Positions 1 to 64,000 are shown, numbered from the stretch's first letter. The stretch is DNA of 64,000 nucleotides from an uncultured Chloroflexia bacterium (GCA_963752475.1 CAVVYR010000008.1:32001-96000); one strand, 5' to 3'. A program made the numbers and translations. Notes: generated by a model not told the origin, from the letters alone.

Positions 1-1
1 G

Positions 2-169
2 GCCGACGAGCTGGCGGCGCACTACGAGTCCGGCGGCCGAGCGATGCGTACCTGGCTGGACGAGTACGAGGTGGAGGCTGTCGACATGAGCGACGTCGCC
101 GACTCATTCTTCAACGTCAACACGCCAGCCGATCTGGCCGAGGCCGAGGAGCGCATCGCGAAGCGATGA
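2..169 (+). CDS. mobA: Molybdenum cofactor guanylyltransferase, C-terminal part (runs off window start)
   Basis: Frame 2 reads ADELAAHYESGGRAMRTWL...DSFFNVNTPADLAEAEERIAKR*; FFNVNTPxDL is the MobA C-terminal motif. Confidence 0.8.
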   Translation, partial: ADELAAHYESGGRAMRTWLDEYEVEAVDMSDVADSFFNVNTPADLAEAEERIAKR

Positions 170-234
170 CGTCCGGCACTTGGATCGGACCGTGCCGGCG
201 GCTAGCCTCGAGACTCGGCAAGGGGGTGCTCTCG

Positions 235-2081
235 ATGCGCACGATGCATGATCACGCCACCCGGTCGGCCTTGGCCGCCGTGGTGCTCACGCTGGCGGTC
301 ACGACCACGACCGCGGCGAATCAGACGGAGGAGCCGTTCCCACCAGCCACGCCGGAGAGCGTCGGGCTGTCGGGCGAGGCCCTTGGGGCGCTGGCCGACG
401 AGGTCGAAAGCTATGTCGATCGGGACATGGTCGTGGGCGCGGAACTACTGGTGATCAAGGATCGCCAGACGGTGCTGCACGAAGCCTTCGGCTGGCGGGA
501 CCGAGAGGCCGAGGTGCCGATGGAGCGTGACACGCTCTTCAACATCCGCTCCATGACCAAGCCGATCACCGGCGCCGCAGCGCAGACGCTCATCGACGAT
601 GGACTCCTCGCGCTGGACGATCGCGTCGCCGACTACTTGCGCGGCTTCGACAACGAGGCCTCCGGGGAGATCACCGTGGAGCAGCTGCTCACGCACACGA
701 GCGGCCTGCCACTCACGACAGTGCAGTCGACCGACCAGTACGACAGCCTCGGCGCCATGGCCGATGCCACCGGCGAGGGCGGACCCGAGTTCGAGCCCGG
801 CAGCAAGTTCTGGTACAGCGACGCCGGCACCGACGTGCTCGGCGCGGTGGTCGAGGTGGCCTCGGGCATGCCCCTCGCCGACTACGTGGGTGAACGCTTG
901 CTGGACCCACTCGGGATGCACGAGAGCTACTACCCGGGCGACCCTGACGACCCGCGGCTCGACCGTACGGCCAGCCTGTACGCCGGCCGGGTCGGCGAGT
1001 GGACACGGTTCTGGGGTCCGGAGGCGGAACCGTTCTACCCCTATGCCTGGGGCTCGCAGAGCCTCTACGCCACACCGCGGGACTATGCCCGCTTCCTGGC
1101 CATGTGGCTCGATGAGGGCCAGGCGGGCGGACTGGAGGTGCTCTCGCCGGAGGCGGTGGTACGAACGCTGACGCCGGTGACCGCCATGGGCTCGCTGGGC
1201 TCGGACGCAGCCCTATCCCACGCAGTTCCCGGACCTGCAGGTCTACCACGGGCAGATGGCACTGATGCACGTCGACGGTGAGCCGGTCGACGGTGAGCCG
1301 CCGGAGGGTGCTGCGCCCGAGATCGTCGGCTACAGCGGCTCGGACGGCACCATCGCCTGGGCCTGGCCCGAGCGCGACCTGATGATCCTCTACTTCACCC
1401 AGTCCCGCGGAGGTTCGAGCCCCATCCGGCTGGAGGCCGAGATCCAACGCCTCCTGCTCGAACCGTCGAGCGGGCCCGTGGCCGAGATACCGGTCGGCTA
1501 CGGCGAACTCCTGGGCATCTACACCGCGAACTTCGGGCCCTTCCGCGACGAGCCCTTCGAGATCCTCTGGCGCGACGATGAGCTGGCCTTGGACATCCCC
1601 AGCCAGTTCATCTTCCCGCTCGACCGCATCGGCGATGACGAACGCTGGGCCCTGCGTGGCGCGCCGGGCGCGGAGCTGGACTTCGCCCGCGACGAAGCGG
1701 GCGCGATCAGCGGGCTGCGGATCCATCCAGGCCGGCAGCATCTTCGACGTGCCCAAGGGCGTTCCTGAGCCAGAACCGGAGGTTGCGCTCCAGCTCGAGG
1801 ACGTCGAGCCGTACCTCGGCTGGTTCCGCGAGGAGGACAGCGGTCGCGAGGTCGAGGTGCTGTTGCATGAGGGCCGCCTGGCGGTGCGCATCCCGGAGAC
1901 GCCCGAGCCGCTGGACCTCTTCCCGCCTGACGACGAGGGCATCTGGCGCCTGCGCATGAGCCAGGCCGTGGGCTTCGAGTTCATCGAAGAGGGTGGAGAG
2001 GTCCTGTCCTACGTGGCCCGAGGGCCCGGGGGTGAGTCCACCTTCCACCGCTTCGACCCGGCCGAAACAAGCGAGGGTTGA
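235..2081 (+). CDS. Secreted serine hydrolase (beta-lactamase class C-like) with C-terminal extension; two frameshifts (~1215, ~1735)
   Basis: Signal-like N-terminus, SMTK (SxxK), LLTHTSGL, YSD, GYSGSDG; continues through ORFs 166-1281, 1256-1768 and 1578-2081. Confidence 0.8.
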
Positions 2082-2170
2082 TGGGCGACGGCTTCGTCCA
2101 GTGGAGGCCGCTCGACCCGTAGGCCCGGTCACGGCCGCGATTCGGCCGCTCGCGGTACGCTGCGCGTCCG

Positions 2171-3286
2171 ATGATCGAGACCCCAGGCTTCGATCCGTAC
2201 GAGGTCCTCGACGTAGGCCCCGACGCGGACGAGATCGTCATCCAGCTCGCGTACAAGGCGCGCATCCGTGAAGCGCACCCTGACATCGCCGGTGAGGCCG
2301 GGCTGGAGCGCACCAAGCAGCTCAACATCGCGCGCGACTGGCTGCTCGATGCCGAGCGCCGGGCGATGCTGCACGTCCCGCGCCCAACGACGCCCAGCAC
2401 CCCGGAGCCGGAACCCGTGCGGCGACGGGGGCCGCGCGTGCCGCGAGTCGATCTCAACGATCTCGGGCACCACACCGGCGAGATCCACGCCTTCCTGCAT
2501 TCGATCGCCGCCCTCACCCCGGACGAGCGTGCGCGCGTCAACTACAGCCTCGGCGACTCGCCTCCACCAGACCTCGAGCCCTATCGCGAGTACCTCGGCC
2601 CGGGTCTGTGGGCCCGATCACAGGCATTGCGCGACGAGGTCGAACGGGTGTGGGAGCGCGTGGTCGATGAGCCGGCGCCGAACCTGCCGCGGCTCGGCCG
2701 GCTGCTGCCGACGGGTTTGCTGGTGGCCAACAGCTACGCGCAGTGGATCCTGCTCGAGGACTTCTTCCGTGATGCGCTGGCGGGGCTGATGGTGCGTGGC
2801 GTTCGGGTGGCCGACACGCTGGCGGTCCGCTGCACCACTCCGTGGGTCGGCTCGGTGGGACACCCCCGATACGGCCCGCGCCAGAGCGAGGTCATGGATT
2901 TCTTCCTCGCCGCCGGCGACCTTGACACTGCCGCCGCTGAGCGCTTGGCGCACTCGTGGCGCGAGCACCTGGGCCGCGACGGCCGCGGGCACCCATCGGA
3001 GCACATCGGTCCCGGGGCCTGGCTGCCATCGCCACCGAACGTGCCCGACGTCTACAAGATCAGCGGCTACCTCGCGGCCGTGGATGCCTCGCGCATCTCG
3101 CCACCGCCCAGGCTCGACGAGTGGCTGCGCCCGGCATTCCACTACGGTCTTCGTCTCACCGCCTATGTGTCAGCGACCGGGCTCCTGGGGGAACCCGGTC
3201 GCGACTACGTACAGCCATGGCGAGATGCGGTCATGCCCAGCTCGGACCCCTCGGGTCGGCCGGTTCCCGGACGTCTCGCCGGGTAG
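2171..3286 (+). CDS. J-domain (DnaJ-like) protein with uncharacterised C-terminal region
   Basis: DPYEVLDV...AYKARIREAHPD...LNIARDWLLDAERR with HPD motif. Confidence 0.8.
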   Translation: MIETPGFDPYEVLDVGPDADEIVIQLAYKARIREAHPDIAGEAGLERTKQLNIARDWLLDAERRAMLHVPRPTTPSTPEPEPVRRRGPRVPRVDLNDLGHHTGEIHAFLHSIAALTPDERARVNYSLGDSPPPDLEPYREYLGPGLWARSQALRDEVERVWERVVDEPAPNLPRLGRLLPTGLLVANSYAQWILLEDFFRDALAGLMVRGVRVADTLAVRCTTPWVGSVGHPRYGPRQSEVMDFFLAAGDLDTAAAERLAHSWREHLGRDGRGHPSEHIGPGAWLPSPPNVPDVYKISGYLAAVDASRISPPPRLDEWLRPAFHYGLRLTAYVSATGLLGEPGRDYVQPWRDAVMPSSDPSGRPVPGRLAG

Positions 3287-3292
3287 GTTCGG

Positions 3293-3862
3293 CTAGGCGA
3301 CAGCTGCCATCTCAGCCGGCCGGTCGGCGGTCACAGCCACCTCGTCGGCGGCGACGTCGATAGCCAGCTTCACGTCCTTGCTCACGAGCCAGCCACCGCT
3401 CTCGAGCGCCATGTTCCAGGTCAGGTCCCAGGCCTCACGGTCGATCGAGGCGCTCAGCTCGAATCCCGCACGACGGCCGCCCTCCATGCCAGGCACGGTG
3501 CCGTAGTAGCGGCCCTCGAACGTGACCGGCTTGGTGATGTCGCGAATGGTGACATCAGCATGCACCTTCCAGCCGTCGCCTTCGGGCTCGATGCCGGTGA
3601 GTCTGGCCACGATCTGGGGGTACTTCTCGGCCGCGAAGAAGTCGGGCGACTTGAGGTGCTGATCGCGCTGTTCGGAGCCGGTCGAGACGCTGGCCGTACC
3701 CAAGCGGATCTCGCCGCTGGCGGTAGCGGGATCGTTGGCGTCGAGGTCGAGCTCCAGCTCACCGCTGACGTCGTCGAAGGCGCCACGGACGGTCGAGATC
3801 ATCATGTGCTTGACCGCGAAGGTCACGTCGGTGTGGGATGGATCGATCTTCCAGGTGCTCAT
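3293..3862 (-). CDS. YceI family lipid/polyisoprenoid-binding protein
   Basis: WKIDPSHT, F.VKHMMISTVRG.F, RDQHLKSPDFF, LESGGWLVS. Confidence 0.93.
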   Translation of the reverse strand: MSTWKIDPSHTDVTFAVKHMMISTVRGAFDDVSGELELDLDANDPATASGEIRLGTASVSTGSEQRDQHLKSPDFFAAEKYPQIVARLTGIEPEGDGWKVHADVTIRDITKPVTFEGRYYGTVPGMEGGRRAGFELSASIDREAWDLTWNMALESGGWLVSKDVKLAIDVAADEVAVTADRPAEMAAVA

Positions 3863-3913
3863 CAGGGGCTCCTCTCTTCTCTTCTGGCGGTCCCGGTCTC
3901 GTTCCCGCTTATA

Positions 3914-3972
3914 GTTGCGTGGTCAACCAAGTGGTTGCATGAGCAACCATATCAGATGATTGACGGGGCAAC
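3914..3972. promoter_or_regulatory. Three GTTG-N6-CAAC boxes, probable MarR operator between divergent yceI and marR
   Basis: GTTGCGTGGTCAAC 3914-3927; TGGTTGCATGAGCAACCA 3932-3949; ATTGACGGGGCAAC 3959-3972. Confidence 0.7.
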
Positions 3973-4003
3973 AACCCCTGAGGATTTCGCTATCCTGTGG
4001 GAC

Positions 4004-4516
4004 ATGGCCGAGATCGACTCCACTACCACTGCCACCGCCACCGCCAGTGCCGAGCGCTCGCGGGGCGATGTCTCACCGCGGGACCCACGCCTCGCGGGCT
4101 GGCGCAGCTTCCTGACCGCCTACAGCGTCATCACCCGCCAGCTCGACGACGAGCTGCGCGACGAGACCGGCCTCTCGCTCTTCGAGTACTCCGCGCTGCT
4201 GCACCTCGCCGAGGCCGACGACCGGCGGCTGCGGATGAGCGACCTCGCCCAGGGCATCGTCCTCACGCGCAGTGGCGTGACACGGCTAGTCGACCGACTG
4301 GTGCGGGACGGACTGGTCGAGCGCGGCCGGTGCGCAGATGACGGCCGTGGTTCGGAGGCCCGCCTCACCGAAACGGGCCTGGAGCGACTGCGTGAGGCCA
4401 GCAAGGTCCACCTCCGTGGCATCGACGACTACTACTTCGCAGCGGTCTCGGCAGAGGACCAGGCGGTCGTGGAGCGTGCGATGGAGAGCGTGATCGAAGG
4501 CCTGCGCAAGCCCTAG
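4004..4516 (+). CDS. MarR family transcriptional regulator (RosR-like)
   Basis: LRMSDLA...LTRSGVTRLVDRL..DGLVER..C.DDGRG...LT..G winged helix. Confidence 0.92.
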   Translation: MAEIDSTTTATATASAERSRGDVSPRDPRLAGWRSFLTAYSVITRQLDDELRDETGLSLFEYSALLHLAEADDRRLRMSDLAQGIVLTRSGVTRLVDRLVRDGLVERGRCADDGRGSEARLTETGLERLREASKVHLRGIDDYYFAAVSAEDQAVVERAMESVIEGLRKP

Positions 4517-5106
4517 TCCAGGCGCAACCCCATGGTCACGCCGCCGATCCCGTCCTCGAGGAGGGCGAAGCCCAGGTGACGGTAGAACCCGATGGCGTTG
4601 CCGTTGCGCTTGTCCACGCCCATGTGGACGCCGCACACACGACGGTCCCGTAGCTCAGCGAACAGCCGCTCGAGGAGCGTCCGCCCCAGGCCCGATCCGC
4701 GAGTGCGTTCGAGCAGGTTGATGTGGAAGTGCGCCGGGTAGGCAGCCACGATCTCCGCCGACGCCCGGTCAGGCTCGTGGATGAGGCGGACGATGCGCCC
4801 CGCTGGCGTGTCGTCGTCGGTCCTGGGATAGCGCTGGCGCAACGGCGGCCACCAGCGCTCCTCGGCCCAGGCCGAGAAGGCTGACGTGTCGTCGGTCGAG
4901 ACGACGCACCCGGCGATGCCCCGCTCGTCCACGACCACGAGCTGGGTGCCGGTGCCCCGCGCGAGGTACGGTCCGGCATAGACGTGTCCTGGCAGGTCCG
5001 GGTCCGGGTAGAGCGCGGTGGCGTCGGCCCCAGCGTCGCCGGTCAGGATGAAGACGCGGTAGATGCCGGCCATGTCGGCGAGGCCGGCAGGCTCGACGCG
5101 GAACAC
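4513..5106 (-). CDS. GNAT family N-acetyltransferase
   Basis: GTG start; YPAHFHINLL...RGSGLGR acetyl-CoA motif; N.NAIGFY..LGF. Confidence 0.88.
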   Translation of the reverse strand: MFRVEPAGLADMAGIYRVFILTGDAGADATALYPDPDLPGHVYAGPYLARGTGTQLVVVDERGIAGCVVSTDDTSAFSAWAEERWWPPLRQRYPRTDDDTPAGRIVRLIHEPDRASAEIVAAYPAHFHINLLERTRGSGLGRTLLERLFAELRDRRVCGVHMGVDKRNGNAIGFYRHLGFALLEDGIGGVTMGLRLD

Positions 5107-5107
5107 C

Positions 5108-5305
5108 TCAGGACATCTCCAGGAACATGTACAGGCCCGCGATCGCGACGACCACGACGACGAGGGCCACGGCCAGCCAGACGGGCGCTCCGAACTGGAT
5201 CGCCAGCCAGCCCACACCGATGGCCAGGATGACGATCACGATGGCCGTGATGATGAGGATCGAAAGCGCTCGCTTCTGGTCGGACGTCATGGGACGTCGG
5301 GGCAC
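5108..5305 (-). CDS. Small two-TM membrane protein
   Basis: 65 aa with two hydrophobic helices; GAAGGAGG RBS upstream; abuts the GNAT start. Confidence 0.65.
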   Translation of the reverse strand: MPRRPMTSDQKRALSILIITAIVIVILAIGVGWLAIQFGAPVWLAVALVVVVVAIAGLYMFLEMS

Positions 5306-5350
5306 GATGCACCTCCTTCTGCCCTGAGGGTACCGATAGACTCGGGAGCC

Positions 5351-6094
5351 GTGGGCTTCGAACGCGAGACAGACCTGTACGCGCCGGTCAAGGCATTCCT
5401 CGAGCAGCAGGGCTACGAGGTCAAGTCAGAGGTCATCGGCTGCGATCTTGTTGCCCGCCGCGGGGACGAACCGCCCGTGGTGGTCGAGCTCAAGATGAGC
5501 TTCACTCTCCCGCTCGTGCTCCAGGGCGTCGACCGGCTCTCGCTCTCGGACGATGTCTACCTGGCGGTGGGCGTGCCGGCCAAGCCTGCGGCCGGTTCGA
5601 TCTGGCGCCGCGAGCGTCGGACCATCCTCAAGCTATGCCGTCGCTTGGGGCTGGGTCTGCTGGCCGTGCACGAGCCGACCGCGCGCAGGCCGGCACTGGT
5701 GGAGCCGATGCTCGACCCCGTGCCCTACAAGCCGCGACCGGACCGGCGGCGGCAGGGGCTGCTGCTCAAGGAGTTCGCTCACCGCGTTGGTGACCCCAAC
5801 ACCGGCGGCACGACCAAGCGGCCCATCGTCACGGCCTACCGCCAGGATGCCCTCCGCTGCGCGACGGTGCTCGATGCGCAGGGCCCGACCAAGGCATCCC
5901 AGGTAGCAACGGCAGCCGGCGTGCCCCAGGCTGCGGGCTTGATGTATCGGGACGTCTACGGCTGGTTCCAACGGATCGATCGCGGCGTCTACGAGCTCTC
6001 GCCCAAGGGCCTGGTAGCACTCGAGACCTATGCCGACGTGGTCGAGGCCCTGGGATCGGACGCACCCGATGAAGGCACCCATCCCGGCGCTTGA
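5351..6094 (+). CDS. DUF2161 family putative PD-(D/E)XK-fold protein
   Basis: RETDLYAPVKAFLE..GYEVK.EV..CD, VELK, TAYRQDALRCA, YGWF.RI.RGVY. Confidence 0.85.
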   Translation: MGFERETDLYAPVKAFLEQQGYEVKSEVIGCDLVARRGDEPPVVVELKMSFTLPLVLQGVDRLSLSDDVYLAVGVPAKPAAGSIWRRERRTILKLCRRLGLGLLAVHEPTARRPALVEPMLDPVPYKPRPDRRRQGLLLKEFAHRVGDPNTGGTTKRPIVTAYRQDALRCATVLDAQGPTKASQVATAAGVPQAAGLMYRDVYGWFQRIDRGVYELSPKGLVALETYADVVEALGSDAPDEGTHPGA

Positions 6095-6193
6095 TCCTCG
6101 CTTTCGGACGGTGGCTCGGGCTCGTGGAGCGACACGACCCGCCGGCGCCCACGTATCCTTCTTGGCCACTGCACCGATCCACGGAGATTTCAA

Positions 6194-7111
6194 ATGCCTA
6201 GCCGACTCCTGCGCACCACCGTCCTCGCCTGTACCTCGCTGCTCGTGGCCGTTCCGGTCGTGGCCCTCGACTCGGAGACCGGGGTCGACGTGACCGACCC
6301 TGGAGAGGAGCCTCGATCCGAGCTTCGCTACGACTGGAGCGCGGGGCTCACGGGCACGACCATCACAAGGACCGACGGCAGCATCACGACGACGCTCAAC
6401 AGCGTCCCGGCGTCTGATGAAGAGGCCTCCCTCGAGATGAGCGTCAGCCGGACCGTGACCGAGGTCGACGAGGAGGGCAATGCGCGCGTCGAGTTCAGCG
6501 TGCAGGCACCAGAGCGCGACGGCCCGAGGGTGGAGATCCCCGCTGCCGAGATGCTTCCCGGTGACGTTGCCGACACGCTCTGGTCCGAGCTGGCCGGGCT
6601 CAGCGAGTACAGCGGCTGGATGCTGCTGGACTCCCGCGGCGTGCTGCTCGACTACGGCGTCGACGGGCTCGGCGAGGCCACGGCTGAGTTCCTGGTGCAG
6701 ACGCGCGGCCTCGCCGGCGAGGTCACGGTCCTGCCCGAAGAGCCGGTCGGCGTCGGCGCCACGTGGGAGACATACACCGAGATCTACGATGCCAGCCTGA
6801 CCTTCGAGTCCGAGGCTGTCACGACCCTCGTCGCGATCGACGGCGCGACGCTCACGCTCGAGGAGGAGACGAGCGTGCTGCAGGAACCCGATCTGTCGGC
6901 GCTGGAGCAGTTGGCCACGACGGCCGGCGCGATCTACGCCAGCCAGCAGGCCGATAGCTCGTGGACCACCGAGCTCGCCCTCGACGGCCTCGGACAGACC
7001 GGCACGGGTGAGGCCGCGCTGACGTTCATCGCTGGCGCCGCGGTCTCGTCCACGGGCGAGGAGGTCGAGACGGACCTGCGGCTGGAGCTCGTCGCTACCG
7101 CCGGCGAGTAG
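6194..7111 (+). CDS. Secreted hypothetical protein (DUF6263-like)
   Basis: Signal peptide, PGEEPRSELRY, LPEEPVGVGATW motif; GGAG RBS. Confidence 0.7.
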   Translation: MPSRLLRTTVLACTSLLVAVPVVALDSETGVDVTDPGEEPRSELRYDWSAGLTGTTITRTDGSITTTLNSVPASDEEASLEMSVSRTVTEVDEEGNARVEFSVQAPERDGPRVEIPAAEMLPGDVADTLWSELAGLSEYSGWMLLDSRGVLLDYGVDGLGEATAEFLVQTRGLAGEVTVLPEEPVGVGATWETYTEIYDASLTFESEAVTTLVAIDGATLTLEEETSVLQEPDLSALEQLATTAGAIYASQQADSSWTTELALDGLGQTGTGEAALTFIAGAAVSSTGEEVETDLRLELVATAGE

Positions 7112-7115
7112 TCGG

Positions 7116-8324
7116 TCAGCCTGCTGGAGCCTCCGTCGCCTTGGCTTCCTCGGGCACCTCGCTCGCGGACATTGCGGATGCATCACGGACGATGTCCCGC
7201 ATGGCCGGCCACAGCTGCTGTGCGAAGGTCGCCGTGAGATGGCTCTCGTTGCGCCACATCAGGGTGGACTCGCTGACGACCGGACAGGGGTCGTAGGGGC
7301 AGACGTGCTCGGTCAGGCTGGAGAAGATCGCTCCGTTAGCCTCGGCTGTCTCACGCTCTGCTTCATCATGCTCGCGGAACAGCGCCTGCCCTCGACGGGT
7401 CGTGCAGTCGGAGAGCATGACGTCTGTTTGGGCCAGGCACGACACCGGGTTGCGTCGAAGGTTGGGCGTGTCTGCCAGCACGACGGCCTGCGTCTCGTCG
7501 GGCAGCGCCTGTAGCACTCGCTCCAGGCCTGATTGCCACAGCGGCTCCTTGGCTTCGCCGTAGACGCGCTCCCCCGCCTCGTCGGTGAGCGGATAGCGGC
7601 CGGCGTTGGAGACGATGACGACGTCGTGCGGGTTCTCGACCAGCCACTCGAGGGCCGACTCGCGCCAGCGCGCACACGGTGCGGCGTAATCGTCGTAGGC
7701 GGCCCCCGAGAAGGTCACGTCGACCGACGGACAGGCTGAGCGCGTGAGCGTCGTGATCGCCCAGCCCTCACGGCGGCCGGCCTTGTCCAGCGCGGGCAGC
7801 CACTGCAGCGCGTGCGAGTCGCCGAAGAGTGCGACCCGGGTCTCGGACTTCTTCCTGCCGTAGGTGCAGGGCCGGATGACCGCCGAGTCGACCGTCGTGT
7901 GGCAACCGTTCGAGTAGCTCTCCGGCTGGTCGTAGAAGGCGTCCCGAGGCAGCGGATCGAGCGGCCGCGGTACCGGGCGGGTGTCCTGGTCGGCAGCATT
8001 GGGGATGCCGTTCTCGTTGGAGTCCTCGGCTCCATCGCGCACCCCGTCGCCGTCGCTGTCGGGGTCGGTAGGGTCGGTCTTGAAGCGCTGCTCACCGAGG
8101 TTGCTGAGCCGGTCGCCATCCTCGTCTTCGAGCGAGTCCTTGATGCCGTCGCGGTCGCTGTCCCGCTTCTCGGGATCGGTCGCACCCCAGCGCGACTCGA
8201 AGCGATCCCAGAGCCCGTCGCCATCGGTGTCACCCTGGCCCTGCGCGAACGTCCCGGCAGGCAGGAGCAGTAGCGCGCAGGCGAGGAGGACGGAAAGCGT
8301 GCAGCGTGCACAGTGGGAAGCCAT
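7116..8324 (-). CDS. Secreted SGNH-hydrolase-domain protein with N-terminal DxDxDG calcium-binding-type repeats
   Basis: Signal peptide; DTDGDG, DSDRDG, DEDGDR, DSDGDG; GDSHA block I; Cys-rich; C-terminal NESHLT. Confidence 0.8.
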   Translation of the reverse strand: MASHCARCTLSVLLACALLLLPAGTFAQGQGDTDGDGLWDRFESRWGATDPEKRDSDRDGIKDSLEDEDGDRLSNLGEQRFKTDPTDPDSDGDGVRDGAEDSNENGIPNAADQDTRPVPRPLDPLPRDAFYDQPESYSNGCHTTVDSAVIRPCTYGRKKSETRVALFGDSHALQWLPALDKAGRREGWAITTLTRSACPSVDVTFSGAAYDDYAAPCARWRESALEWLVENPHDVVIVSNAGRYPLTDEAGERVYGEAKEPLWQSGLERVLQALPDETQAVVLADTPNLRRNPVSCLAQTDVMLSDCTTRRGQALFREHDEAERETAEANGAIFSSLTEHVCPYDPCPVVSESTLMWRNESHLTATFAQQLWPAMRDIVRDASAMSASEVPEEAKATEAPAG

Positions 8325-8386
8325 GGCGCCGCCATGGTAACGAAGCGGAGTGTGGGCGGCGCACGCGTTGGGCAGAATGGGAGGCG

Positions 8387-8992
8387 ATGACCGACCACCC
8401 GCACCACGACCATCAGCACACCCACGAGGACCAGGCCACGTCAACGGACTACCGCACGTGGGTCAAGTCGCAGCGCCTGAGCAAGGACCAGTACCTCAAG
8501 CGTTCGGCCCGCAGCCCCATCCCGCCCGACGAGCGGGCGAGCTTCGGGGGCCTCCACTACTACGCGGTCGACCCCAGCCTGCGCTTCGAGTACCTCGAGC
8601 TTGGCCCGGTACCCGACGGACTCGAAGAGGAGATCCACGTCCAGACGAGCGACGGCGCCGTACGCCACGGCAGTCGGGTCGGGACCTTCGACTTCGCCAT
8701 CGCGGGCGTGGGCTACCAGCTGGTGGCGCTGCGGCTCGTGGGTTCGCCGGAGGACGAGCTGTTCGTGCCCTTCCGCGACGCCACCAACTCCGACGAGACG
8801 TACGAGGCCGGTCGCTACCTCGACCTGGCGGCCCAGGAGGACGGGACCCACGACCTCGACTTCAACCTTGCCTATGCCCCATTCTGCGCCTACTCTCCGG
8901 CCTACTCCTGCCCGCTGCCGCCGATGGAGAATTGGCTCAACGTCAGGATCGAAGCCGGAGAGCGGAACCCGCTGGGAGGCCGAACGGAGTGA
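8387..8992 (+). CDS. DUF1684 domain protein
   Basis: SPIP, LFVPFRDATN..ETY.AGRYL, LDFNLAY.P.CAY...YSCPLPP.EN.L...IEAGE. Confidence 0.92.
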   Translation: MTDHPHHDHQHTHEDQATSTDYRTWVKSQRLSKDQYLKRSARSPIPPDERASFGGLHYYAVDPSLRFEYLELGPVPDGLEEEIHVQTSDGAVRHGSRVGTFDFAIAGVGYQLVALRLVGSPEDELFVPFRDATNSDETYEAGRYLDLAAQEDGTHDLDFNLAYAPFCAYSPAYSCPLPPMENWLNVRIEAGERNPLGGRTE

Positions 8993-9411
8993 CGCACGAG
9001 TACGTCATCGCGCTCAACGGCCATGTCGAACCTGATCCCGCCGGGGACTCGGAGGAGACAGCGCTGGCGTGGGCGTCTGACGCTGTCCTGGCCGTAGGTC
9101 CGGACGAGGTCGTGCGCGCCATCTCGCGGGGTGACTCCCACTTCATCGATCTCTGCGGCTGCCTCGTCACGCCGCTGCCGGAGGCTCCTTCAGAGGCCAA
9201 TTCGCTCATCCGCGAGGAGCACGCGAGGGGCGCCGACGTGGCGCGCCTGCTCGTCGAGTCGGGGCTCCTCTCATCGGAGGCGTCGTTGGAGCCCGGCGCA
9301 CCAGCCGACCTCGCCTTCTGGGACGAGTCGGGGTTGGTGGCCATCGTCCGCGCCGGTCACTTCCTTGACGGAGACCAGCACCGAGGTCCGTTCCCTCTGG
9401 CCGACCGATAG
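8989..9411 (+). CDS. Hypothetical protein resembling only the beta-sandwich part of amidohydrolases
   Basis: GTGA overlap with DUF1684 stop; ALAW...VLAVG...IDLCGCLVTP and SLEPGAPADLAFWD. Confidence 0.65.
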   Translation: MTHEYVIALNGHVEPDPAGDSEETALAWASDAVLAVGPDEVVRAISRGDSHFIDLCGCLVTPLPEAPSEANSLIREEHARGADVARLLVESGLLSSEASLEPGAPADLAFWDESGLVAIVRAGHFLDGDQHRGPFPLADR

Positions 9412-9509
9412 GCGGAGCTCATCCCGGATGGAGCGACGCCAACGCCCTTCAGCAGTGTGCTCGATGCACGAGTGGCTCTCTGGTATCCATCGCCCCGCCC
9501 AGGCCGGGA

Positions 9510-9734
9510 TCAGAAGGGCTGCTCCTCACCGGCATGGTCGAAGGTGACGCCCTGCGCTAGGTAGGTGCTGGCCAGCGCTTCAGCGCGCCGCTGCAGGTCC
9601 TCCTGCGACATCTGTTCGATCTCAGAGTAGACGGCCTCGTATGGACCGCGGACCTTGCCCTCCACGTCCATGGCCTCGTCCCACGCACGGCCGGGCGCGT
9701 AGTCGAGCCAGGGCGTGATCTCGGGTCTGCTCAT
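9510..9734 (-). pseudogene. N-terminal fragment of a circularly permuted type-2 ATP-grasp protein
   Basis: WDEAMD..G.VR.PY...L.RRAEAL...YL.QGVTF...GEEQPF then stop; no continuation seen downstream. Confidence 0.6.
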
Positions 9735-9773
9735 CTGCCGAGGGTAGCGTGCGTGGTCGGGGCTCGGCGTGGG

Positions 9774-11222
9774 TCAGTCGAACAGCGGCAGCGACGACGG
9801 CTGAGCGCACATGGCCTCGACCGCATCGAGTTCCACTGGCGCCAGGGCCGAGAGGTTCTCATGGCCGTCTTCGGTGATGAGCAGGTCGTCTTCGATGCGT
9901 ACGCCGAGGCCCAGGAACTCCGCGGGCACCCGATGCTCGAGCGTGCCCGCCGCGGCATCGCGTCGCTCGACCTCGGCCCTGGCCCCGGCGGCGCCCAGCT
10001 CGAACGAGAGCCGCAACCGCTCGTCAGGGTCGTACTCGGCCTGTGAGAGCGTCACGGTGGCCTTGTCGCGGGCGACGTAGACCCCCGGCTCCACCGTGAA
10101 GGCCATGCCTGGCTCCAACGGTCGTCCCTCGGTGCCGAAACGCGAGCGGCCGGCGTCGTGAACATCGACGCCCAACCAATGCCCCGTCCCGTGGAAGAAG
10201 AACTGGCGGTACCAGCCCTTGGCGATGACCTCGTCGGCCGAGCCGGGCAGCAGGCCCAGCTCCACCAGCCCCTCAGACAGGACCCGCACCGCTCGCTGAT
10301 GCATGGCCGTCCAGGCCAGGCCCGGGCGACACTCGGCGATGACCGCCTGCTCGGCCTGCAGGACCAGCTCGTAGAGGGCCCGCTGAGGTGCGCTGAAGCG
10401 GCCGCTCACGGGGAACGTGCGTGTGATGTCGGCCGTCAGGTGGCGGTACTCGGCACCGGCATCGATGAGCAGCAGTTCGCCGTCGGCCAGAGGCTGGTCA
10501 TTCTCGACGTAGTGCAGGATGCAGGCGTTGTCGCCGCCGGCCACGATCGAGCCGTAGCCCACGCGCTCGGCATCCATCACGCCGAAGACGTACTCGAGCA
10601 CGGCCTGCACCTGGCGTTCGGTCCGGTCAGGACCGGCGAAGCGCATGGCCTCATCGTGGGCCATGGCGCTGATGCGGCAGGCCTCGCGCAGGGCCTCGAT
10701 CTCCGGAACCGACTTGATGACCCGTAGCTCCGCGACGAGCGCGCCCACGTCGACGACCTCGACCGGCGTTTCGACCCCCGAGCGCGAGGCGTAGGCCTTG
10801 ACCGAGCCGATCGCCCGCAGCACCGACGGATCGAGTCGCCCACCGAGGGTATAGCCGAGCGAGCGACGACCTGCCAGCCGGCGGCGCAGACAGCCGTCGA
10901 GATCATCGAGGTCGAACGCAGCATCGGCCCCGAAGCGCGTGATCGCGCCTTCGACCCCGGCTCGAAGCCCGTTCCAGGCCTCCTTCTCCGGGTCGCGCGG
11001 ACGCACGAACAGCGTGAACGGTTCGTCCGAGGTGGCGTCCAACACGGCCACCGCATCGGGCTCGGCGAAGCCGGTGAGGAAGTGGAAGTCGGAGTCCTGC
11101 CGGAAGGGATGGGCGACGTCATCGTTGCGCGTCTGCTCACGTCCTGCCGGGATGATGGCGAGGGTCTCGCCCAGCCGACCGAGCAGCGCTGCCCGTCGTT
11201 CGGCGAATCGGTCGGTACTCAT
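9774..11222 (-). CDS. pepP: Xaa-Pro aminopeptidase
   Basis: FRQDSDF.FLTGF.EPDA, LHY, DAGAE...ADITRT, HGTGHWLG.DVHD, TVEPG, GVRIEDD. Confidence 0.93.
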   Translation of the reverse strand: MSTDRFAERRAALLGRLGETLAIIPAGREQTRNDDVAHPFRQDSDFHFLTGFAEPDAVAVLDATSDEPFTLFVRPRDPEKEAWNGLRAGVEGAITRFGADAAFDLDDLDGCLRRRLAGRRSLGYTLGGRLDPSVLRAIGSVKAYASRSGVETPVEVVDVGALVAELRVIKSVPEIEALREACRISAMAHDEAMRFAGPDRTERQVQAVLEYVFGVMDAERVGYGSIVAGGDNACILHYVENDQPLADGELLLIDAGAEYRHLTADITRTFPVSGRFSAPQRALYELVLQAEQAVIAECRPGLAWTAMHQRAVRVLSEGLVELGLLPGSADEVIAKGWYRQFFFHGTGHWLGVDVHDAGRSRFGTEGRPLEPGMAFTVEPGVYVARDKATVTLSQAEYDPDERLRLSFELGAAGARAEVERRDAAAGTLEHRVPAEFLGLGVRIEDDLLITEDGHENLSALAPVELDAVEAMCAQPSSLPLFD

Positions 11223-11526
11223 GCCCCTGAGCGTAGCCCGCACGTCCGCTCATCGTCTGATCGGGCGTCATCACGTCGCGTTCCCGCTTGGCGGCTAGGT
11301 TCGACGTGGAGAGGCCTCGCTACCGCATCCGTTCCCGCTGGGCGGGAGGTTCGACGTGGCTCGCCGGCGGGCGGGCCAGCCACCCGCCTGTCGGGACTCC
11401 AAGCCGCTCGACGGGGTCGCGGGCACATCGAAGTGCCGGACTGGCCCGTCAAGCGGGAGCGAGCGGCGCGACACCAGTGTCCACGGTTGCCAGGTCCGGC
11501 TTCATCCTGCCGTCCCTCGAGTGCGC

Positions 11527-11778
11527 CTACCCGGTACGCTCGATGTCGCCCTCGACCTGTCGCGCCTTGCCCTTGAGCTCGGTCTCGGTATCGCCGGTGA
11601 CGTCGCCGACCTTCTCCTCGACGGTCCCTGCAGCCTGGTCGAGCGTGCCTTCGGCCTCGCGCTTGAGGCGCGCTTCCTCGGTCTGCGCCGCTCCGTCGCG
11701 CTCCATCTCCTCATTGCCCGTGAGCGAGCCCACGCCCTTCTTGATCTGGCCCTGTAGCTCGTCGATGCGGTTGCCCAT
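11527..11778 (-). CDS. CsbD family general stress protein (two tandem CsbD units)
   Basis: G.IKKGVGSLTGNEEMERDG and G.VEEKVGDVTGDTETELKG; AAGGAG RBS. Confidence 0.85.
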   Translation of the reverse strand: MGNRIDELQGQIKKGVGSLTGNEEMERDGAAQTEEARLKREAEGTLDQAAGTVEEKVGDVTGDTETELKGKARQVEGDIERTG

Positions 11779-11955
11779 CTTGCGTCTCCTTTGCTATCGA
11801 TACATGGTCGGGGTACGCCGCCGACCACCAAGCAAGGGATGAGATCCCAGCGTCCGGCGGCGTACCATCCATAGACTGACGAGCGGACGATCACAGCCGC
11901 GACTGCACCGGGCCGCTTGGGCATCACAAGAGCATTGCGACCGCCGCGTCGCGTG

Positions 11956-13179
11956 CTAGCGATCCTCCTCGAGCGCCTCCGGGAGCCGAAGCGTGAAGAC
12001 ACACCCGGGGTCCGCATTGGCCGCATCGAGGCTGCCACCGACGTGCTCGGTGAGGCGCTGCGCGATGTATAGCCCCAAGCCCAGCCCGGAACGGCCATCC
12101 GAGCCGTGGTCACCGCGGTAGCTGCGCTGGAAGATGCGCCGCAGGTCGGCTTCGGGCAGCCCGCCGCAGGCGTCCGCGACCGCGACCTCGGCCCCGTCCG
12201 CATCGCCGGTGATGGTGACCCGTACGGGCGTGTCGCTGGCGGTGTACTTCACAGCGTTGTCGATGAGCGCCGTGACGACACGCGCGACGACGTTCTCGTC
12301 GGTGATGACCTCGGTCGGCTGATCACCAGGCTCGATCCGGATCCGACCACCCGGGTAGTGCTCCGCGACGATCGGGACAACGCTCTCGACCACGTCCACC
12401 AGGTCGATCGAGCGGGCGTCGAGCTGCGGTCGATGTCGGTCGACGTCGCCCAGCGAGAGGAACAGATCCACCGCGTGTCGGAGTCGCAGCGACTCGCTAT
12501 GTAGCGTCTCCAGCTCCTCGCGACGGTCCGCGCTGATGGCACCGCGCGCGTCGAGCTCACGGAGCAGACGTGTGGCGTGGCCGATGATGAGCGTCAGCGG
12601 CGTGCGCAGCTCGTGTGCTGCGATGGAGGCGAAGTGATCGCTGGCCTGCTCACGGTCGTGGCGCGCCACAGCCCCGGCGAGGACGTCGGCGAAGGCCTGG
12701 ACGACTTCCACATCGTCCTCGCTGAAGGCGCGCGTCGAACGGCTGTCGGCCTGGAGCACGCCGAAGGCGTCGGGCTCGCCCGCGACGATGACACTGAGGC
12801 CACTACGGACGCCGTGCTCCAGCAACAAGGGTGCTGTCGCGAAGCGTGTCTCGGTGGCCACGTCGTCGACCAGTACCGGCCGGCCTGACCGCAGGGTGAA
12901 GCCACCCTGCGAGTCCGCTCCGTCGGGAACCTCGCGCTGGCCCACGACCTCGGTCGGCCAACCCGCGCTACCTCGTACCAGCAAGCTTCCGGCACCGGCA
13001 CGAGCATCGAGGACCTTGGTGAAGTCACATTCGAGCGCGTCACGGAGATAGGAGGCGGCAAGCCGAGTCACGCGGTCCAGGCTCTGCTCATGGGCCGCGA
13101 CGAGGCTGAGCTGGACGAGCAACGCCAACCGGTGCTCTCGCGCCGTGGTCGTATGTGCAAGGAGGTCCGGGAAGCCCAT
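11956..13179 (-). CDS. Soluble GAF-domain sensor histidine kinase
   Basis: GAF domain, AHELRTPL H-box, LIDNAVKY N-box, GLGLGLYI G2 box; start approximate. Confidence 0.9.
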   Translation of the reverse strand: MGFPDLLAHTTTAREHRLALLVQLSLVAAHEQSLDRVTRLAASYLRDALECDFTKVLDARAGAGSLLVRGSAGWPTEVVGQREVPDGADSQGGFTLRSGRPVLVDDVATETRFATAPLLLEHGVRSGLSVIVAGEPDAFGVLQADSRSTRAFSEDDVEVVQAFADVLAGAVARHDREQASDHFASIAAHELRTPLTLIIGHATRLLRELDARGAISADRREELETLHSESLRLRHAVDLFLSLGDVDRHRPQLDARSIDLVDVVESVVPIVAEHYPGGRIRIEPGDQPTEVITDENVVARVVTALIDNAVKYTASDTPVRVTITGDADGAEVAVADACGGLPEADLRRIFQRSYRGDHGSDGRSGLGLGLYIAQRLTEHVGGSLDAANADPGCVFTLRLPEALEEDR

Positions 13180-13300
13180 GCCGCCGGTGCGGATCCTGTC
13201 GCGTGCCACGATCCCGATGATACGTGGCCTCCGCTGAGCAGCCGACTCGTGCAGGGTCGAGCGGTTGGTTCTAGGCTGCATGGGATGACTCGGCGAACGG

Positions 13301-14068
13301 ATGTCCACTGAACCGCTGGTGCTCGTCGCGGACGACGAGACTCGCATCACCAAGCTCGTGGAGCTGGCGCTCGCTGACGAGGGCTTCCGTGTGGTCACCG
13401 CGGAAGGCGGGCGTGAGGCCCTGGAGAAGGCCGAGGAATACCGACCGGATGTCGTCCTGCTCGACATCATGATGCCGGACCTCGATGGCATCGAGGTCAT
13501 GCGCGAACTCCGTGGACGACGCCCCGTTCCGGTCATCCTGCTGAGCGCGAAGGACTCCACCTCGGACAAGGCGATCGGCCTCGACCTGGGAGCGGACGAC
13601 TACCTGGCCAAGCCGTTCCACCCTGATGAGTTGGCCGCACGGATCCGGGCCGTGCTCCGCCGCACCGATGGCTCCACGTCGGGTGCCGAAGCCACGTCGG
13701 TCCTGGCCTTCGACGATGTGGAGATCGACCTCGAGCGAAGGATGGTCACGCGCGATGGCGAGCTCGTTCGCTTGAGCCGGACCGAATGGCTGCTGCTGCA
13801 GCATCTGGCGGCCAACGCGGGCAAGGTCGTGATCCATTCCGAACTCCTGACCAAGGTGTGGGGACCGGAGTATCGAGATGACCTGCAGTACCTGCGCGTG
13901 TGGATCAGCCGCGTTCGGCGGAAGCTCGGCGCCGAACCCGGCGAGCCGGGCCGCATCAAGACGCTGCCGGGAATCGGGTATCTCCTCGACGTAGAGCCAG
14001 GTGACGACGGGTCGGCCAGGCCAGAAGGAGCGGAGGAGCTCGATGGCTCCTCCACCCTCATCGGCTGA
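13301..14068 (+). CDS. OmpR/KdpE family response regulator
   Basis: VADDE, LLDIMMPDLDG, GADDYLAKPF, VWGPEY....YLRVWISR.RRK. Confidence 0.93.
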   Translation: MSTEPLVLVADDETRITKLVELALADEGFRVVTAEGGREALEKAEEYRPDVVLLDIMMPDLDGIEVMRELRGRRPVPVILLSAKDSTSDKAIGLDLGADDYLAKPFHPDELAARIRAVLRRTDGSTSGAEATSVLAFDDVEIDLERRMVTRDGELVRLSRTEWLLLQHLAANAGKVVIHSELLTKVWGPEYRDDLQYLRVWISRVRRKLGAEPGEPGRIKTLPGIGYLLDVEPGDDGSARPEGAEELDGSSTLIG

Positions 14069-14249
14069 AGCGGACTCCTGCGAGCGCCTCAGGCGTCCTG
14101 TTTCAGCAATCGTCGCACCGTCCGCCGGAGCCGCTCGTAGAACCCTGCCCTGGGCTCGTCATGGCCGTGCATCAACGTGACCGTGGAGCGAGGCCGGACG
14201 CGGTAGGGCGGCGGGATCGAGCGGAGGAACCGGGGCGTGAGTTGGTACA

Positions 14250-14729
14250 TCAGCTGTGCTCAGTCGTCGAGCGCAGCATCCACAGCACCTTCTGGTGCGC
14301 CTCGATGCGCTCGGTCGCGAGATCGGCCGTAGCTACGTCGCCTTGCTCCTCGGATACCACGACGACAGCCCGTGCGGCCCGGCTCGTCATCTCGTGGGCC
14401 TCGATGAGTTCAAGCACCATGTCCATGGCAGGGGGTACGCCGCTGTCAGCGCGGATGGCCGTGAGCGAATCCATGGGCGTACCGAAGGGCGGCGTGTCTG
14501 CGCCCAACTGGCGGATGCGCTCGGCGATGACGTCCATCGCCTCATGCAGTTCGATGTACTGCTCCTCGAACATCTTGTGCAAGCTGTAGAAGTGCGGACC
14601 ACGCACGTTCCAGTGGTAATGCAGCGTCTTGTTGTACGTCGCGTTGCTGTCGGCCAGCAGGCGGGACAGCTCGGTAGCGATGCTGCCTTCGCGTGCGGTG
14701 TCCGTCATGGGACGGGTCTCGATGACCAT
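14250..14729 (-). CDS. dps: Dps family DNA-protection ferritin
   Basis: HYHWNVRGPHFYSLH.MFEEQY, D.IAERI, D.ATADL, H.K..WML. Confidence 0.95.
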   Translation of the reverse strand: MVIETRPMTDTAREGSIATELSRLLADSNATYNKTLHYHWNVRGPHFYSLHKMFEEQYIELHEAMDVIAERIRQLGADTPPFGTPMDSLTAIRADSGVPPAMDMVLELIEAHEMTSRAARAVVVVSEEQGDVATADLATERIEAHQKVLWMLRSTTEHS

Positions 14730-14879
14730 GGTGGCTCCTTTCGAAGTGGGATCATTCGGCTTCGGGGCCCGAGTGACCCGGGGGCCTCATCGGACGCTGC
14801 CAGCGTGGCCAGACCGTCGGTACGGACGCACAACAAGCCCAGCCTTGCTGGCTTGCGAATCCGTTGCAGCGTCTCGCTC

Positions 14880-16148
14880 CTAGCGAGCAGCCTCGGTCGT
14901 GGGGTCGGCCTCGAGTTCGGTCTTCGCACGCCGCAGCACCGGCTGTCGGGGCGCTACCGCATCACGCAGGAGCGAGTCGATCATCGCCAGCAGATGCCGG
15001 CGGACCTGCGGCATCGGCCGGGAGGCGAGCCCGAGCTCCGCGGTCGCGAGCATGACGTAGGCCTCCCAGTCGGGCGTCGGCACGGACACGCCTGTACCCG
15101 CTTCCGTCCGCAGGATCAGGGGCGATGGGATCTCCCGGTCCATCAGCGATGACAGCAGCTCGTGCAGGCGGTCGATGGCCAGGATGGCGGTGGACGGGTC
15201 GTTGAGGCTGGGCGACAGGGCCCGCAGGGCGACGTCGACGAGCAGCCGGAATCCGAACTCCGGGTCCTCCGACATCGTGCGCTCCGGGCCCAACCGCACG
15301 ACTCGGGTCAGGCCGATGTCGGAGGCAGCGATCGTGCTGCCGGACTTGTGCACCGAGAGCAGCGGTCGGCCGTGGACGAGGAAGTCGCCGCTACCGACCT
15401 GGAGCTCGATGTCAGCACCTTCTCGGTCCGCATAGGCCAGCAGCTGCTCTCGATCGAAGGACTGGATGTAGCCGGCAGGCGACGACCACGTCACGACGAA
15501 GCTCTCGGATTCCTTGTCCGTCGTCCGCCGTGCCACCGCTTCAGAGGTCGTGTCGTCGGTCTCGGGCACCTCAGCGCCATCGGGGTAGATCTCCCCGATG
15601 ACCGCGAGGGCCTCCACAGCGATGGACTCGGTGACGCTCGAGGGGCGGATGTCGTGCGCCATATGGTCGATGTAGGACACGAACGCGAGCACGGACACCA
15701 GCACAAGGCCGACCGCGACGGCCACGCTCAGACGAGGTACATCGCCGTCGCCGACGGAGGCCAACACCAGCAAGGAGAAGACGAAGGTGGCCACGAAGAG
15801 ACCGAGCACCACCTGGTTGTAGCGGTCCCGAAGGAAGGTGCGCACGACACGCGGCGAAAGCTGTGAACTGGCCGATTGGAGCACAAGCATGGTGATGCTG
15901 AAGACCAGCGCGGTGAAGCTGATCATGGCTCCGGAGATCGTCGAGAGTACTGCCCGTGCGCTATGCGGGTCGATGTCCAGCGGCAGACCGAGGGACGCGA
16001 TGGCCTGATCCAGTGAGACCAGCAGCAGGGCTGCCAGCCCAGCCAGCAGCGCCGCCAACGAGGGGATCACCCAGAGGCGAGCACGGAGCACCTCGAGCAG
16101 GACGGAGTGGGTCGGACGCATCGGCGCAAGCATATTCGCGGTCTGCAA
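14880..16148 (-). CDS. DUF2254 family membrane protein
   Basis: ARAVLSTI.GAMI.FT.LVFSIT, SSQLSPR, LVDVALRALSP..NDP.TA; start may be slightly downstream. Confidence 0.9.
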   Translation of the reverse strand: MQTANMLAPMRPTHSVLLEVLRARLWVIPSLAALLAGLAALLLVSLDQAIASLGLPLDIDPHSARAVLSTISGAMISFTALVFSITMLVLQSASSQLSPRVVRTFLRDRYNQVVLGLFVATFVFSLLVLASVGDGDVPRLSVAVAVGLVLVSVLAFVSYIDHMAHDIRPSSVTESIAVEALAVIGEIYPDGAEVPETDDTTSEAVARRTTDKESESFVVTWSSPAGYIQSFDREQLLAYADREGADIELQVGSGDFLVHGRPLLSVHKSGSTIAASDIGLTRVVRLGPERTMSEDPEFGFRLLVDVALRALSPSLNDPSTAILAIDRLHELLSSLMDREIPSPLILRTEAGTGVSVPTPDWEAYVMLATAELGLASRPMPQVRRHLLAMIDSLLRDAVAPRQPVLRRAKTELEADPTTEAAR

Positions 16149-16216
16149 CGCGGATGCAACGTCCCGGCGACATCCGACCGGTGCGTTCGCAGCCCGCTGG
16201 TGGCTAACGTTGGGAC

Positions 16217-16633
16217 ATGCAAGACCGATTCGAACACCATCCCAAGCCCCCCGCGCACAATGCCTGGCACGGCGAAGTCGCCGCGGCCGAGACCGGCGAC
16301 GTCCAGAGGCTGCACCTGATCAGCGGCGTCGATGCCGAGAACTGGCGGATCTGCGGCGTCGATATCCGCTTCTCGTACGGCGAACCGGCGGGGGCGGGCG
16401 TCTTCGCCATCGAGCGCGAGCGCCTTGAGGCAGCGGGACATGACTGGGCCCGCCTGGCGGCCCACCACGACGATGTGGTGCCGGTCACCGAGTTCGCCTT
16501 GCCCGCCACGAGGGCGCGCGAGATCCTGGAGCTCTTCCCCGACCTCTCGCTGGTGGCGGCACGCGCTCCCGCCGTGGAGGGTGAGGGCCTCGCGATGCGG
16601 GTCGCTGAACGGGTGATGCCTGTAGCGACCTGA
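16217..16633 (+). CDS. Hypothetical protein
   Basis: 138-aa ORF with genome-like codon usage filling an intergenic gap. Confidence 0.55.
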   Translation: MQDRFEHHPKPPAHNAWHGEVAAAETGDVQRLHLISGVDAENWRICGVDIRFSYGEPAGAGVFAIERERLEAAGHDWARLAAHHDDVVPVTEFALPATRAREILELFPDLSLVAARAPAVEGEGLAMRVAERVMPVAT

Positions 16634-16796
16634 GTGTCAAGGCTGGTCACCGACCCGGGCCGGGCGGGTGAGCGCTGCTCCAGCCAGGATCGTTGAGTCC
16701 GAGGTCGTGGCACGAGAGGAGGCTCTCACCCGATGTGGACGGTAGCGCCGCGTGTCTACCGCACAGCGGGTGGTAGGTGACCCACGTCGGCGTGGG

Positions 16797-16857
16797 TTGA
16801 CTTCAGGGTACCGCTATGGGATGCTGCACAACGGTACTTATCATGAACAATCGTGCA
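16797..16857 (+). promoter_or_regulatory. Sigma70-like promoter plus tandem operator boxes overlapping the regulator start
   Basis: TTGACT-17-GATGCT with TG extension; boxes TGCACAACGGTACT (16825) and TGAACAATCGTGCA (16844). Confidence 0.6.
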
Positions 16858-17787
16858 GCACAAGCATCCCCTGTCCTGAGCCGCGTAGCGCGACTCTACT
16901 ACGAGCACGGGCTAACGCACGCGGACATCGCCAAGATCCTGGGCGTCTCGCGGGTGAAGGTCACGCGCATGCTCAACGAGGCGCGGCGGCTGGGCATCGT
17001 CGAGATCAAGGTCCACGGCGACACGTCCACGTTCTCCGAGCTCGAGTCCAGTCTGGTCACGCGCCTGGGCCTGCGCGATGCCTGGGTCGTGCCCGCCTCC
17101 TCGTCGGACGAGCGGCTGCGCGCCTCGCTCGGGACCGGGGGCGCCCATGCCTTGCGGGCCCTGCTGGCCCCGGGGATGGTCGTGGGCGTGAACCAGAGTC
17201 GGACCGTCTCTGCCATCCCCTTGGCGCTCGGCAGCGAGGAGCCGGTCGACGCACAGTTCGTGCCCGTGGCCGGCAGCGCCGGCGGCTACGGCCGGAGCAA
17301 GGCTCACGAGACCAGCGAAGCCCTCGCCCGTGCATTCGGTGGAAGCGCCTATCACCTGCCGGCGCCGACGCTGGCCTCGTCCGCCCGCGCGGCGGAGGTG
17401 CTCCTTGCGGAGAAGGAGATCGCTGACACGCTGTCGCTGGCCGCAAACGCCGACCTGCTGCTGGCGGGCATCGGAACGCTCGAGGATAACTACCTCATGC
17501 GCGGTGGTGAGATGCCTTCCGGGTCACACCGGTCACTCCGCTCCAGGGGGGCCGTCGGCGACATGTCGTTGCGCTTCTTCGACGTGGAAGGCAAGCCGGT
17601 CGATTCACCGATGGACGATCGCGTCATCTCGCTCACGCTCGAACAACACGTGCACATCCCGCTGCGGATGGCCATCGCCGGTGGCGATGCCAAGCGGGAG
17701 GCGCTGGTCGCAGCGGCGCACGGTGACCTGTACAACATCCTCGTCACCGACTTGGAGACAGCCACCTGGCTGATCGACAACACCTAG
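16843..17787 (+). CDS. SorC/LsrR/EryD family sugar-binding transcriptional regulator
   Basis: RVARLYYE.GLT..DIA..LGVSR.KVTRML.EAR..GIVEI; C-terminal sugar-binding domain (GAVGD, AGG..K, LVTD..TA). Confidence 0.93.
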   Translation: MNNRAAQASPVLSRVARLYYEHGLTHADIAKILGVSRVKVTRMLNEARRLGIVEIKVHGDTSTFSELESSLVTRLGLRDAWVVPASSSDERLRASLGTGGAHALRALLAPGMVVGVNQSRTVSAIPLALGSEEPVDAQFVPVAGSAGGYGRSKAHETSEALARAFGGSAYHLPAPTLASSARAAEVLLAEKEIADTLSLAANADLLLAGIGTLEDNYLMRGGEMPSGSHRSLRSRGAVGDMSLRFFDVEGKPVDSPMDDRVISLTLEQHVHIPLRMAIAGGDAKREALVAAAHGDLYNILVTDLETATWLIDNT

Positions 17788-17810
17788 CATCAATGGGGGA
17801 AGGCCACCAC

Positions 17811-18437
17811 ATGGAAGAGTACCGGGAGCTCATCGAGCAGCTGGCTGAGGCCGGCCGCGACGCGGTCGCGCGCGGGCTGACGCTCGCCTCAGGCGGCAAC
17901 CTCTCAGCGCGGATGCCGGGCTCGGACCGCTTCATCGTCACCGGCACCGGCACCTACCTCGACCGCCTCGACGACGATGACTTCAGCATCATGGACCTCG
18001 ACGGCAACGTACTCGGCGGGAGCGTGCCGCCATCGAGCGAGTGGAAGTTGCACCAGCGTACGTACCGCGTGCGCGAGGACGTCAACTCGATCATCCACCT
18101 GCACCCACAGTACTCGGTGCTGCTCGACGCGATGGGCCACGAGATCCGGCTCATCACCCTCGACCACGCCTACTACCTGCGCAACATCGAGCGCTGCGAC
18201 TACTACCCCAACGGTACCGACGAGCTGGGCGACACCGCGGCCGAGGCTGCCCGCGAGTGCAACGCCATCATCCTCGCCTACCACGGCTGCTCGACCCTGG
18301 GCGATACCGTGGCCATGGCCTATCGGCGGGCGATGAACCTCGAAGAGGCGGCCATGACCACGTATCGCTGCCTGACCCTGGGTAACACCGACCTCACCTT
18401 CCCCAAGGAGGAGTGGGCGCGGATCCACCACGCCTGA
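17811..18437 (+). CDS. Class II aldolase (FucA-type)
   Basis: GGNLSAR, PSSEWKLH (Glu as in FucA), HLHP, YHG. Confidence 0.9.
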   Translation: MEEYRELIEQLAEAGRDAVARGLTLASGGNLSARMPGSDRFIVTGTGTYLDRLDDDDFSIMDLDGNVLGGSVPPSSEWKLHQRTYRVREDVNSIIHLHPQYSVLLDAMGHEIRLITLDHAYYLRNIERCDYYPNGTDELGDTAAEAARECNAIILAYHGCSTLGDTVAMAYRRAMNLEEAAMTTYRCLTLGNTDLTFPKEEWARIHHA

Positions 18438-18447
18438 GGATCTGCCG

Positions 18448-20700
18448 GTGACCGACGAACGCATCGTCCGCGTCGGCTGCCCGGCTCACAATTGCGGCGG
18501 GCGTTGCCTGCTGGTGGCCCACGTCGCGGACGGCGTCATCACCCGCCTTGACGCCGACGATCGCCCCGATGACCTGGCCTCACCCCAGCTGCGCGCGTGT
18601 GTGCGCGGCCGAGCCTACCTGCGCCGGCAGTACCACCCCGACCGCCTGCTCCATCCCCTTCGTCGGGTCGGCACCCGCGGCGACGCACACTTCGAGCGGA
18701 TCGGCTGGGACGAGGCCCTGGACCTCGTGGCGTGTGAGATCCAGCGGGTGCGCGAGACCTACGGCAGCGAAGCGCTCTTCGTGCCCTACGGCACCGGCAG
18801 CTACAACCAGCTCAACGGTTCGCACCAGGCGCGGCGACTGATGAACCTCTCGGGCGGCTGTCTGGGCTTCTACAACGACTACTCCATGGCCGCGATCAAG
18901 GCGGCCACGCCCACGGTCTACGGCACCAACGTCACCGGCAACGAGCGACAGGACTGGCTCAACGCGCACTACATCCTGATGTGGGGCTGGAACCCCGCCG
19001 AGATGCGCGACGAGACCAACAGCGACTACTTCTTGCGCCTGGCGCGCGACCGCGGCGCCCGCGTCGTGTGCGTCGATCCACGCATGAGCTTGTCAGCCTC
19101 CCTGGCCGACGAGTGGGTACCGATCCGACCGGGCACCGACGCGGCCATGATGTCGGCCATGGCCTTCGTCATGATCGACGAGGAGCTCTACGACGCCGAG
19201 TTCGTGGGCACGCACTGCCTGGGTTTCGATGCCTCACAGATGCCAGCGGGGTTGGGAGGCGAGGAGAGCTACTCCGACTACATCCTGGGCACGCGCGACG
19301 ACACGCCCAAGAGCCCGCGCTGGGCCGAGGCCATCACCGGCGTGCCGGCCGTGACCATCGCCCGCATCGCCCGCGAGTACGCCACCACCAAACCGGGCGT
19401 GCTGTACCAGGGCTACGGCATGCAGCGCCGTGCCTACGGCGAGCAGGTCGTGCGGGCCGGCTGCGTGCTGGCAGCGATCACCGGCAACGTCGGCGTCAGC
19501 GGTGGCTGGGCCAGCGGCACCGCCAAGCCTGCTCCCCACGGTGGCTGCAAGGGCACGTACTTCCCGCGCGGTGACAACCCCGTGCAGGCGCAGATCCCCA
19601 CATTCCTCTGGACCGACGCCGTGACCCGAGGGATCGAGATGGGCCCGCAGGACGGACTGCGCGGTGCCGACCGACTAGCGACGAACATCAAGCTGCTCTA
19701 CTCGGTGGCCTCCAACGTCATGGGTGGCCAACACAGCGACCTCAATCGCACCGCCGAGATCCTGCGCGACGAGTCGCTGGTCGAGTTCATCGTGGTCCAG
19801 GACAACTTCCTGACCACGACCGCGTCCTTCGCCGACGTCGTGCTGCCTGCCTGCACCCAGTTCGAGACGTGGGGCTTCGAGGACGGCTGGAAGTTCACCG
19901 ACGACGTCATCCTCCAGCCCAAGCTGGTCGAACCCGCGGGCGAGTCTCGCAGTGACTTCGCCATCTGCGCCGGGATCGCGCAGCGCCTGGGCATCGGCGA
20001 GGCCTTCACCGAGGGACGCGATGAGCGCGAGTGGACCGAGTGGCTGCTCGATCGAGTGCGCGAGACCCGCTTCCCGGATCTGCCCGCGTTCGACGAGCTG
20101 CTCGAGCGGAACACGGGCACGTGGCCCCGGCCGATCCATGAGCCTGCCATCGCCTTCGCCGACTTCCGGGCCGACCCAGACGCCCATCCACTCGACACGC
20201 CGTCGGGCCGGATCGAGATCTTCTCCCGGCAGTTGCACGACCTCGGCCAGCCGCACGAAGTGCCGGCGCTGCCCAAGTACGTGCAGGAGTGGGAGAGCCC
20301 ACTGGGTCCCGAAGCCGAACGCTATCCACTCGCGGTCATCGGCCACCACTCGCTGCAGCGCGTCCACTCCACGCATGACAACAACGACTGGCTGGAGGAG
20401 GCCTTCCCCCAGCGAGCGGCCATCAACCGCATGGATGCCGAAGCACGCGGTATCGCCGACGGCGACAGCGTGCGCATCTGGAACGACCGTGGCGAGATCC
20501 GCCTCCCCTGCCGACTCACCGACCGGCTCATGCCCGGTGTCATCGACGTGCCCCAGGGCGCCTGGTGGAAGCCCGACGCCGATGGCATCGACGGTCGTGG
20601 CAACGTCAACGTCCTGTCCTCGCTGCGACCCACGCCGCTGGCCTTCGGCAATGCCCAGCACACGATCATGGCCGAGGTCGCCCCCATCGACCCCAGGCCA
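18448..20700 (+). CDS. dmsA: DmsA/YnfE-type molybdopterin oxidoreductase catalytic region, no Tat signal; apparently fused to the Fe-S unit (end approximate)
   Basis: CPAHNCGGRC...C Fe-S motif, DYS Mo-ligand region, PIRPGTDAA, TPSGRIEI, RVHST, QGAW. Confidence 0.88.
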
Positions 20701-21397
20701 CAGGACCGCAGCCGGAAGCACTCGCGGCTCGTTCTCGCCGCGGCCGTTCGAGGCCCCGGCGGAGCCCGTCTCGGCCGAGCCGCTGCTGTTCCACTTCGAC
20801 GCCTCGGCCTGCACCGGCTGCAAGGCCTGCCAGGTCGCATGCAAGGATCGCAACGGCCTGCCCGAGGGCCTCCTCTGGCGGCGCGTCTACGAGGTCACCG
20901 GCGGTTCGTGGCAGCGGCAGGGAGCGGCGTGGGAGCACGACGTCGGGGCGTACCACCTGTCGCTCTCGTGCAACCACTGCGAGAAGCCGGTGTGTGCCGA
21001 GGTCTGCCCAGCGGCGGCCATCGGCCGGCGACCAGACGGAGTCGTGCTCATCGATCCCGAGCGCTGCACCGGCTGCCGCTACTGCGCCTGGGCCTGCCCC
21101 TATGGCGCACTCCAGTTCGATGCGCTCGCGGGCGCGATGACGAAGTGCACGTTCTGCGTCGAGGACCTGGACGACGGTCGCCAGTCCGCCTGTGTCGCGG
21201 CCTGCCCCATGCGCGCGCTGGACGTGGGCACACGCGAGGAGCTGCTGGCCCGGCACCCCCAGAGCACGCCGGAGGCACTGGGCCTCCATCCCCTACCCGA
21301 CCCGGCCCTGACCGAACCGGGGTTGCTCATCACACCCCACCGCGAGGCCGCCCGTGTAGCCGATGTGGCGGTCGTGGCCAACTACGAGGAGACGTGA
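20701..21397 (+). CDS. dmsB: DmsB-type 4Fe-4S subunit/domain (no own start codon; frameshift in the linker to dmsA)
   Basis: CTGCKACQVACKD, CNHCEKPVC.EVCP, CTGCRYCAWACPYGA, KCTFC, CVAACPMRAL. Confidence 0.88.
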
Positions 21398-22302
21398 TGG
21401 GCGAACGCTCGCTGGTGCTCTTCACGCTCCTGACCCAGGCCGCCTGTGGGGCGCTCGTCGCGCTCGCGGGCATGCAGGTGCTCGGCGATGCCGATGTGCT
21501 CGGCATCGTGCCCTTCGTGGTCGTGGGCCTGCTGCTGCTCGTGGCCGCTATCACCTCCACGCTCCACCTGGGCTCGCCGGCCCACGCGCCCTATGCCATC
21601 AGCAACCTCCGAGCCTCGTGGCTCAGCCGCGAGATCCTGGGCCTGGGCCTGACCGGCGGCTTCGTCGCCCTCGGAGGGCTCCTGGCGCTCATCTCCGGCG
21701 GTGCCGACAGTGAGACCGCGCGCACGATCGTGACCGTGCTGGCGGCCGCGGCTGGCACCTTCCTGGTGCTGGCCATGGTGCGGCTCTACTCGGTACGCAC
21801 CATCCCCGAGTGGCACCCGACCCGGGTCGCGCTCGAGTTCACGGGAAGCACGCTGCGACTGGGCGCCCCTCTGGGGGTGGCGCTGGCTACGGTCGGAGTC
21901 TTGCCCGATGGCTCGATCGGTGTCGCGGCGGTCTGGCCGCTGCTGCTGCTCGCGGCCGGAATGATCCTGTGGTTCGCCGGCCGGAACTCGCGGCTGATCG
22001 GTGACGAGGCCACCCGCCGAGCCGGCGCGCTGCTGGTGCGCGGAGCACCAGAGGCGACCGTGATCGATCACGGTCGCATTCCGCTCTGGCTCGCAGTCGG
22101 CGTGCTCGTGGCCATGACCGGCACAGGCCTCCTGGGCGTGGGGCCGGCTTCGCTGGCCGGCCTGCTGGCACTCGCTGGCCTGCTGGCATGCGTCCCGCAC
22201 GAAGTCGCCGCCCGTGGCCACTTCTACGAGGCCGCGCCCGATCGTGGTCGCGACGCCAGGCGGCCTGCAGGCGCATCGCCTCGCCCAGCGGAAGGGCGCT
22301 GA
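21397..22302 (+). CDS. dmsC: DmsC-type membrane anchor
   Basis: TGATG coupling to dmsB; E.SLVLFTLL.Q, S.LHLG.P, N...SWLSREI, multiple TM helices. Confidence 0.85.
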   Translation: MGERSLVLFTLLTQAACGALVALAGMQVLGDADVLGIVPFVVVGLLLLVAAITSTLHLGSPAHAPYAISNLRASWLSREILGLGLTGGFVALGGLLALISGGADSETARTIVTVLAAAAGTFLVLAMVRLYSVRTIPEWHPTRVALEFTGSTLRLGAPLGVALATVGVLPDGSIGVAAVWPLLLLAAGMILWFAGRNSRLIGDEATRRAGALLVRGAPEATVIDHGRIPLWLAVGVLVAMTGTGLLGVGPASLAGLLALAGLLACVPHEVAARGHFYEAAPDRGRDARRPAGASPRPAEGR

Positions 22303-22303
22303 C

Positions 22304-23318
22304 CTACAGGCCCAGGCGTTCACGCGCAGCTGGGATGGCATCGGGGTTGACGACGTTGACGACGGCACCTCCGATGAAGGCTTCCAGCGCCTCCCAGGCG
22401 ATACGCGCCTGGTGGTCGCCGACCTCGTGGGTGGCGCCCCCGAGATGGGGAATGGCCACGACGTTCGGCAGCTCCAGCAAAGGGTCATCGACCGGCAGTG
22501 GCTCCTGCATGTAGACGTCCAGGGCGGCCCCGGCGATACGACGCTCGCGCAGCGTCTCGACCAGCGCGTCGGGATCGACGAGCCGGGCGCGGGCGCTGTT
22601 GACGAGGAAGGCCGTGGGCTTCATCAGGCCCAGTTCGCGGGCGCCGATCATGCCCGTGGTGGCCGGTGTGACGGGGACGTGCAGCGAGACGATGTCCGAG
22701 TCGCGCAGCACGTCGTCAAGCGCCAGGAGCGTGGCATCCACGCCCTCGGCGACCGCGACCTCCACGAAGGGGTCGTGGGCGACCAGGCGCGCGCCGAAGC
22801 CGGCCAGGCGTTGCGCGGTGGCCAGACCGGTGGCACCAAGGCCCACGAGTCCGATCGTCTTCTCGCGCAGCTCAAAGCCCTGGTTGGCGAGGTAGCTGGG
22901 CAGCAGCCCGCGCTCGACCCAGAGCCCGTCGCGCACCGAGGTCAGCGCCGGCCAGGCGTTGCGCATGACCATGACCATCATCATCACGGTCAAGTCGCCG
23001 ACAGCGTCGGCGTTGCGCCCCGGCGTGTTGATGACGACGACGCCGTGCTCGGTGGCCGCGTCCACATCGACGTTGGCTGGAGCAGCTCGCGTGGCGATGA
23101 TGACCCCCAGCTCGGGCGACCGCTCGATGACCGAGCGCGTGACCTCGTCAGCCTCCGTGATGAGCACCTGCTGACCCGCGATGCGAGCCACCAACTCATC
23201 CTCCGAGGCCAGCGGCTGGGATCTCGTCCCACTCGACGTGGGTGAACTCGTAGGCCTCGGTAAGCCGCTGGATCCATCGTTCAGGCAGGCGTCCCGAGGC
23301 CAGGACGCGCGGCGGCAT
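22304..23318 (-). CDS. D-isomer-specific 2-hydroxyacid dehydrogenase (SerA-like); frameshift ~23220
   Basis: GLVGLGATG, SLHVP, NSAR, AALDVY..EP, PHLGGAT; ATG at 23318 overlaps upstream TGA. Confidence 0.88.
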
Positions 23319-23973
23319 CAGTGCGGGTCCTGTCCGTAGTTCTTGTGGTACCAGCCGAAGGCCCGGTCGAGCTCTTCCTGCGGCAGCTCGGTGACCTCGT
23401 GACCCATGGACTTGGCGTAGTAGATCGTGCGCGCGGCCTCTTCCATGTAGGTCGCGACCTTGACCGAGTCACTCGCCGTGGCGCCGAAGGTGAAGGGTCC
23501 GTGGCGGTTGACGAGGACGGCAAGACCGTCACCGCCGACGCGCACGATGGCCTCGCCGGTCTCGTCGTGGGCCGGCTTGACGTACTCCGTGCAGGGGATG
23601 GCGCGACCGACGATGTGGCTGAACGGCGTCAGCGCCGCGGGCAGGGCCTCCCCCATGAGGGCGAAGGCCGTGGAGTACGGCGAGTGGGTGTGGGTGATGC
23701 CGCCGATGTCGTCGCGGTGCTTGTAGATGTAGTTGTGGATGCCCAGGTCCACGGAGGGCTTGAGGTCGCCCTCGACCACGTGCCCTCGAGGTCGGTCACG
23801 ACCATGTTCTCAGGCGTGAGATCGCGGAAGCGCAGCCCGCTGGGCTTGATGATGACGTGGCCTTCCTCGCGCACGATGGCGCTGACGTTGCCGCCGGTCC
23901 ACACCACGAGCCCCTGGTCCGGGAGCTCCTTGTTCATGGCGCAGACTTCCTTGCGTAGCTCTGGGTACAGCAT
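23318..23973 (-). CDS. araD: L-ribulose-5-phosphate 4-epimerase-like class II aldolase/epimerase; frameshift ~23780
   Basis: GLVVWTGGNVS, IKPSG, KPSVDLGIH (Asp as in AraD), HTHSPY, HGPF, YGQ end. Confidence 0.8.
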
Positions 23974-24003
23974 GGTCCCGGGTCTCCCCTTCCTGGATTT
24001 CTG

Positions 24004-25053
24004 TCAGTCCTTGGCTGGATCCGCCGCGGTCAGCGACGGGATGATCACGCTCTTGATGGACTCACCGGCCTTGACGATGAGGTCGATGCCCTCCATCGCG
24101 CCATCGAACCCGAAGCGGTGCGTGATGAGCGCCTTGGCATCGACGCGACCGTTGGCGATGTACTGAAGCACGGCGTTGGTCTCGGCCTTGGTCGAGGAGT
24201 AGCCGTTGTTGATGGTGATGCCGGAGAAGTAGAGGTGGTTGGGGTCCACCGTCGCTCGCTCGTCGGGGTGCGGCGGAGCGTTCACGTGGAGCGTGCCGCC
24301 CTTGCCCACCAGAGCCAGTGCGGCCTCCCAGGCCCTAGCTGACGGCGCGGTCGAGACGACTGCGTCGGCGAGGCGCCCGTCGTTGACGGCCTTGAGCGCT
24401 TCGGCGGCCTCCACGCGCTCGGGGTTGATGGCGTGCGTGGCGCCCATCTCCAGGGCACGTTCCAGACGCCAGTCGCTGAAGTCGAGGGCTACGATGCTGG
24501 CGTATGGGAAGAGCCGGGCCAGCTGCACGAAGGAGAGGCCCATGAAGCCCACGCCCTGGACGGCGATGGTGTCGCCGCTGATCGACGTCGATCCTCTGCA
24601 GACCATAGAGGCAGTCCGACATCGGCTCGATGATGCAAGCCTCCTCGAAGGAGACGTGATCGGGCAGCTTCAGCATGACCGGCACGTTCTCAGTCGGCAC
24701 TCGGAAGTAATCGGCGAACCCGCCGGGATGGATGTTCGTCTTGGAGTAGGAGCCACAGTACGTGGCCGCACCGCGCTGGCAGTCTCGGCAGTCGCCGCAC
24801 TGCACGTGGTGGTGCACGAAGACGCGATCACCGACCGCCAGCCGCTGACGTCGTCGCCAACCTCCACGATCGTGCCCGCTGGTTCGTGGCCCAGGATCTT
24901 GGGCGCGCGGGGCTTGAGATACCACTCCATGGCCTCACCGCCGCAGAGCCCGCAGGCTTCGGTCTTGACGAGCACCTCACCAGGACCGATGGAGGGGACC
25001 GGCCGCTCCTCGACTCGGATGTCCGTGTTGCTGTAGTAGACGGCGCAACGCAT
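24004..25053 (-). CDS. Zn-dependent alcohol/polyol dehydrogenase; frameshifts ~24840 and ~24590
   Basis: CGLCG, GHEPAG, CGDCRDC..G...C structural Zn, IEP, G.GFMG, LITHRF. Confidence 0.88.
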
Positions 25054-25106
25054 GGTCGGCCCTGCGCGTGTCAGCCCTCCATCGATCGGGGCCACGCCGA
25101 CCCGCA

Positions 25107-26114
25107 TCAGAGGGCCTCGGCCTTGGCCGCGCTGTGGACGGCCTCGATGCGGACGACGGCGAGGTCGTCCTCCTCGATACCCAGCTGCGAGTCGGTCAGT
25201 CGCTCGACGCCGCGCACCAGCGAGAGCGCGTCGAGGTCGTTCTCCTTCATGAGCGTGTGGCGGGTGGCGCCGTGCGAGTAGCGATCCTGGATGCCGATGC
25301 GCAACAGCCGCTTGCCGGTGCCGCTCTCGGCCATCAGTTCCGCCACGGCGGAGCCAAGGCCGCCCACGATGGTGTGGTTCTCCATCGTGATGACGCCCCG
25401 CTTGGCCTCCGCGATGGCCTCGGTCACCTGGGGATCGTCGAAGGGCTTGAGCGTGGAAACGTGGAGGTGGTTGATGGACACGCCCCGGTCACGCAGGACG
25501 CTGGTGGCGCGCATGGCCTCCTCGGTGCAGATGCCCGAGGAGAGGATGGTCAGGTCGGTGCCGTGCGAGAGTTGGCGAGCCTGGTTCAACTTGAAGGGTT
25601 CCGACTTGTCGAACAGGCGCGGCACCTCGCCCCGGAGCATGCGTACGTAGACCGGGCCGTTGACGGCCTGGATCTCGTCAAGACAGGTCTCGACGTCGGT
25701 GGCGTCGCCCATGTCGACCACGGTCATGTTGGGCGTGGCGCGCATGATGGCCACGTCCTCGATGGCCTGGTGTGAGGCACCGCCCGGCGAGATGATGCCG
25801 GGAAGGAAGCCGATGAGCCGCACGGGCAGGTTGGGATAGGCGATCGACATGGCCAATTGGTCGTAGGGCCGCCGATAGAGGAAGACCGCGAAGGTGTGCA
25901 GGTAGGGGAAGAACCCGCGCCGGGCCATGCCTGCGGCCCAGGCCATCATGTTCTGCTCGGCCAGGCCGAACGAGAAGAAGCGATCGGGGTAGGTCTGGCT
26001 CCAGACGCCGACCTCGCAGGAGTTGGTCAGGTCGGCCGAGAAGACGACGACCTTGGGCTTGTCCTCGGACCAGGCGAGGAAATTGCTGGCGTGCGGGCCG
26101 GTTACGACTTCCAC
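25107..26114 (-). CDS. Transketolase, C-terminal (pyrimidine-binding) subunit
   Basis: SADL, GLAEQNM, GASHQAIED, GPVYVR, KPFD, ENH...GGLGSAVAE. Confidence 0.92.
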   Translation of the reverse strand: MEVVTGPHASNFLAWSEDKPKVVVFSADLTNSCEVGVWSQTYPDRFFSFGLAEQNMMAWAAGMARRGFFPYLHTFAVFLYRRPYDQLAMSIAYPNLPVRLIGFLPGIISPGGASHQAIEDVAIMRATPNMTVVDMGDATDVETCLDEIQAVNGPVYVRMLRGEVPRLFDKSEPFKLNQARQLSHGTDLTILSSGICTEEAMRATSVLRDRGVSINHLHVSTLKPFDDPQVTEAIAEAKRGVITMENHTIVGGLGSAVAELMAESGTGKRLLRIGIQDRYSHGATRHTLMKENDLDALSLVRGVERLTDSQLGIEEDDLAVVRIEAVHSAAKAEAL

Positions 26115-27040
26115 TCGATCGTTCCCTTCAGTGATTCGTAGGCTTCCTCGTACTGGGCCTTCTCGTCTTCCGACTTGAAGCGCAGGTAGTGCAGCTTGGG
26201 CCGGCGCAGCTCGAGCAAGTTGATACAGCGGGTCGGGTCGGTCTTGGCCAGGACCACGAGCGGCTTGCCGTCGTCGGCAGGAGCACCGGCGGCCGCGAGG
26301 GCTTCGACATCGTGGCCGTCGACAGCGATCGCCCGCGCGCCGAACGACTCCAGCTTCTTCTCCAGCGCACCGAGTTCCATGGTCTCCTCGATGGGACCGT
26401 CACACTGCTGCTCGTTGACGTCGACGTAGATGCCTATGTTGTCGAGCTTGTAGAAGGCCATGGCCTCGAGGGCTTCCCAGACCTCCCCTTCCTGGAACTC
26501 GCCGTCACTCATGATCAGCCACACGCGGCCGCCCTCACCCAGCAGCTTGCGTGCCATGGCGAAGCCACCGGCCTGGCTGATGCCCTGGGCCAGCGAGCCG
26601 GTGGTGGTATCGACGCCGGGCGAGTGTTCATGGCCGATCATCTCTACGGAGCTGCCGTCGACGTTGAACTCCTGGAGCGCGTCGGGCGCGAGGCGGCCGA
26701 CCTCGATGAGCGTGGTGTAAAGCACCAGCGCGTAGTGCGCCGGCGAGAAGATGAGCTGATCCTTGTCCGGCCGGATGCCGCCGTTGTAGGCGCCACCGCG
26801 GAAGTAGTCGGGGTTGTCCGGCCCCGGTACGCCGTCGTACTTGGGCGGCTGCATGGGGGCAGTGCTAGGCCCGAGGTCCATGACGCGCATGTACATCGTG
26901 GCGAACATCTCGGCCGAGGAGCAGGCCTGGCTCAGGTAGCCGCCGTTGTTGCGGAGGACGTGCTCCAGGACGCGGAGGCGGATCCGTTGCGCCGTGTCCT
27001 TGACCTCATCGACCCACGTGTCCTGTTCAGCGATGGTCAT
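26102..27040 (-). CDS. Transketolase, N-terminal (ThDP-binding) subunit
   Basis: GSLAQG, SDGEFQEG.VWEA...N..Q.DG ThDP motif, VDGHD. Confidence 0.92.
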   Translation of the reverse strand: MTIAEQDTWVDEVKDTAQRIRLRVLEHVLRNNGGYLSQACSSAEMFATMYMRVMDLGPSTAPMQPPKYDGVPGPDNPDYFRGGAYNGGIRPDKDQLIFSPAHYALVLYTTLIEVGRLAPDALQEFNVDGSSVEMIGHEHSPGVDTTTGSLAQGISQAGGFAMARKLLGEGGRVWLIMSDGEFQEGEVWEALEAMAFYKLDNIGIYVDVNEQQCDGPIEETMELGALEKKLESFGARAIAVDGHDVEALAAAGAPADDGKPLVVLAKTDPTRCINLLELRRPKLHYLRFKSEDEKAQYEEAYESLKGTIEWKS

Positions 27041-27116
27041 CTCGGGATCTTGTGCCTCCTCATCGGGCTCCATCTGGACGGTCGTCTTCGGGGCGTGGCG
27101 AACCACGCGTCACTAG

Positions 27117-27149
27117 CGTACATCAGTTCGTCAAGTGCACGATTGTTCA
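27117..27149 (-). promoter_or_regulatory. Tandem operator boxes in the divergent transketolase / BisC-like intergenic region
   Basis: TGAACAATCGTGCA (27149-27136, identical to the 16844 box) and CGAACTGATGTACG (27130-27117). Confidence 0.65.
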
Positions 27150-27221
27150 CCCAACATCCAGCGTTGACGTGTGCCTTCGGAGCCGTGCATCGTGAAGGGC
27201 AACGGTAGCCAGAGGAGACCC

Positions 27222-29534
27222 GTGGAGCGAGAGCCGTCCGAGCACCCCCATTCGTCGCACTGGGGTGCCTTCCTGGCTCGCGTGGAGGATGGACGGGTCC
27301 GGGTCCGTCCCCATCCGGCCGATCCCGATCCCTCACCCCTGCTGGCCAATCTCGAGTCCGCCGCCGACAGCGAATCACGCGTGGCCAGGCCGGCCTTCCG
27401 GCGAGGATGGCTGGAGGACGGGCCGGGCGCCGACCGCCGCCGTGGCGCTGACGAGTTCGTGGAGCTGCCCTGGGACGAGGCGCTCGAGGTCACCGCCGCC
27501 GAACTCGAGCGGGTGTACGGAGAGCATGGCCCCGAAGCGGTCTATGGCGGTTCCTACGGCTGGAGCAGCGCCGGCCGGATGCACCATGCGCAAAGCCAGG
27601 TGCACCGCTTCCTCAACGTGCTCGGCGGCTACGTCCGCTCGGTCAATACCTACAGCGCGGGCGCCGCCGAGGTCATCCTCCCGCGCGTGCTCGCCTCGTA
27701 CCAGGACCTCGTCACCGATGGCGTGACCTGGGAGAGCGTGATCGATCACGGTCGCCTCGTCGTGGCCTTCGGCGGCATGCCCGAGCGAACGCGCTACGTG
27801 CACTCGGGCGGACCGTCGCGGCACCGCGGGGACTCGGCCCTGCGCGCGGCGCGTGAGCATGGCGTGGAGTTCGTGCTGCTGAGCCCACTGCACGACGATC
27901 TGCCAGGCCACCTCGAGCCCGACTGGATCGCGCCGCGTCCGGCCACCGACGTGGCGCTCATGCTCGGCCTGGCCCACACCCTCGCCAACGAGGGCATGCA
28001 CGACCGTGACTTCCTCGAGCGTTGGTGCGTGGGCTATCCCGTGTTCGAGCGCTACCTGTTCGGACTCGACGACGGGCAGCCCAAGAACGCCGCCTGGGCC
28101 GCGGGGATCTGCGACGTGTCGGCGGACGAGATCACCGGCCTCGCTCGGCGGATGGCAGCTGGGCCTACGCTCATCACCGTGGCCCACGGCCTGCAGCGAG
28201 CCGAGCATGGCGAGCAGCCAGTGTGGATGGCCATCGCGCTCGCGGCCATGCTCGGCGGTATCGGATCACCGGGAGCGGGCTTCGCCTACGCCCTCGGGAT
28301 CTTCGCCAACACCGGCCAGGCACAGGCAGCCGTGAAGATTCCGTCCTTCCCGCAAGGTCGGAACCCGATCGACCGGTTCATCCCGGTCGCCCGCATCGCG
28401 GACATGCTGCTCCGCCCGGGCGACGCCTTCGAGTACGACGGGCGCTCACTGACGTACCCCGACATCAAGCTCGTCTACTGGGCCGGCGGCAACCCCTTCC
28501 ACCACCACCAGGACCTCGGTCGGCTGCGACGTGCCTTCCGCCGGCCGGACACGGTGATCGTGCACGAGCCCTACTGGACGGCAACGGCCCGGCATGCGGA
28601 CATCGTGCTGCCGAGCACCGTCACACTCGAGCGAGAAGACATCGGCTCCTCGCGCAACGATCCCGGCGTCATGGCCATGCACCGGGTGCTCGAACCGTTC
28701 GGACAGGCCCGTGACGACTTCGCCATCTTCGGCGACCTCGCGCAGCGGCTCGGGTTCGGCCCGGCGTTCACCGAGGGTCGAGACGCGGAGGGCTGGCTGC
28801 GTCACATCTACGCCGGCCTGGCCGACGAGCTCGAGCGCGCCGGGGCGGAGGCCCCGTCCTTCGAGACCTTCTGGGAGCAGGGTCAGCTGGAGCTACCCAT
28901 GCGTGCGGAGACGGGCGCCTGGCTGCGCCGCTTCGGCGAGGACCCCGAGGCCCATCCCCTGGCCACGCCCAGTGGACGCATCGAGATCCACTCGGAGACC
29001 ATCGCGGGGTTCGGCTACGACGACTGCCCCGGCCATCCGATGTGGCTGCCGCCCGACGAGTGGCTCGGCGGCGAGCGTGCCGCGAGCCATCCCCTGCAAC
29101 TCATCGCCAACCAGCCCGCGGGCCGGCTCCACAGCCAGCTCGACTTCGGTCCCGCCAGCGCTAGGCACAAGCAGGACGGTCGCGAGATGGTTCGGCTGCA
29201 CCCGCATGACGCTCACGCGCGTCGGGTCGGCTCGGGCGACACGGTACGTCTAAGGAACGATCGCGGGGCCTGCCTGGCGGTCGCCGAACTGGACGAGGCG
29301 ATCTCGCGCGGCTGCATACGGCTACCGACTGGCGCCTGGTTCGATCCACTCGATGACTCCGATCGGCCGACCTGTCTCGCGGGCAATCCCAACGCCGTCA
29401 CGCGCGACTTGGGCACGTCCCGCTTGGCCCAGGGGTGCTCCGGGCAACTGAGCCTGGTCGAGGTCGAGCGCGTCGAGCAAGCACCTCCTCCTCGGGGCCA
29501 CGCCCCTCCCCCCCTGGAGCGCTACCGGGAATGA
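27222..29534 (+). CDS. BisC/TorZ-type molybdopterin S/N-oxide reductase, cytoplasmic
   Basis: HSSHWG (no Fe-S), GGSYGWSSAG, TYS, WAGGNPFHHHQD, TPSGRIEI, RLHSQLD; no twin-arginine leader. Confidence 0.9.
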   Translation: MEREPSEHPHSSHWGAFLARVEDGRVRVRPHPADPDPSPLLANLESAADSESRVARPAFRRGWLEDGPGADRRRGADEFVELPWDEALEVTAAELERVYGEHGPEAVYGGSYGWSSAGRMHHAQSQVHRFLNVLGGYVRSVNTYSAGAAEVILPRVLASYQDLVTDGVTWESVIDHGRLVVAFGGMPERTRYVHSGGPSRHRGDSALRAAREHGVEFVLLSPLHDDLPGHLEPDWIAPRPATDVALMLGLAHTLANEGMHDRDFLERWCVGYPVFERYLFGLDDGQPKNAAWAAGICDVSADEITGLARRMAAGPTLITVAHGLQRAEHGEQPVWMAIALAAMLGGIGSPGAGFAYALGIFANTGQAQAAVKIPSFPQGRNPIDRFIPVARIADMLLRPGDAFEYDGRSLTYPDIKLVYWAGGNPFHHHQDLGRLRRAFRRPDTVIVHEPYWTATARHADIVLPSTVTLEREDIGSSRNDPGVMAMHRVLEPFGQARDDFAIFGDLAQRLGFGPAFTEGRDAEGWLRHIYAGLADELERAGAEAPSFETFWEQGQLELPMRAETGAWLRRFGEDPEAHPLATPSGRIEIHSETIAGFGYDDCPGHPMWLPPDEWLGGERAASHPLQLIANQPAGRLHSQLDFGPASARHKQDGREMVRLHPHDAHARRVGSGDTVRLRNDRGACLAVAELDEAISRGCIRLPTGAWFDPLDDSDRPTCLAGNPNAVTRDLGTSRLAQGCSGQLSLVEVERVEQAPPPRGHAPPPLERYRE

Positions 29535-29580
29535 GGCAACGGCTTGCACAGGGACGCTCGAGGAGACTGGCTCAAGGGGC

Positions 29581-29653
29581 TTGACACGACCCCTGTGGTG
29601 GGGGCACACTGCGCCGGAGTTGGACATCGGTACGTTTGCTGAACATATGTACC
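29581..29653 (+). promoter_or_regulatory. Promoter and tandem operator boxes of the sugar ABC operon
   Basis: TTGACA-18-CACACT followed by TGGACATCGGTACG (29621) and TGAACATATGTACC (29640). Confidence 0.65.
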
Positions 29654-29815
29654 CGAGAACCCGACGACACTGGCCAAGCGCTGCGGACCGCCGCTTGGAC
29701 TACGGGAGGAATCGAATCGCCGAGGGAAGCGGCGAAGAGGAGGAGCGACTGGGACGAGCGCTGAACCACCGAACGGATCGACTCGATCACCGCATCGCCT
29801 AGAGGAGAACCCACC

Positions 29816-30823
29816 ATGAACTTCCGACGCGGAATCACCGCCGTCGCGTCGCTGGCCATCGTCGCCAGCCTGGCCGCCACGCCGGCCCTCGCGCAGGACG
29901 ACACAGAGCAGGTCGGCGAGGTCGACACCGAAGGCCTGAGCCTCGACGGCACGACCATCGGCGTCGCCGTCATCGGGACCGACCACTACTGGGATCGCGC
30001 CGCCTTCAACGGCCTGACCGGCAAGCTCGAGGAGCTCGGTGCAGAGGTCGTATCCGTGGACGCCGGCCGTGACGATCAGAAGCACGTCGCCGGTCTCGAG
30101 AACCTGCTCGCGCAGGAGCCCGACGCCATCGTCAACATCCTCGGCACTGCCACCGTCATCGAGCCGGTGTTCGAGAAGATCGCCGAAGCGGGCATCCCGC
30201 TCCTCGCGGTGGACACGGCCTCCGAGTTCGCCATCAACAACACCACCTCCGACAACACCGCCCTCGGCACCGAGCTGGCCGATCAGCTGGTCGCCGACAT
30301 CGGCGAGGCCGGCAACGTGGCCGTCTTCAACGGCTTCTACGGCATCAACGTCTGCGCCCTGCGCTACGACGCGCTGGCCGCCGTACTCGACCAGTACCCC
30401 GATGTGGAGATCCTCCAGCCGGAGCTCCAGGACGTCATCCCCAACACCCAGGAGGACGCCCGCAAGAAGATCCAGGACCTGCTGCAGAAGTATCCCGAGG
30501 GTGAGATGAGCGCCGTCTGGGCCTGCTGGGACATCCCCGGCCTGGGCGCCAACCTCGCCATCGTCGACGCCGGCCGCCAGGGCGACGTCGGCTTCTACGG
30601 CGTCGACGGCGACCCCACGGTCCTCGAGGTCATGGCCCAGGAAGGCCAGGCCATCAGGGCCATCGCCAGCCAGCAGCCGGGCCTGATCGGTGAGATCAGT
30701 GCCATGAACGTGGCCAAGTACCTAGGTGGCGAGGAGCTCGCCAAGACGACCCTCGTGCCCGCCTTCCTGACCCTGCCTGACAACGTGGAAGAGGTCCGCG
30801 TGCAGCTCGGCCAGGTCGAGTAG
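29816..30823 (+). CDS. Monosaccharide ABC transporter substrate-binding protein (RbsB-like)
   Basis: Signal peptide, periplasmic binding protein type 1 motifs (SDN, GVDG, QQP..IG). Confidence 0.92.
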   Translation: MNFRRGITAVASLAIVASLAATPALAQDDTEQVGEVDTEGLSLDGTTIGVAVIGTDHYWDRAAFNGLTGKLEELGAEVVSVDAGRDDQKHVAGLENLLAQEPDAIVNILGTATVIEPVFEKIAEAGIPLLAVDTASEFAINNTTSDNTALGTELADQLVADIGEAGNVAVFNGFYGINVCALRYDALAAVLDQYPDVEILQPELQDVIPNTQEDARKKIQDLLQKYPEGEMSAVWACWDIPGLGANLAIVDAGRQGDVGFYGVDGDPTVLEVMAQEGQAIRAIASQQPGLIGEISAMNVAKYLGGEELAKTTLVPAFLTLPDNVEEVRVQLGQVE

Positions 30824-30838
30824 CGACAAGTCCCAGGA

Positions 30839-30880
30839 GCCGTGCCGGTGGTCCTCCTCCTGCGTTCCGGCCGGCACGGC
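30839..30880 (+). terminator. Intercistronic hairpin after the binding-protein gene (stabiliser or partial terminator)
   Basis: GCCGTGCCGG...CCGGCACGGC 10-bp stem, no U-tract. Confidence 0.45.
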
Positions 30881-30902
30881 CCCACTATCACGAAGGTCTG
30901 AG

Positions 30903-32453
30903 ATGTCGACCGCTCCCGACGCACTCACGCTGCGCGGTATCAGCAAGTCGTTCCCGGGCGTACGCGCCCTCGATGATGTCGACTTCTCGGTCGCTGCAGG
31001 CGAGGTCCACGGTCTCGTCGGTGAGAACGGCGCGGGCAAGTCGACGCTCATCAAGATCATCGCCGGTGTGTACCAGCGCGATGCCGGCGAGATGCTGGTC
31101 CGCGGCAAGGCCTGCGGGAACCTCACTCCTCACCAGGTCGAGGAGCTGGGCATCCAGTTCATCCACCAGGAGCAGAACCTGGTTTCCGAGTTCACCGTGG
31201 CCCAGGCCGTGTTCATGGGCCAGGAGAAGAAGCTGGGCAAGTGGGTCCCGCTGGTCGACAACCGGCGCATGGAGCAGGAAGCCAGCGCCCTGATCAGCGA
31301 GATGCTAGGTGTCGACCTGCCGGGCAATCGCCTCGTGCGCGACCTCTCGGTGGCCGAGCGCCAGCTGGTTCAGATCGCGAAGGCCCTCCTGACCAAGCCC
31401 AGCGTGGTCGCCTTCGACGAGCCCACCGCTCCCCTCGCCCGTCGCGAGGTCGAGGCGCTCTTCCGCATGATCGACAAGCTGAGAGAGCAGGGCCTGGCCA
31501 TCATCTATATCTCGCACTACCTCCAGGAGATCACGCAGATATGTGATCGCGTGACGGTCTTGCGCAACGGCAAGCTGGCCGGGACGCTGCCGCTACCCGA
31601 GACCTCCATCGAGGACATCGTGACAACCATGGTCGGTCGCGAGATCGACGAGATGTACCCGCCGCGCAAGGTCGAGGTCGGCGCTCCCCGCCTCCATGTC
31701 GAGAACCTCACGCTCCACGGCGCCTTCGAGGACATCTCCATCGACGTCGGCCGAGGTGAGGTCATCGGCGTGACCGGCCTGCTTGGCTCGGGCATCCATC
31801 CCCTGGCCGAGACGCTCTACGGCCTGCGTCGGCCGGATTCGGGAACCATTCGGCTCGACGGGACCGAGCTGGGAGCGCTCACTGCCTCCAAGGCGGCCGA
31901 GCTTGGCTTTGGCATGGTGCCCAAGGATCGTCGCTGGGAAGGCGTGGTCGTATCCATGTCGGTAGCGGACAACGTCAACCTCTCGAGCCTTGAGAAGTCG
32001 GCTCGTGGCGGCCTCATCAGCAACCGTGTGTACCGCGAGCGCGCCACCAAGATGATCGACGCGCTGAGCATCAAGACCCCGACACCTGATACGGCCGTGC
32101 GCTATCTCAGCGGCGGCAACCAGCAGAAGACCGTCATCGCCCGCTGGCTCTCGGCTGACACTCAGGTATTCGTGCTGGAGGAGCCGGGCCTGGGCGTCGA
32201 CGTCGGGGCCAAGATCGAGATCTACACGCTCATCAATGAGATGGCTGCCGCCGGTTCGGCGGTCATCATCGTCGGCTCCGACATCCCCGAGCTGCTGGGC
32301 GTCTGCGACCGCGTACTGGTGATGTATCGCGGCGAGATCGCCAAGGAGCTCATGTCGGCGGAGACGACACCTGACACCGTGCTCTACTGGTCGACCAGCG
32401 GAGGATCGAAGACGGACGCAGCGGGCACCGACACGGCGCAGTTGGCCTCATGA
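30903..32453 (+). CDS. Monosaccharide ABC transporter ATP-binding protein (RbsA-like)
   Basis: GENGAGKST, DEPT, LSGGNQQK, two ABC domains. Confidence 0.95.
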   Translation: MSTAPDALTLRGISKSFPGVRALDDVDFSVAAGEVHGLVGENGAGKSTLIKIIAGVYQRDAGEMLVRGKACGNLTPHQVEELGIQFIHQEQNLVSEFTVAQAVFMGQEKKLGKWVPLVDNRRMEQEASALISEMLGVDLPGNRLVRDLSVAERQLVQIAKALLTKPSVVAFDEPTAPLARREVEALFRMIDKLREQGLAIIYISHYLQEITQICDRVTVLRNGKLAGTLPLPETSIEDIVTTMVGREIDEMYPPRKVEVGAPRLHVENLTLHGAFEDISIDVGRGEVIGVTGLLGSGIHPLAETLYGLRRPDSGTIRLDGTELGALTASKAAELGFGMVPKDRRWEGVVVSMSVADNVNLSSLEKSARGGLISNRVYRERATKMIDALSIKTPTPDTAVRYLSGGNQQKTVIARWLSADTQVFVLEEPGLGVDVGAKIEIYTLINEMAAAGSAVIIVGSDIPELLGVCDRVLVMYRGEIAKELMSAETTPDTVLYWSTSGGSKTDAAGTDTAQLAS

Positions 32454-33454
32454 GTGCGATCTCCAACGCCTTCACCGGCGACACGCCCTGGGCACGCGCT
32501 CTCGACTTCCTGCTCCGCTACGGCGGGCTGCTGATCATCGCAGCCGTCTTCATCTACTTCACCATCATGTCGCCGGTCTTCCTGACCGGCGACAACCTGA
32601 TGGCCATCCTGAAGCAGTCGGCGGTGCTGGCCGTCGCGGCGTTCGGTGCTTCCACGGTCATGATCGGCGGCGGCACCCACATCATCAAGGGTGGTATCGA
32701 CCTCTCGGTCGGCGCCCAGCTGGGCCTGACCACGGCTGTCTACGCGCTCATGCTGACCAACGGCTGGAACCCGTTCGTGGCGATCGCCGTCGGTACCGCC
32801 GCGGCCCTGCTCATCGGACTGGGCAACGGCATCGCGGTGGCGATGGTCGGTATCGTCCCGCTGCTGGCCACGCTGGCCATGCAGAACGTGGTCAACGGCA
32901 CCGAGCTGCTCATCACCAACAACGTCAACGTGCCGGTGTCGTCGGACTTCATCGACTGGCTGGCCAATGGCGAGATCCTGTTCCTGCCGGTACCGGTGGT
33001 CATCCTCATCTTCGCCTTCGTCGGCTTCTACCTCTTCATCGAGCGGACACCCCTCGGAGTCCAGATCCGGGCCACCGGCGGCAACGCCGACGCGGCCATC
33101 CAGGCCGGCATCGCCATCCGGCGCAACGTCATCCTGACCTACGTGCTGGCCAGCCTGGCCGTGGCCATCGCTGCCATCATCATCGTCGGGCGCGTCTCCG
33201 GTAGCGTCCGAGGCATCGGTCCGTTGATGCTCCTGGACATCCTGCTGGCAGCGTATGTGAGCGCCATGTTCTCGCGCCGCTGGGTCATCAACATCCCCGG
33301 CACCCTCGTCGGTGCCATCTTCGTCGGCGCCCTCACGAACGGCTTCACGCTCGTGAACATCGCGACCTATTGGGTCCTCGCAGTGAAGGGTGTGCTCATC
33401 CTCATCGTGGTGGCAGCCACGTCGCTACAGCGGCAGCGGGAGACCAGGCGATGA
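32450..33454 (+). CDS. Monosaccharide ABC transporter permease
   Basis: GIDLSVG, G.N..AA..AGI, multiple TM helices. Confidence 0.93.
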   Translation: MSAISNAFTGDTPWARALDFLLRYGGLLIIAAVFIYFTIMSPVFLTGDNLMAILKQSAVLAVAAFGASTVMIGGGTHIIKGGIDLSVGAQLGLTTAVYALMLTNGWNPFVAIAVGTAAALLIGLGNGIAVAMVGIVPLLATLAMQNVVNGTELLITNNVNVPVSSDFIDWLANGEILFLPVPVVILIFAFVGFYLFIERTPLGVQIRATGGNADAAIQAGIAIRRNVILTYVLASLAVAIAAIIIVGRVSGSVRGIGPLMLLDILLAAYVSAMFSRRWVINIPGTLVGAIFVGALTNGFTLVNIATYWVLAVKGVLILIVVAATSLQRQRETRR

Positions 33455-34446
33455 CTGCCGGCGTCAGCGTCCAGTCGTCGGACACCCGCTCGGGTGCGGC
33501 CCGAACCGTCGCCTTCCTGCGGCGGTATGCCGTCTGGATCGCCTTCTTCCTCGTCGTCGCCTTCTTCGCGGTCTTCGCGGAACGCTTCGCGACCACCAAC
33601 AACGCCCTCAATATCGCCAGCCAGAGCGTCATCCTGATGTTCGTGGCCCTGGCCATGACGCTCGTGGTCACCGCCGGCGGCATCGATCTCTCCGTCGGCG
33701 TCTCCTTCGACTTCGCCGCGCTGGCGGGCGTGAGCCTGCTGGTCGCCGACGTGCCCTGGCCGCTGGCCATCGCCGTGGGGCTCGGATTCGGCACCCTCGT
33801 CGGCGTCTTCAACGCCGGCATGATCGTGAAGGTTGGGATCAGCCCGTTCCTCGCGACCCTGGCCATGCTCTTCATCGGCGAGAGCGTGCAGCGCATCTAC
33901 ACCACCGGTGGTGCGCCGATCTACGTGGCCGTGATGGAGCCCGCCTACCGCTACATCGGCGGCGGCAAGATCATCGACAACGTGCCGTTCTCGCTGGTCC
34001 TGGCACTGATCCTCATCGTGGTCATGTTCGTGCTCATCGAGCGCATGGTCCACGGCCGCCGATGGCGCGCCATCGGCGCTCAGCCTGAGGCGGCGCGCAT
34101 CGCCGGCATCATGGTCCACCGCTACCAGGCCGCGACGTACATCATCGGAGCCTTCATCTGCTCCGCTGCCGGCATCATCCTCAGCTCATCGTTGAGCTCC
34201 TACGTCCCGGTCTCGGGTGGTGCATACCTGATGGACGCCATCGGCGCGACCTTCATCGGCACGGCCATCGACGAGGAGGGCCGACCGAACGTGCTGGGCA
34301 CGGTCCTGGGCGTGCTCTTCCTGGGCGTCCTCGCCAACGGCTTGAACCTCATCGGCATCAACTTCTACTGGCAGGCTGTGGCCAAGGGCGTGCTCATCTT
34401 CGGGGCCCTTGCTCTCGGCGTCCTCAACCGCCGCCGACAGTCCTGA
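33451..34446 (+). CDS. Monosaccharide ABC transporter permease
   Basis: GGIDLSVG, AIG..PEAARIAGI, DAIGATFIG. Confidence 0.93.
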   Translation: MTAGVSVQSSDTRSGAARTVAFLRRYAVWIAFFLVVAFFAVFAERFATTNNALNIASQSVILMFVALAMTLVVTAGGIDLSVGVSFDFAALAGVSLLVADVPWPLAIAVGLGFGTLVGVFNAGMIVKVGISPFLATLAMLFIGESVQRIYTTGGAPIYVAVMEPAYRYIGGGKIIDNVPFSLVLALILIVVMFVLIERMVHGRRWRAIGAQPEAARIAGIMVHRYQAATYIIGAFICSAAGIILSSSLSSYVPVSGGAYLMDAIGATFIGTAIDEEGRPNVLGTVLGVLFLGVLANGLNLIGINFYWQAVAKGVLIFGALALGVLNRRRQS

Positions 34447-34447
34447 G

Positions 34448-35459
34448 ATGTCCACCGGTCTCCGACCTCCCCGGGGGCTGCCGAGTTCCGGTCGCCTTGC
34501 CGCATGGCTGAAGCGGCCGGAACTCGTTCTCATCGTGGTGCTGCTGCTCGCGGGTGCCTTACTGCGGCCGGTCGCCGCACTCTGGTCCGAACCCATCGCG
34601 GTGGCGCCCCAGTACGGACGCTCGGCCATGACGCTTTGGGAGGTGCTGCCGGAGCCGGGCTACCTGGTGCCGGTCAGTCGACGCACCCCCGAAGTAGAGG
34701 TCTCACCCGAGAACGCGGTACGCCAGTTGCTGGCTGGCCCGGTCGCCGGCCCCGACCTCGAGGCTCCCTTCGCAGACGGGACCGAGCTGTTGGCGTTCGA
34801 GCTGGATGAGGAGCACGCTCGAGTGGCACTGTCGCCGACAGCACTCGAGACCGACGACTTCCAGCGCGCGATCGACGCGCTGGTGCTGACACTGACCGAG
34901 TTCCCTGAGGTCACGGTCGGTCTCTGTCGCGGTCGACCAGACCCACGCTGACGACCTCGAGCGCCCGACCGTCAACCCTGAGTCCGAGACCGCCGCCGAG
35001 GGCGGTACCTTGCTGTACTTCGCCTACCAGGGCGAGGATCGCTACCTAGTGCCGGTCACGCGCGAGTCCAAGTCCGATGGACCGGGGCCGGCGGCGGTCA
35101 TGGACGAGTTCCTGACCGGCCCGCAGGCCGGCAGCGGCCTCGAGCCGGTCGTGCCTTCGGACGTGCGCGTGCGAGAGGTGCGGTTCGAGAACGGCCTGGC
35201 TACGGTCGACTTCAACGCCAACCTCGTCTATGCCTACCGCCTCTCGAAGGCCAACTCGCTGTTCGTGCGCCGGGCGGTGATGGCCACGCTCACCGATCTG
35301 CCCGAGGTCGATGCCGGACTCATCGAGATCGACGGCTCGCGCCTGCTGCTATACACCTGCGTCAACGTGACCCAGGAGTTCCCACAGGCACGCCCGTGGG
35401 CCATCAACGACGAGTTCTACCTTGAGACCCTGCCCCTCCCGGAGGCCACGGCCGCATGA
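34448..35459 (+). CDS. Membrane-anchored protein with two GerMN domains; frameshift ~34925
   Basis: YLVPVSR...LLAGP...LTLTEFPEV and LYF....YLVPVTR...LTGP...ATVDF...TLTDLPEV. Confidence 0.75.
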
Positions 35460-36620
35460 CCGCCGGAACGCCCGAGGTCGCCTACTTCGACAACGCGGCC
35501 ACCAGCTGGCCCAAGCCGCCAGGCGTCGCAGCCGCCATACAGCGGTACCTGCGATTCCGTCGGCGGCAGCCCGGGGCGTGCGGGACACCGCCTGGCGGTC
35601 GAGGCCGGTCGCGCGGTCTACGAGGCGCGCGAGGCCCTCGCCGAGCTCGTCGGGGGGAGCGACCCGGAGTCGGTCATCCTGCTCAAGAACGCCACTGAGG
35701 CCTTGAACCTGGCCATCCTTGGGACCATCGACCGAGGCGACCGGGTGCTCGTCAGCGCCCTCGAGCACAACTCTGTCATGCGGCCGCTGCGCCACCTGGA
35801 GGCCACGCTCGAGGTCACGGTCGAGGTCGTCAAGTGTGGACCGGACGGCACCATCGACCCGGCCTGCCTGGCGCGTGCGCTCAAGGAACCGGCCCGCCTG
35901 GTGGCCGTCAACCACGCCTCCAACGTGACCGGCGCCCTGGCGCCGATCGAGCGGGTCTCGGACATCGCGCATGCCGCCGGCGCCAGCCTCCTCGTCGATG
36001 CCGCGCAGACCGCCGGGGCCTACCCCATCGACGTGGCCGCCATGGGCATCGACTACCTCGCGTTCACCGGGCACAAGAGCCTCTTCGGGCCTCAGGGCAC
36101 CGGCGGTCTGGTCATCGAGTGCCGAGCCGCCGCGCCCGCTGATGTTCGGTGGAACCGGCAGCAACTCCGAGAAGGAACTGCCAGCCCGAGCTCTACCCCG
36201 ACCGGCTGGAGAGCGGGACGCTCAACGGCGTCGGGCTTCGCGGGCCTGGCCGCCGGTCTCGAGTACATCGACGAGCAGTCGGTGGAGGCCATCGGTCGCC
36301 GTGCTCGCGCCCGCCTCGGCCGACTGCTCGAGGGCCTGGCGTCGACGAACGGGGTGCGGGTCCATGGCCCGGCTGATCCGGAGCGACAGATCGGCGTCGT
36401 CTCGATCACCTTCGACGGGTCGCTCGCCGGCAGAGGCCGGCTTACTGCTGGACGACGACTTCGGGGTACTGACCCGCGTAGGGCTCCACTGCTCGCCGGC
36501 AGCCCACCGCACGCATCGGCACGTTCCCCGAGGGCACCGTCCGCCTGAGCATCAGCGACATGACCACGGATCGAGCAGGTCGAGCAGGCCATCGCGGCCG
36601 TCCGTGAGCTGGCCCGCTGA
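35456..36620 (+). CDS. Aminotransferase class V, cysteine desulfurase/selenocysteine lyase family; about six frameshifts
   Basis: YFDNAATSWPKP, SPGRAGH, NATEALN, EHNSV, NHASNVTG, DAAQ, TGHK, ESGT.N, RVGLHCSP, GTVRLS across shifting frames. Confidence 0.85.
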
Positions 36621-36639
36621 GCGATGGCCGGCAGCGGCC

Positions 36640-36888
36640 ATGACGCCACCTTCGAAGGCCGTCGTCACGTTCGAGGGCACGATGCAGGCGCTTCGAGCCG
36701 AGAAGCGGGTCAAGGCCGCCGGGGTCAGCTGCCGCCTCGTGCCCACACCTCGTGAGCTGAGCTCCACCTGCGCACTGGCCCTCTCGTTCGCGCGGGCAGA
36801 CCGCGGTCGTCGTGGGAGCCACGCTCGTGGCTGACGGCTGGCGCGTGGAGGCCGCCTACATGTACCCGCCTGGCGGAGGTGCCCCTGA
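36640..36888 (+). CDS. DUF3343 domain protein; frameshift ~36800
   Basis: VVTF..T.QALRAEK......CRLVPTPRELSSTC.LAL. Confidence 0.8.
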
Positions 36889-36891
36889 GAC

Positions 36892-37365
36892 ATGGGCGCC
36901 ATGAGGGAGCGCTCGCTCCAGCCCTGGATGGCCGGCGTGATCATCGGCGTGGTGGCCGTGCTGGCCGGCACCATCGGCGCTGTCAACCCGCCCGACGCGT
37001 ACGGCTTCTGCACCACCTGCCACGGTCGCGACCTCATCCTCGGGCTGGTTCGACCGCTCAGCGGCGCCACCTTCGACCTGCCCACGCTCTGGCCGGTACT
37101 GACCGTGGTGGGCGTGGTCGGCGGTGCCTGGCTCGCTCGGCGCCTCGCGGCCGAGACCGCGCGACCCGACCGGCTGGACACGATCACCATCGTGACCCGC
37201 GTGATCCAGGGCTTCGTGGTCATGAGCTTCGCGCTGCTGGCGATGGGCTGCCCCATCCGCCTCACGATCAGCGCCGCCAACCTCGCGGTCCCGGCCTTCA
37301 TCGGCCTCGCCGGCGTGGCCCTCGGTATCTGGCTCGGCGTCCAGTACCTCAAGGTGCGAGCCTGA
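36892..37365 (+). CDS. YedE/YeeE sulfur/selenium transporter, N-terminal half
   Basis: NPP...GFCTTCHGRD, GCP.R, TM helices. Confidence 0.78.
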   Translation: MGAMRERSLQPWMAGVIIGVVAVLAGTIGAVNPPDAYGFCTTCHGRDLILGLVRPLSGATFDLPTLWPVLTVVGVVGGAWLARRLAAETARPDRLDTITIVTRVIQGFVVMSFALLAMGCPIRLTISAANLAVPAFIGLAGVALGIWLGVQYLKVRA

Positions 37366-37865
37366 TGGTGGAGCTCGGACTGGTCACGCTGATCGTCGGC
37401 CTCATCGCCGGCTTCGTAGGACAGCGCTCCCGCTTCTGCAGCGTGGGCGGCTTCCGGGACTTCCTCATCGCACGCGATACGACGCTGCTGCTGGGCGTGG
37501 TCGCGCTCTTCGCGGCCGCGTGGCTGACCTTTCCGCTCGTCGAGGCCTACGAGACGCTGACGGCACCGACCGTCGTAGAGCAGAGCGAGGGCCTCGGTGG
37601 TCTGGACCCGCTGGCGGTCGAGGACGACACCGATCTGCTCTCGGACGAGGGCGGCTGGCCGGGCATGACGCTGGCAGCGGTCATCTTCGTGGGTGGCATC
37701 GGCGTCGGCGCGGTTTCCACGGTCGCCGGTGGCTGCCCGTTCCGCGAGCACGTGCTGGCCGGCCAGGGTTCGCGCCAGGCCGTCTTCTACCTGATCGGTT
37801 TCTACATCGCAGCGCTGGCCTTCGGCTTCTGGAGCCCGACGGTCCTACGCTTCATCCTCGGCTAG
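37365..37865 (+). CDS. YedE/YeeE sulfur/selenium transporter, C-terminal half
   Basis: TGATG coupling; QRSRFCSVGGFRD, GGCPFR..LAG.G. Confidence 0.82.
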   Translation: MVELGLVTLIVGLIAGFVGQRSRFCSVGGFRDFLIARDTTLLLGVVALFAAAWLTFPLVEAYETLTAPTVVEQSEGLGGLDPLAVEDDTDLLSDEGGWPGMTLAAVIFVGGIGVGAVSTVAGGCPFREHVLAGQGSRQAVFYLIGFYIAALAFGFWSPTVLRFILG

Positions 37866-37899
37866 GTGGCCGAGCTGGCTAGGCATGGGGAGGATTGAC

Positions 37900-39423
37900 G
37901 TGAGCACCCGACTGCTCGGGGTCGACGTCGGTACATCGCTGGTGAAGGCGGTCATCTTCGACGCCCACGGGGCGGAGCTCGGCCTGGGGTCGAGGAGCGT
38001 AGCTGTGGCAGCTCCTCACCCCGGCTGGGCAGAACAGGACATGGATACCGTTTGGGAGGCAGCGGCCGAGGCTATTCGGGCCGCGCTCTACGAGGCTGGT
38101 CCGGGTGAGATCGCGGCGGTGGCGGTCGCTGGTCAGGGCGACGGCGCCTGGATGATCGACGGGGACGGCCGACCCGTCCGTCCCGCCCCGCTCTGGAACG
38201 ACGGGCGTGCCGCCGAGACGATCGAGCGCTGGGAGCGCGAAGGGGCGCTGCGTGACCTCTACCGCCGAGGCGGGACCGTGCTCTGGACCGGGTCGCAGGC
38301 CGCACTGCTGTCGTGGTTCGTCGAGCACGAGTCAGCAGCCCTCGAGCGGACGACAGCCGTCTTCTGCAGCAAGGACTGGATCAGGTATCGCCTGACCGGC
38401 ACGATCGGCACGGACGAGACGGACGGCTCCATCCCCTTCATGGATCTGGCGGGGCGCAGCGTCAGCATCGAGCAGGCAGCCATCGTCGGCCTGGAGGGAT
38501 CGATCGAGTTCGTACCCGAGGTCAGTCGCTCGACCGACGTGGTCGGAGCGGTGACCCGAGAGGCCGCCGCCGCGACGGGGCTGACTGAGGGCACACCCGT
38601 CGTCGCTGGCGTGCTCGACGTGGCGGCGAATGCCATCGGAGTCGGAGCCATCGACGGCGGACAGGCCATGGTCATCCTCGGCACGACCGCGCTCGCCGCC
38701 GTCATCCTCGACGAACCGCGCTTCGAGCCGGCCGACGTGGGCGCCAGCGTCTGCCATGCGCCCGAGGGGCGCTGGATGCGCGCCCTTGGTTCGATGGCCG
38801 GCACGCCCAACCTGGACTGGTACCTCGAGGCCATGGGTGGCGGCATCATCGCGGACGCCGAGGCCATGGGCCGTGACCGCTTCGCGGTGCTGGAGGACGA
38901 GATCGCGGCCTCGCCGGTCGGAGCGAGTGGCGTGATCTATCACCCGTACCTGCGCGGCGAGCGCGTGCCCTTCATCGCACCCGATGCCCGCGGCGCGTTC
39001 TTCGGCCTGGGCATGGAGACCACCAGGGGCGATCTCGCACGAGCCGTGTCCGAGGGCGTGGCTTTCGCTATTCGCCACATGTTCGAAGCCGTCGGGGCGC
39101 CGGTCTCGCAGGTGCGGCTCTGCGGTGGCGGATCGAGCAGCCAGACCTGGTCGCAGATCCTCGCCGACGTCACCGGTGCGCGCATGATCGAGGCCGCCGG
39201 CAGCCAGTTCGGCGCCCTCGGCGCGGCCATCGTAGCCGGGATCGGCGTGGGGCTCTATCAGGACTACGAGACGGCTGTCGAGCGTTGTGTGCGGGTGCAG
39301 CGCACGCACGAGCCGGACCCTGAGCGGCAGGCGCGATACGACGAGCGTTTCGCCCTCTATACCGACCTCATCGATGCGGTCCGACCGCACTGGGGGCGCC
39401 TCACCGGCGCGAGCCCACCGTAG
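37900..39423 (+). CDS. FGGY carbohydrate kinase (erythritol/L-xylulose kinase-like)
   Basis: GVDVGTS..KA, GQGDGAW, WNDGR, LGTT, PYL.GER.PF, GGG. Confidence 0.92.
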   Translation: MSTRLLGVDVGTSLVKAVIFDAHGAELGLGSRSVAVAAPHPGWAEQDMDTVWEAAAEAIRAALYEAGPGEIAAVAVAGQGDGAWMIDGDGRPVRPAPLWNDGRAAETIERWEREGALRDLYRRGGTVLWTGSQAALLSWFVEHESAALERTTAVFCSKDWIRYRLTGTIGTDETDGSIPFMDLAGRSVSIEQAAIVGLEGSIEFVPEVSRSTDVVGAVTREAAAATGLTEGTPVVAGVLDVAANAIGVGAIDGGQAMVILGTTALAAVILDEPRFEPADVGASVCHAPEGRWMRALGSMAGTPNLDWYLEAMGGGIIADAEAMGRDRFAVLEDEIAASPVGASGVIYHPYLRGERVPFIAPDARGAFFGLGMETTRGDLARAVSEGVAFAIRHMFEAVGAPVSQVRLCGGGSSSQTWSQILADVTGARMIEAAGSQFGALGAAIVAGIGVGLYQDYETAVERCVRVQRTHEPDPERQARYDERFALYTDLIDAVRPHWGRLTGASPP

Positions 39424-39616
39424 GGCCTAGTCGGCGCGCCACGACTGCCCGCAGCGTGGTGATGGACGCATCGAGCTCGATAGAGATCGCCGGCAGGGCG
39501 GTATCGACGACGGTGTTGTCAGGCAGATGGCATTGCCTCTTCTGTCCGCTCTACCCAATAGCCTTGCGCTGCTAGTCATACGATGTAAGGGCGCTTGGCG
39601 ATACGACGGAAGAACC

Positions 39617-39973
39617 ATGTCGCCCGCGATCATGCGCTACTTCGACACCGTCGGCGGTCTCTTCCGCCAGGGTGGCTTCTCGGTCGATCTCATGCACCAC
39701 GCCATGCATGCGCTGGGCAGTCGCGTGCTCGGCTTCAAGCAGGAGCTCTTCGACGACTCGAGCGGGGACGCGCCGGATATGGATGAGGCCTTCGTCAGGC
39801 ACGTTCAGGAGGGTTTTCCCAACATCGCGGCGACCGTGGAGGAGATCCAGCACCAGGAGGAGACGATCGTCGGCTCAGGCTGCGACGACGACGTCGAGTT
39901 CCGCTTCGCGCTCGACATCCTCCTCGACGGCCTGGAGCGCCGCCGCGACGCCGAACTGGAGGGCGCCGGCTAG
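39617..39973 (+). pseudogene. TetR-family C-terminal domain fragment lacking the HTH
   Basis: GGFSVDL.HHAMHALGSR..GF.QEL...CDDD.EF.F.LD.LLDGLE; no HTH upstream in frame. Confidence 0.65.
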
Positions 39974-40377
39974 TTCGACCGCCAGACGTCGAGACCGACG
40001 TGTGGAGCCATGTGTTCGAAGTCGCGATCGGTCGTCAGCATCACGAGGTCATGGCGTAGACACATCTCTGCGAGCAAGGCGTCGACGGTTCCTGCCTGTA
40101 CCCCACGTCGTCGGCAGGTGGCCTGCAACTCTGCTGCCGCGATGTGGTCGCTGCGGTCGGGCATCAGCAGCGGGAGGGCGGCGAACCGGTCAAGGAGTCC
40201 GGCCCGCTGGCCACCGTCGCGCAGGCCCTGAAGGATCTCCTGCAGCACCAGCCCGGTGGTGAAGACGGCCTCACCGGTCTCAAGGGCGCGACTCAGTCGC
40301 TCGACGGTCGGGTCGGTCGATGACGATCGGCGTCGGAAGGCCAGCGACCACACGCTCGTGTCGACGAAGAAGTTCAC
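39970..40377 (-). CDS. vapC: PIN-domain toxin
   Basis: FVDTSVW, QEILQG, VDALLA, LTTDRDF. Confidence 0.92.
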   Translation of the reverse strand: MNFFVDTSVWSLAFRRRSSSTDPTVERLSRALETGEAVFTTGLVLQEILQGLRDGGQRAGLLDRFAALPLLMPDRSDHIAAAELQATCRRRGVQAGTVDALLAEMCLRHDLVMLTTDRDFEHMAPHVGLDVWRSN

Positions 40378-40574
40378 GAGCGAGAGCGTTGCGCCTTGTA
40401 GTCGTACTGCTGATCCCAGTCGAGAGCGCCGAACAGTTCCGTCAGCCGACGCTGCTCGTGTCGAGCGACGTACTCCTCGAGGGCGCGACGGACTGCGGCT
40501 GTCTTGGTCCGTTCACCGCTGATCTCGACGGCCTTCTCAAGCAGCTCTTGCTCGATATCGAGGTTGGTCGCCAT
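40374..40574 (-). CDS. vapB: VapB family antitoxin
   Basis: MATNLDI...LLE.A...G..TK...V..ALEEY; 4-bp overlap with vapC. Confidence 0.9.
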   Translation of the reverse strand: MATNLDIEQELLEKAVEISGERTKTAAVRRALEEYVARHEQRRLTELFGALDWDQQYDYKAQRSRS

Positions 40575-40592
40575 GTGCGAATACTCGCACAT
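40573..40592. promoter_or_regulatory. vapBC autoregulatory operator palindrome
   Basis: ATGTGCGA-ATAC-TCGCACAT perfect inverted repeat overlapping the vapB start codon. Confidence 0.7.
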
Positions 40593-40711
40593 ATCACCGC
40601 ACAAGTCCAGAACTCTGGCTGCCGTGGCCGTGGAGCCGGTCGCGTCCGAGCTAGCGCGCCACAAGCCCTATCCTGAGTCGGTCACACCGATCGACGACAG
40701 GGAGGGCCACC

Positions 40712-42340
40712 GTGCGAACCGCCGAAGCACTGCTGGGTGCGCTGCGTGAAGCCGGCGCACGAGAGATCTTCGGCATCCCCGGCGACTTCGCGCTGCCCCT
40801 CTTCGAGGTCATCGAGCGCACCCGCACGCTGCCGCTGTATACGCTGAGCCATGAGCCGGCGGTGGGCTTCGCGGCCGACGCGGCAGCCCGCTTCCACGGT
40901 GGGATCGGGGTCGCCGCCATCACCTATGGCGCCGGCGCCTTCAACCTGGTCAACCCGGTCGCCGGCGCCTATGCCGAACGCTCACCGGTCGTCGTGCTCT
41001 CCGGCGCTCCCTCCCTGGCCGAGCGGTCCCGTGGGCTCCTGGTCCACCACCAAGCCCGCACCATCGAGTCGCAGCTCAACGTCTATCGCGAGATCACCTG
41101 CGACCAGGCCGTGCTCGACGACCCCTCGACCGCGGCCGAATCGATCGCCCGTGTCCTGCGCGCCGCGCGCGAGCACTCGCAGCCGGTCTACATCGAGATC
41201 CCGCGCGACATGGTCGCGGCGGAGATCGGCGAGGTGCCGGTGCTGCCGCCTTCCCCTGTCGATCCCGATGCGGTCCGTGCCGCGGCCACCGAGGTCCTCG
41301 ACCGGCTCGCCGCCGCCAACTCCCCGGTCTTGCTCGTCGACGCCGAGATCCGCCGCTTCGGAGTGGAGGCGGAGGTCGCCGAGCTGGCCGAGCTGCTGGG
41401 CATCCCTGTGGTCACGACCTTCATGGGCCGCGGCCTCCTGGCCGACGCACCGAACCCACCCATCGGCACCTACATCGGTGTCGCCGGCCAGCCCGAGATC
41501 ACGCAGCTCGTCGAGGGATCCGATGCCCTCTTCATGCTCGGCGTCATCCTCAGCGACACGAACTTCAGCACGGCCTCGCGCCAGATCGACCTGCGGCACG
41601 CGATCATCGCGGCCGAGCGCCAGGTCCGCCTCGGCTTCCACATCTACCACGACGTGCCGCTGCGCCATCTCGTGGAGGCCATGACCGTGGCGGCCACGCC
41701 CGCCGGCGGACGCCCCTCGCTTCCCTCCCCGCCCGAGCCCCCGACCGGACTCATCGCCGACGAGTCGTCCATCGGTCCGACCGACATCGCGACCGCGGTC
41801 AACGACCTCATGCGTGACCATCGTGCGATGCCCATCTCGTCGGACATGGGCGACTGCCTCTTCACGGCCATGGACATCGAGCACACGGCGCTGGTGGCGC
41901 CGGGCTACTACGCGGGCATGGGCTTCGGCGTTCCCGGCGGTCTCGGCATCCAGGCCGCGACCGGCGAACGGCCGTTGATCCTCGTCGGCGATGGCGCATT
42001 CCAGATGACCGGCTGGGAGCTGGGCAACTGCCAACGCTACGGCTGGGATCCCATCGTCATCGTCTTCAACAACGCCTCGTGGGAGATGCTGCGGGCATTC
42101 GGGCCGCAGGCCGGCTACAACGACCTGCCCGACTGGCCCTTCCACGAGCTGGCCGACTCGCTCGGCGGCGTGGGCATACGTGTCCGGACCCGCCGTGAAC
42201 TGGCCGAGGCGCTCGAACGGGCGGTGGCCGACGAAGGCCGCTTCGTGCTCATCGACGTGGTCATGGAGCGCGGACGCATCTCGAGCACGCTCAGCCGCTA
42301 CGTCGAGGGCTTCGAGCGGCAGCGAGCACGAGGCGCCTGA
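40712..42340 (+). CDS. ipdC: Indolepyruvate/phenylpyruvate decarboxylase (ThDP), copy 1
   Basis: FGIPGDFALP, SHEPAVGFAADA, LVHHQ, GDGAFQMTG...NNASWEML. Confidence 0.9.
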   Translation: MRTAEALLGALREAGAREIFGIPGDFALPLFEVIERTRTLPLYTLSHEPAVGFAADAAARFHGGIGVAAITYGAGAFNLVNPVAGAYAERSPVVVLSGAPSLAERSRGLLVHHQARTIESQLNVYREITCDQAVLDDPSTAAESIARVLRAAREHSQPVYIEIPRDMVAAEIGEVPVLPPSPVDPDAVRAAATEVLDRLAAANSPVLLVDAEIRRFGVEAEVAELAELLGIPVVTTFMGRGLLADAPNPPIGTYIGVAGQPEITQLVEGSDALFMLGVILSDTNFSTASRQIDLRHAIIAAERQVRLGFHIYHDVPLRHLVEAMTVAATPAGGRPSLPSPPEPPTGLIADESSIGPTDIATAVNDLMRDHRAMPISSDMGDCLFTAMDIEHTALVAPGYYAGMGFGVPGGLGIQAATGERPLILVGDGAFQMTGWELGNCQRYGWDPIVIVFNNASWEMLRAFGPQAGYNDLPDWPFHELADSLGGVGIRVRTRRELAEALERAVADEGRFVLIDVVMERGRISSTLSRYVEGFERQRARGA

Positions 42341-42349
42341 GCCGGTCCG
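42293..42349 (+). repeat. 57-bp direct repeat, left copy (3' end of ipdC)
   Basis: AGCCGCTACGTCGAGGGC...GCGCCTGAGCCGGTCCG, identical to 52216-52272. Confidence 0.95.
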
Positions 42350-42355
42350 GCCTCG

Positions 42356-42892
42356 CTAACCGAGCGGCTCTGGGTAGACGCGGTTCGGCGTGTTGCGCCT
42401 GGTCGGCGCGGCCACGAGCTCGACCAGGCAACCGACATCGTCACCGTGCTCGTAGTAGGCGAAACGCCCGTCTCGTGAGAGGCCGAACCCATCGCCGGTC
42501 TGGACAGCGACCCAACCCTGGTCCTCGATCTCGGCGGCGGCGGCGGCGAAGTCGTCGACGTAGAAGTTGAAGTGATGGAGTGAGGCTCCTTGAGCGTCAA
42601 GGTACTCGTGCCAGATGCTCGGACCCTCGAGCGGCTGGATGATCTCCATGGTCAGATCACCCGACAGTGCCAGGCCATAGCGGATCTTGAAGTGCGCCGG
42701 CTGCCCGCGATAGGTCACACCCGTCAAGCCCTCACCGACCGTGTAGATCTTCCAGGGCCCGATGCCGAGTAGCTCCCAGTAGGCCCGGACCGAGGCATCC
42801 ACGTCCGGGACGACCAGGGCGATCTGGCCGACCGGCACACCGAATCGCGATCCACCGGCGAGTGGAGCTGGCACGTTTCCGACTCGTGGCAT
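42356..42892 (-). CDS. VOC family protein (methylmalonyl-CoA epimerase-like)
   Basis: QIALVV.D, LGIGPW, EIIQPLEGPSI..EYL...G..LHH, VEL. Confidence 0.88.
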   Translation of the reverse strand: MPRVGNVPAPLAGGSRFGVPVGQIALVVPDVDASVRAYWELLGIGPWKIYTVGEGLTGVTYRGQPAHFKIRYGLALSGDLTMEIIQPLEGPSIWHEYLDAQGASLHHFNFYVDDFAAAAAEIEDQGWVAVQTGDGFGLSRDGRFAYYEHGDDVGCLVELVAAPTRRNTPNRVYPEPLG

Positions 42893-42976
42893 GGGGCCCT
42901 CCTCGGCTCCTCACTCGAACGCAGCGGCCCGCGCCCTTGACATGGAAGTGCGCCGCGGCCCACAATCCACACTGAT

Positions 42977-42991
42977 TGTAACGCTGTTACA
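42977..42991. promoter_or_regulatory. Operator palindrome (KdgR/IclR-like architecture)
   Basis: TGTAAC-GCT-GTTACA between divergent VOC and SDR genes; second copy at 49336. Confidence 0.65.
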
Positions 42992-43025
42992 GACAGCTGC
43001 AGAGGTTCAGCACGGGGTGGCCGCG

Positions 43026-43781
43026 ATGTTCCAGGACTTGTTCTCCCTCGAGGGGAAGGTAGCACTGATCACCGGCGGCTCGGGGGCGATCGGACAGGGC
43101 GCAGCACAGGTCTTCCTCGAGCTCGGCGCCAAGGTCATCCTCGCCGGTCGGACCGAGGAGCACCTACGGGCTGCACGCGAAGCCCTGCCAGGCGACGCTG
43201 AGGTCGACACCGTCCTGGGCGATGCCTGTGACCCGACACACGTCGCCGAACTCGTCGAGGCTACCCGGGCGCATGGCGGTGTCGACATCCTCGTGAACAG
43301 CGTCGGCACCAACCGACGCAAGCCGATCCTGGAGGCAACGACCGAGGATCTCGAGTTCCTGTGGCAGGTCAACATGGCCAGCGTCTGGGCGGTGACGCAG
43401 GCGCTGGTGCCGCAGATGGTGGAGAAGGGCTACGGCAAGATCATCAACATGTGCTCGATCGGTTCATTCGTGGGGCTCGAGTTCAAGACCATGTACGCCA
43501 TCACCAAGGGCGCGCTGGCCCAACACACTCGCAGTGCCGCGGTCGAGCTGGCTCCGTACGGCATCAGGGTCAACGGGCTGGCTCCGGGCTACGTGGATAC
43601 GCCGATGACCCACGCCTGGATCCACTCCGAGCGTGAGGCCGAGTACCTGTCGAAGATCCCGCTCGGCAAGTACGCCGAAGTGTCCGACCTGCAGGGCGCG
43701 TTCGCGTTGCTGGCCTCGCCTGCCTCCGACCACATCACCGGCCAGATCGTCGTCATCGACGGCGGTGAGACGATCTGGTAG
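43026..43781 (+). CDS. SDR oxidoreductase (KduD/gluconate 5-dehydrogenase-like)
   Basis: TGGSGAIG, YAITK, NGLAPGY, DGG. Confidence 0.9.
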   Translation: MFQDLFSLEGKVALITGGSGAIGQGAAQVFLELGAKVILAGRTEEHLRAAREALPGDAEVDTVLGDACDPTHVAELVEATRAHGGVDILVNSVGTNRRKPILEATTEDLEFLWQVNMASVWAVTQALVPQMVEKGYGKIINMCSIGSFVGLEFKTMYAITKGALAQHTRSAAVELAPYGIRVNGLAPGYVDTPMTHAWIHSEREAEYLSKIPLGKYAEVSDLQGAFALLASPASDHITGQIVVIDGGETIW

Positions 43782-43809
43782 CCAGGCGCGGCAAGACCGG
43801 AGGAACAAG

Positions 43810-44469
43810 ATGCCTCTCAGGCGAGAAGCCACACTCGGGACGATGCTGGAGAGCGGCGTCGTGGCCGTCGTTCGGGTAGACGAGCCCAGTGGGCTCATCC
43901 CACTTGCCGGTGCGCTGCTGGAGGGCGGGGTCGCCCACACCGAGATCACGATGACCGTGCCGGGCGCGCTTCACGCCATCGAAGCGACGGTCCGCGAGTT
44001 CGGGGATGACGTCTTCGTGGGCGCCGGCACCGCGCTCGATGCCGTGACGGCTCGGTTGGCTATCAGCGCTGGTGCTTCCTTCATCGTAGCCCCCAGCTTC
44101 GATGCCGATGTGGTAGCCATGAGCCACCGCTATGGAGCGGTCGCGATCCCCGGCTGCCTGAGCCCGACTGAGATCATCACCGCCTGGTCGGCCGGCGCCG
44201 ACGTGATCAAGCTCTTCCCTGGACGCGTGGCCACGCCCGGCTACTTCAAGGACATCCTGGGTCCGTATCCCCAGGTGCGGCTGATGCCTACGGGCAACGT
44301 CAACCTCGAAACCACACCTGAGTACATCAAGGCCGGCGCGGTCGGCGTGGGTGTAGGCAAGGCGCTCGTCGATCCGGTCGCGTTCCGAGAGGGCCGCTGG
44401 GCGGACATCACCGACAACGCCCGCCGCTTGCGCACACTGGTCCAAGAAGCGAGGGAGTCGTTGGCGTGA
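43810..44469 (+). CDS. eda: KDPG/KHG aldolase
   Basis: EITMTVPGA, GAGT, PG.LSPTEI, IKLFP, MPTG.V. Confidence 0.9.
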   Translation: MPLRREATLGTMLESGVVAVVRVDEPSGLIPLAGALLEGGVAHTEITMTVPGALHAIEATVREFGDDVFVGAGTALDAVTARLAISAGASFIVAPSFDADVVAMSHRYGAVAIPGCLSPTEIITAWSAGADVIKLFPGRVATPGYFKDILGPYPQVRLMPTGNVNLETTPEYIKAGAVGVGVGKALVDPVAFREGRWADITDNARRLRTLVQEARESLA

Positions 44470-45503
44470 GTGGGAGCCGCTTCAGGATGGTGGCCTTCGG
44501 AGAGCTGCTCATGCGGCTGGAGCCTCCGGGCCACCAGCGCATCGTCCAGGCGGGCTCCTTCGATGTCGGCTACACCGGCGGAGAAGCCAACGCGGCGGCG
44601 TTGCTGGCCGGGCTGGGCGTCGAGACAGCAGCCGTCTCCCGCGTGCCCGCCAACGAGGTCGGACAAGCCTGCATCAACCACTTGCGTCGCTATGGCATCG
44701 ACACGACCCATATCGCGCGCGGCGGCGAGCGGCTGGGTCTCTTCTATCTGGAGACCGGGGCGTCCCAACGCGCCTCGAAGGTCATCTACGATCGTGAGCA
44801 CACATCGCTGCGCAGTGCGTCGGCTGCTGACTTCGACTGGCCAGCCATCCTCGATGGCGCCGACTGGTTGCACTTCTCGGGCACCGCACCGGCGTCGGGG
44901 CCGGTAGTCATCGGTGTCCTCGAAGAGGGGCTCAGGTTGGCCCAGGAGCAGGGAGTCAAGGTCAGTTGCGATCTCAACTACCGTCGCAAACTGTGGACGC
45001 CCGAAGAGGCGCGAGCGGCGATGACTCGCCTGATGCCCTTCGTCGACATACTGATCGGCAACGAGGAGGACGCCATCACCGTCTTCGGTATCACTGCCGA
45101 GCACATCGATGTCGTCCAGGGGGAACTCGATACCGGGTCGTACCGACGTATCGCAGGTGAGCTCATGGAGCGCTATCAGCTGCAGGCAGTGGCGACCACG
45201 CTGCGCACGAGCATCTCGGCGTCCGTCAATCGCTGGGCCGGGCTGCTCTTCGACGGGACCGAGCAGTACCTCAGCCGCACCTACGACATCGATCCCATCG
45301 TTGACCGCGTCGGCGGTGGCGATTCGTTCGCGGGTGGACTCATCTACAGCCTGCTCCATGAGGTGGGGCCACAGGCGTCGGTCGAATTCGCTGTCGCAGC
45401 CTCCTGCCTCAAGCATGCCGTCCCCGGAGACTTCGCCTCCCTGTCGCTGCAGGAGATCGAGGCACTTGCGGGCGGCGATGCCTCGGGCCGAGTCCAACGA
45501 TGA
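44466..45503 (+). CDS. kdgK: 2-keto-3-deoxygluconate kinase (PfkB family)
   Basis: FGELLMRL, GGEAN, YDR, DLNYRRKLW, DRVGGGDSFAGG, SGRVQR. Confidence 0.9.
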   Translation: MSGSRFRMVAFGELLMRLEPPGHQRIVQAGSFDVGYTGGEANAAALLAGLGVETAAVSRVPANEVGQACINHLRRYGIDTTHIARGGERLGLFYLETGASQRASKVIYDREHTSLRSASAADFDWPAILDGADWLHFSGTAPASGPVVIGVLEEGLRLAQEQGVKVSCDLNYRRKLWTPEEARAAMTRLMPFVDILIGNEEDAITVFGITAEHIDVVQGELDTGSYRRIAGELMERYQLQAVATTLRTSISASVNRWAGLLFDGTEQYLSRTYDIDPIVDRVGGGDSFAGGLIYSLLHEVGPQASVEFAVAASCLKHAVPGDFASLSLQEIEALAGGDASGRVQR

Positions 45504-45569
45504 TCTCGGCACGACGTTCGACGCCGATACGACGACGAGACATCGATGTGCGAGAGCTCAGGAGTTGAC

Positions 45570-47276
45570 ATGGCGACGCTACTCGGTCACACGCTTGGAA
45601 CACCCGGGCTGACGCCGCTCGAAGCCCTCGACCTGTTCGCGAAGTCTGGGCTCGACGGTGCCGAGATCATCTGGCTGGACGACTACCGCGGTGCCATCCC
45701 GGAAAGCGACGATGGCCGTGTGGTCGCGGAGGTCAGGGCGCACGCCGACGAGCTGGGCCTGTGCATCGGCGGTCTGACCCCCTATGTGACCGAGCTCAGC
45801 AGCCTTGACGACGATCTCCATGCGCGTGAGATCGCACGGCTGGAGCGGGCGATCGAGGTGGCTCGTGCGCTCGACTGCACACGCATCCGGGTCTACGCCG
45901 GCAAGCTCCTCGGCAACGAGCCCGAGGCTGACATCCCACGCTTGCGGGAGCGCCTGGTCGCTGCCCTCCGCCACCTCGGGCCCTTGGCCAATGACCAGGG
46001 CGTGGTGCTCTGCATCGAGAACCACTTCGGAACCATGACCGTCTCGGCGGCCGATACCGTCTCGATCATCGAGGAGGTCGACACCGTTGGCATCGGCATC
46101 CTCTACGACCAAGCCAATCTGACCTTCACCCGCCGTGAAGACTACGAAGAGGCCGTGGCCTTGCAGGCGCACTGGATCAGCCATGTGCACGTCAAGGATC
46201 TGGAGTGGATCCACCCTGACCGCGAACTCAGGACCGCCAATGTCGCCAGCATCGACAAGTCCGAGCGTGTCCACGCATCACGGATGATCGGCGACGGCGT
46301 CCTGAACTGGAAGGCGATCGTCGCGGCTATCCGCGCGACCGGCTACGACGGCAGCTACTCCCTCGAGTACGAGTACCGCTGGAACCCCGAGGACTTGCCG
46401 GTGCCTGAGGTCGGCTTCCCCGAGAGCGCGCGTCGACTGCGCGACTGCTTCGAATTCGTGAACGGCTCGGGCAGGATCGGTACGAATACCATCGGTCGCA
46501 CGATGCGTATGCTCGAACTCCTCGCGGGTGAGCCACGAGGACTGCGCATCACGGATCTGGCCAACGAGATGGGCCTCAACCGAGCCATCCCCCATCGCGT
46601 ACTGGCCGATCTCATCGGGCTCGGCTATGTCGCCCAGGACCCCCGCACCGAGCGCTACCGCGTGACCTACAAGCTGGGCAGCTTGGGTTTGCGCCAACTG
46701 GAGACCGCCGGCACCATGCGCTGGGCGCAGGACGAGCTCAACAAGCTGGCGGCAAGCACCCGAGAACTCGTGCGCCTGGCTGTCGCGGAGGGGGCCACCC
46801 TGACCTGGGTAGCCAAGGCCCAGGGCTCTGACTCGGCTCTGACCTACGACGGTGTCTCCGGCACGGAGGTCGTGCTGCACGCGACGGCCAGTGGAAAGGC
46901 CTTCCTCGCCACCCTGCCCGTGGCCGAGGCGGAGCGCACCATCGCCGAGCACGGGCTCGATCCCCAGACGAACCGCACCGAGACCGACCTCGAGGGGGTG
47001 CTGCAGGAGCTCGGCCTCACGCGCGAGCGCGGGTATGCCCTCGTAGAGGAGGAGATGGAGGTCGGCGTCTCGGCCATCGCGGCCCCCATCGTGCCGCCGC
47101 AGTCCGTGGATGGCCGGGCCGTCGCTACGGTAAGCATCGCGGGGCCTTCAGCTCGCCTCGACCACGAGCGCATGACGCGATACGCCGACGACCTCGTGGA
47201 GGTCGCCAACGAGCTGGCCGCCCAGTGGCATACCTACGAGTACATGACCGTGCTGGCCGCAGCAGGCGTGGACTGA
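45570..47276 (+). CDS. Sugar-phosphate isomerase/epimerase TIM barrel in frame with an IclR family regulator
   Basis: IENH, YD..N, HVHVKD, SLEYE; then IclR HTH, LHATASGKA, RERGYA...EE...GVSAIAAP, SIAGP. Confidence 0.82.
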   Translation: MATLLGHTLGTPGLTPLEALDLFAKSGLDGAEIIWLDDYRGAIPESDDGRVVAEVRAHADELGLCIGGLTPYVTELSSLDDDLHAREIARLERAIEVARALDCTRIRVYAGKLLGNEPEADIPRLRERLVAALRHLGPLANDQGVVLCIENHFGTMTVSAADTVSIIEEVDTVGIGILYDQANLTFTRREDYEEAVALQAHWISHVHVKDLEWIHPDRELRTANVASIDKSERVHASRMIGDGVLNWKAIVAAIRATGYDGSYSLEYEYRWNPEDLPVPEVGFPESARRLRDCFEFVNGSGRIGTNTIGRTMRMLELLAGEPRGLRITDLANEMGLNRAIPHRVLADLIGLGYVAQDPRTERYRVTYKLGSLGLRQLETAGTMRWAQDELNKLAASTRELVRLAVAEGATLTWVAKAQGSDSALTYDGVSGTEVVLHATASGKAFLATLPVAEAERTIAEHGLDPQTNRTETDLEGVLQELGLTRERGYALVEEEMEVGVSAIAAPIVPPQSVDGRAVATVSIAGPSARLDHERMTRYADDLVEVANELAAQWHTYEYMTVLAAAGVD

Positions 47277-47282
47277 GGGGTC

Positions 47283-48845
47283 ATGATCACTTCGAAGGTG
47301 GTCAGCGCGGCCGGGGCCGTGTCGCTGATCGAGGACGGACAGACGGTCGCCGCAGGCGGCAGCGGTCACCTACTGCAAGTCCCTGACGGCACCCTTGCCG
47401 CGCTGGGCGCCCGCTTCGAAGAGACTGGCGAACCGAGCGGCCTGACGGTCGTGCACACGATGGGCATCGGAGATAACGGCGAGCGGGGCCTGGGCCGCCT
47501 GGCGCGAAAGGGTCTGGTGCGCCGCTTCATCGGTTCACACTACGGGCACAACCCCGAGATCATGCGCATGATCGCCGACGACGAAGTCGAGGCCCTGGGC
47601 ATCCCGGGCGGGACCCTCTCGCTGCTCTATCGCGAGATCGCCGGGCACCGACCGGGTTTGCTGACCAAGGTCGGCATGGGCACGTTCGTCGATCCTCGCG
47701 TGGATGGCGGGCGTCTGAACGAGCGCACCACCGGCAACGTGGCCGAGGTCGTGGAGTTCGCGGGCGAAGAGTGGCTGTTCTACAAGGCCTTCCCCATCGA
47801 CGTGGGCATCATCCGCGCGACCACTGCCGACAACGACGGCAACGTGACCATGGAGGACGAGGCCGGCTTCGCCGACAACCTCGCATTGGCCTCGGCCGTG
47901 CACGTTTCGGGTGGCACGGTCATCGCCGAGGTCAAGCGCCTGGCGCAGGCCGGGACGCTGCCGGCCAAAGAGGTCGTGGTCCCGGGCATCCTCGTCGACG
48001 CCATCGTGGTCGACCCCGACCAGCACCAGACCGGCGCCACCGTCTATAGCCCCTATCTCGCGGGCACGCTGCGGGCCCCGGGCGCATCGATCCCGCGCTT
48101 GCCGACGGGGCCTCGCAAGGTCATCGCCCGACGCGCAGCCGACGAGCTGCACCCGGGAGACATCGTCAACCTGGGCTTCGGCGTCTCCAACGGCGTGGCC
48201 TCGGTGCTGGCCGAGGAAGGGCACTACGAGGACGTCGACTTCAGCATCGAGCAGGGCATCGTCGGCGGCATCCCCGGCGTCGGGCTCGACTCGGGCACGG
48301 CCATCAACGCCGGGGCCTACATCGACGAAGGCGCCCAGTTCGACCTCTACGATGGCGGCGCGCTGGACGTGGCCTGCGTGGCCTTCGGTGAAGTGGACGC
48401 CGTGGGCAACGTCAACGTGAGCAAGCTGGGCGGTCGCGCGGTGGGCCCCGGCGGCTTCATCAACATCACCCAGAACGCCCGCCGCGTCGTCTTCTGCGGC
48501 ACGCTGACCGGCGGCGGGCTGGACATCGGCGTCAGCGAGGCCGGCCTGGAGCTGCGGACCGAGGGCCGCTACCGCAAGTTCGTGGGGCGCACGGCGCACA
48601 TCACCTTCTCGGCCGCGCACGGCGACCCGCGACGCGAGGTCCTCTATGTCACCGAACGCGCCGTCTTCCGGCTGGCGAACGGCGGCCTGGAGCTGATCGA
48701 GGTCGCGCCGGGCATCGACCTCGAGCGGGACGTGCTGGGACAGATGGACTTCGCGCCGGCAGTGGCCGACCAGCTACGGACCATGGATGCACGCCTCTTC
48801 CGCGATGGGTTCATGGGCAACGTCAGACACCTGGTGGAGGACTAG
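47283..48845 (+). CDS. Acyl-CoA:acetate/3-ketoacid CoA transferase (YdiF-like)
   Basis: PGLLTKVG.GTFVDPR, VNLGFG, EQG, GNVNVS, GGFINI, YVTERAVF. Confidence 0.92.
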   Translation: MITSKVVSAAGAVSLIEDGQTVAAGGSGHLLQVPDGTLAALGARFEETGEPSGLTVVHTMGIGDNGERGLGRLARKGLVRRFIGSHYGHNPEIMRMIADDEVEALGIPGGTLSLLYREIAGHRPGLLTKVGMGTFVDPRVDGGRLNERTTGNVAEVVEFAGEEWLFYKAFPIDVGIIRATTADNDGNVTMEDEAGFADNLALASAVHVSGGTVIAEVKRLAQAGTLPAKEVVVPGILVDAIVVDPDQHQTGATVYSPYLAGTLRAPGASIPRLPTGPRKVIARRAADELHPGDIVNLGFGVSNGVASVLAEEGHYEDVDFSIEQGIVGGIPGVGLDSGTAINAGAYIDEGAQFDLYDGGALDVACVAFGEVDAVGNVNVSKLGGRAVGPGGFINITQNARRVVFCGTLTGGGLDIGVSEAGLELRTEGRYRKFVGRTAHITFSAAHGDPRREVLYVTERAVFRLANGGLELIEVAPGIDLERDVLGQMDFAPAVADQLRTMDARLFRDGFMGNVRHLVED

Positions 48846-48847
48846 AC

Positions 48848-49339
48848 ATGGAAGGTGGCCTCCTGCGCTACGAGGACCTGCACGTCGGGCTCGAGTTCGA
48901 CAGCCCCACCCGCACCATCACCGAGAGCGACGTCATGACCTTCGCGGGCTTGACCGGCGACTACTCGGAGCTCCACACGAGTGCGGCCTTCGCCGAGCAG
49001 ACGCAGTACGGGCGGCGAGTGGCCCATGGCCTGCTGGGCCTGTCAGTGGCGCACGGGCTGATGTGGCCCCGGACCAACGCCATGCGCGACATCGCCATCG
49101 CCCTGCTGGGCATCTCCGACTGGCGCTTCCGGGGCCCCGTCTTCCTGGGCGACACCGTCCGCGTGCGCTACCGCGTGGCCGAGATGCGCGACAGCCGCTC
49201 CAACCCCGAGCAGGCCATCGTGACCTTCGAGGTGGAGGTCTTCAATCAGTCCGGCGAGCTGGTGCAGGGCGGCCGCAAGGTACTGCTCGTTTCCAAGACA
49301 CCGCTGCCCGCCACCAAAGACGATCAGGACCTAACGTAA
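48848..49339 (+). CDS. MaoC family dehydratase
   Basis: RTITESD...FAGLTGD...LH...A......R.AHG, F..PV..GDT. Confidence 0.9.
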   Translation: MEGGLLRYEDLHVGLEFDSPTRTITESDVMTFAGLTGDYSELHTSAAFAEQTQYGRRVAHGLLGLSVAHGLMWPRTNAMRDIAIALLGISDWRFRGPVFLGDTVRVRYRVAEMRDSRSNPEQAIVTFEVEVFNQSGELVQGGRKVLLVSKTPLPATKDDQDLT

Positions 49340-49349
49340 CAGTGTTACA
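49336..49349. promoter_or_regulatory. Second copy of the island operator, upstream of the ABC genes
   Basis: GTAAC-AGT-GTTACA. Confidence 0.6.
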
Positions 49350-49388
49350 CTGCGCCAACCAGACGCGACCTGGGGAGACTACAGCCTG

Positions 49389-50234
49389 ATGTCCGACGCC
49401 TCGCGCAACAGCGCCAGCACGTCTGTCGGGCGGTCCACCGAGGAGTGGGATCGCGAACGGCGGAAGCGCAAGGTCCGTCGTGTCTGGTACTCGCTACTAC
49501 CCGTCCTGACCTTCAGCCTGATCCTGCTGGGCTGGTGGGCCTTCGTCGTCATCGCCGATGTGCCCGAGTACATCGTGCCCTCGCCGCTGGACGTGTTCCC
49601 GCGGCTCATCGAGGACCTCGACCGCTTGGTCGAGGAGTCCATGGTCACGATGCAGGAGATCTTCCTGGGCTACTTCCTGGCTGTGGTGCTGGCCATCCCG
49701 CTGGGCCTGTTGCTGGCGATGAACGAGATGGCCAAGCGCGCGCTCTATCCGGCCGTCGTCTTCATCCAGCTCATCCCCAAGATCGCGGTGGCGCCGCTGT
49801 TCCTCGTCTGGTTCGGCTTCGGCATGCAGTCCAAGGTCCTGCTGGTCTTCCTGCTGACCTACTTCCCGCTGCTGCTCGCGAGCATGGCCGGCTTCTCCAT
49901 CCTCGACGACCGGCTGCTCCACCTCACCCGTTCCATGGGTGCCTCGCAGCTGCAGACGTTCCGCTACCTGCGTTTGCCCAGTGCCCTGCCCATCATCTTC
50001 AGCGGCCTCAAGACCTCGGCCACCATCGCCGCCACGGCCGCCATCGTGGCCGAGTTCGTGGGTGCCAACAAGGGTCTGGGCTACCTGCTCCTGGAAGCCA
50101 CATCCACGCTCGATACCGAACTCATCTTCGCCATCATCCTCGTGCTCACGCTCATCGGCATCGGTCTCAACTACCTTGTCGAGTTCGTCGAGTACTTCAC
50201 CACGCCCTGGACGCGTAAGGCCAAGGAACAATGA
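49389..50234 (+). CDS. NitT/TauT family ABC permease
   Basis: PSP, P.IAVAPL...WFG.G, RSMGAS, LP.ALP.IFSGLK, AEF.GA..GLG. Confidence 0.93.
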   Translation: MSDASRNSASTSVGRSTEEWDRERRKRKVRRVWYSLLPVLTFSLILLGWWAFVVIADVPEYIVPSPLDVFPRLIEDLDRLVEESMVTMQEIFLGYFLAVVLAIPLGLLLAMNEMAKRALYPAVVFIQLIPKIAVAPLFLVWFGFGMQSKVLLVFLLTYFPLLLASMAGFSILDDRLLHLTRSMGASQLQTFRYLRLPSALPIIFSGLKTSATIAATAAIVAEFVGANKGLGYLLLEATSTLDTELIFAIILVLTLIGIGLNYLVEFVEYFTTPWTRKAKEQ

Positions 50235-50322
50235 CCAACCGAATCGAGTAGGAAGTGTCGGAGCACCCGGAGTCCTCGTCCAGGGGGGTCTCGACGGTGC
50301 TCCGCAAGACAAGGAGGAGTCC

Positions 50323-51342
50323 ATGCGGACCAAGAGGACACTGGCTCTGGGAATGAGCTTCGTGATGGCATTGGGAGCGGCGACGTCCATCGCCGGCACC
50401 GTTGCCGCCCAGGACGAGCCGCTCGAGCAAGTCACCTTCCAGCTCAACTGGGTCCCGGGTGGCTTCCACGCCGGGTTCGCCCTGGCACGTGAGGCCGGCT
50501 ACTACGAAGACGAAGGCCTCTTCGTCCACCTCGTGCCCGGCAACGGCTCGGCCACCACGGCTCAGCTGACCGCCGCCGGCAACGTCAACCTCGGCAATGC
50601 CGATGCGGCGCCGGTGACGCAGCTGGTAGCCAAGGGCGCGCCGGTCAAGGTCATCGCCACGCTCTTCCAGGGCTCGCCCATCCAGATCACGGCCAAGGCC
50701 GATTCCGGCATCACCGAGATCAGCGACCTCGAAGGCCGGTCGCTGGCCTATCCATCGGGTGGATCGCAGGCCGCGCAGCTGCCGCTGGTCTTCGCCGCCA
50801 ACGGTGTCGATGCCGACGCGGTCGAGCTGGTGCCGACCCCGCGCGAGGCACTCGTGCCCGTGTTGCTCGAGGACCAGGTCGACGCCATCGTCGGCTCCAT
50901 GGACTTCTTCGGCATCCAGCTGGCCGACCGCGGCATCGAGACCGTCGACTTCCCGATGTACGAGAATGGCGCACCGACGGTGAGCACCTCCATCATCGGC
51001 AACGAGGACTGGATGGCTGAGAACCCCGAGACGACGCAGAAGTTCGTCAAGGCCAGCCTGCGTGGCTGGGCCGAGGCGCTGGAGAACCCCGACGCAGCCA
51101 TCGAAGCGCTGGCCGCGCTGTTCCGCAACGTGGATGCCGAGGAGGCCCAGAAGCAGCTCGAGGCCACGATCCCGCTGTACTGTGCCAATGGTGCCCAGTA
51201 CCTGGGCAAGGCCACCGAGGAAGCGTGGGTCAACCACGAGATGGTGATGCGCGAGTCCGGCAGCATCGAGGAGGCAGTCGAGCCGACCGACCTCTACACC
51301 TACGACTACCTGCCTCCCGACGAAGAGCTGTCGCCCTGCTAG
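50323..51342 (+). CDS. NitT/TauT (NMT1/THI5-like) ABC substrate-binding protein
   Basis: Signal peptide, L.W...G.HA.F.LA...GYY..EGL, G.GS; AAGGAGGAG RBS. Confidence 0.92.
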   Translation: MRTKRTLALGMSFVMALGAATSIAGTVAAQDEPLEQVTFQLNWVPGGFHAGFALAREAGYYEDEGLFVHLVPGNGSATTAQLTAAGNVNLGNADAAPVTQLVAKGAPVKVIATLFQGSPIQITAKADSGITEISDLEGRSLAYPSGGSQAAQLPLVFAANGVDADAVELVPTPREALVPVLLEDQVDAIVGSMDFFGIQLADRGIETVDFPMYENGAPTVSTSIIGNEDWMAENPETTQKFVKASLRGWAEALENPDAAIEALAALFRNVDAEEAQKQLEATIPLYCANGAQYLGKATEEAWVNHEMVMRESGSIEEAVEPTDLYTYDYLPPDEELSPC

Positions 51343-51380
51343 CAGTCCCGGCAACCGAGGAGTAGGAGACAGGGTCAGGG

Positions 51381-52217
51381 ATGATGGATCGAGCCGAAAC
51401 GGAAGCCCGTGGTGTACGCCTCGAGGTCGATGGCGTGTCGCGCGTCTTCAATGAGTTCAGTGACGACCCGTTCCTGGCCCTGTCCGAGACCGATCTGACA
51501 TTCGAGCCAGGTGAGTTCGTGAGCGTGGTCGGCCCGAGTGGCTGTGGCAAGTCCACGCTCATGCTCATCGCCGCCGGACTGCTGCCACCGTCTACCGGAG
51601 AGATCCGAATCGATGGCGAGGTCCAGACCAAGCCGATGACCGATGTCGGCATCGCCTTCCAGGACCACCTCTTGCTCGATTTCCGGACGGCCAAGGAGAA
51701 CGTCCTCTTGCAGGCCGACATCCGGGGTCTGGACCGGGCCGAGCTGACCAGGAGGACCGACGAGCTCTTCGAGCAGCTCGGGTTGCACCAGGGTGCGGGT
51801 GACAAGTACCCGCGCCAGCTCTCAGGCGGGATGCGCCAGCGCGTCGCGCTTGCGAGGACGGTCGTCCACCGCCCATCGATGCTCATGCTCGATGAGCCGT
51901 TCGGGGCCCTCGATGCCCTGACCCGCTTGCAGGTCCGCCACGATCTCGAGCAGTTGTGGCTGCAGTACCGCCCAACGGTGCTTTTCGTGACCCACTCCGT
52001 CGAGGAGGCGGTCGGCCTCTCCGACCGGATCGTGGTCTTCTCCACGTCACCCGGCAGCATCGTCGACGAGATCACAGTCGACCTACCCCGACCACGGCCA
52101 CTGTCTCTGGGCGACACGCCCGAGTACGCCAAATATGCCGACCGCGTCTTCGAGCACTTCGAGTCGATGGGCGTGCTTTCCGAAGGCAGCGGCGGAGAGC
52201 CCCCGACCGTTCTCTAG
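51381..52217 (+). CDS. NitT/TauT family ABC ATP-binding protein
   Basis: GPSGCGKST, LSGGMRQR, DEPFGALD, VTHS. Confidence 0.94.
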   Translation: MMDRAETEARGVRLEVDGVSRVFNEFSDDPFLALSETDLTFEPGEFVSVVGPSGCGKSTLMLIAAGLLPPSTGEIRIDGEVQTKPMTDVGIAFQDHLLLDFRTAKENVLLQADIRGLDRAELTRRTDELFEQLGLHQGAGDKYPRQLSGGMRQRVALARTVVHRPSMLMLDEPFGALDALTRLQVRHDLEQLWLQYRPTVLFVTHSVEEAVGLSDRIVVFSTSPGSIVDEITVDLPRPRPLSLGDTPEYAKYADRVFEHFESMGVLSEGSGGEPPTVL

Positions 52218-52272
52218 CCGCTACGTCGAGGGCTTCGAGCGGCAGCGAGCACGAGGCGCCTGAGCCGGTCCG
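52216..52272 (+). repeat. 57-bp direct repeat, right copy
   Basis: Identical to 42293-42349; carries the last codons and TGA of ipdC. Confidence 0.95.
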
Positions 52273-52381
52273 ACGAATCCGGTCCGAGCACCCGCCGAAT
52301 GGTCCGTTCGGCGCTTGTCAAGGGTCGTAGACAGGAGCATCGTCATGAGCGGCAGGGCGTGCCCTGCGAAGGAGGTGGACG

Positions 52382-52900
52382 ATGGAAGCGACGGTTTCCA
52401 GAGGCCCCATGAAGAGCCTGACGACCTGGCTGGACTCAGCAGGCGTCGACTACGAACTCCACGAGCACGACCGATCGCTCACGGCCCTGGCCACCGCACG
52501 AGCCGAAGGCGTCGACCCGAGCACCTTCGAGAAGGTCGTGTGGGTGCGCTCGGTCGATGGCGGCGATGCGCTCATCGTGCTCGATGCCAACGATCACCTT
52601 GACCTCGGGAAGGCCAAGGACGTGCTTCGATCAGGCAAGGTCCAACTCGTGCCGGAGGAAGAGCTGATCGAGCTCGCACCCGACTGCGATCCCGGTGCCA
52701 TGCCGGCGGTGGGCAGCTTGTTCGGGCTCCCGACCTACGCGGATCTGCACGTGAGTGACGCCGCGGAGGTCAGCTTCAACGCCGGTAGCCACACGGTCGC
52801 GGTTCGGGTGGATCGCGCAGCTTGGGAGAAGGCACTGGGCGTCGTGTACGCCGACCTGGCAGCGGCCACCTGGCACGAGCCCGCCTGGCACCGATCCTGA
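52382..52900 (+). CDS. YbaK/EbsC family aminoacyl-tRNA editing domain protein
   Basis: WL...GVDY...H, K.V, C.PGAMP..G, FNAGSH. Confidence 0.85.
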   Translation: MEATVSRGPMKSLTTWLDSAGVDYELHEHDRSLTALATARAEGVDPSTFEKVVWVRSVDGGDALIVLDANDHLDLGKAKDVLRSGKVQLVPEEELIELAPDCDPGAMPAVGSLFGLPTYADLHVSDAAEVSFNAGSHTVAVRVDRAAWEKALGVVYADLAAATWHEPAWHRS

Positions 52901-52975
52901 CGCTCGCCGCTCGGTGATGACGGGTCCCACAGGCCGTGGGACTCCTCCGTAGCGCCGCTCGAGAGGAGGCGTGAG

Positions 52976-53863
52976 ATGCGAGTCCTTGTCGCTATCGATG
53001 GTTCGGAGTGCGCCGGTGTGGCCATCGACCTCGTCGGTGGGCTCCACTGGCCCGCAGGTACGGAGGTGAGAGTGCTGGAGGTGGTGCCCGCCGGCGCTGC
53101 CGTCTTCGGGGGTCCGTGGCCGCCGATCCCGCCGCTCGACACCACCCTGATCGATCGTGACATCCGCGAGCAGGCCTCGCGCGACCTGCAAGACGCGGCC
53201 GAGAAGCTAGCCGGCCCGGGACGCTCGGTCGAGACGACCGTAGCCGCTGGACGAGCGGGCGACACCATCACCTCGCTCGCGGAGCAGTCCGAGGTGGACC
53301 TCATCGTCGTCGGCTCCCGTGGTCACGGGACCCTCGGGACGATGCTGCTCGGCTCCGTCTCGTCGGAGGTCATCGATCACGCGCACGTGCCCGTGCTCGT
53401 CGCTCGCGGGCGAGAGATCAGGCGGGTCGTCTTCGCCTGGGATGGCTCGGATCGCGCCGAGGCGGCGGTGGCACCGCTGAGCGCGTGGGGGCTGTTCGGC
53501 GATGCCCACGTGGACGTGCTCAGCATCGCCGACGCCGAACCCCCGTGGTGGGCTCGTGCCGACATGGTCTCCGAGGAGGTCGCGGCCGAGGCCTACCACG
53601 AGGCCGCGGCGCCATCGCGGCAGCAGCACGAAGAGATGGCAGAGCGGATGGCCGAGCGGCTCCGGACCGCCGGTCTCGATGCCGTGTCCGTGAGCCGTGA
53701 GGGCGATCCGGCCGAGGCGATCGTGGCCTTCGCCAAGTCCCACGAGGTCGACCTGGTCGTGCTTGGCACGCACGGACGGACGGGGCTGCGACGGCTGCTC
53801 CTGGGCAGCGTAGCCCGGAACGTGTCCCTGCACGCCCATTGCTCGGTGTTGGTGGCGCGCTAG
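52976..53863 (+). CDS. Universal stress protein (two USP domains)
   Basis: VAIDGS, IVVGSRG.G...MLLGSVS; VLGTHGRTG...LLGSVA. Confidence 0.93.
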   Translation: MRVLVAIDGSECAGVAIDLVGGLHWPAGTEVRVLEVVPAGAAVFGGPWPPIPPLDTTLIDRDIREQASRDLQDAAEKLAGPGRSVETTVAAGRAGDTITSLAEQSEVDLIVVGSRGHGTLGTMLLGSVSSEVIDHAHVPVLVARGREIRRVVFAWDGSDRAEAAVAPLSAWGLFGDAHVDVLSIADAEPPWWARADMVSEEVAAEAYHEAAAPSRQQHEEMAERMAERLRTAGLDAVSVSREGDPAEAIVAFAKSHEVDLVVLGTHGRTGLRRLLLGSVARNVSLHAHCSVLVAR

Positions 53864-53932
53864 CGGGCTTCGGGTCAATCGTCCGAGAAGTACGCTGGAG
53901 GGGCTCGAACAGGTCGCTCAGGGGGTGCTGTC

Positions 53933-55561
53933 ATGCAGTTGGCCGAGGCGCTTCTGGAAGCGCTCCACCGTGCTGGAGCGAGGGAGATCTTCGGCATCCC
54001 GGGGGACTTCGCGCTGCCCTACTTCGAGGTCATCGAGCGCAGTGGCGTGATGCCGCTGTACACGCTGAGCCACGAACCGGCGGTGGGGTTCGCGGCTGAT
54101 GCCGGCACCCGCTTCCGCGGTGGCCTGGGCGTGGCCGCGATCACCTACGGCGCGGGTGCCTTCAACCTCGTCAACGCCGTAGCCGGCTCGTACGCTGAGC
54201 GGTCCCCGGTGGTCGTGCTCTCGGGAGCACCGTCGCGCCCTGAACGCACCTCTGGCCTGCTCGTCCACCATCAGGCCCGAACGCTCGACTCCCAGCTCAA
54301 CGTCTATCGCGAGATCACCTGCGACCAGGCCGTGCTCGACGATCCGCGCACAGCACCGGAGGCCATCGCCCGCGTCATCCGTTCCTGCCATGAACGGTCG
54401 CAGCCGGTGTACATCGAGATCCCGCGCGACATCGTCGGTGCCGAGGTGGAACCGGTACCCGACCTGCCGGCGAGCCCGGTCGACCCCGATGCCGTGGAGG
54501 CAGCAGCCGTGGAGGTGCTGGCCCGTCTGGAGGCCGCTCGCTCGCCGGTGATGATGGTCGACGCGGAGATCCGCCGCTACGGCGTCGAAGCCAAGGTGGC
54601 CGATCTGGCGCACAAGCTGCATATCCCGGTGGTGACCACGTTCATGGGCCGTGGCCTCCTGGTCGACTCGGCCAACCCGCCGCTGGGCACCTACATCGGC
54701 GTCGCCGGCGAGCCGGAGATCACCGAGCTGGTCGAGACCTCCGATGCGCTGCTCCTTCTGGGGGTCATCCTCTCGGACCTCAACTTCGCGGTCTCACTAC
54801 GCAAGATCGACCTGCGCAAGACCATCCTCGCCGCGCAGCGGGAGGTGCGGCTGTCGCACCACATCTATCCCCATATCCCGCTCGAAGCGCTCGTCGACGC
54901 CATGGCCCTGCGGGCACGGCGGCTGGGTGACCGGCCAGACGTCGCAGCGCCCCCGCAGCCACCCTATGGCCTGGCCCTCGACGACGGATCGGTCACGCCA
55001 CATGACATCGCCACCGCGGTCAACGACATGATGCACCGGCACGGACCGCTGCCCATGGCATCCGACATGGGTGACTGCCTGTTCACGGCCATGGACGTCG
55101 ACCACCACGCCATCGCTGCGCCCGGCTACTACGCGGGCATGGGCTTCGGCATCCCCGCGGGCCTGGGCATCCAGGCCGCCACGGGCGAGCGTGCGCTGGT
55201 GCTGGTCGGCGACGGCGCCTTCGAGATGACCGGCCTCGAGCTGGGCAATTGCCGGCGCTATGGCTGGGATCCGATCGTCATCGTCTTCAACAACGCCTCG
55301 TGGGAGACCCTGCGTGCCTTCGTGCCCAAGGCCCGCTTCACCGATCGGGAGAAGTTGGCCTTCCACGAGATGGCCGAGCCACTCGGCGGCGTGGGCATCC
55401 GTGTCCGCACCAGGCGTGAGCTGGCGGCCGCACTCGAACAGGCGGTCGAGACCCGCGGCCGCTTCGTGCTCATCGACGTCGAGCTCGAACCGGGCGGCAT
55501 GTCGCGCACGCTCCGTCGCTACATCGAGGCCTTCGAGCGCAAGCGCGGCCAGGGAGGCTAG
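53933..55561 (+). CDS. ipdC: Indolepyruvate/phenylpyruvate decarboxylase, copy 2
   Basis: 542 aa, colinear with copy 1; GDGAFEMTG...NNASWETL. Confidence 0.9.
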   Translation: MQLAEALLEALHRAGAREIFGIPGDFALPYFEVIERSGVMPLYTLSHEPAVGFAADAGTRFRGGLGVAAITYGAGAFNLVNAVAGSYAERSPVVVLSGAPSRPERTSGLLVHHQARTLDSQLNVYREITCDQAVLDDPRTAPEAIARVIRSCHERSQPVYIEIPRDIVGAEVEPVPDLPASPVDPDAVEAAAVEVLARLEAARSPVMMVDAEIRRYGVEAKVADLAHKLHIPVVTTFMGRGLLVDSANPPLGTYIGVAGEPEITELVETSDALLLLGVILSDLNFAVSLRKIDLRKTILAAQREVRLSHHIYPHIPLEALVDAMALRARRLGDRPDVAAPPQPPYGLALDDGSVTPHDIATAVNDMMHRHGPLPMASDMGDCLFTAMDVDHHAIAAPGYYAGMGFGIPAGLGIQAATGERALVLVGDGAFEMTGLELGNCRRYGWDPIVIVFNNASWETLRAFVPKARFTDREKLAFHEMAEPLGGVGIRVRTRRELAAALEQAVETRGRFVLIDVELEPGGMSRTLRRYIEAFERKRGQGG

Positions 55562-56133
55562 GTTCGCGAGCGCCCGAACGAGCCGTCTGGCATGTGGCGC
55601 ACTCGAGCCCACGCCCGATCGTCGCGACGACGCCGCTGCGTCGAGCGCGGGCCGGCGGCTACGACGTAGGACACGAGGCTGCCCGCGGGCACCTCCGCCC
55701 CGGCCCGCGGCCGCGTTCGGATGACGAGACCCTCGCTGACCGCGTCGGATCGACGGGTCGCACGCCTGGCGGTTCCCAGACCAGCCTGGCGCAGCATGGA
55801 GAGCGCGTCATCCTCAGCGCGGCCGCGGACATCGGGGACGATCACGTGGGGCCTGGCGCCGACGGTCAGCATCAGGATCGCATCAGCGTCCGGCGCCTCA
55901 CCGGGCAGCGGCACCTGTTCGAGTACCCGACCCCTCAAGCCAAGTGTCGTGGCACGCTCGATGACGTAGACCTGCTGACCCTTGAGCCGTGCCACGCGGC
56001 GAGCCTCCGCCAGCGGCATGCCCACGAAGTCGGGCACTGGAGTCGATCGCGGCTCCGTCGTCTGGATGACCTCCGGCGCCACGATGGGCACCGGGCGACG
56101 GCTGGCGAGGACGGTAGAAAGGTGGCGCCACAT
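55558..56133 (-). CDS. PASTA domain protein (two domains)
   Basis: VPDFVGMPLAEA...G.VLEQ.P.PG and VPDVRG...DDA...L..AGL...G.VIRT.P.AG. Confidence 0.82.
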   Translation of the reverse strand: MWRHLSTVLASRRPVPIVAPEVIQTTEPRSTPVPDFVGMPLAEARRVARLKGQQVYVIERATTLGLRGRVLEQVPLPGEAPDADAILMLTVGARPHVIVPDVRGRAEDDALSMLRQAGLGTARRATRRSDAVSEGLVIRTRPRAGAEVPAGSLVSYVVAAGPRSTQRRRRDDRAWARVRHMPDGSFGRSRT

Positions 56134-56392
56134 GGGGACGTGACCTCGTCGGATCGTACCCGGCTCGCGGCTCACCTGGCTGCGGTCAACGGGATCGAAG
56201 TGACAGGATTGTTGCGCCCGCCGGAGCCTCGATGTCAATGGCCTCGTCCATGAAGAATCCGTAATCGACTCGACATCGATCAGAGCATCGACGAGGGCCC
56301 TCGAAACGACGTACATTGCGATTGGATCCGCGCTGCGCATTCCGGCCGATCGTTGGCCTTGAGCGGCAGCTGTGGTGAGAGGTCCCTACCCC

Positions 56393-56653
56393 ATGGCGAT
56401 GCGACCGCAGCATCCTGGTCCTCAGTTCGACCTGCCGATCCCCCCGGTACGGCCCGAGCACCTCGCTACCAGCGCCCGCAGGCCCGGCGTGATCGATGTG
56501 TCCGTCTGCGAGTGGACGGCCGACCTGTCCGTGGGGTGGGACCGCGACAGGACCCCTGCCCACACGACGGTCAGCGGCATCGGATTCGTCGACTTCGACG
56601 CCACCGACTCGATCCACGAGACGACCGAGTCGGTGGGGAGCGTCGGGTCATGA
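56393..56653 (+). CDS. Hypothetical protein
   Basis: Short ORF, stop overlaps next ATG (ATGA); start uncertain. Confidence 0.4.
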   Translation: MAMRPQHPGPQFDLPIPPVRPEHLATSARRPGVIDVSVCEWTADLSVGWDRDRTPAHTTVSGIGFVDFDATDSIHETTESVGSVGS

Positions 56654-56937
56654 CCGCCATGCTGTCCGGCATGCCCAACCCCTTGGGCGGTCCCGAGCGG
56701 CCACTTCCGGGCGGTCGCGATGAACGGCGGGAGCAGGAACGCGAGGCCCGACGCCTGGCTGTGCGTCTGGCTGCTGCACAGCGGCGCCTGGGCCAGCCGG
56801 GCCCGACGAGCCCTGCACTGACGGTCGCCGTCGTAGAGGACATCGCGGAGCTCGCCGAGGCCACGAGCGACTCAAGGAAGCGTGGCGCGCGACAGCGCGT
56901 GTGGGCGCTCTGGCGCCCACGGCGTGGCCGGTCCTGA
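56650..56937 (+). CDS. Hypothetical protein
   Basis: ATGA-coupled to previous ORF; helical Arg/Ala-rich. Confidence 0.4.
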   Translation: MTAMLSGMPNPLGGPERPLPGGRDERREQEREARRLAVRLAAAQRRLGQPGPTSPALTVAVVEDIAELAEATSDSRKRGARQRVWALWRPRRGRS

Positions 56938-56958
56938 TCAGCATCCGGCCACAGGGCC

Positions 56959-57195
56959 ATGACCGAGCTCCTGCCCGATGGTCGTCGTGCGGCTTCGTTG
57001 GCCGTGGGTCTCGCGGTCGCGGTCGCGCTCGGCTGGCCCCAGAGCCTGGCCGCAGCCTTCGCTGACGACCTCGACCTGCACGTCCGCACGGTCGGAGAAG
57101 GCGTGAATCGGGTCCCCGCTGACGGCGGCGTCCGGCGCGCGTTCGAGGCCCAGTGCGCCTTGCGGTACCACCTCGACGAGGCTCTGCATCACTAG
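56959..57195 (+). CDS. Hypothetical protein
   Basis: 78 aa, genome-like codon usage, same strand as neighbours. Confidence 0.4.
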   Translation: MTELLPDGRRAASLAVGLAVAVALGWPQSLAAAFADDLDLHVRTVGEGVNRVPADGGVRRAFEAQCALRYHLDEALHH

Positions 57196-57255
57196 AGGTT
57201 CGGCGGCGGACGTCGTTCGTTACGATGCAGGGGCGACCACGCACCGGAGAGCCGC

Positions 57256-58617
57256 ATGACCATCGAGACCGACCGTCGCTCGTGGGAGCACCTGCGCGAG
57301 CTGGCCGCATCCGGAGACCGTGAGGGCCTGGACGCCGCCATCGAGGCGATGCAGCCCGACGAGGCGGTGCGCGCCATCCTGCGGCTCGAGCCCGAGGACC
57401 AGCAGTCCCTGCTCACGACCCTGTCGCCGCCGGAGGCGGCCGACCTCATCGAGGACGCGCCTGACGAGCAGGCCGCCGACCTCATCGAACAGCTGGCGCC
57501 GCAGGCTGCGGCCGCCATCGTCACCGAGATGCAGTCCGACGAGCAGGCGGACCTCATCGCCGACCTTGACCGGGCCGAGGCGGACGCGATCCTCGGCGAG
57601 CTGGAGCCGGACATGGCCACCGAGGTCCGGGCCATGGCCGACTACGACGATGACGTCGCCGGCGGCCTGATGATCACCGAGTACGTGGCGGTGGGCGAGG
57701 ACGTCAAGGTCGGAGCCACGCTCGACCAACTGGTGCTCAACGCCGAAGACAGCGACGACCACTTCAGCCGCTACGTCTATGTGCTCTCGGGCTTCGGCCG
57801 GCTGGTGGGGGTAGCGGCCGCCAGCGAGCTTGCCGCTGCCCCGCGCAACAGGCGCATGGCCGACGTCATGGTGGCGCCGCTGTTCACCGCTGCCACCACC
57901 GATCTCGACGAGTTGCGCGACTTCTTCGAGGCCCACCCCATCGCGGCCGTTCCCGTCGTGGACCAGCGCGCGCGCCTCCTGGGCGTGACCCGGCGCACGG
58001 CTGTGCTCGACGCGATCGCTGAGCGCACCGAGCGTGACATGCTGCGCATGCGCGGCATCGTCGGCGGCGATGAGGTGCGCAGCCTGCCGACCCGCACCCG
58101 CTCACGGCGCCGGCTCAGCTGGCTCTCGATCAACATCGTGCTCAACATGATCGCCGCCAGCGTGATCGCCCTCTTCATCGACACGCTCGACCAGGTCATC
58201 GCGCTGGCGGTCTTCCTGCCCATCATCAGCGACATGTCCGGCGCCAGCGGCAACCAGGCCGTGGCGGTGAGCATGCGCGAGCTCTCCCTCGGCCTGGTCA
58301 AGCCCTATGAGGTCGGCCGCGTCTGGCTCAAGGAGATCAGCATCGGCCTCATCAACGGCGTCGCCCTCGGCGTGCTAATCGGCCTCGTGGCCATCGTGTG
58401 GGACGGCAACACGTGGCTCGGCCTCGTGGTCGGCGTGACGCTGGCGCTCAACACGCTCATCGCCGTCTCGGTGGGCGGCACGGTCCCGCTCATGCTCAAG
58501 CGCTTCGGGGTGGACCCGGCCATCGCCTCGGGCCCCATCCTCACCACCGTCACCGATATCTGCGGCTTCTTCCTCGCGCTCAGCTTCGCCAGCCTGTTGC
58601 TGGTCCAGCTGACCTAG
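57256..58617 (+). CDS. mgtE: Magnesium transporter MgtE
   Basis: MgtE N domain, AGGLM, CBS pair, RL.WL, DPAIASGP..TT.TD. Confidence 0.95.
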   Translation: MTIETDRRSWEHLRELAASGDREGLDAAIEAMQPDEAVRAILRLEPEDQQSLLTTLSPPEAADLIEDAPDEQAADLIEQLAPQAAAAIVTEMQSDEQADLIADLDRAEADAILGELEPDMATEVRAMADYDDDVAGGLMITEYVAVGEDVKVGATLDQLVLNAEDSDDHFSRYVYVLSGFGRLVGVAAASELAAAPRNRRMADVMVAPLFTAATTDLDELRDFFEAHPIAAVPVVDQRARLLGVTRRTAVLDAIAERTERDMLRMRGIVGGDEVRSLPTRTRSRRRLSWLSINIVLNMIAASVIALFIDTLDQVIALAVFLPIISDMSGASGNQAVAVSMRELSLGLVKPYEVGRVWLKEISIGLINGVALGVLIGLVAIVWDGNTWLGLVVGVTLALNTLIAVSVGGTVPLMLKRFGVDPAIASGPILTTVTDICGFFLALSFASLLLVQLT

Positions 58618-58730
58618 CAGCATCACTCCGCACCCGCCCGCGTGAGAGCCATCATGTGTCGAGGAAACGCGGTCGACCACTCACCGGGTGTCGGCACCCG
58701 ACGGCCCCCCACAGGCAAGGAATACCACTG

Positions 58731-59525
58731 ATGTCATCGCTTATCACCGAGATCGTACAGATCGCCGAGGGCCAGGAGCCGATTATGGCTACGGCCATCC
58801 ATGACGGACACGGCCTGCGTCCGGAGGTCGACGCCCTGATGGCACTGCCGGAGCCGGACCGACTCCGCGAAGAAGACCCGTTCAGCGGCATCTGGACGAG
58901 CGTGGTAACGACACAGATGGTGGCGCTACGATCGCGCTTCGAGGTGGACCTGAACCGGCCTCGCGAGAAGGCGGTCTACCGCACGCCAGCGGAGACCTGG
59001 GGCCTGGACGTCTGGCGCGAGGAGCTGCCCGCCGACGTCCTCGAGCGCTCGCTCGAGGAGTACGACGCCTTCTATGCTGAAGCGGAACGGATCTGCTCCG
59101 AGCTGGAGCGCCGCTACGGGCGCTTCGTCGTGCTGGACCTGCACACCTACAACCATCGAAGAGGTGGACCGGAGGCCGACCCGGAGGATCCCAAGGCCAA
59201 CCCGGAGGTCAACGTCGGAACCGGCTCCCTGGACCGCGAGCGATGGGGTGGCCTGGTCGATGGGTTCATCTCCGACTTGCGCGACCATCGGTTCCTTGGC
59301 CGCCAGCTCGACGTTCGCGAGAACGTGCGCTTCCAGGGTGGGTACCTGTCGCGTTGGGTGCACGAGCGCTACCCGGAGTCGGGCTGCTGCCTGGCCATCG
59401 AGTTCAAGAAGTTCTTCATGGACGAGTGGACCGGGAAGCTCTCTCCCGAGGAGTACGAGGCCATCCCACAGGCGCTGGAGGCAACGCTTCCAGGCCTGCT
59501 CGCGTCCCTCGGCGCCATCGAATGA
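58731..59525 (+). CDS. N-formylglutamate amidohydrolase family protein
   Basis: TAIHDGH, RLREEDP, SRFEVDLNR, DLHTYN, EN..F.GG, AIEFKK. Confidence 0.9.
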   Translation: MSSLITEIVQIAEGQEPIMATAIHDGHGLRPEVDALMALPEPDRLREEDPFSGIWTSVVTTQMVALRSRFEVDLNRPREKAVYRTPAETWGLDVWREELPADVLERSLEEYDAFYAEAERICSELERRYGRFVVLDLHTYNHRRGGPEADPEDPKANPEVNVGTGSLDRERWGGLVDGFISDLRDHRFLGRQLDVRENVRFQGGYLSRWVHERYPESGCCLAIEFKKFFMDEWTGKLSPEEYEAIPQALEATLPGLLASLGAIE

Positions 59526-61486
59526 AGAAGCTCGTCGACTCCGTCGGCGCCGGCGTGATGGCCCCGGCCCGAACGCCCTTGGACGCGGTACCACCGGCAC
59601 AGGTGGTCAATGCCTTCGTGGAGGCGGCTTGCCAGCGGGTCCGCGAGGGCAAGCCCCTGCGGCGCAAGCTCAGCCCGTGGGGCCGGGTCCACGTCGATCG
59701 TCCCCTGCCATTCGTAATCGTCTACCGACGACCGCTCAAGCGCCAAGACGATGGCACCGAGGCGCTCATCGTCGGCGAAGCCTCGTATGTCATCGCGGCC
59801 GGCGGGCGCCGGGCACGACCTGGCCTGGAGGCGCTCATCGAGGGCATCGCCAAGGCCCAGACCGAGAACTTCGGCTCGTTCCTGATCGTGGAGCTGTGGT
59901 CCACCACGGATTCGGAGCTGCCGTCGGATGCCAGGGCATGGTCGCCGGGCTTCCGTATCCACCAACCGCGTAGGAGCAAGCTCTCGGCCACGATCACCTC
60001 GCTCGAGAACGCCCTTGGCGAGGTCCGTGTGAAGGGCGACTTCGCGGTCGTCGAGACCGTGGGCGTGGCCAACGTGCGTCCACCAGGCCTGCCCTCGATC
60101 ATGACCGCGAGCCGGGCGGCAGCGCTGGGAGTCCATGTCATCGGGCTGGAGGTCCAGCCGGCCTTCCGCAGTCCCGGCGGGACAGAGGTCTACCCGCTGG
60201 TGCACCGGGCCCTTCACCATGGCATCTCGCGCGCCTTGAAGCGGGCTGTCTTCGACTTCACTCGTCTGCGCACGTCGCACAAGCCGCCCAACTACCATGC
60301 GCTCGGACGTCACAGCGTGGTCAAGGCTGTGTGGGACGTGGACCGCCGCTTGGCCCAAGTCAGCAGTGCCTTCGACTTCATCCTGCAGGTGACCCCGACC
60401 AACGCCGATGCTGCCTGGGCGGAGTTCCGTCGCCGACGCTTCGAGGTGCCCCCCGAGTTCACTTCGCGACCCCTGAAGCTGGACACCGCGCTGGCCAAGC
60501 GAGAGCTATTCAGGATCCCCATCGAACGCGTCGAGGATCCAACGCTGGCCCAGCTCTTCCGCGCACAGCAGACGTCGCTCGACCGCAAGCTCACCATGCT
60601 GGGGGATCGCGGGCGGCCCGAGTTCCTCTACGGCAGCCTGCAGGTCTTCGGTGGCGTCGACGAGCCGTTGCTTAACCTTGCGTACGAGGTGCTCAACCGG
60701 GTTCCGTCACGCACGCGAGGTGAGTCAAGCAAGGGGGCCGCCGACGCCAGAACTCTGGCCGCCCTGGCCACTAAGGAACTTGAACACTACCGGGCCCAGT
60801 ATCCGGAGCTGGTGAGTGGCGTCGACATTCGCAAGGACGTCGTAGGTGCCATGGTCTCGCGCGGCCGCCTGCTCGTGGGAGCGCGCATCAGGGTTCCCGT
60901 CAGCCGTCTCGAGGCGCTGTTGACACACGAGGTCGGCACCCATGTCGTGACGTACGTCAACGGCAAGGCCCAGCCCTTCCGCCAGCTGGCCATCGGCCTG
61001 CCGGAGTACGACGAACTCCAGGAGGGCCTGGCGGTCTTCTCCGAGTACCTGGTGGGGGGCTTCAGCCGCCCACGGGTACGACTCCTCGCAGCACGTGTGC
61101 TGGCGGTCCGGCGCATGCTGGATGGAGCCGACTTCGTGGAGGTCTTTCGGGAGCTCGACCGGGCGCACGACTTCGAGCAGCGCACGGCGTTCGGCGTGAC
61201 CATGCGGGTGTTCCGCGGGGGCGGGCTGACCAAGGATGTGGTCTATCTGCGGGGCCTGGTGGGTCTGCTGGCCTACCTGCGCGAAGGCGGGTCGCTCGAC
61301 ACGCTACTGATCGGGAAGCTCGGTCTCGCAGATGTGCCCATCATCGAGGAGCTACAGTGGCGCAAGATCCTGCGGCCGCCGCCGCTTCGGCCCCGACACC
61401 TTGACGACCCCGAACCCCAAGCACGATTGCAGGCAGCCCGACAAGGAGTGACAGTTCTGGACCTCGTCAAGAAAGGACGAAGATGA
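59522..61486 (+). CDS. QEGLA-motif / DUF1704 metallopeptidase (MATCAP-like)
   Basis: HEVGTH zinc motif, QEGLA, R.FRGGG.TKD.VYL.G. Confidence 0.9.
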   Translation: MKKLVDSVGAGVMAPARTPLDAVPPAQVVNAFVEAACQRVREGKPLRRKLSPWGRVHVDRPLPFVIVYRRPLKRQDDGTEALIVGEASYVIAAGGRRARPGLEALIEGIAKAQTENFGSFLIVELWSTTDSELPSDARAWSPGFRIHQPRRSKLSATITSLENALGEVRVKGDFAVVETVGVANVRPPGLPSIMTASRAAALGVHVIGLEVQPAFRSPGGTEVYPLVHRALHHGISRALKRAVFDFTRLRTSHKPPNYHALGRHSVVKAVWDVDRRLAQVSSAFDFILQVTPTNADAAWAEFRRRRFEVPPEFTSRPLKLDTALAKRELFRIPIERVEDPTLAQLFRAQQTSLDRKLTMLGDRGRPEFLYGSLQVFGGVDEPLLNLAYEVLNRVPSRTRGESSKGAADARTLAALATKELEHYRAQYPELVSGVDIRKDVVGAMVSRGRLLVGARIRVPVSRLEALLTHEVGTHVVTYVNGKAQPFRQLAIGLPEYDELQEGLAVFSEYLVGGFSRPRVRLLAARVLAVRRMLDGADFVEVFRELDRAHDFEQRTAFGVTMRVFRGGGLTKDVVYLRGLVGLLAYLREGGSLDTLLIGKLGLADVPIIEELQWRKILRPPPLRPRHLDDPEPQARLQAARQGVTVLDLVKKGRR

Positions 61487-62529
61487 AGATCGGTTTCATG
61501 GTCAATGACATCGCCACGGAAGAGCCGGGCTACACCACCAGTCGGCTCGCGATGGCCGCCATCAACCGCGGCCACGAAGCCTGGGTCATCGGTGCAGGCG
61601 ACTTCGCCTACGACAGCGACGAGACCATCAAGGCTCGAGCGACAGCAGCACCGAAGAAGGCCTACAAGTCCTCCGACACGTATGTCTCCGACCTGAAGGG
61701 TCGCAAGGCCAAGCAGGAGCGCGTCAGCGTCGACGAACTCGACGTTCTCATGCTGCGCAATGATCCCTCCGCGGACTTGGGCCACCGGGCGTGGGCTCAG
61801 TCGTCGGGCATCATCTTCGGTCGCGTGGCGATGCGCGGTGGTCTCATCGTGCTCAACGATCCCAACGGCCTGGCCAAGGCCATGAACAAGATGTACTTCC
61901 AGTTCTATCCGGAGGAGGTCCGTCCGCGCACGATCATCACGCGCTCACGCGATGAGATCAAGGCCTTCTGGAAAGAGGAAGGTGGGCAGATCGTCCTCAA
62001 GCCGCTGCAGGGCTCGGGCGGTTCTGGCGTCTTCCTCGTGCGCAAGGACGACGGGTCCAACCTGAACCAGATGGTCGACGCGGTCAGCCGTGATGGCTAC
62101 GTGATCGCCCAGGAGTACCTACCAGCGGCCGAGGAAGGCGACACCCGCCTGTTCCTCATGAACGGCCAGCCCTTGCGCTATCGCGGCAAGTACGCAGCCT
62201 TCCGTCGCGTCCGCTCAGGCGACGACATGCGCAGCAACATCCATGCCGGCGGCAAGCTGCGCGAGGCGGTCATCACCGACGCACACCTGCGGATCGCGGA
62301 GATCGTACGACCAAAGGTCGTTCAGGACGGCATGTTCCTGGTCGGGCTAGACATCGTGGGTGACAAACTCATGGAGATCAACGTCTTCAGCCCCGGAGGT
62401 CTGGGCAGCGCGCAGCGCTACGAGAAGGTCAACTTCGCCCATGCGGTAATCGAGGCACTCGAGCGGAAGGTCGACTACATGAGCTTCTACCGCCGCAACT
62501 TCGACAACGTGGACATGGCCACCCTCTAG
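61483..62529 (+). CDS. Glutathione synthetase-like ATP-grasp ligase
   Basis: R.DP, NDP.GL, KPL.G.GG.GVF, QEYLP...GD.R, RSN.HAGG, VGLDIVG..LMEINV.SP. Confidence 0.9.
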   Translation: MKIGFMVNDIATEEPGYTTSRLAMAAINRGHEAWVIGAGDFAYDSDETIKARATAAPKKAYKSSDTYVSDLKGRKAKQERVSVDELDVLMLRNDPSADLGHRAWAQSSGIIFGRVAMRGGLIVLNDPNGLAKAMNKMYFQFYPEEVRPRTIITRSRDEIKAFWKEEGGQIVLKPLQGSGGSGVFLVRKDDGSNLNQMVDAVSRDGYVIAQEYLPAAEEGDTRLFLMNGQPLRYRGKYAAFRRVRSGDDMRSNIHAGGKLREAVITDAHLRIAEIVRPKVVQDGMFLVGLDIVGDKLMEINVFSPGGLGSAQRYEKVNFAHAVIEALERKVDYMSFYRRNFDNVDMATL

Positions 62530-62748
62530 ACCATGCAGCCTGGGGCCTGCTTCGCCAGCTTCCGGGCAGGCACAGGGGAGCCACCGGAGGCGTAGGCCCC
62601 CGCCACTTCTCGGGACTGAAGACCGTGGCGGGAAGGCTGGCGCAACAATAGACACACAGGAACCGGACGGTCTACAGCCCTGTACGATGAAGGGTCAAGC
62701 GGAGAGTGGGTGCGTGCAACCGTGCCCGACGCAGGAGTAGCACGACGA

Positions 62749-64000
62749 GTGACGGACACCACGATGGTGACCCTGGCGCAGGCTGGGGACTCGCACGGAA
62801 CCAAGGCGGCCAACCTGGCCTGGCTCATCGAGCACGGCTATCGCGTGCCGCCCGGCGTCGTGGCTCGCTCGTCCGGGGTCAGCGACCTGGTCGGATGGAC
62901 CCGGCCCGGACAGGCCTACGCGGTCCGCTCCTCCAGCTCCGTCGAGGACGGGTCGGACTTCAGTTTCGCGGGACAGTTCAGCTCGGTCTTGGGCGTCGAG
63001 GGCCCCGACGCCATCCGTGCCGCCGTCGAACGGGTCGAGGAGTCCGCCCATGACGAACGGCTCCTCCCGTACCTCGAGCACGCCGGTGTCGCGCCCGATG
63101 CGGTGCGGATGCACGTCATCGTGCAGGAGATGGTGCCGGCGGTCGCTGGCGGCGTCGGCTTCAGCCGCAACCCGCTCACGGGCTTGACGGACGTGCTCAT
63201 CGAGGCCGTGGCGGGCACGGGCGATGCCCTCGTCTCCGGGCAGCAGACACCGGAGCGCTGGGTCCGCCACTGGGGGGAGTGGACCCAGCGACCAGACGAT
63301 CCCGTCCTGACGCCGGCGGCGGCCGACGAACTGGCCGAAGGCGTCGAGTCGATCGCGGAAGCGTGGGGAGCGCCGGTCGACGTGGAATGGGCCTGGGACG
63401 GCAAGTCCATCTCCTGGCTTCAGGTCCGGCCCATGACTGACACGGACGTCCCGGTCTACTCCGCTCGGTTGTCCAAGGAGTTCCTGCCGGGCATGATCCC
63501 GCCCCTCGTGTGGTCGTTCAACGTGCCCATCGTCAACAGCGCCTGGCTCGACCTGTTCACCTCGGTCGTGGGCCCGCTCGACCTTGAGCCAGAGGACCTG
63601 TCCCGGCAGTTCGCCTATCGCGCGTACTTCAACATGGGCGCGGTCGGTGACATCTTCGAGGCCATGAGCATGCCCCGAGACCTGCTGGAAGTGCTAGCCG
63701 GCATCGAAGGCGGTGAGGACCGGCCCACCTTCCGCCCCAGCCTGGGTGTCGTGCGCCACCTCCCGCGCATGAGCCGCGTCGGCTGGCGCATGGCCCGCTA
63801 CCACCATGAGCTGGACCGGCTCATCCCTCGAGTCCAGGACGAGATGGACCGACTCGCCGCCCGCGATCTGCGCTCGATGTCCGACAACGGCCTCGTAGGC
63901 CATCTCGCGGACCTATCGGCCATGGTCCGGCGTGTCGCGGCGGCCAACATCCTGGCGCCGCTCCTGTTCAATGCCTACAGCTCGGTCCTGCGGCGGCGGT
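62749..64000 (+). CDS. PEP/pyruvate-binding domain protein (PEP synthase / rifampin phosphotransferase-like), runs off window end
   Basis: GTKAANL...GYRVPPG, AVRSSSSVEDG...SFAGQF, VIVQEMV, DVEWAWDG, LQVRPMT. Confidence 0.88.
   Translation, partial: MTDTTMVTLAQAGDSHGTKAANLAWLIEHGYRVPPGVVARSSGVSDLVGWTRPGQAYAVRSSSSVEDGSDFSFAGQFSSVLGVEGPDAIRAAVERVEESAHDERLLPYLEHAGVAPDAVRMHVIVQEMVPAVAGGVGFSRNPLTGLTDVLIEAVAGTGDALVSGQQTPERWVRHWGEWTQRPDDPVLTPAAADELAEGVESIAEAWGAPVDVEWAWDGKSISWLQVRPMTDTDVPVYSARLSKEFLPGMIPPLVWSFNVPIVNSAWLDLFTSVVGPLDLEPEDLSRQFAYRAYFNMGAVGDIFEAMSMPRDLLEVLAGIEGGEDRPTFRPSLGVVRHLPRMSRVGWRMARYHHELDRLIPRVQDEMDRLAARDLRSMSDNGLVGHLADLSAMVRRVAAANILAPLLFNAYSSVLRRR

Follow-up and report, generated by a model that had tools for sequence, protein, structure and literature searches.

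The locus at positions 16797–39423 (22.6 kb) of the window—the 64-kb stretch of DNA analysed here—raises the question of why two molybdoenzymes and a set of sulfur/selenium (S/Se) genes lie within a sugar-catabolic locus. By Pfam and NCBIfam, the locus is predicted to encode a SorC-type regulator; a class II aldolase; DmsA, DmsB, and DmsC; a 2-hydroxyacid dehydrogenase (2-HADH); an AraD-type epimerase; a Zn-dehydrogenase; a split transketolase; a BisC-like reductase; a CUT2 ABC importer with a binding protein, an ATPase, and two permeases; a GerMN protein; a class-V desulfurase; DUF3343; YedE; and an FGGY kinase (Table 1). All families named in the initial annotation are present, and its gene content, coordinates, and tight junctions are borne out by the domain searches and by reading the junctions. 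Polyol genes, two cytoplasmic molybdoenzymes, and S/Se genes under one operator are an unusual combination.

Table 1. Features of the locus, numbered from the first nucleotide of the window
Feature	Position	Strand	Basis or remark
Promoter-like TTGACT	16797-16802	+	sequence reading
Operator O1	units 16825-16837, 16844-16856	+	14.3 and 17.3 bits; overlaps sorC start codon
SorC/DeoR-type sugar-phosphate-sensing regulator, sorC	16843-17787	+	Pfam Sugar-bind 194 bits, HTH
Class II (FucA-type) aldolase	17793-18437	+	Pfam Aldolase_II 147 bits, profile 1-181 of 183
dmsA-dmsB, Mo-bisPGD catalytic subunit and 4-cluster ferredoxin subunit	18448-21397	+	TIGR02166, TIGR02951
dmsC membrane anchor	21397-22302	+	Pfam DmsC 61.8 bits
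D-2-hydroxyacid dehydrogenase	22304-23318	-	Pfam 2-Hacid_dh_C 178 bits; frame break ~23212-23225
AraD-type L-ribulose-5-phosphate 4-epimerase family gene, araD	23318-23973	-	two pieces, profile 2-61 and 56-182
Zn-dependent (polyol-type) dehydrogenase, adh	24004-25107	-	ADH_N, ADH_zinc_N on separate pieces
Transketolase C-terminal subunit, tktC	25107-26114	-	Transket_pyr, Transketolase_C
Transketolase N-terminal (ThDP-binding) subunit, tktN	26102-27041	-	Transketolase_N
Operator O2	27118-27149	-	17.9 and 17.3 bits; in 180-nt divergent tktN/bisC region
BisC/DorA-type soluble Mo-bisPGD S/N-oxide reductase, bisC	27222-29534	+	TIGR00509 898 bits, cut-off 1017
Conserved CTTGACAC box and operator O3	29579-29653	+	upstream of binding-protein gene (alignment A2)
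Operator O3 units	29621-29633, 29640-29652	+	18.5 and 23.8 bits
CUT2 ABC importer	29816-34446	+	Pfam, NCBIfam
Importer binding protein	29816-30823	+	
Importer ATPase	30903-32453	+	
Importer permeases	32450-33454, ~33451-34446	+	
GerMN protein, two Germane domains	34448-35459	+	Germane matches in two frames; break ~34912-34956
Class-V PLP cysteine desulfurase/selenocysteine-lyase family, TIGR01977 type	35456-36620	+	Pfam, NCBIfam on central piece
DUF3343 (Se_S_carrier) small protein	36640-36904	+	PF11823 53 bits; break near 36790 (three-frame reading against L004)
YedE-family half-transporter, N-terminal half	36892-37365	+	Sulf_transp 38 bits; TIGR04112 profile 4-134, 48.5 bits
YedE-family half-transporter, C-terminal half	37365-37865	+	Sulf_transp 33 bits; TIGR04112 profile 178-241, 66 bits
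FGGY sugar kinase (xylulokinase-like), right locus end	37885-39423	+	FGGY_N, FGGY_C

The operator is bipartite and consists of two TGAACAnnnGTAC units spaced 19 nt from start to start. One copy precedes the binding-protein operon, and another lies in the region that separates transketolase from bisC. Its blocks are invariant at two sites in alignments of the window with L001–L003, three close Chloroflexota relatives in which most proteins are 75–95% identical; at O2, the invariant block is longer than 30 nt (alignment A3). A matrix built from 16 units of O2 and O3 in these four sequences retrieved a third pair with the same spacing at the start of sorC, a site that had not contributed to it. 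No further single unit above 11 bits occurs within the 64 kb as judged by the matrix scan, and the operator was not found in the distant relative L004 or in 76 non-Chloroflexota loci with a homologous importer. Because operator pairs occur at three control regions of the window and in none of 300 simulated sequences, the locus reads, at the sequence level, as one regulon in an uncultured Chloroflexota lineage. The SorC-type repressor encoded at its head is predicted to control the whole of it.

The operator heads three units: sorC–aldolase–dmsAB–dmsC; the divergent pair tktN–tktC–adh–araD–2-HADH and bisC; and an operon of ten genes that begins with the binding protein and ends with the FGGY kinase. 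Within each unit, the genes abut or overlap. The GTG of dmsA follows the aldolase stop by 10 nt, as annotated initially, and the dmsB stop and the dmsC ATG overlap in TGATG. From tktN to 2-HADH, the sole gap is one of 30 nt before araD. The region that the BisC-like gene was said to share with transketolase measures 180 nt and has O2 inside. The S/Se genes do lie between permease and kinase with 1-bp and overlapping junctions: 1 nt separates the permease stop from the GerMN ATG, GerMN and desulfurase overlap in ATGA, DUF3343 overlaps the first yedE half by 13 nt, the yedE halves overlap by 1 nt, and 19 nt lead to the kinase. Three starts were corrected, namely sorC to ATG 16843 in preference to 16816 (N-terminus reading), tktN to ATG 27041 (start and ribosome-binding site; the L003 match begins nearby), and bisC to GTG 27222.

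Gene order is kept in all three close relatives from dmsAB through the last gene visible. On the basis of this order and the shared operator, the grouping of Mo, S/Se, and sugar genes is more than chance; with the tight and overlapping junctions, this upholds the proposed embedding of both molybdoenzymes and the S/Se module in a sugar locus. L004 (42–62% identity) features importer, GerMN, desulfurase, DUF3343, split YedE, FGGY kinase, and 2-HADH in order; over 10 kb upstream of these, no Mo gene is present (the downstream view ends 0.9 kb past the kinase). The co-occurrence to be checked in other genomes is seen in the close relatives and, for the S/Se module, in L004. It is not seen further out: 72 of the 76 non-Chloroflexota loci are without a Mo gene within 10 kb, and neither GerMN nor YedE was found in any of the 76. 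A BisC-family gene lies inside the homologous importer's operon in three of them—47 nt after the permease in L061 and L065, after a PfkB kinase in L067—and 5 kb upstream in a fourth. These proteobacterial copies are 44–49% identical to the window BisC and hence less similar than BisC homologues in unrelated contexts (up to ~60%), which points to separate recruitments beside the importer instead of one dedicated subfamily. Matching longest-contig values give an indirect link between binding-protein and desulfurase hits in three cases (27660, 99879, 23865) and between binding-protein and BisC hits in two (22561, 4526).

DmsA matches TIGR02166 from profile position 41 with 831 bits (cut-off 778), and DmsB matches TIGR02951 with 208 bits (cut-off 214). 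All three parts of the dmsABC named in the initial annotation are present, with dmsA and dmsB fused into a single frame in L001–L003, a fusion that the annotation missed; in the window, a +1 shift near 20690–20720, within the linker, interrupts this frame. DmsA has no Tat leader as judged by its N-terminus and the NCBIfam profile start, and its Ser ligand aligns with the Ser of 1e60. The N-terminus of BisC features no signal peptide; the protein aligns with 1eu1 from residue 11 to residue 11 (644 bits), with Tyr114, Trp116, and Ser147 conserved. We infer from these N-termini and alignments that both reductases face the cytoplasm and carry the DMSO-reductase-type Ser. A protein 100% identical to BisC is found on another contig (P0122).

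The GerMN protein is probably located outside the membrane; its L004 counterpart is a single 333-aa ORF with a hydrophobic N-terminus. With 466 bits, the desulfurase orthologue of L004 clears its cut-off (377). The family of yedE was placed correctly, whereas its natural split was missed: each of the four Chloroflexota loci that extend this far (window, L002, L003, and L004) has two genes of half size in its place. Both halves remain below the cut-off of TIGR04112, the seleno_YedE model, yet their scores with it (48 and 66 bits) exceed those with the thiosulfate TsuA model (29 and 26 bits). In the parts of the literature consulted, split YedE pairs are reported as importers of zero-valent sulfur (PMC10812762), and a predicted selenium-trafficking gene set comprises YedE, DUF3343, and lyases of the TIGR01977 family (PMC5322559, PMC2276186).

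The nearest solved relatives of the binding protein are 3l49, annotated for ribose (305 bits), and 4wt7, the allitol-bound Avi_5165 (294 bits). Because of its resemblance to the allitol-binding protein, the substrate is probably an ordinary polyol. The regulator matches the DeoR and LsrR models of NCBIfam below cut-off, and the aldolase matches no NCBIfam model at cut-off. The FGGY kinase scores 332 bits with the XylB model (cut-off 380), its best solved relative being 2itm; tktC is 88–96% identical in L001–L003; and the araD pieces match NF005123 with 153 and 77 bits. Proteobacterial importer homologues adjoin SDR dehydrogenases, a PfkB kinase, a class II aldolase, and an aldehyde dehydrogenase.

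The best explanation of the locus is a tentative one: polyol catabolism would be coupled to the reduction of S/N-oxides in the cytoplasm, which, by analogy, would act as its electron sink. The CUT2 importer would take up a sugar alcohol, which the Zn-dehydrogenase would oxidise to a ketose and the FGGY kinase phosphorylate; the AraD-type epimerase and the split transketolase would pass the product to the pentose-phosphate pool, and the class II aldolase and 2-HADH would serve a ketose-1-phosphate or aldehyde branch. The leaderless DmsA–DmsB fusion is predicted to dock on a quinol-oxidising DmsC, the BisC-like enzyme to be soluble, and both most likely act on small membrane-permeant S- or N-oxides, removing the reducing equivalents that a polyol yields beyond a sugar. 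Escherichia coli needs DMSO, TMAO, or fumarate for anaerobic growth on glycerol, and the locus is likened to that system. The initial annotation had offered sugar oxidation coupled to oxide reduction as its second option, and this fits the evidence better than its first, the electron-sink role being an analogy. The GerMN exoprotein, the split YedE channel, the TIGR01977 desulfurase/Sec-lyase, and the DUF3343 carrier would together import and mobilise sulfane sulfur or selenium. The role that asks least of this S/Se module would be to provide the co-induced reductases with Fe–S clusters and dithiolene cofactors, which is the weakest step of the explanation. Several observations count against the electron-sink reading: the place of the S/Se genes between permease and kinase stays unexplained; L004 keeps the S/Se module with no Mo gene upstream in the range viewed; the YedE halves and BisC lie below curated family cut-offs; the operator is absent from L004 and the 76 importer loci; and, given the 72 importer loci without a nearby Mo enzyme, most polyol users manage without one.

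The window copy itself carries 11 frame breaks in seven genes, which the initial annotation missed: one each in the dmsA–dmsB linker, 2-HADH, araD (1 nt missing near 23781), GerMN, and DUF3343, two in adh, and four in the desulfurase. Those in adh lie at ~24584 and ~24841 and are indels relative to L001 and L002; the shifted stretch contains an in-frame stop (24670–24672). Those in the desulfurase are +1 breaks at ~35540, 36425, 36505, and 36560 (three-frame reading against L004). Relative to L001 and L002, 2-HADH has its N-terminus in a different frame. The linker, 2-HADH, araD, and adh read through in L001–L003; GerMN does so in L003 and L004 but not in L002; and desulfurase and DUF3343 do so in L004. 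The copy is either mis-assembled or recently inactivated and may be non-functional. That it is a decaying remnant—seven pseudogenes of a dead pathway, compatible with any reading for the intact relatives—is somewhat unlikely. The density of breaks, Pfam matches that are mostly whole elsewhere in the window, breaks away from long homopolymers, and a desulfurase deposited as a truncated 267-aa piece (P0242) argue for it. Against it, each frame segment still encodes protein sequence with good conservation (araD, although broken, shares 94% identity with that of L003), so any decay would be very recent, and L002 and L003 carry frame changes of their own. The source contig of 638 kb is taken to suggest long-read assembly, a frequent source of indel errors. 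One gene has four shifts in the same direction within 1.1 kb, and another has two, 257 nt apart, that compensate each other; such patterns look more like local consensus error.

It is improbable that inherited gene order in one lineage merely put respiratory and sulfur genes beside a sugar regulon, with the operator governing the sugar genes and the rest carried along or under their own promoters. The order shared by L001–L003 is weak evidence for a link because they are close kin, the 76 other loci mostly lack Mo genes and entirely lack GerMN and YedE, and a consensus scan gave no promoter or terminator signal that could be used for or against a link. However, dmsA, which begins 10 nt past the aldolase, stands behind the sorC promoter with its operator; inside the importer–kinase operon, the S/Se genes share overlaps with the adjacent genes, an insertion that the distant L004 retains; bisC starts from the control region with the invariant operator; and BisC was separately recruited beside the same importer family in Alphaproteobacteria.

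The main idea of the initial annotation, dedicated catabolism of a chalcogen-bearing sugar or polyol (a methylsulfinyl-, methylthio-, or seleno-substituted pentose or pentitol), is decidedly improbable. The imported substrate would be reduced in the cytoplasm, by BisC-like and DmsAB enzymes perhaps for one sulfoxide stereoisomer each, phosphorylated, and, in the manner of the DHAP shunt, cleaved by the class II aldolase; lyase, DUF3343, and YedE would recover the S/Se fragment. Both reductases do face the side where such a substrate would be, and the S/Se module is translationally coupled to importer and kinase; the importer operons of L061, L065, and L067 hold BisC-family genes, in L067 followed by an SBP56/methanethiol-oxidase family gene that scores well under the model cut-off. 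A structure listed for the 5-deoxyribose salvage paper, 6btd, is the best solved relative of the aldolase, but this match is weak (90 bits). MtnK- and MtnA-type genes were not found in the locus by Pfam and NCBIfam, the solved binding proteins nearest to that of the window suggest an ordinary polyol or sugar, and BisC is nearby in just four of 76 other loci and less window-like there than homologues free of this context. In the part of PMC2276186 consulted, the substrates predicted for the TIGR01977 family are cysteine or selenocysteine rather than sugars. Of the earlier interpretation, the embedding of the Mo and S/Se genes stands, while nothing points to an S- or Se-substituted or sulfoxidised sugar.

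A selenium (or sulfur) acquisition unit sharing only its regulator with the sugar genes is most improbable. Sugar would gate an energy-costly process in which selenate, selenite, or selenoxides are the substrates of the YnfE-like DmsAB and the BisC-like enzyme; YedE would transport the chalcogen, and its onward transfer would fall to DUF3343 and the enzyme of the Sec-lyase family. The predicted trafficking set, the better seleno_YedE match, and a TIGR02166 model that also covers the YnfE/YnfF selenate reductases would suit this reading. Against it are YnfE and YnfF models at 614–624 bits with cut-offs of 1650–1675, YedE halves under their cut-off, no Se-specific DUF3343 branch in the part of Lin et al. 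consulted, and no SelD, YedF, SelA, SelB, or YbbB among the ORFs scanned in the 64-kb window and L001–L004.

The locus moves as a block, since the flank past the kinase differs in L002, where the next gene is a homologue of window positions 9774–11064.

The sugar-catabolic genes, the two molybdoenzymes and the sulfur/selenium (S/Se) module of the locus very probably form one conserved regulon. The window has a G+C content of 65–71% throughout, at which spurious ORFs are plentiful; gene calling relied on the G+C of codon positions and on codon usage, and the genes were named from Pfam and NCBIfam matches. All families that the initial annotation listed for the locus at 16797–39423 are present as judged by these two databases. 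On the plus strand, the left block encodes a regulator of the SorC type, a class II aldolase, and the subunits DmsA, DmsB, and DmsC. The minus-strand block holds the genes for split transketolase, Zn-dehydrogenase, AraD-type epimerase, and D-2-hydroxyacid dehydrogenase (2-HADH). The right block on the plus strand starts with a BisC-like reductase and continues with a run of ten genes: binding protein, ATPase, two permeases, GerMN, class-V desulfurase, DUF3343, two YedE halves, and, at its end, an FGGY kinase. The tight junctions claimed in the same annotation are borne out by a reading of the gene ends: the aldolase and dmsA genes are separated by 10 nt; the dmsB stop and the dmsC start overlap in TGATG; the permease and GerMN genes are 1 nt apart; GerMN and the desulfurase overlap in ATGA; and the first yedE half overlaps DUF3343 by 13 nt and the second half by 1 nt. 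The transketolase carries Transketolase_N on one ORF and Transket_pyr with Transketolase_C on the next, and the two ORFs overlap by 13 nt.

The operator emerged from an alignment of two intergenic window regions with their counterparts in three close Chloroflexota relatives (L001–L003). Each invariant intergenic block holds two 13-nt units with the consensus TGAACAnnnGTAC, spaced 19 nt start to start. A weight matrix of 16 units (window and L001–L003, two sites), run along either strand of the whole window, recovers the four training units of the window and one new pair of the same spacing, which lies on the sorC start immediately downstream of a TTGACT box. The next best single unit in the 64 kb scores 10.9 bits, and pairs with both units at at least 14 bits occur in none of 300 first-order Markov simulations. 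Since the sorC-start site was not part of the matrix training, it is independent evidence of common control, by which sorC–aldolase–dmsAB–dmsC would be regulated jointly with bisC and the operons of the transketolase and the importer. The SorC protein is the predicted ligand of the proposed operators. The operator is absent from a distant Chloroflexota locus (L004) and from 76 loci outside the Chloroflexota. A promoter/terminator consensus scan in this 68% G+C DNA is uninformative, yielding no promoters and one terminator-like site, fewer than in shuffles.

Coordinates of features in the window and in related loci, and frame breaks of the window copy
Feature	Window position	Position in related locus	Detail
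SGNH gene	7116-9356		
Aminopeptidase P gene	9774-11064	L002:19718-21008	
Operator pair at sorC	16825/16844		
sorC start	16843		ATG, most likely corrected start
1284-aa ORF	18448-22302		
dmsA-dmsB linker	20560-20860	L001:840-1130; L002:600-880; L003:650-1010	1 break in window; continuous frame in L001-L003
2-HADH			1 break
araD			1 break
Zn-dehydrogenase (adh)			2 breaks, 257 nt apart, compensating
tktN start	27041		ATG, most likely corrected start
Segment compared with L003	27171-32453	L003:7367-12623	
bisC start	27222		GTG, most likely corrected start
GerMN			1 break
Desulfurase			4 breaks, all in the same direction
DUF3343			1 break
TetR-like gene	39431-39970		
Decarboxylase	40712-42340		
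TIM barrel/IclR frame	45504-47276		
Double binding-protein frame		L004:8921-10906	
SBP56-family segment		L067:15425-19074	
SorC-type regulator, 2-HADH, aldolase		L058:7027-9619	

The regulator resembles those of the known SorC-family regulons (Bacillus DeoR, LsrR, CggR) by combining a Sugar-bind domain (PF04198, 194 bits over profile positions 7–256 of 257) with HTH matches and by heading its own operon. The operator likewise consists of two tandem units, and CggR presumably uses direct repeats. In contrast to these regulons, the DeoR and LsrR equivalog models stay far below their cut-offs, and the regulon includes molybdoenzymes and S/Se genes. An Lsr (autoinducer-2) system was rejected: the LsrR, LsrK, and LsrA matches are far below cut-offs, and LsrF and LsrG are absent.

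DmsA belongs to the DMSO/selenate reductase family A subunits, with 830.9 bits for TIGR02166 (cut-off 777.7). The specific DmsA, YnfE, and YnfF models are not reached (629, 624, and 614 bits versus cut-offs of 1600, 1675, and 1650). In the alignment with 1e60, NDYS of DmsA lies opposite GDYS, at precursor residue 189 by a count along the alignment; the serine of GDYS is taken here to be the molybdenum ligand. The N-terminus reads MTDERIVRVGCPAHNCGGRC directly behind the aldolase, and residue 3 aligns to profile position 41 of TIGR02166; the protein thus has no Tat leader, none being found in any frame and the aldolase stop being only 10 nt away, and its active site should face the cytoplasm. 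Both partner subunits follow downstream in the expected order: DmsB with 208 bits for TIGR02951, just below the cut-off of 214.1, and 78 bits for Fer4_11, and DmsC with 61.8 bits for PF04976 (cut-off 22.3). In L001, L002, and L003, the DmsA frame continues via a linker of ~35–40 residues into DmsB. The natural form is therefore a fusion, with a +1 shift in the linker of the window copy, and a cytoplasm-facing fused DmsAB is predicted from the fusion and the missing leader. A 1284-aa ORF in this region was rejected as a DmsA–DmsC fusion: DmsB is encoded in another frame, through which the long frame stays open by chance. Compared with DmsABC and YnfEFGH of the E. coli type, the locus shares the family match, the aligned serine, and the order in which a DmsB-type subunit with four clusters and a DmsC anchor follow, but differs in its leaderless DmsA, in the single DmsA–DmsB polypeptide of the relatives, and in the position of its genes downstream of both a SorC-type operator and a sugar aldolase gene. 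These traits of DmsA are uncommon, not unique: leaderless proteins and C-terminal extensions of ~200 residues or A–B fusions occur among the best 150 cluster representatives (e.g., P0364, P0428, P0405).

The BisC-like protein has TIGR00509 as its best family at 897.8 bits, below the cut-off of 1017.55. It matches the Rhodobacter DMSO reductase 1eu1 with 644 bits, residue 11 being aligned to residue 11 of the mature enzyme, and retains the presumed catalytic residues Tyr114, Trp116, and Ser147 (SYGW and the serine of TYS) without a signal peptide. An identical BisC occurs on an independent 3-kb contig (P0122). The best model, the DorA-type active-site residues, and the lack of a leader are shared with the soluble reductases BisC, DorA, and TorA; unlike these, the gene stays under the curated cut-off and diverges from a transketolase operon with a common conserved operator. 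Both molybdoenzymes keep the serine that aligns with the molybdenum ligand of Rhodobacter DMSO reductase and, as judged by these alignments, should be S-/N-oxide reductase types with cytoplasmic active sites.

The S/Se module features the three families YedE, TIGR01977 (Sec-lyase family), and DUF3343, which passages of PMC5322559 (Lin et al. 2015) and PMC2276186 (Haft and Self 2008) describe as a predicted selenium-trafficking gene set. As in that description, all three are adjacent on one strand. The largest in-frame piece of the window desulfurase scores 257.5 bits for TIGR01977 (cut-off 377), the gene being frame-broken, and the intact 380-aa orthologue of L004 is above the cut-off with 465.9 bits; the SclA model reaches 383 bits versus a cut-off of 525. 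DUF3343 (Se_S_carrier, PF11823) has 53.4 bits (cut-off 25), and its window piece reads PRELSSTCALALSF, including the Cys described as conserved in the relevant passage of PMC5322559. Unlike the set as outlined in those passages, the set of the locus comes after a GerMN gene and is inserted between the genes of an ABC permease and of a sugar kinase, and its YedE is split and under the TIGR04112 (seleno_YedE) cut-off of 200 (48.5 and 66.4 bits in the window; 41.3 and 66.6 bits in L004). The halves reach 38 and 33 bits for Pfam Sulf_transp, above the cut-off of 27. A frame-broken YedE was rejected: two half-size genes occur in every Chloroflexota locus that reaches yedE, in the same form in L002, L003, and L004. 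Going by partial descriptions, this form is known from YedE1E2, an importer of zero-valent sulfur (PMC10812762), and from PmpAB (PMC11582611), which likewise feature adjacent half-size membrane genes matching the N- and C-halves of full-length YedE. Against the same descriptions, the halves of the locus are longer than PmpA and PmpB (157–173 aa versus ~130 aa; PMC11582611), and their neighbors are a desulfurase and DUF3343, not the persulfide dioxygenase or rhodanese genes of split YeeE/YedE systems.

Read against the relatives, the window copy carries 11 frame breaks in seven genes. Every frame segment still encodes conserved protein, the broken araD being 94% identical to that of L003. The breaks do not lie at long homopolymers, and domain matches outside the locus are mostly whole. 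The 250 nt around the in-frame stop of the Zn-dehydrogenase encode a proper dehydrogenase in another frame, hence two frameshifts; selenocysteine at this stop was rejected. The deposited desulfurase gene call is the window's own truncated protein (P0242), on a 638-kb contig, and a search for an intact desulfurase of the same organism gave only this protein, the next match being 69% identical. The balance leans toward a local consensus error rather than very recent decay. That the window copy is a decaying remnant, a question independent of the readings of its function, is rather unlikely.

A genome scan with an alignment of binding-protein homologues yielded 80 loci with 10-kb flanks, four on Chloroflexota MAG contigs and 76 on others. 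L001–L003 retain all genes visible within these flanks in unchanged order, from the 3′ half of dmsA to the ATPase at the contig end in L001 and as far as the kinase in both L002 and L003. L004 (JBCCHB010000004.1) is much more distant, with protein identities of 42–62%, and keeps the ATPase, permeases, GerMN (333 aa), desulfurase, DUF3343, both YedE halves, FGGY kinase, and 2-HADH; the 10 kb upstream hold unrelated genes. Among the 76 non-Chloroflexota loci, a molybdoenzyme is missing in 72, and transketolase, FGGY, GerMN, and YedE are each found in none. The expected co-occurrence of sugar, molybdenum, and S/Se genes in other genomes stands for the gene order of L001–L003 and the S/Se module of L004 but fails for these 72 loci without a molybdoenzyme and for GerMN and YedE in all 76. 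Mere inherited adjacency of genes without a functional link fits poorly with the sorC operator, the overlaps at gene junctions, and L004, and is unlikely. Equal longest-contig values link matches of the binding protein to desulfurase matches on three further contigs, and to BisC matches on two, which is no more than suggestive.

Several features of the relatives stand apart from the gene order. The gene that follows the L002 kinase is a homologue of the window's aminopeptidase P gene, which is found there at a distance of 28 kb, beyond the opposite end of the locus; the locus therefore ends at the kinase, and its 22.6 kb moved or were rearranged as a block. In L003, tkt, araD, and adh are 90–96% identical to the window, and BisC, the binding protein, and the ATPase only 53%, 60%, and 45%, so that the central segment looks, from these identities, to have been replaced by, or to have diverged into, a different allele. 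In L004, one 661-aa frame carries two Peripla_BP_4 domains, each 57–58% identical to the window binding protein, which is a tandem duplication or fusion.

The 76 other loci are mostly from Alpha- and Betaproteobacteria. Their binding proteins are 45–52% identical to that of the window and head a conserved catabolic set of GntR/UTRA regulator, SDR dehydrogenases, class II aldolase, PfkB kinase, and often aldehyde dehydrogenase. In L061 and L065, a gene of the BisC family comes 47 nt after the permease; in L067, one follows the PfkB kinase and is succeeded by an SBP56-family gene; and in L048, one lies 5 kb upstream. The copies of L061 and L067 are likewise under the TIGR00509 cut-off (947 and 932 bits). 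A sugar-linked BisC subfamily common to Chloroflexota and Proteobacteria is not supported by the identities: the importer-linked copies are 44–49% identical to the window's versus ~60% for homologues in unrelated contexts, which argues for separate recruitments. The SBP56 protein of L067, a Rhodobacterales MAG, scores 683 bits in Pfam but only 145 bits for the methanethiol-oxidase model MtoX (cut-off 650). A trio of AMP-binding enzyme, SCP-x-type thiolase-like protein, and DUF35 protein (ChsH2-type) recurs beside the proteobacterial polyol cluster in 40–41 of the 80 loci (L006, L034, L048, and others) and hints at an acid product being activated to a CoA ester. L058, a Stappiaceae MAG, is the sole locus of the 76 with a SorC match; its SorC-type regulator, 2-HADH, and class II aldolase are homologues of 30–37% identity directly upstream of the importer.

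Among solved proteins, the binding protein matches 3l49 best (305 bits) and 4wt7 next (294 bits over 295 residues), the latter being Avi_5165 of Agrobacterium vitis crystallized with allitol. The importer resembles the Avi_5165-type CUT2 importers in the overall match of its binding protein and in the conserved clusters headed by its homologues; in contrast to those clusters, FGGY, Zn-dehydrogenase, AraD, and split transketolase replace PfkB, SDR, and aldehyde dehydrogenase in the Chloroflexota. The kinase is xylulokinase-like, below the XylB-model cut-off; the epimerase falls into the L-ribulose-5-phosphate 4-epimerase group; and the aldolase fits no specific model, with 6btd as best solved relative at only 90 bits. 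The DHAP shunt of 5-deoxyribose and methylthioribose salvage is represented by the aldolase alone: the kinase is an FGGY kinase rather than one of the MtnK/DrdK type, and no isomerase family, such as MtnA/DrdI, is found at the locus by Pfam or NCBIfam. Taken together, binding protein, kinase, epimerase, and aldolase point to a putative route from polyol via ketose to pentose phosphate. A heteroatom is not required by any of this evidence.

A possible account of the regulon, tentative as a whole, combines polyol catabolism with an electron sink and the S/Se module. The sequences show the common operator, translational coupling, conserved gene order, cytoplasmic topology, and active sites of the reductase type on which it builds. 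The repressor would release all units in response to a phosphorylated intermediate derived from the imported polyol. Compared with the matching sugar, the polyol would give one more NADH, and the co-induced quinol-linked DmsAB–DmsC and soluble BisC-like enzyme would pass these electrons to small permeant S- or N-oxides. Anaerobic glycerol growth of E. coli depends on DMSO, TMAO, or fumarate, to which the proposed electron-sink role may be a parallel. The GerMN/split-YedE/TIGR01977/DUF3343 module would import and mobilize sulfane sulfur or selenium, as passages of PMC5322559 and PMC2276186 predict at the family level; its least demanding role would be to provide the sulfurs of the Fe–S clusters and dithiolenes of the induced reductases. 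The module as sulfur supplier of the reductases is the weakest step, and L004 keeps the module without a visible molybdoenzyme. If the electron sink holds, a reduced carbon source would be coupled to its own terminal reductases at the level of the repressor, in a substrate-specific manner and via an inward-facing DmsAB.

The pathway for a sulfur- or selenium-bearing sugar proposed in the initial annotation would account well for reductases that face inward and for the coupling of an S/Se module to the importer; however, it is without direct support, the binding-protein evidence runs against it, and it is improbable. Nothing relevant on methylthioribose, sulfoxide, and molybdopterin links or on split-transketolase pathways was found in the literature searched. 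If true, the pathway for a sulfur- or selenium-bearing sugar would be a new catabolic pathway and the first biochemical context for the YedE/TIGR01977/DUF3343 set, whose function is so far only predicted. Slightly less probable again is its elaboration into a route for an oxidized organochalcogen polyol or sugar, e.g., a methylsulfinyl- or methylseleninyl-pentitol or pentose: two stereo-complementary cytoplasmic molybdoenzymes would deoxygenate the import; dehydrogenase, kinase, and aldolase/transketolase would dismantle the carbon; and GerMN, the Sec-lyase-like desulfurase, DUF3343, and split YedE would salvage or export S/Se. A selenium acquisition unit gated by sugar is the least probable reading, weakened by the lack of SelD and YedF among the scanned ORFs (no AIRS/SelD domain in the window or L004) and by YnfE and YedE models below cut-offs.

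Under the polyol and electron-sink account as under the sulfur- or selenium-bearing sugar, the locus is a compact testable system with a single regulator, operator, and binding protein and with two reductases. All gene families are known, the genes being members or variants thereof; new are their union under one sugar-type operator and the leaderless DmsA–DmsB fusion. Such a regulon is undescribed in the open full-text literature searched.

Further genes of the window lie outside the locus. An SGNH domain of a kind usually attached to an AT3 acyltransferase lacks an upstream AT3 domain in all frames scanned; a DUF1684 ORF overlaps it on the opposite strand, and the gene may be truncated or frame-broken. 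In a single stop-to-stop frame, a xylose-isomerase-like TIM barrel (AP_endonuc_2) precedes an entire IclR regulator with HTH and C-domain, which is a gene fusion, a lost stop, or some other frame defect. Immediately to the right of the locus, behind a TetR-like gene, lies an indolepyruvate/phenylpyruvate decarboxylase with 844 bits for TIGR03394 (cut-off 554.5).
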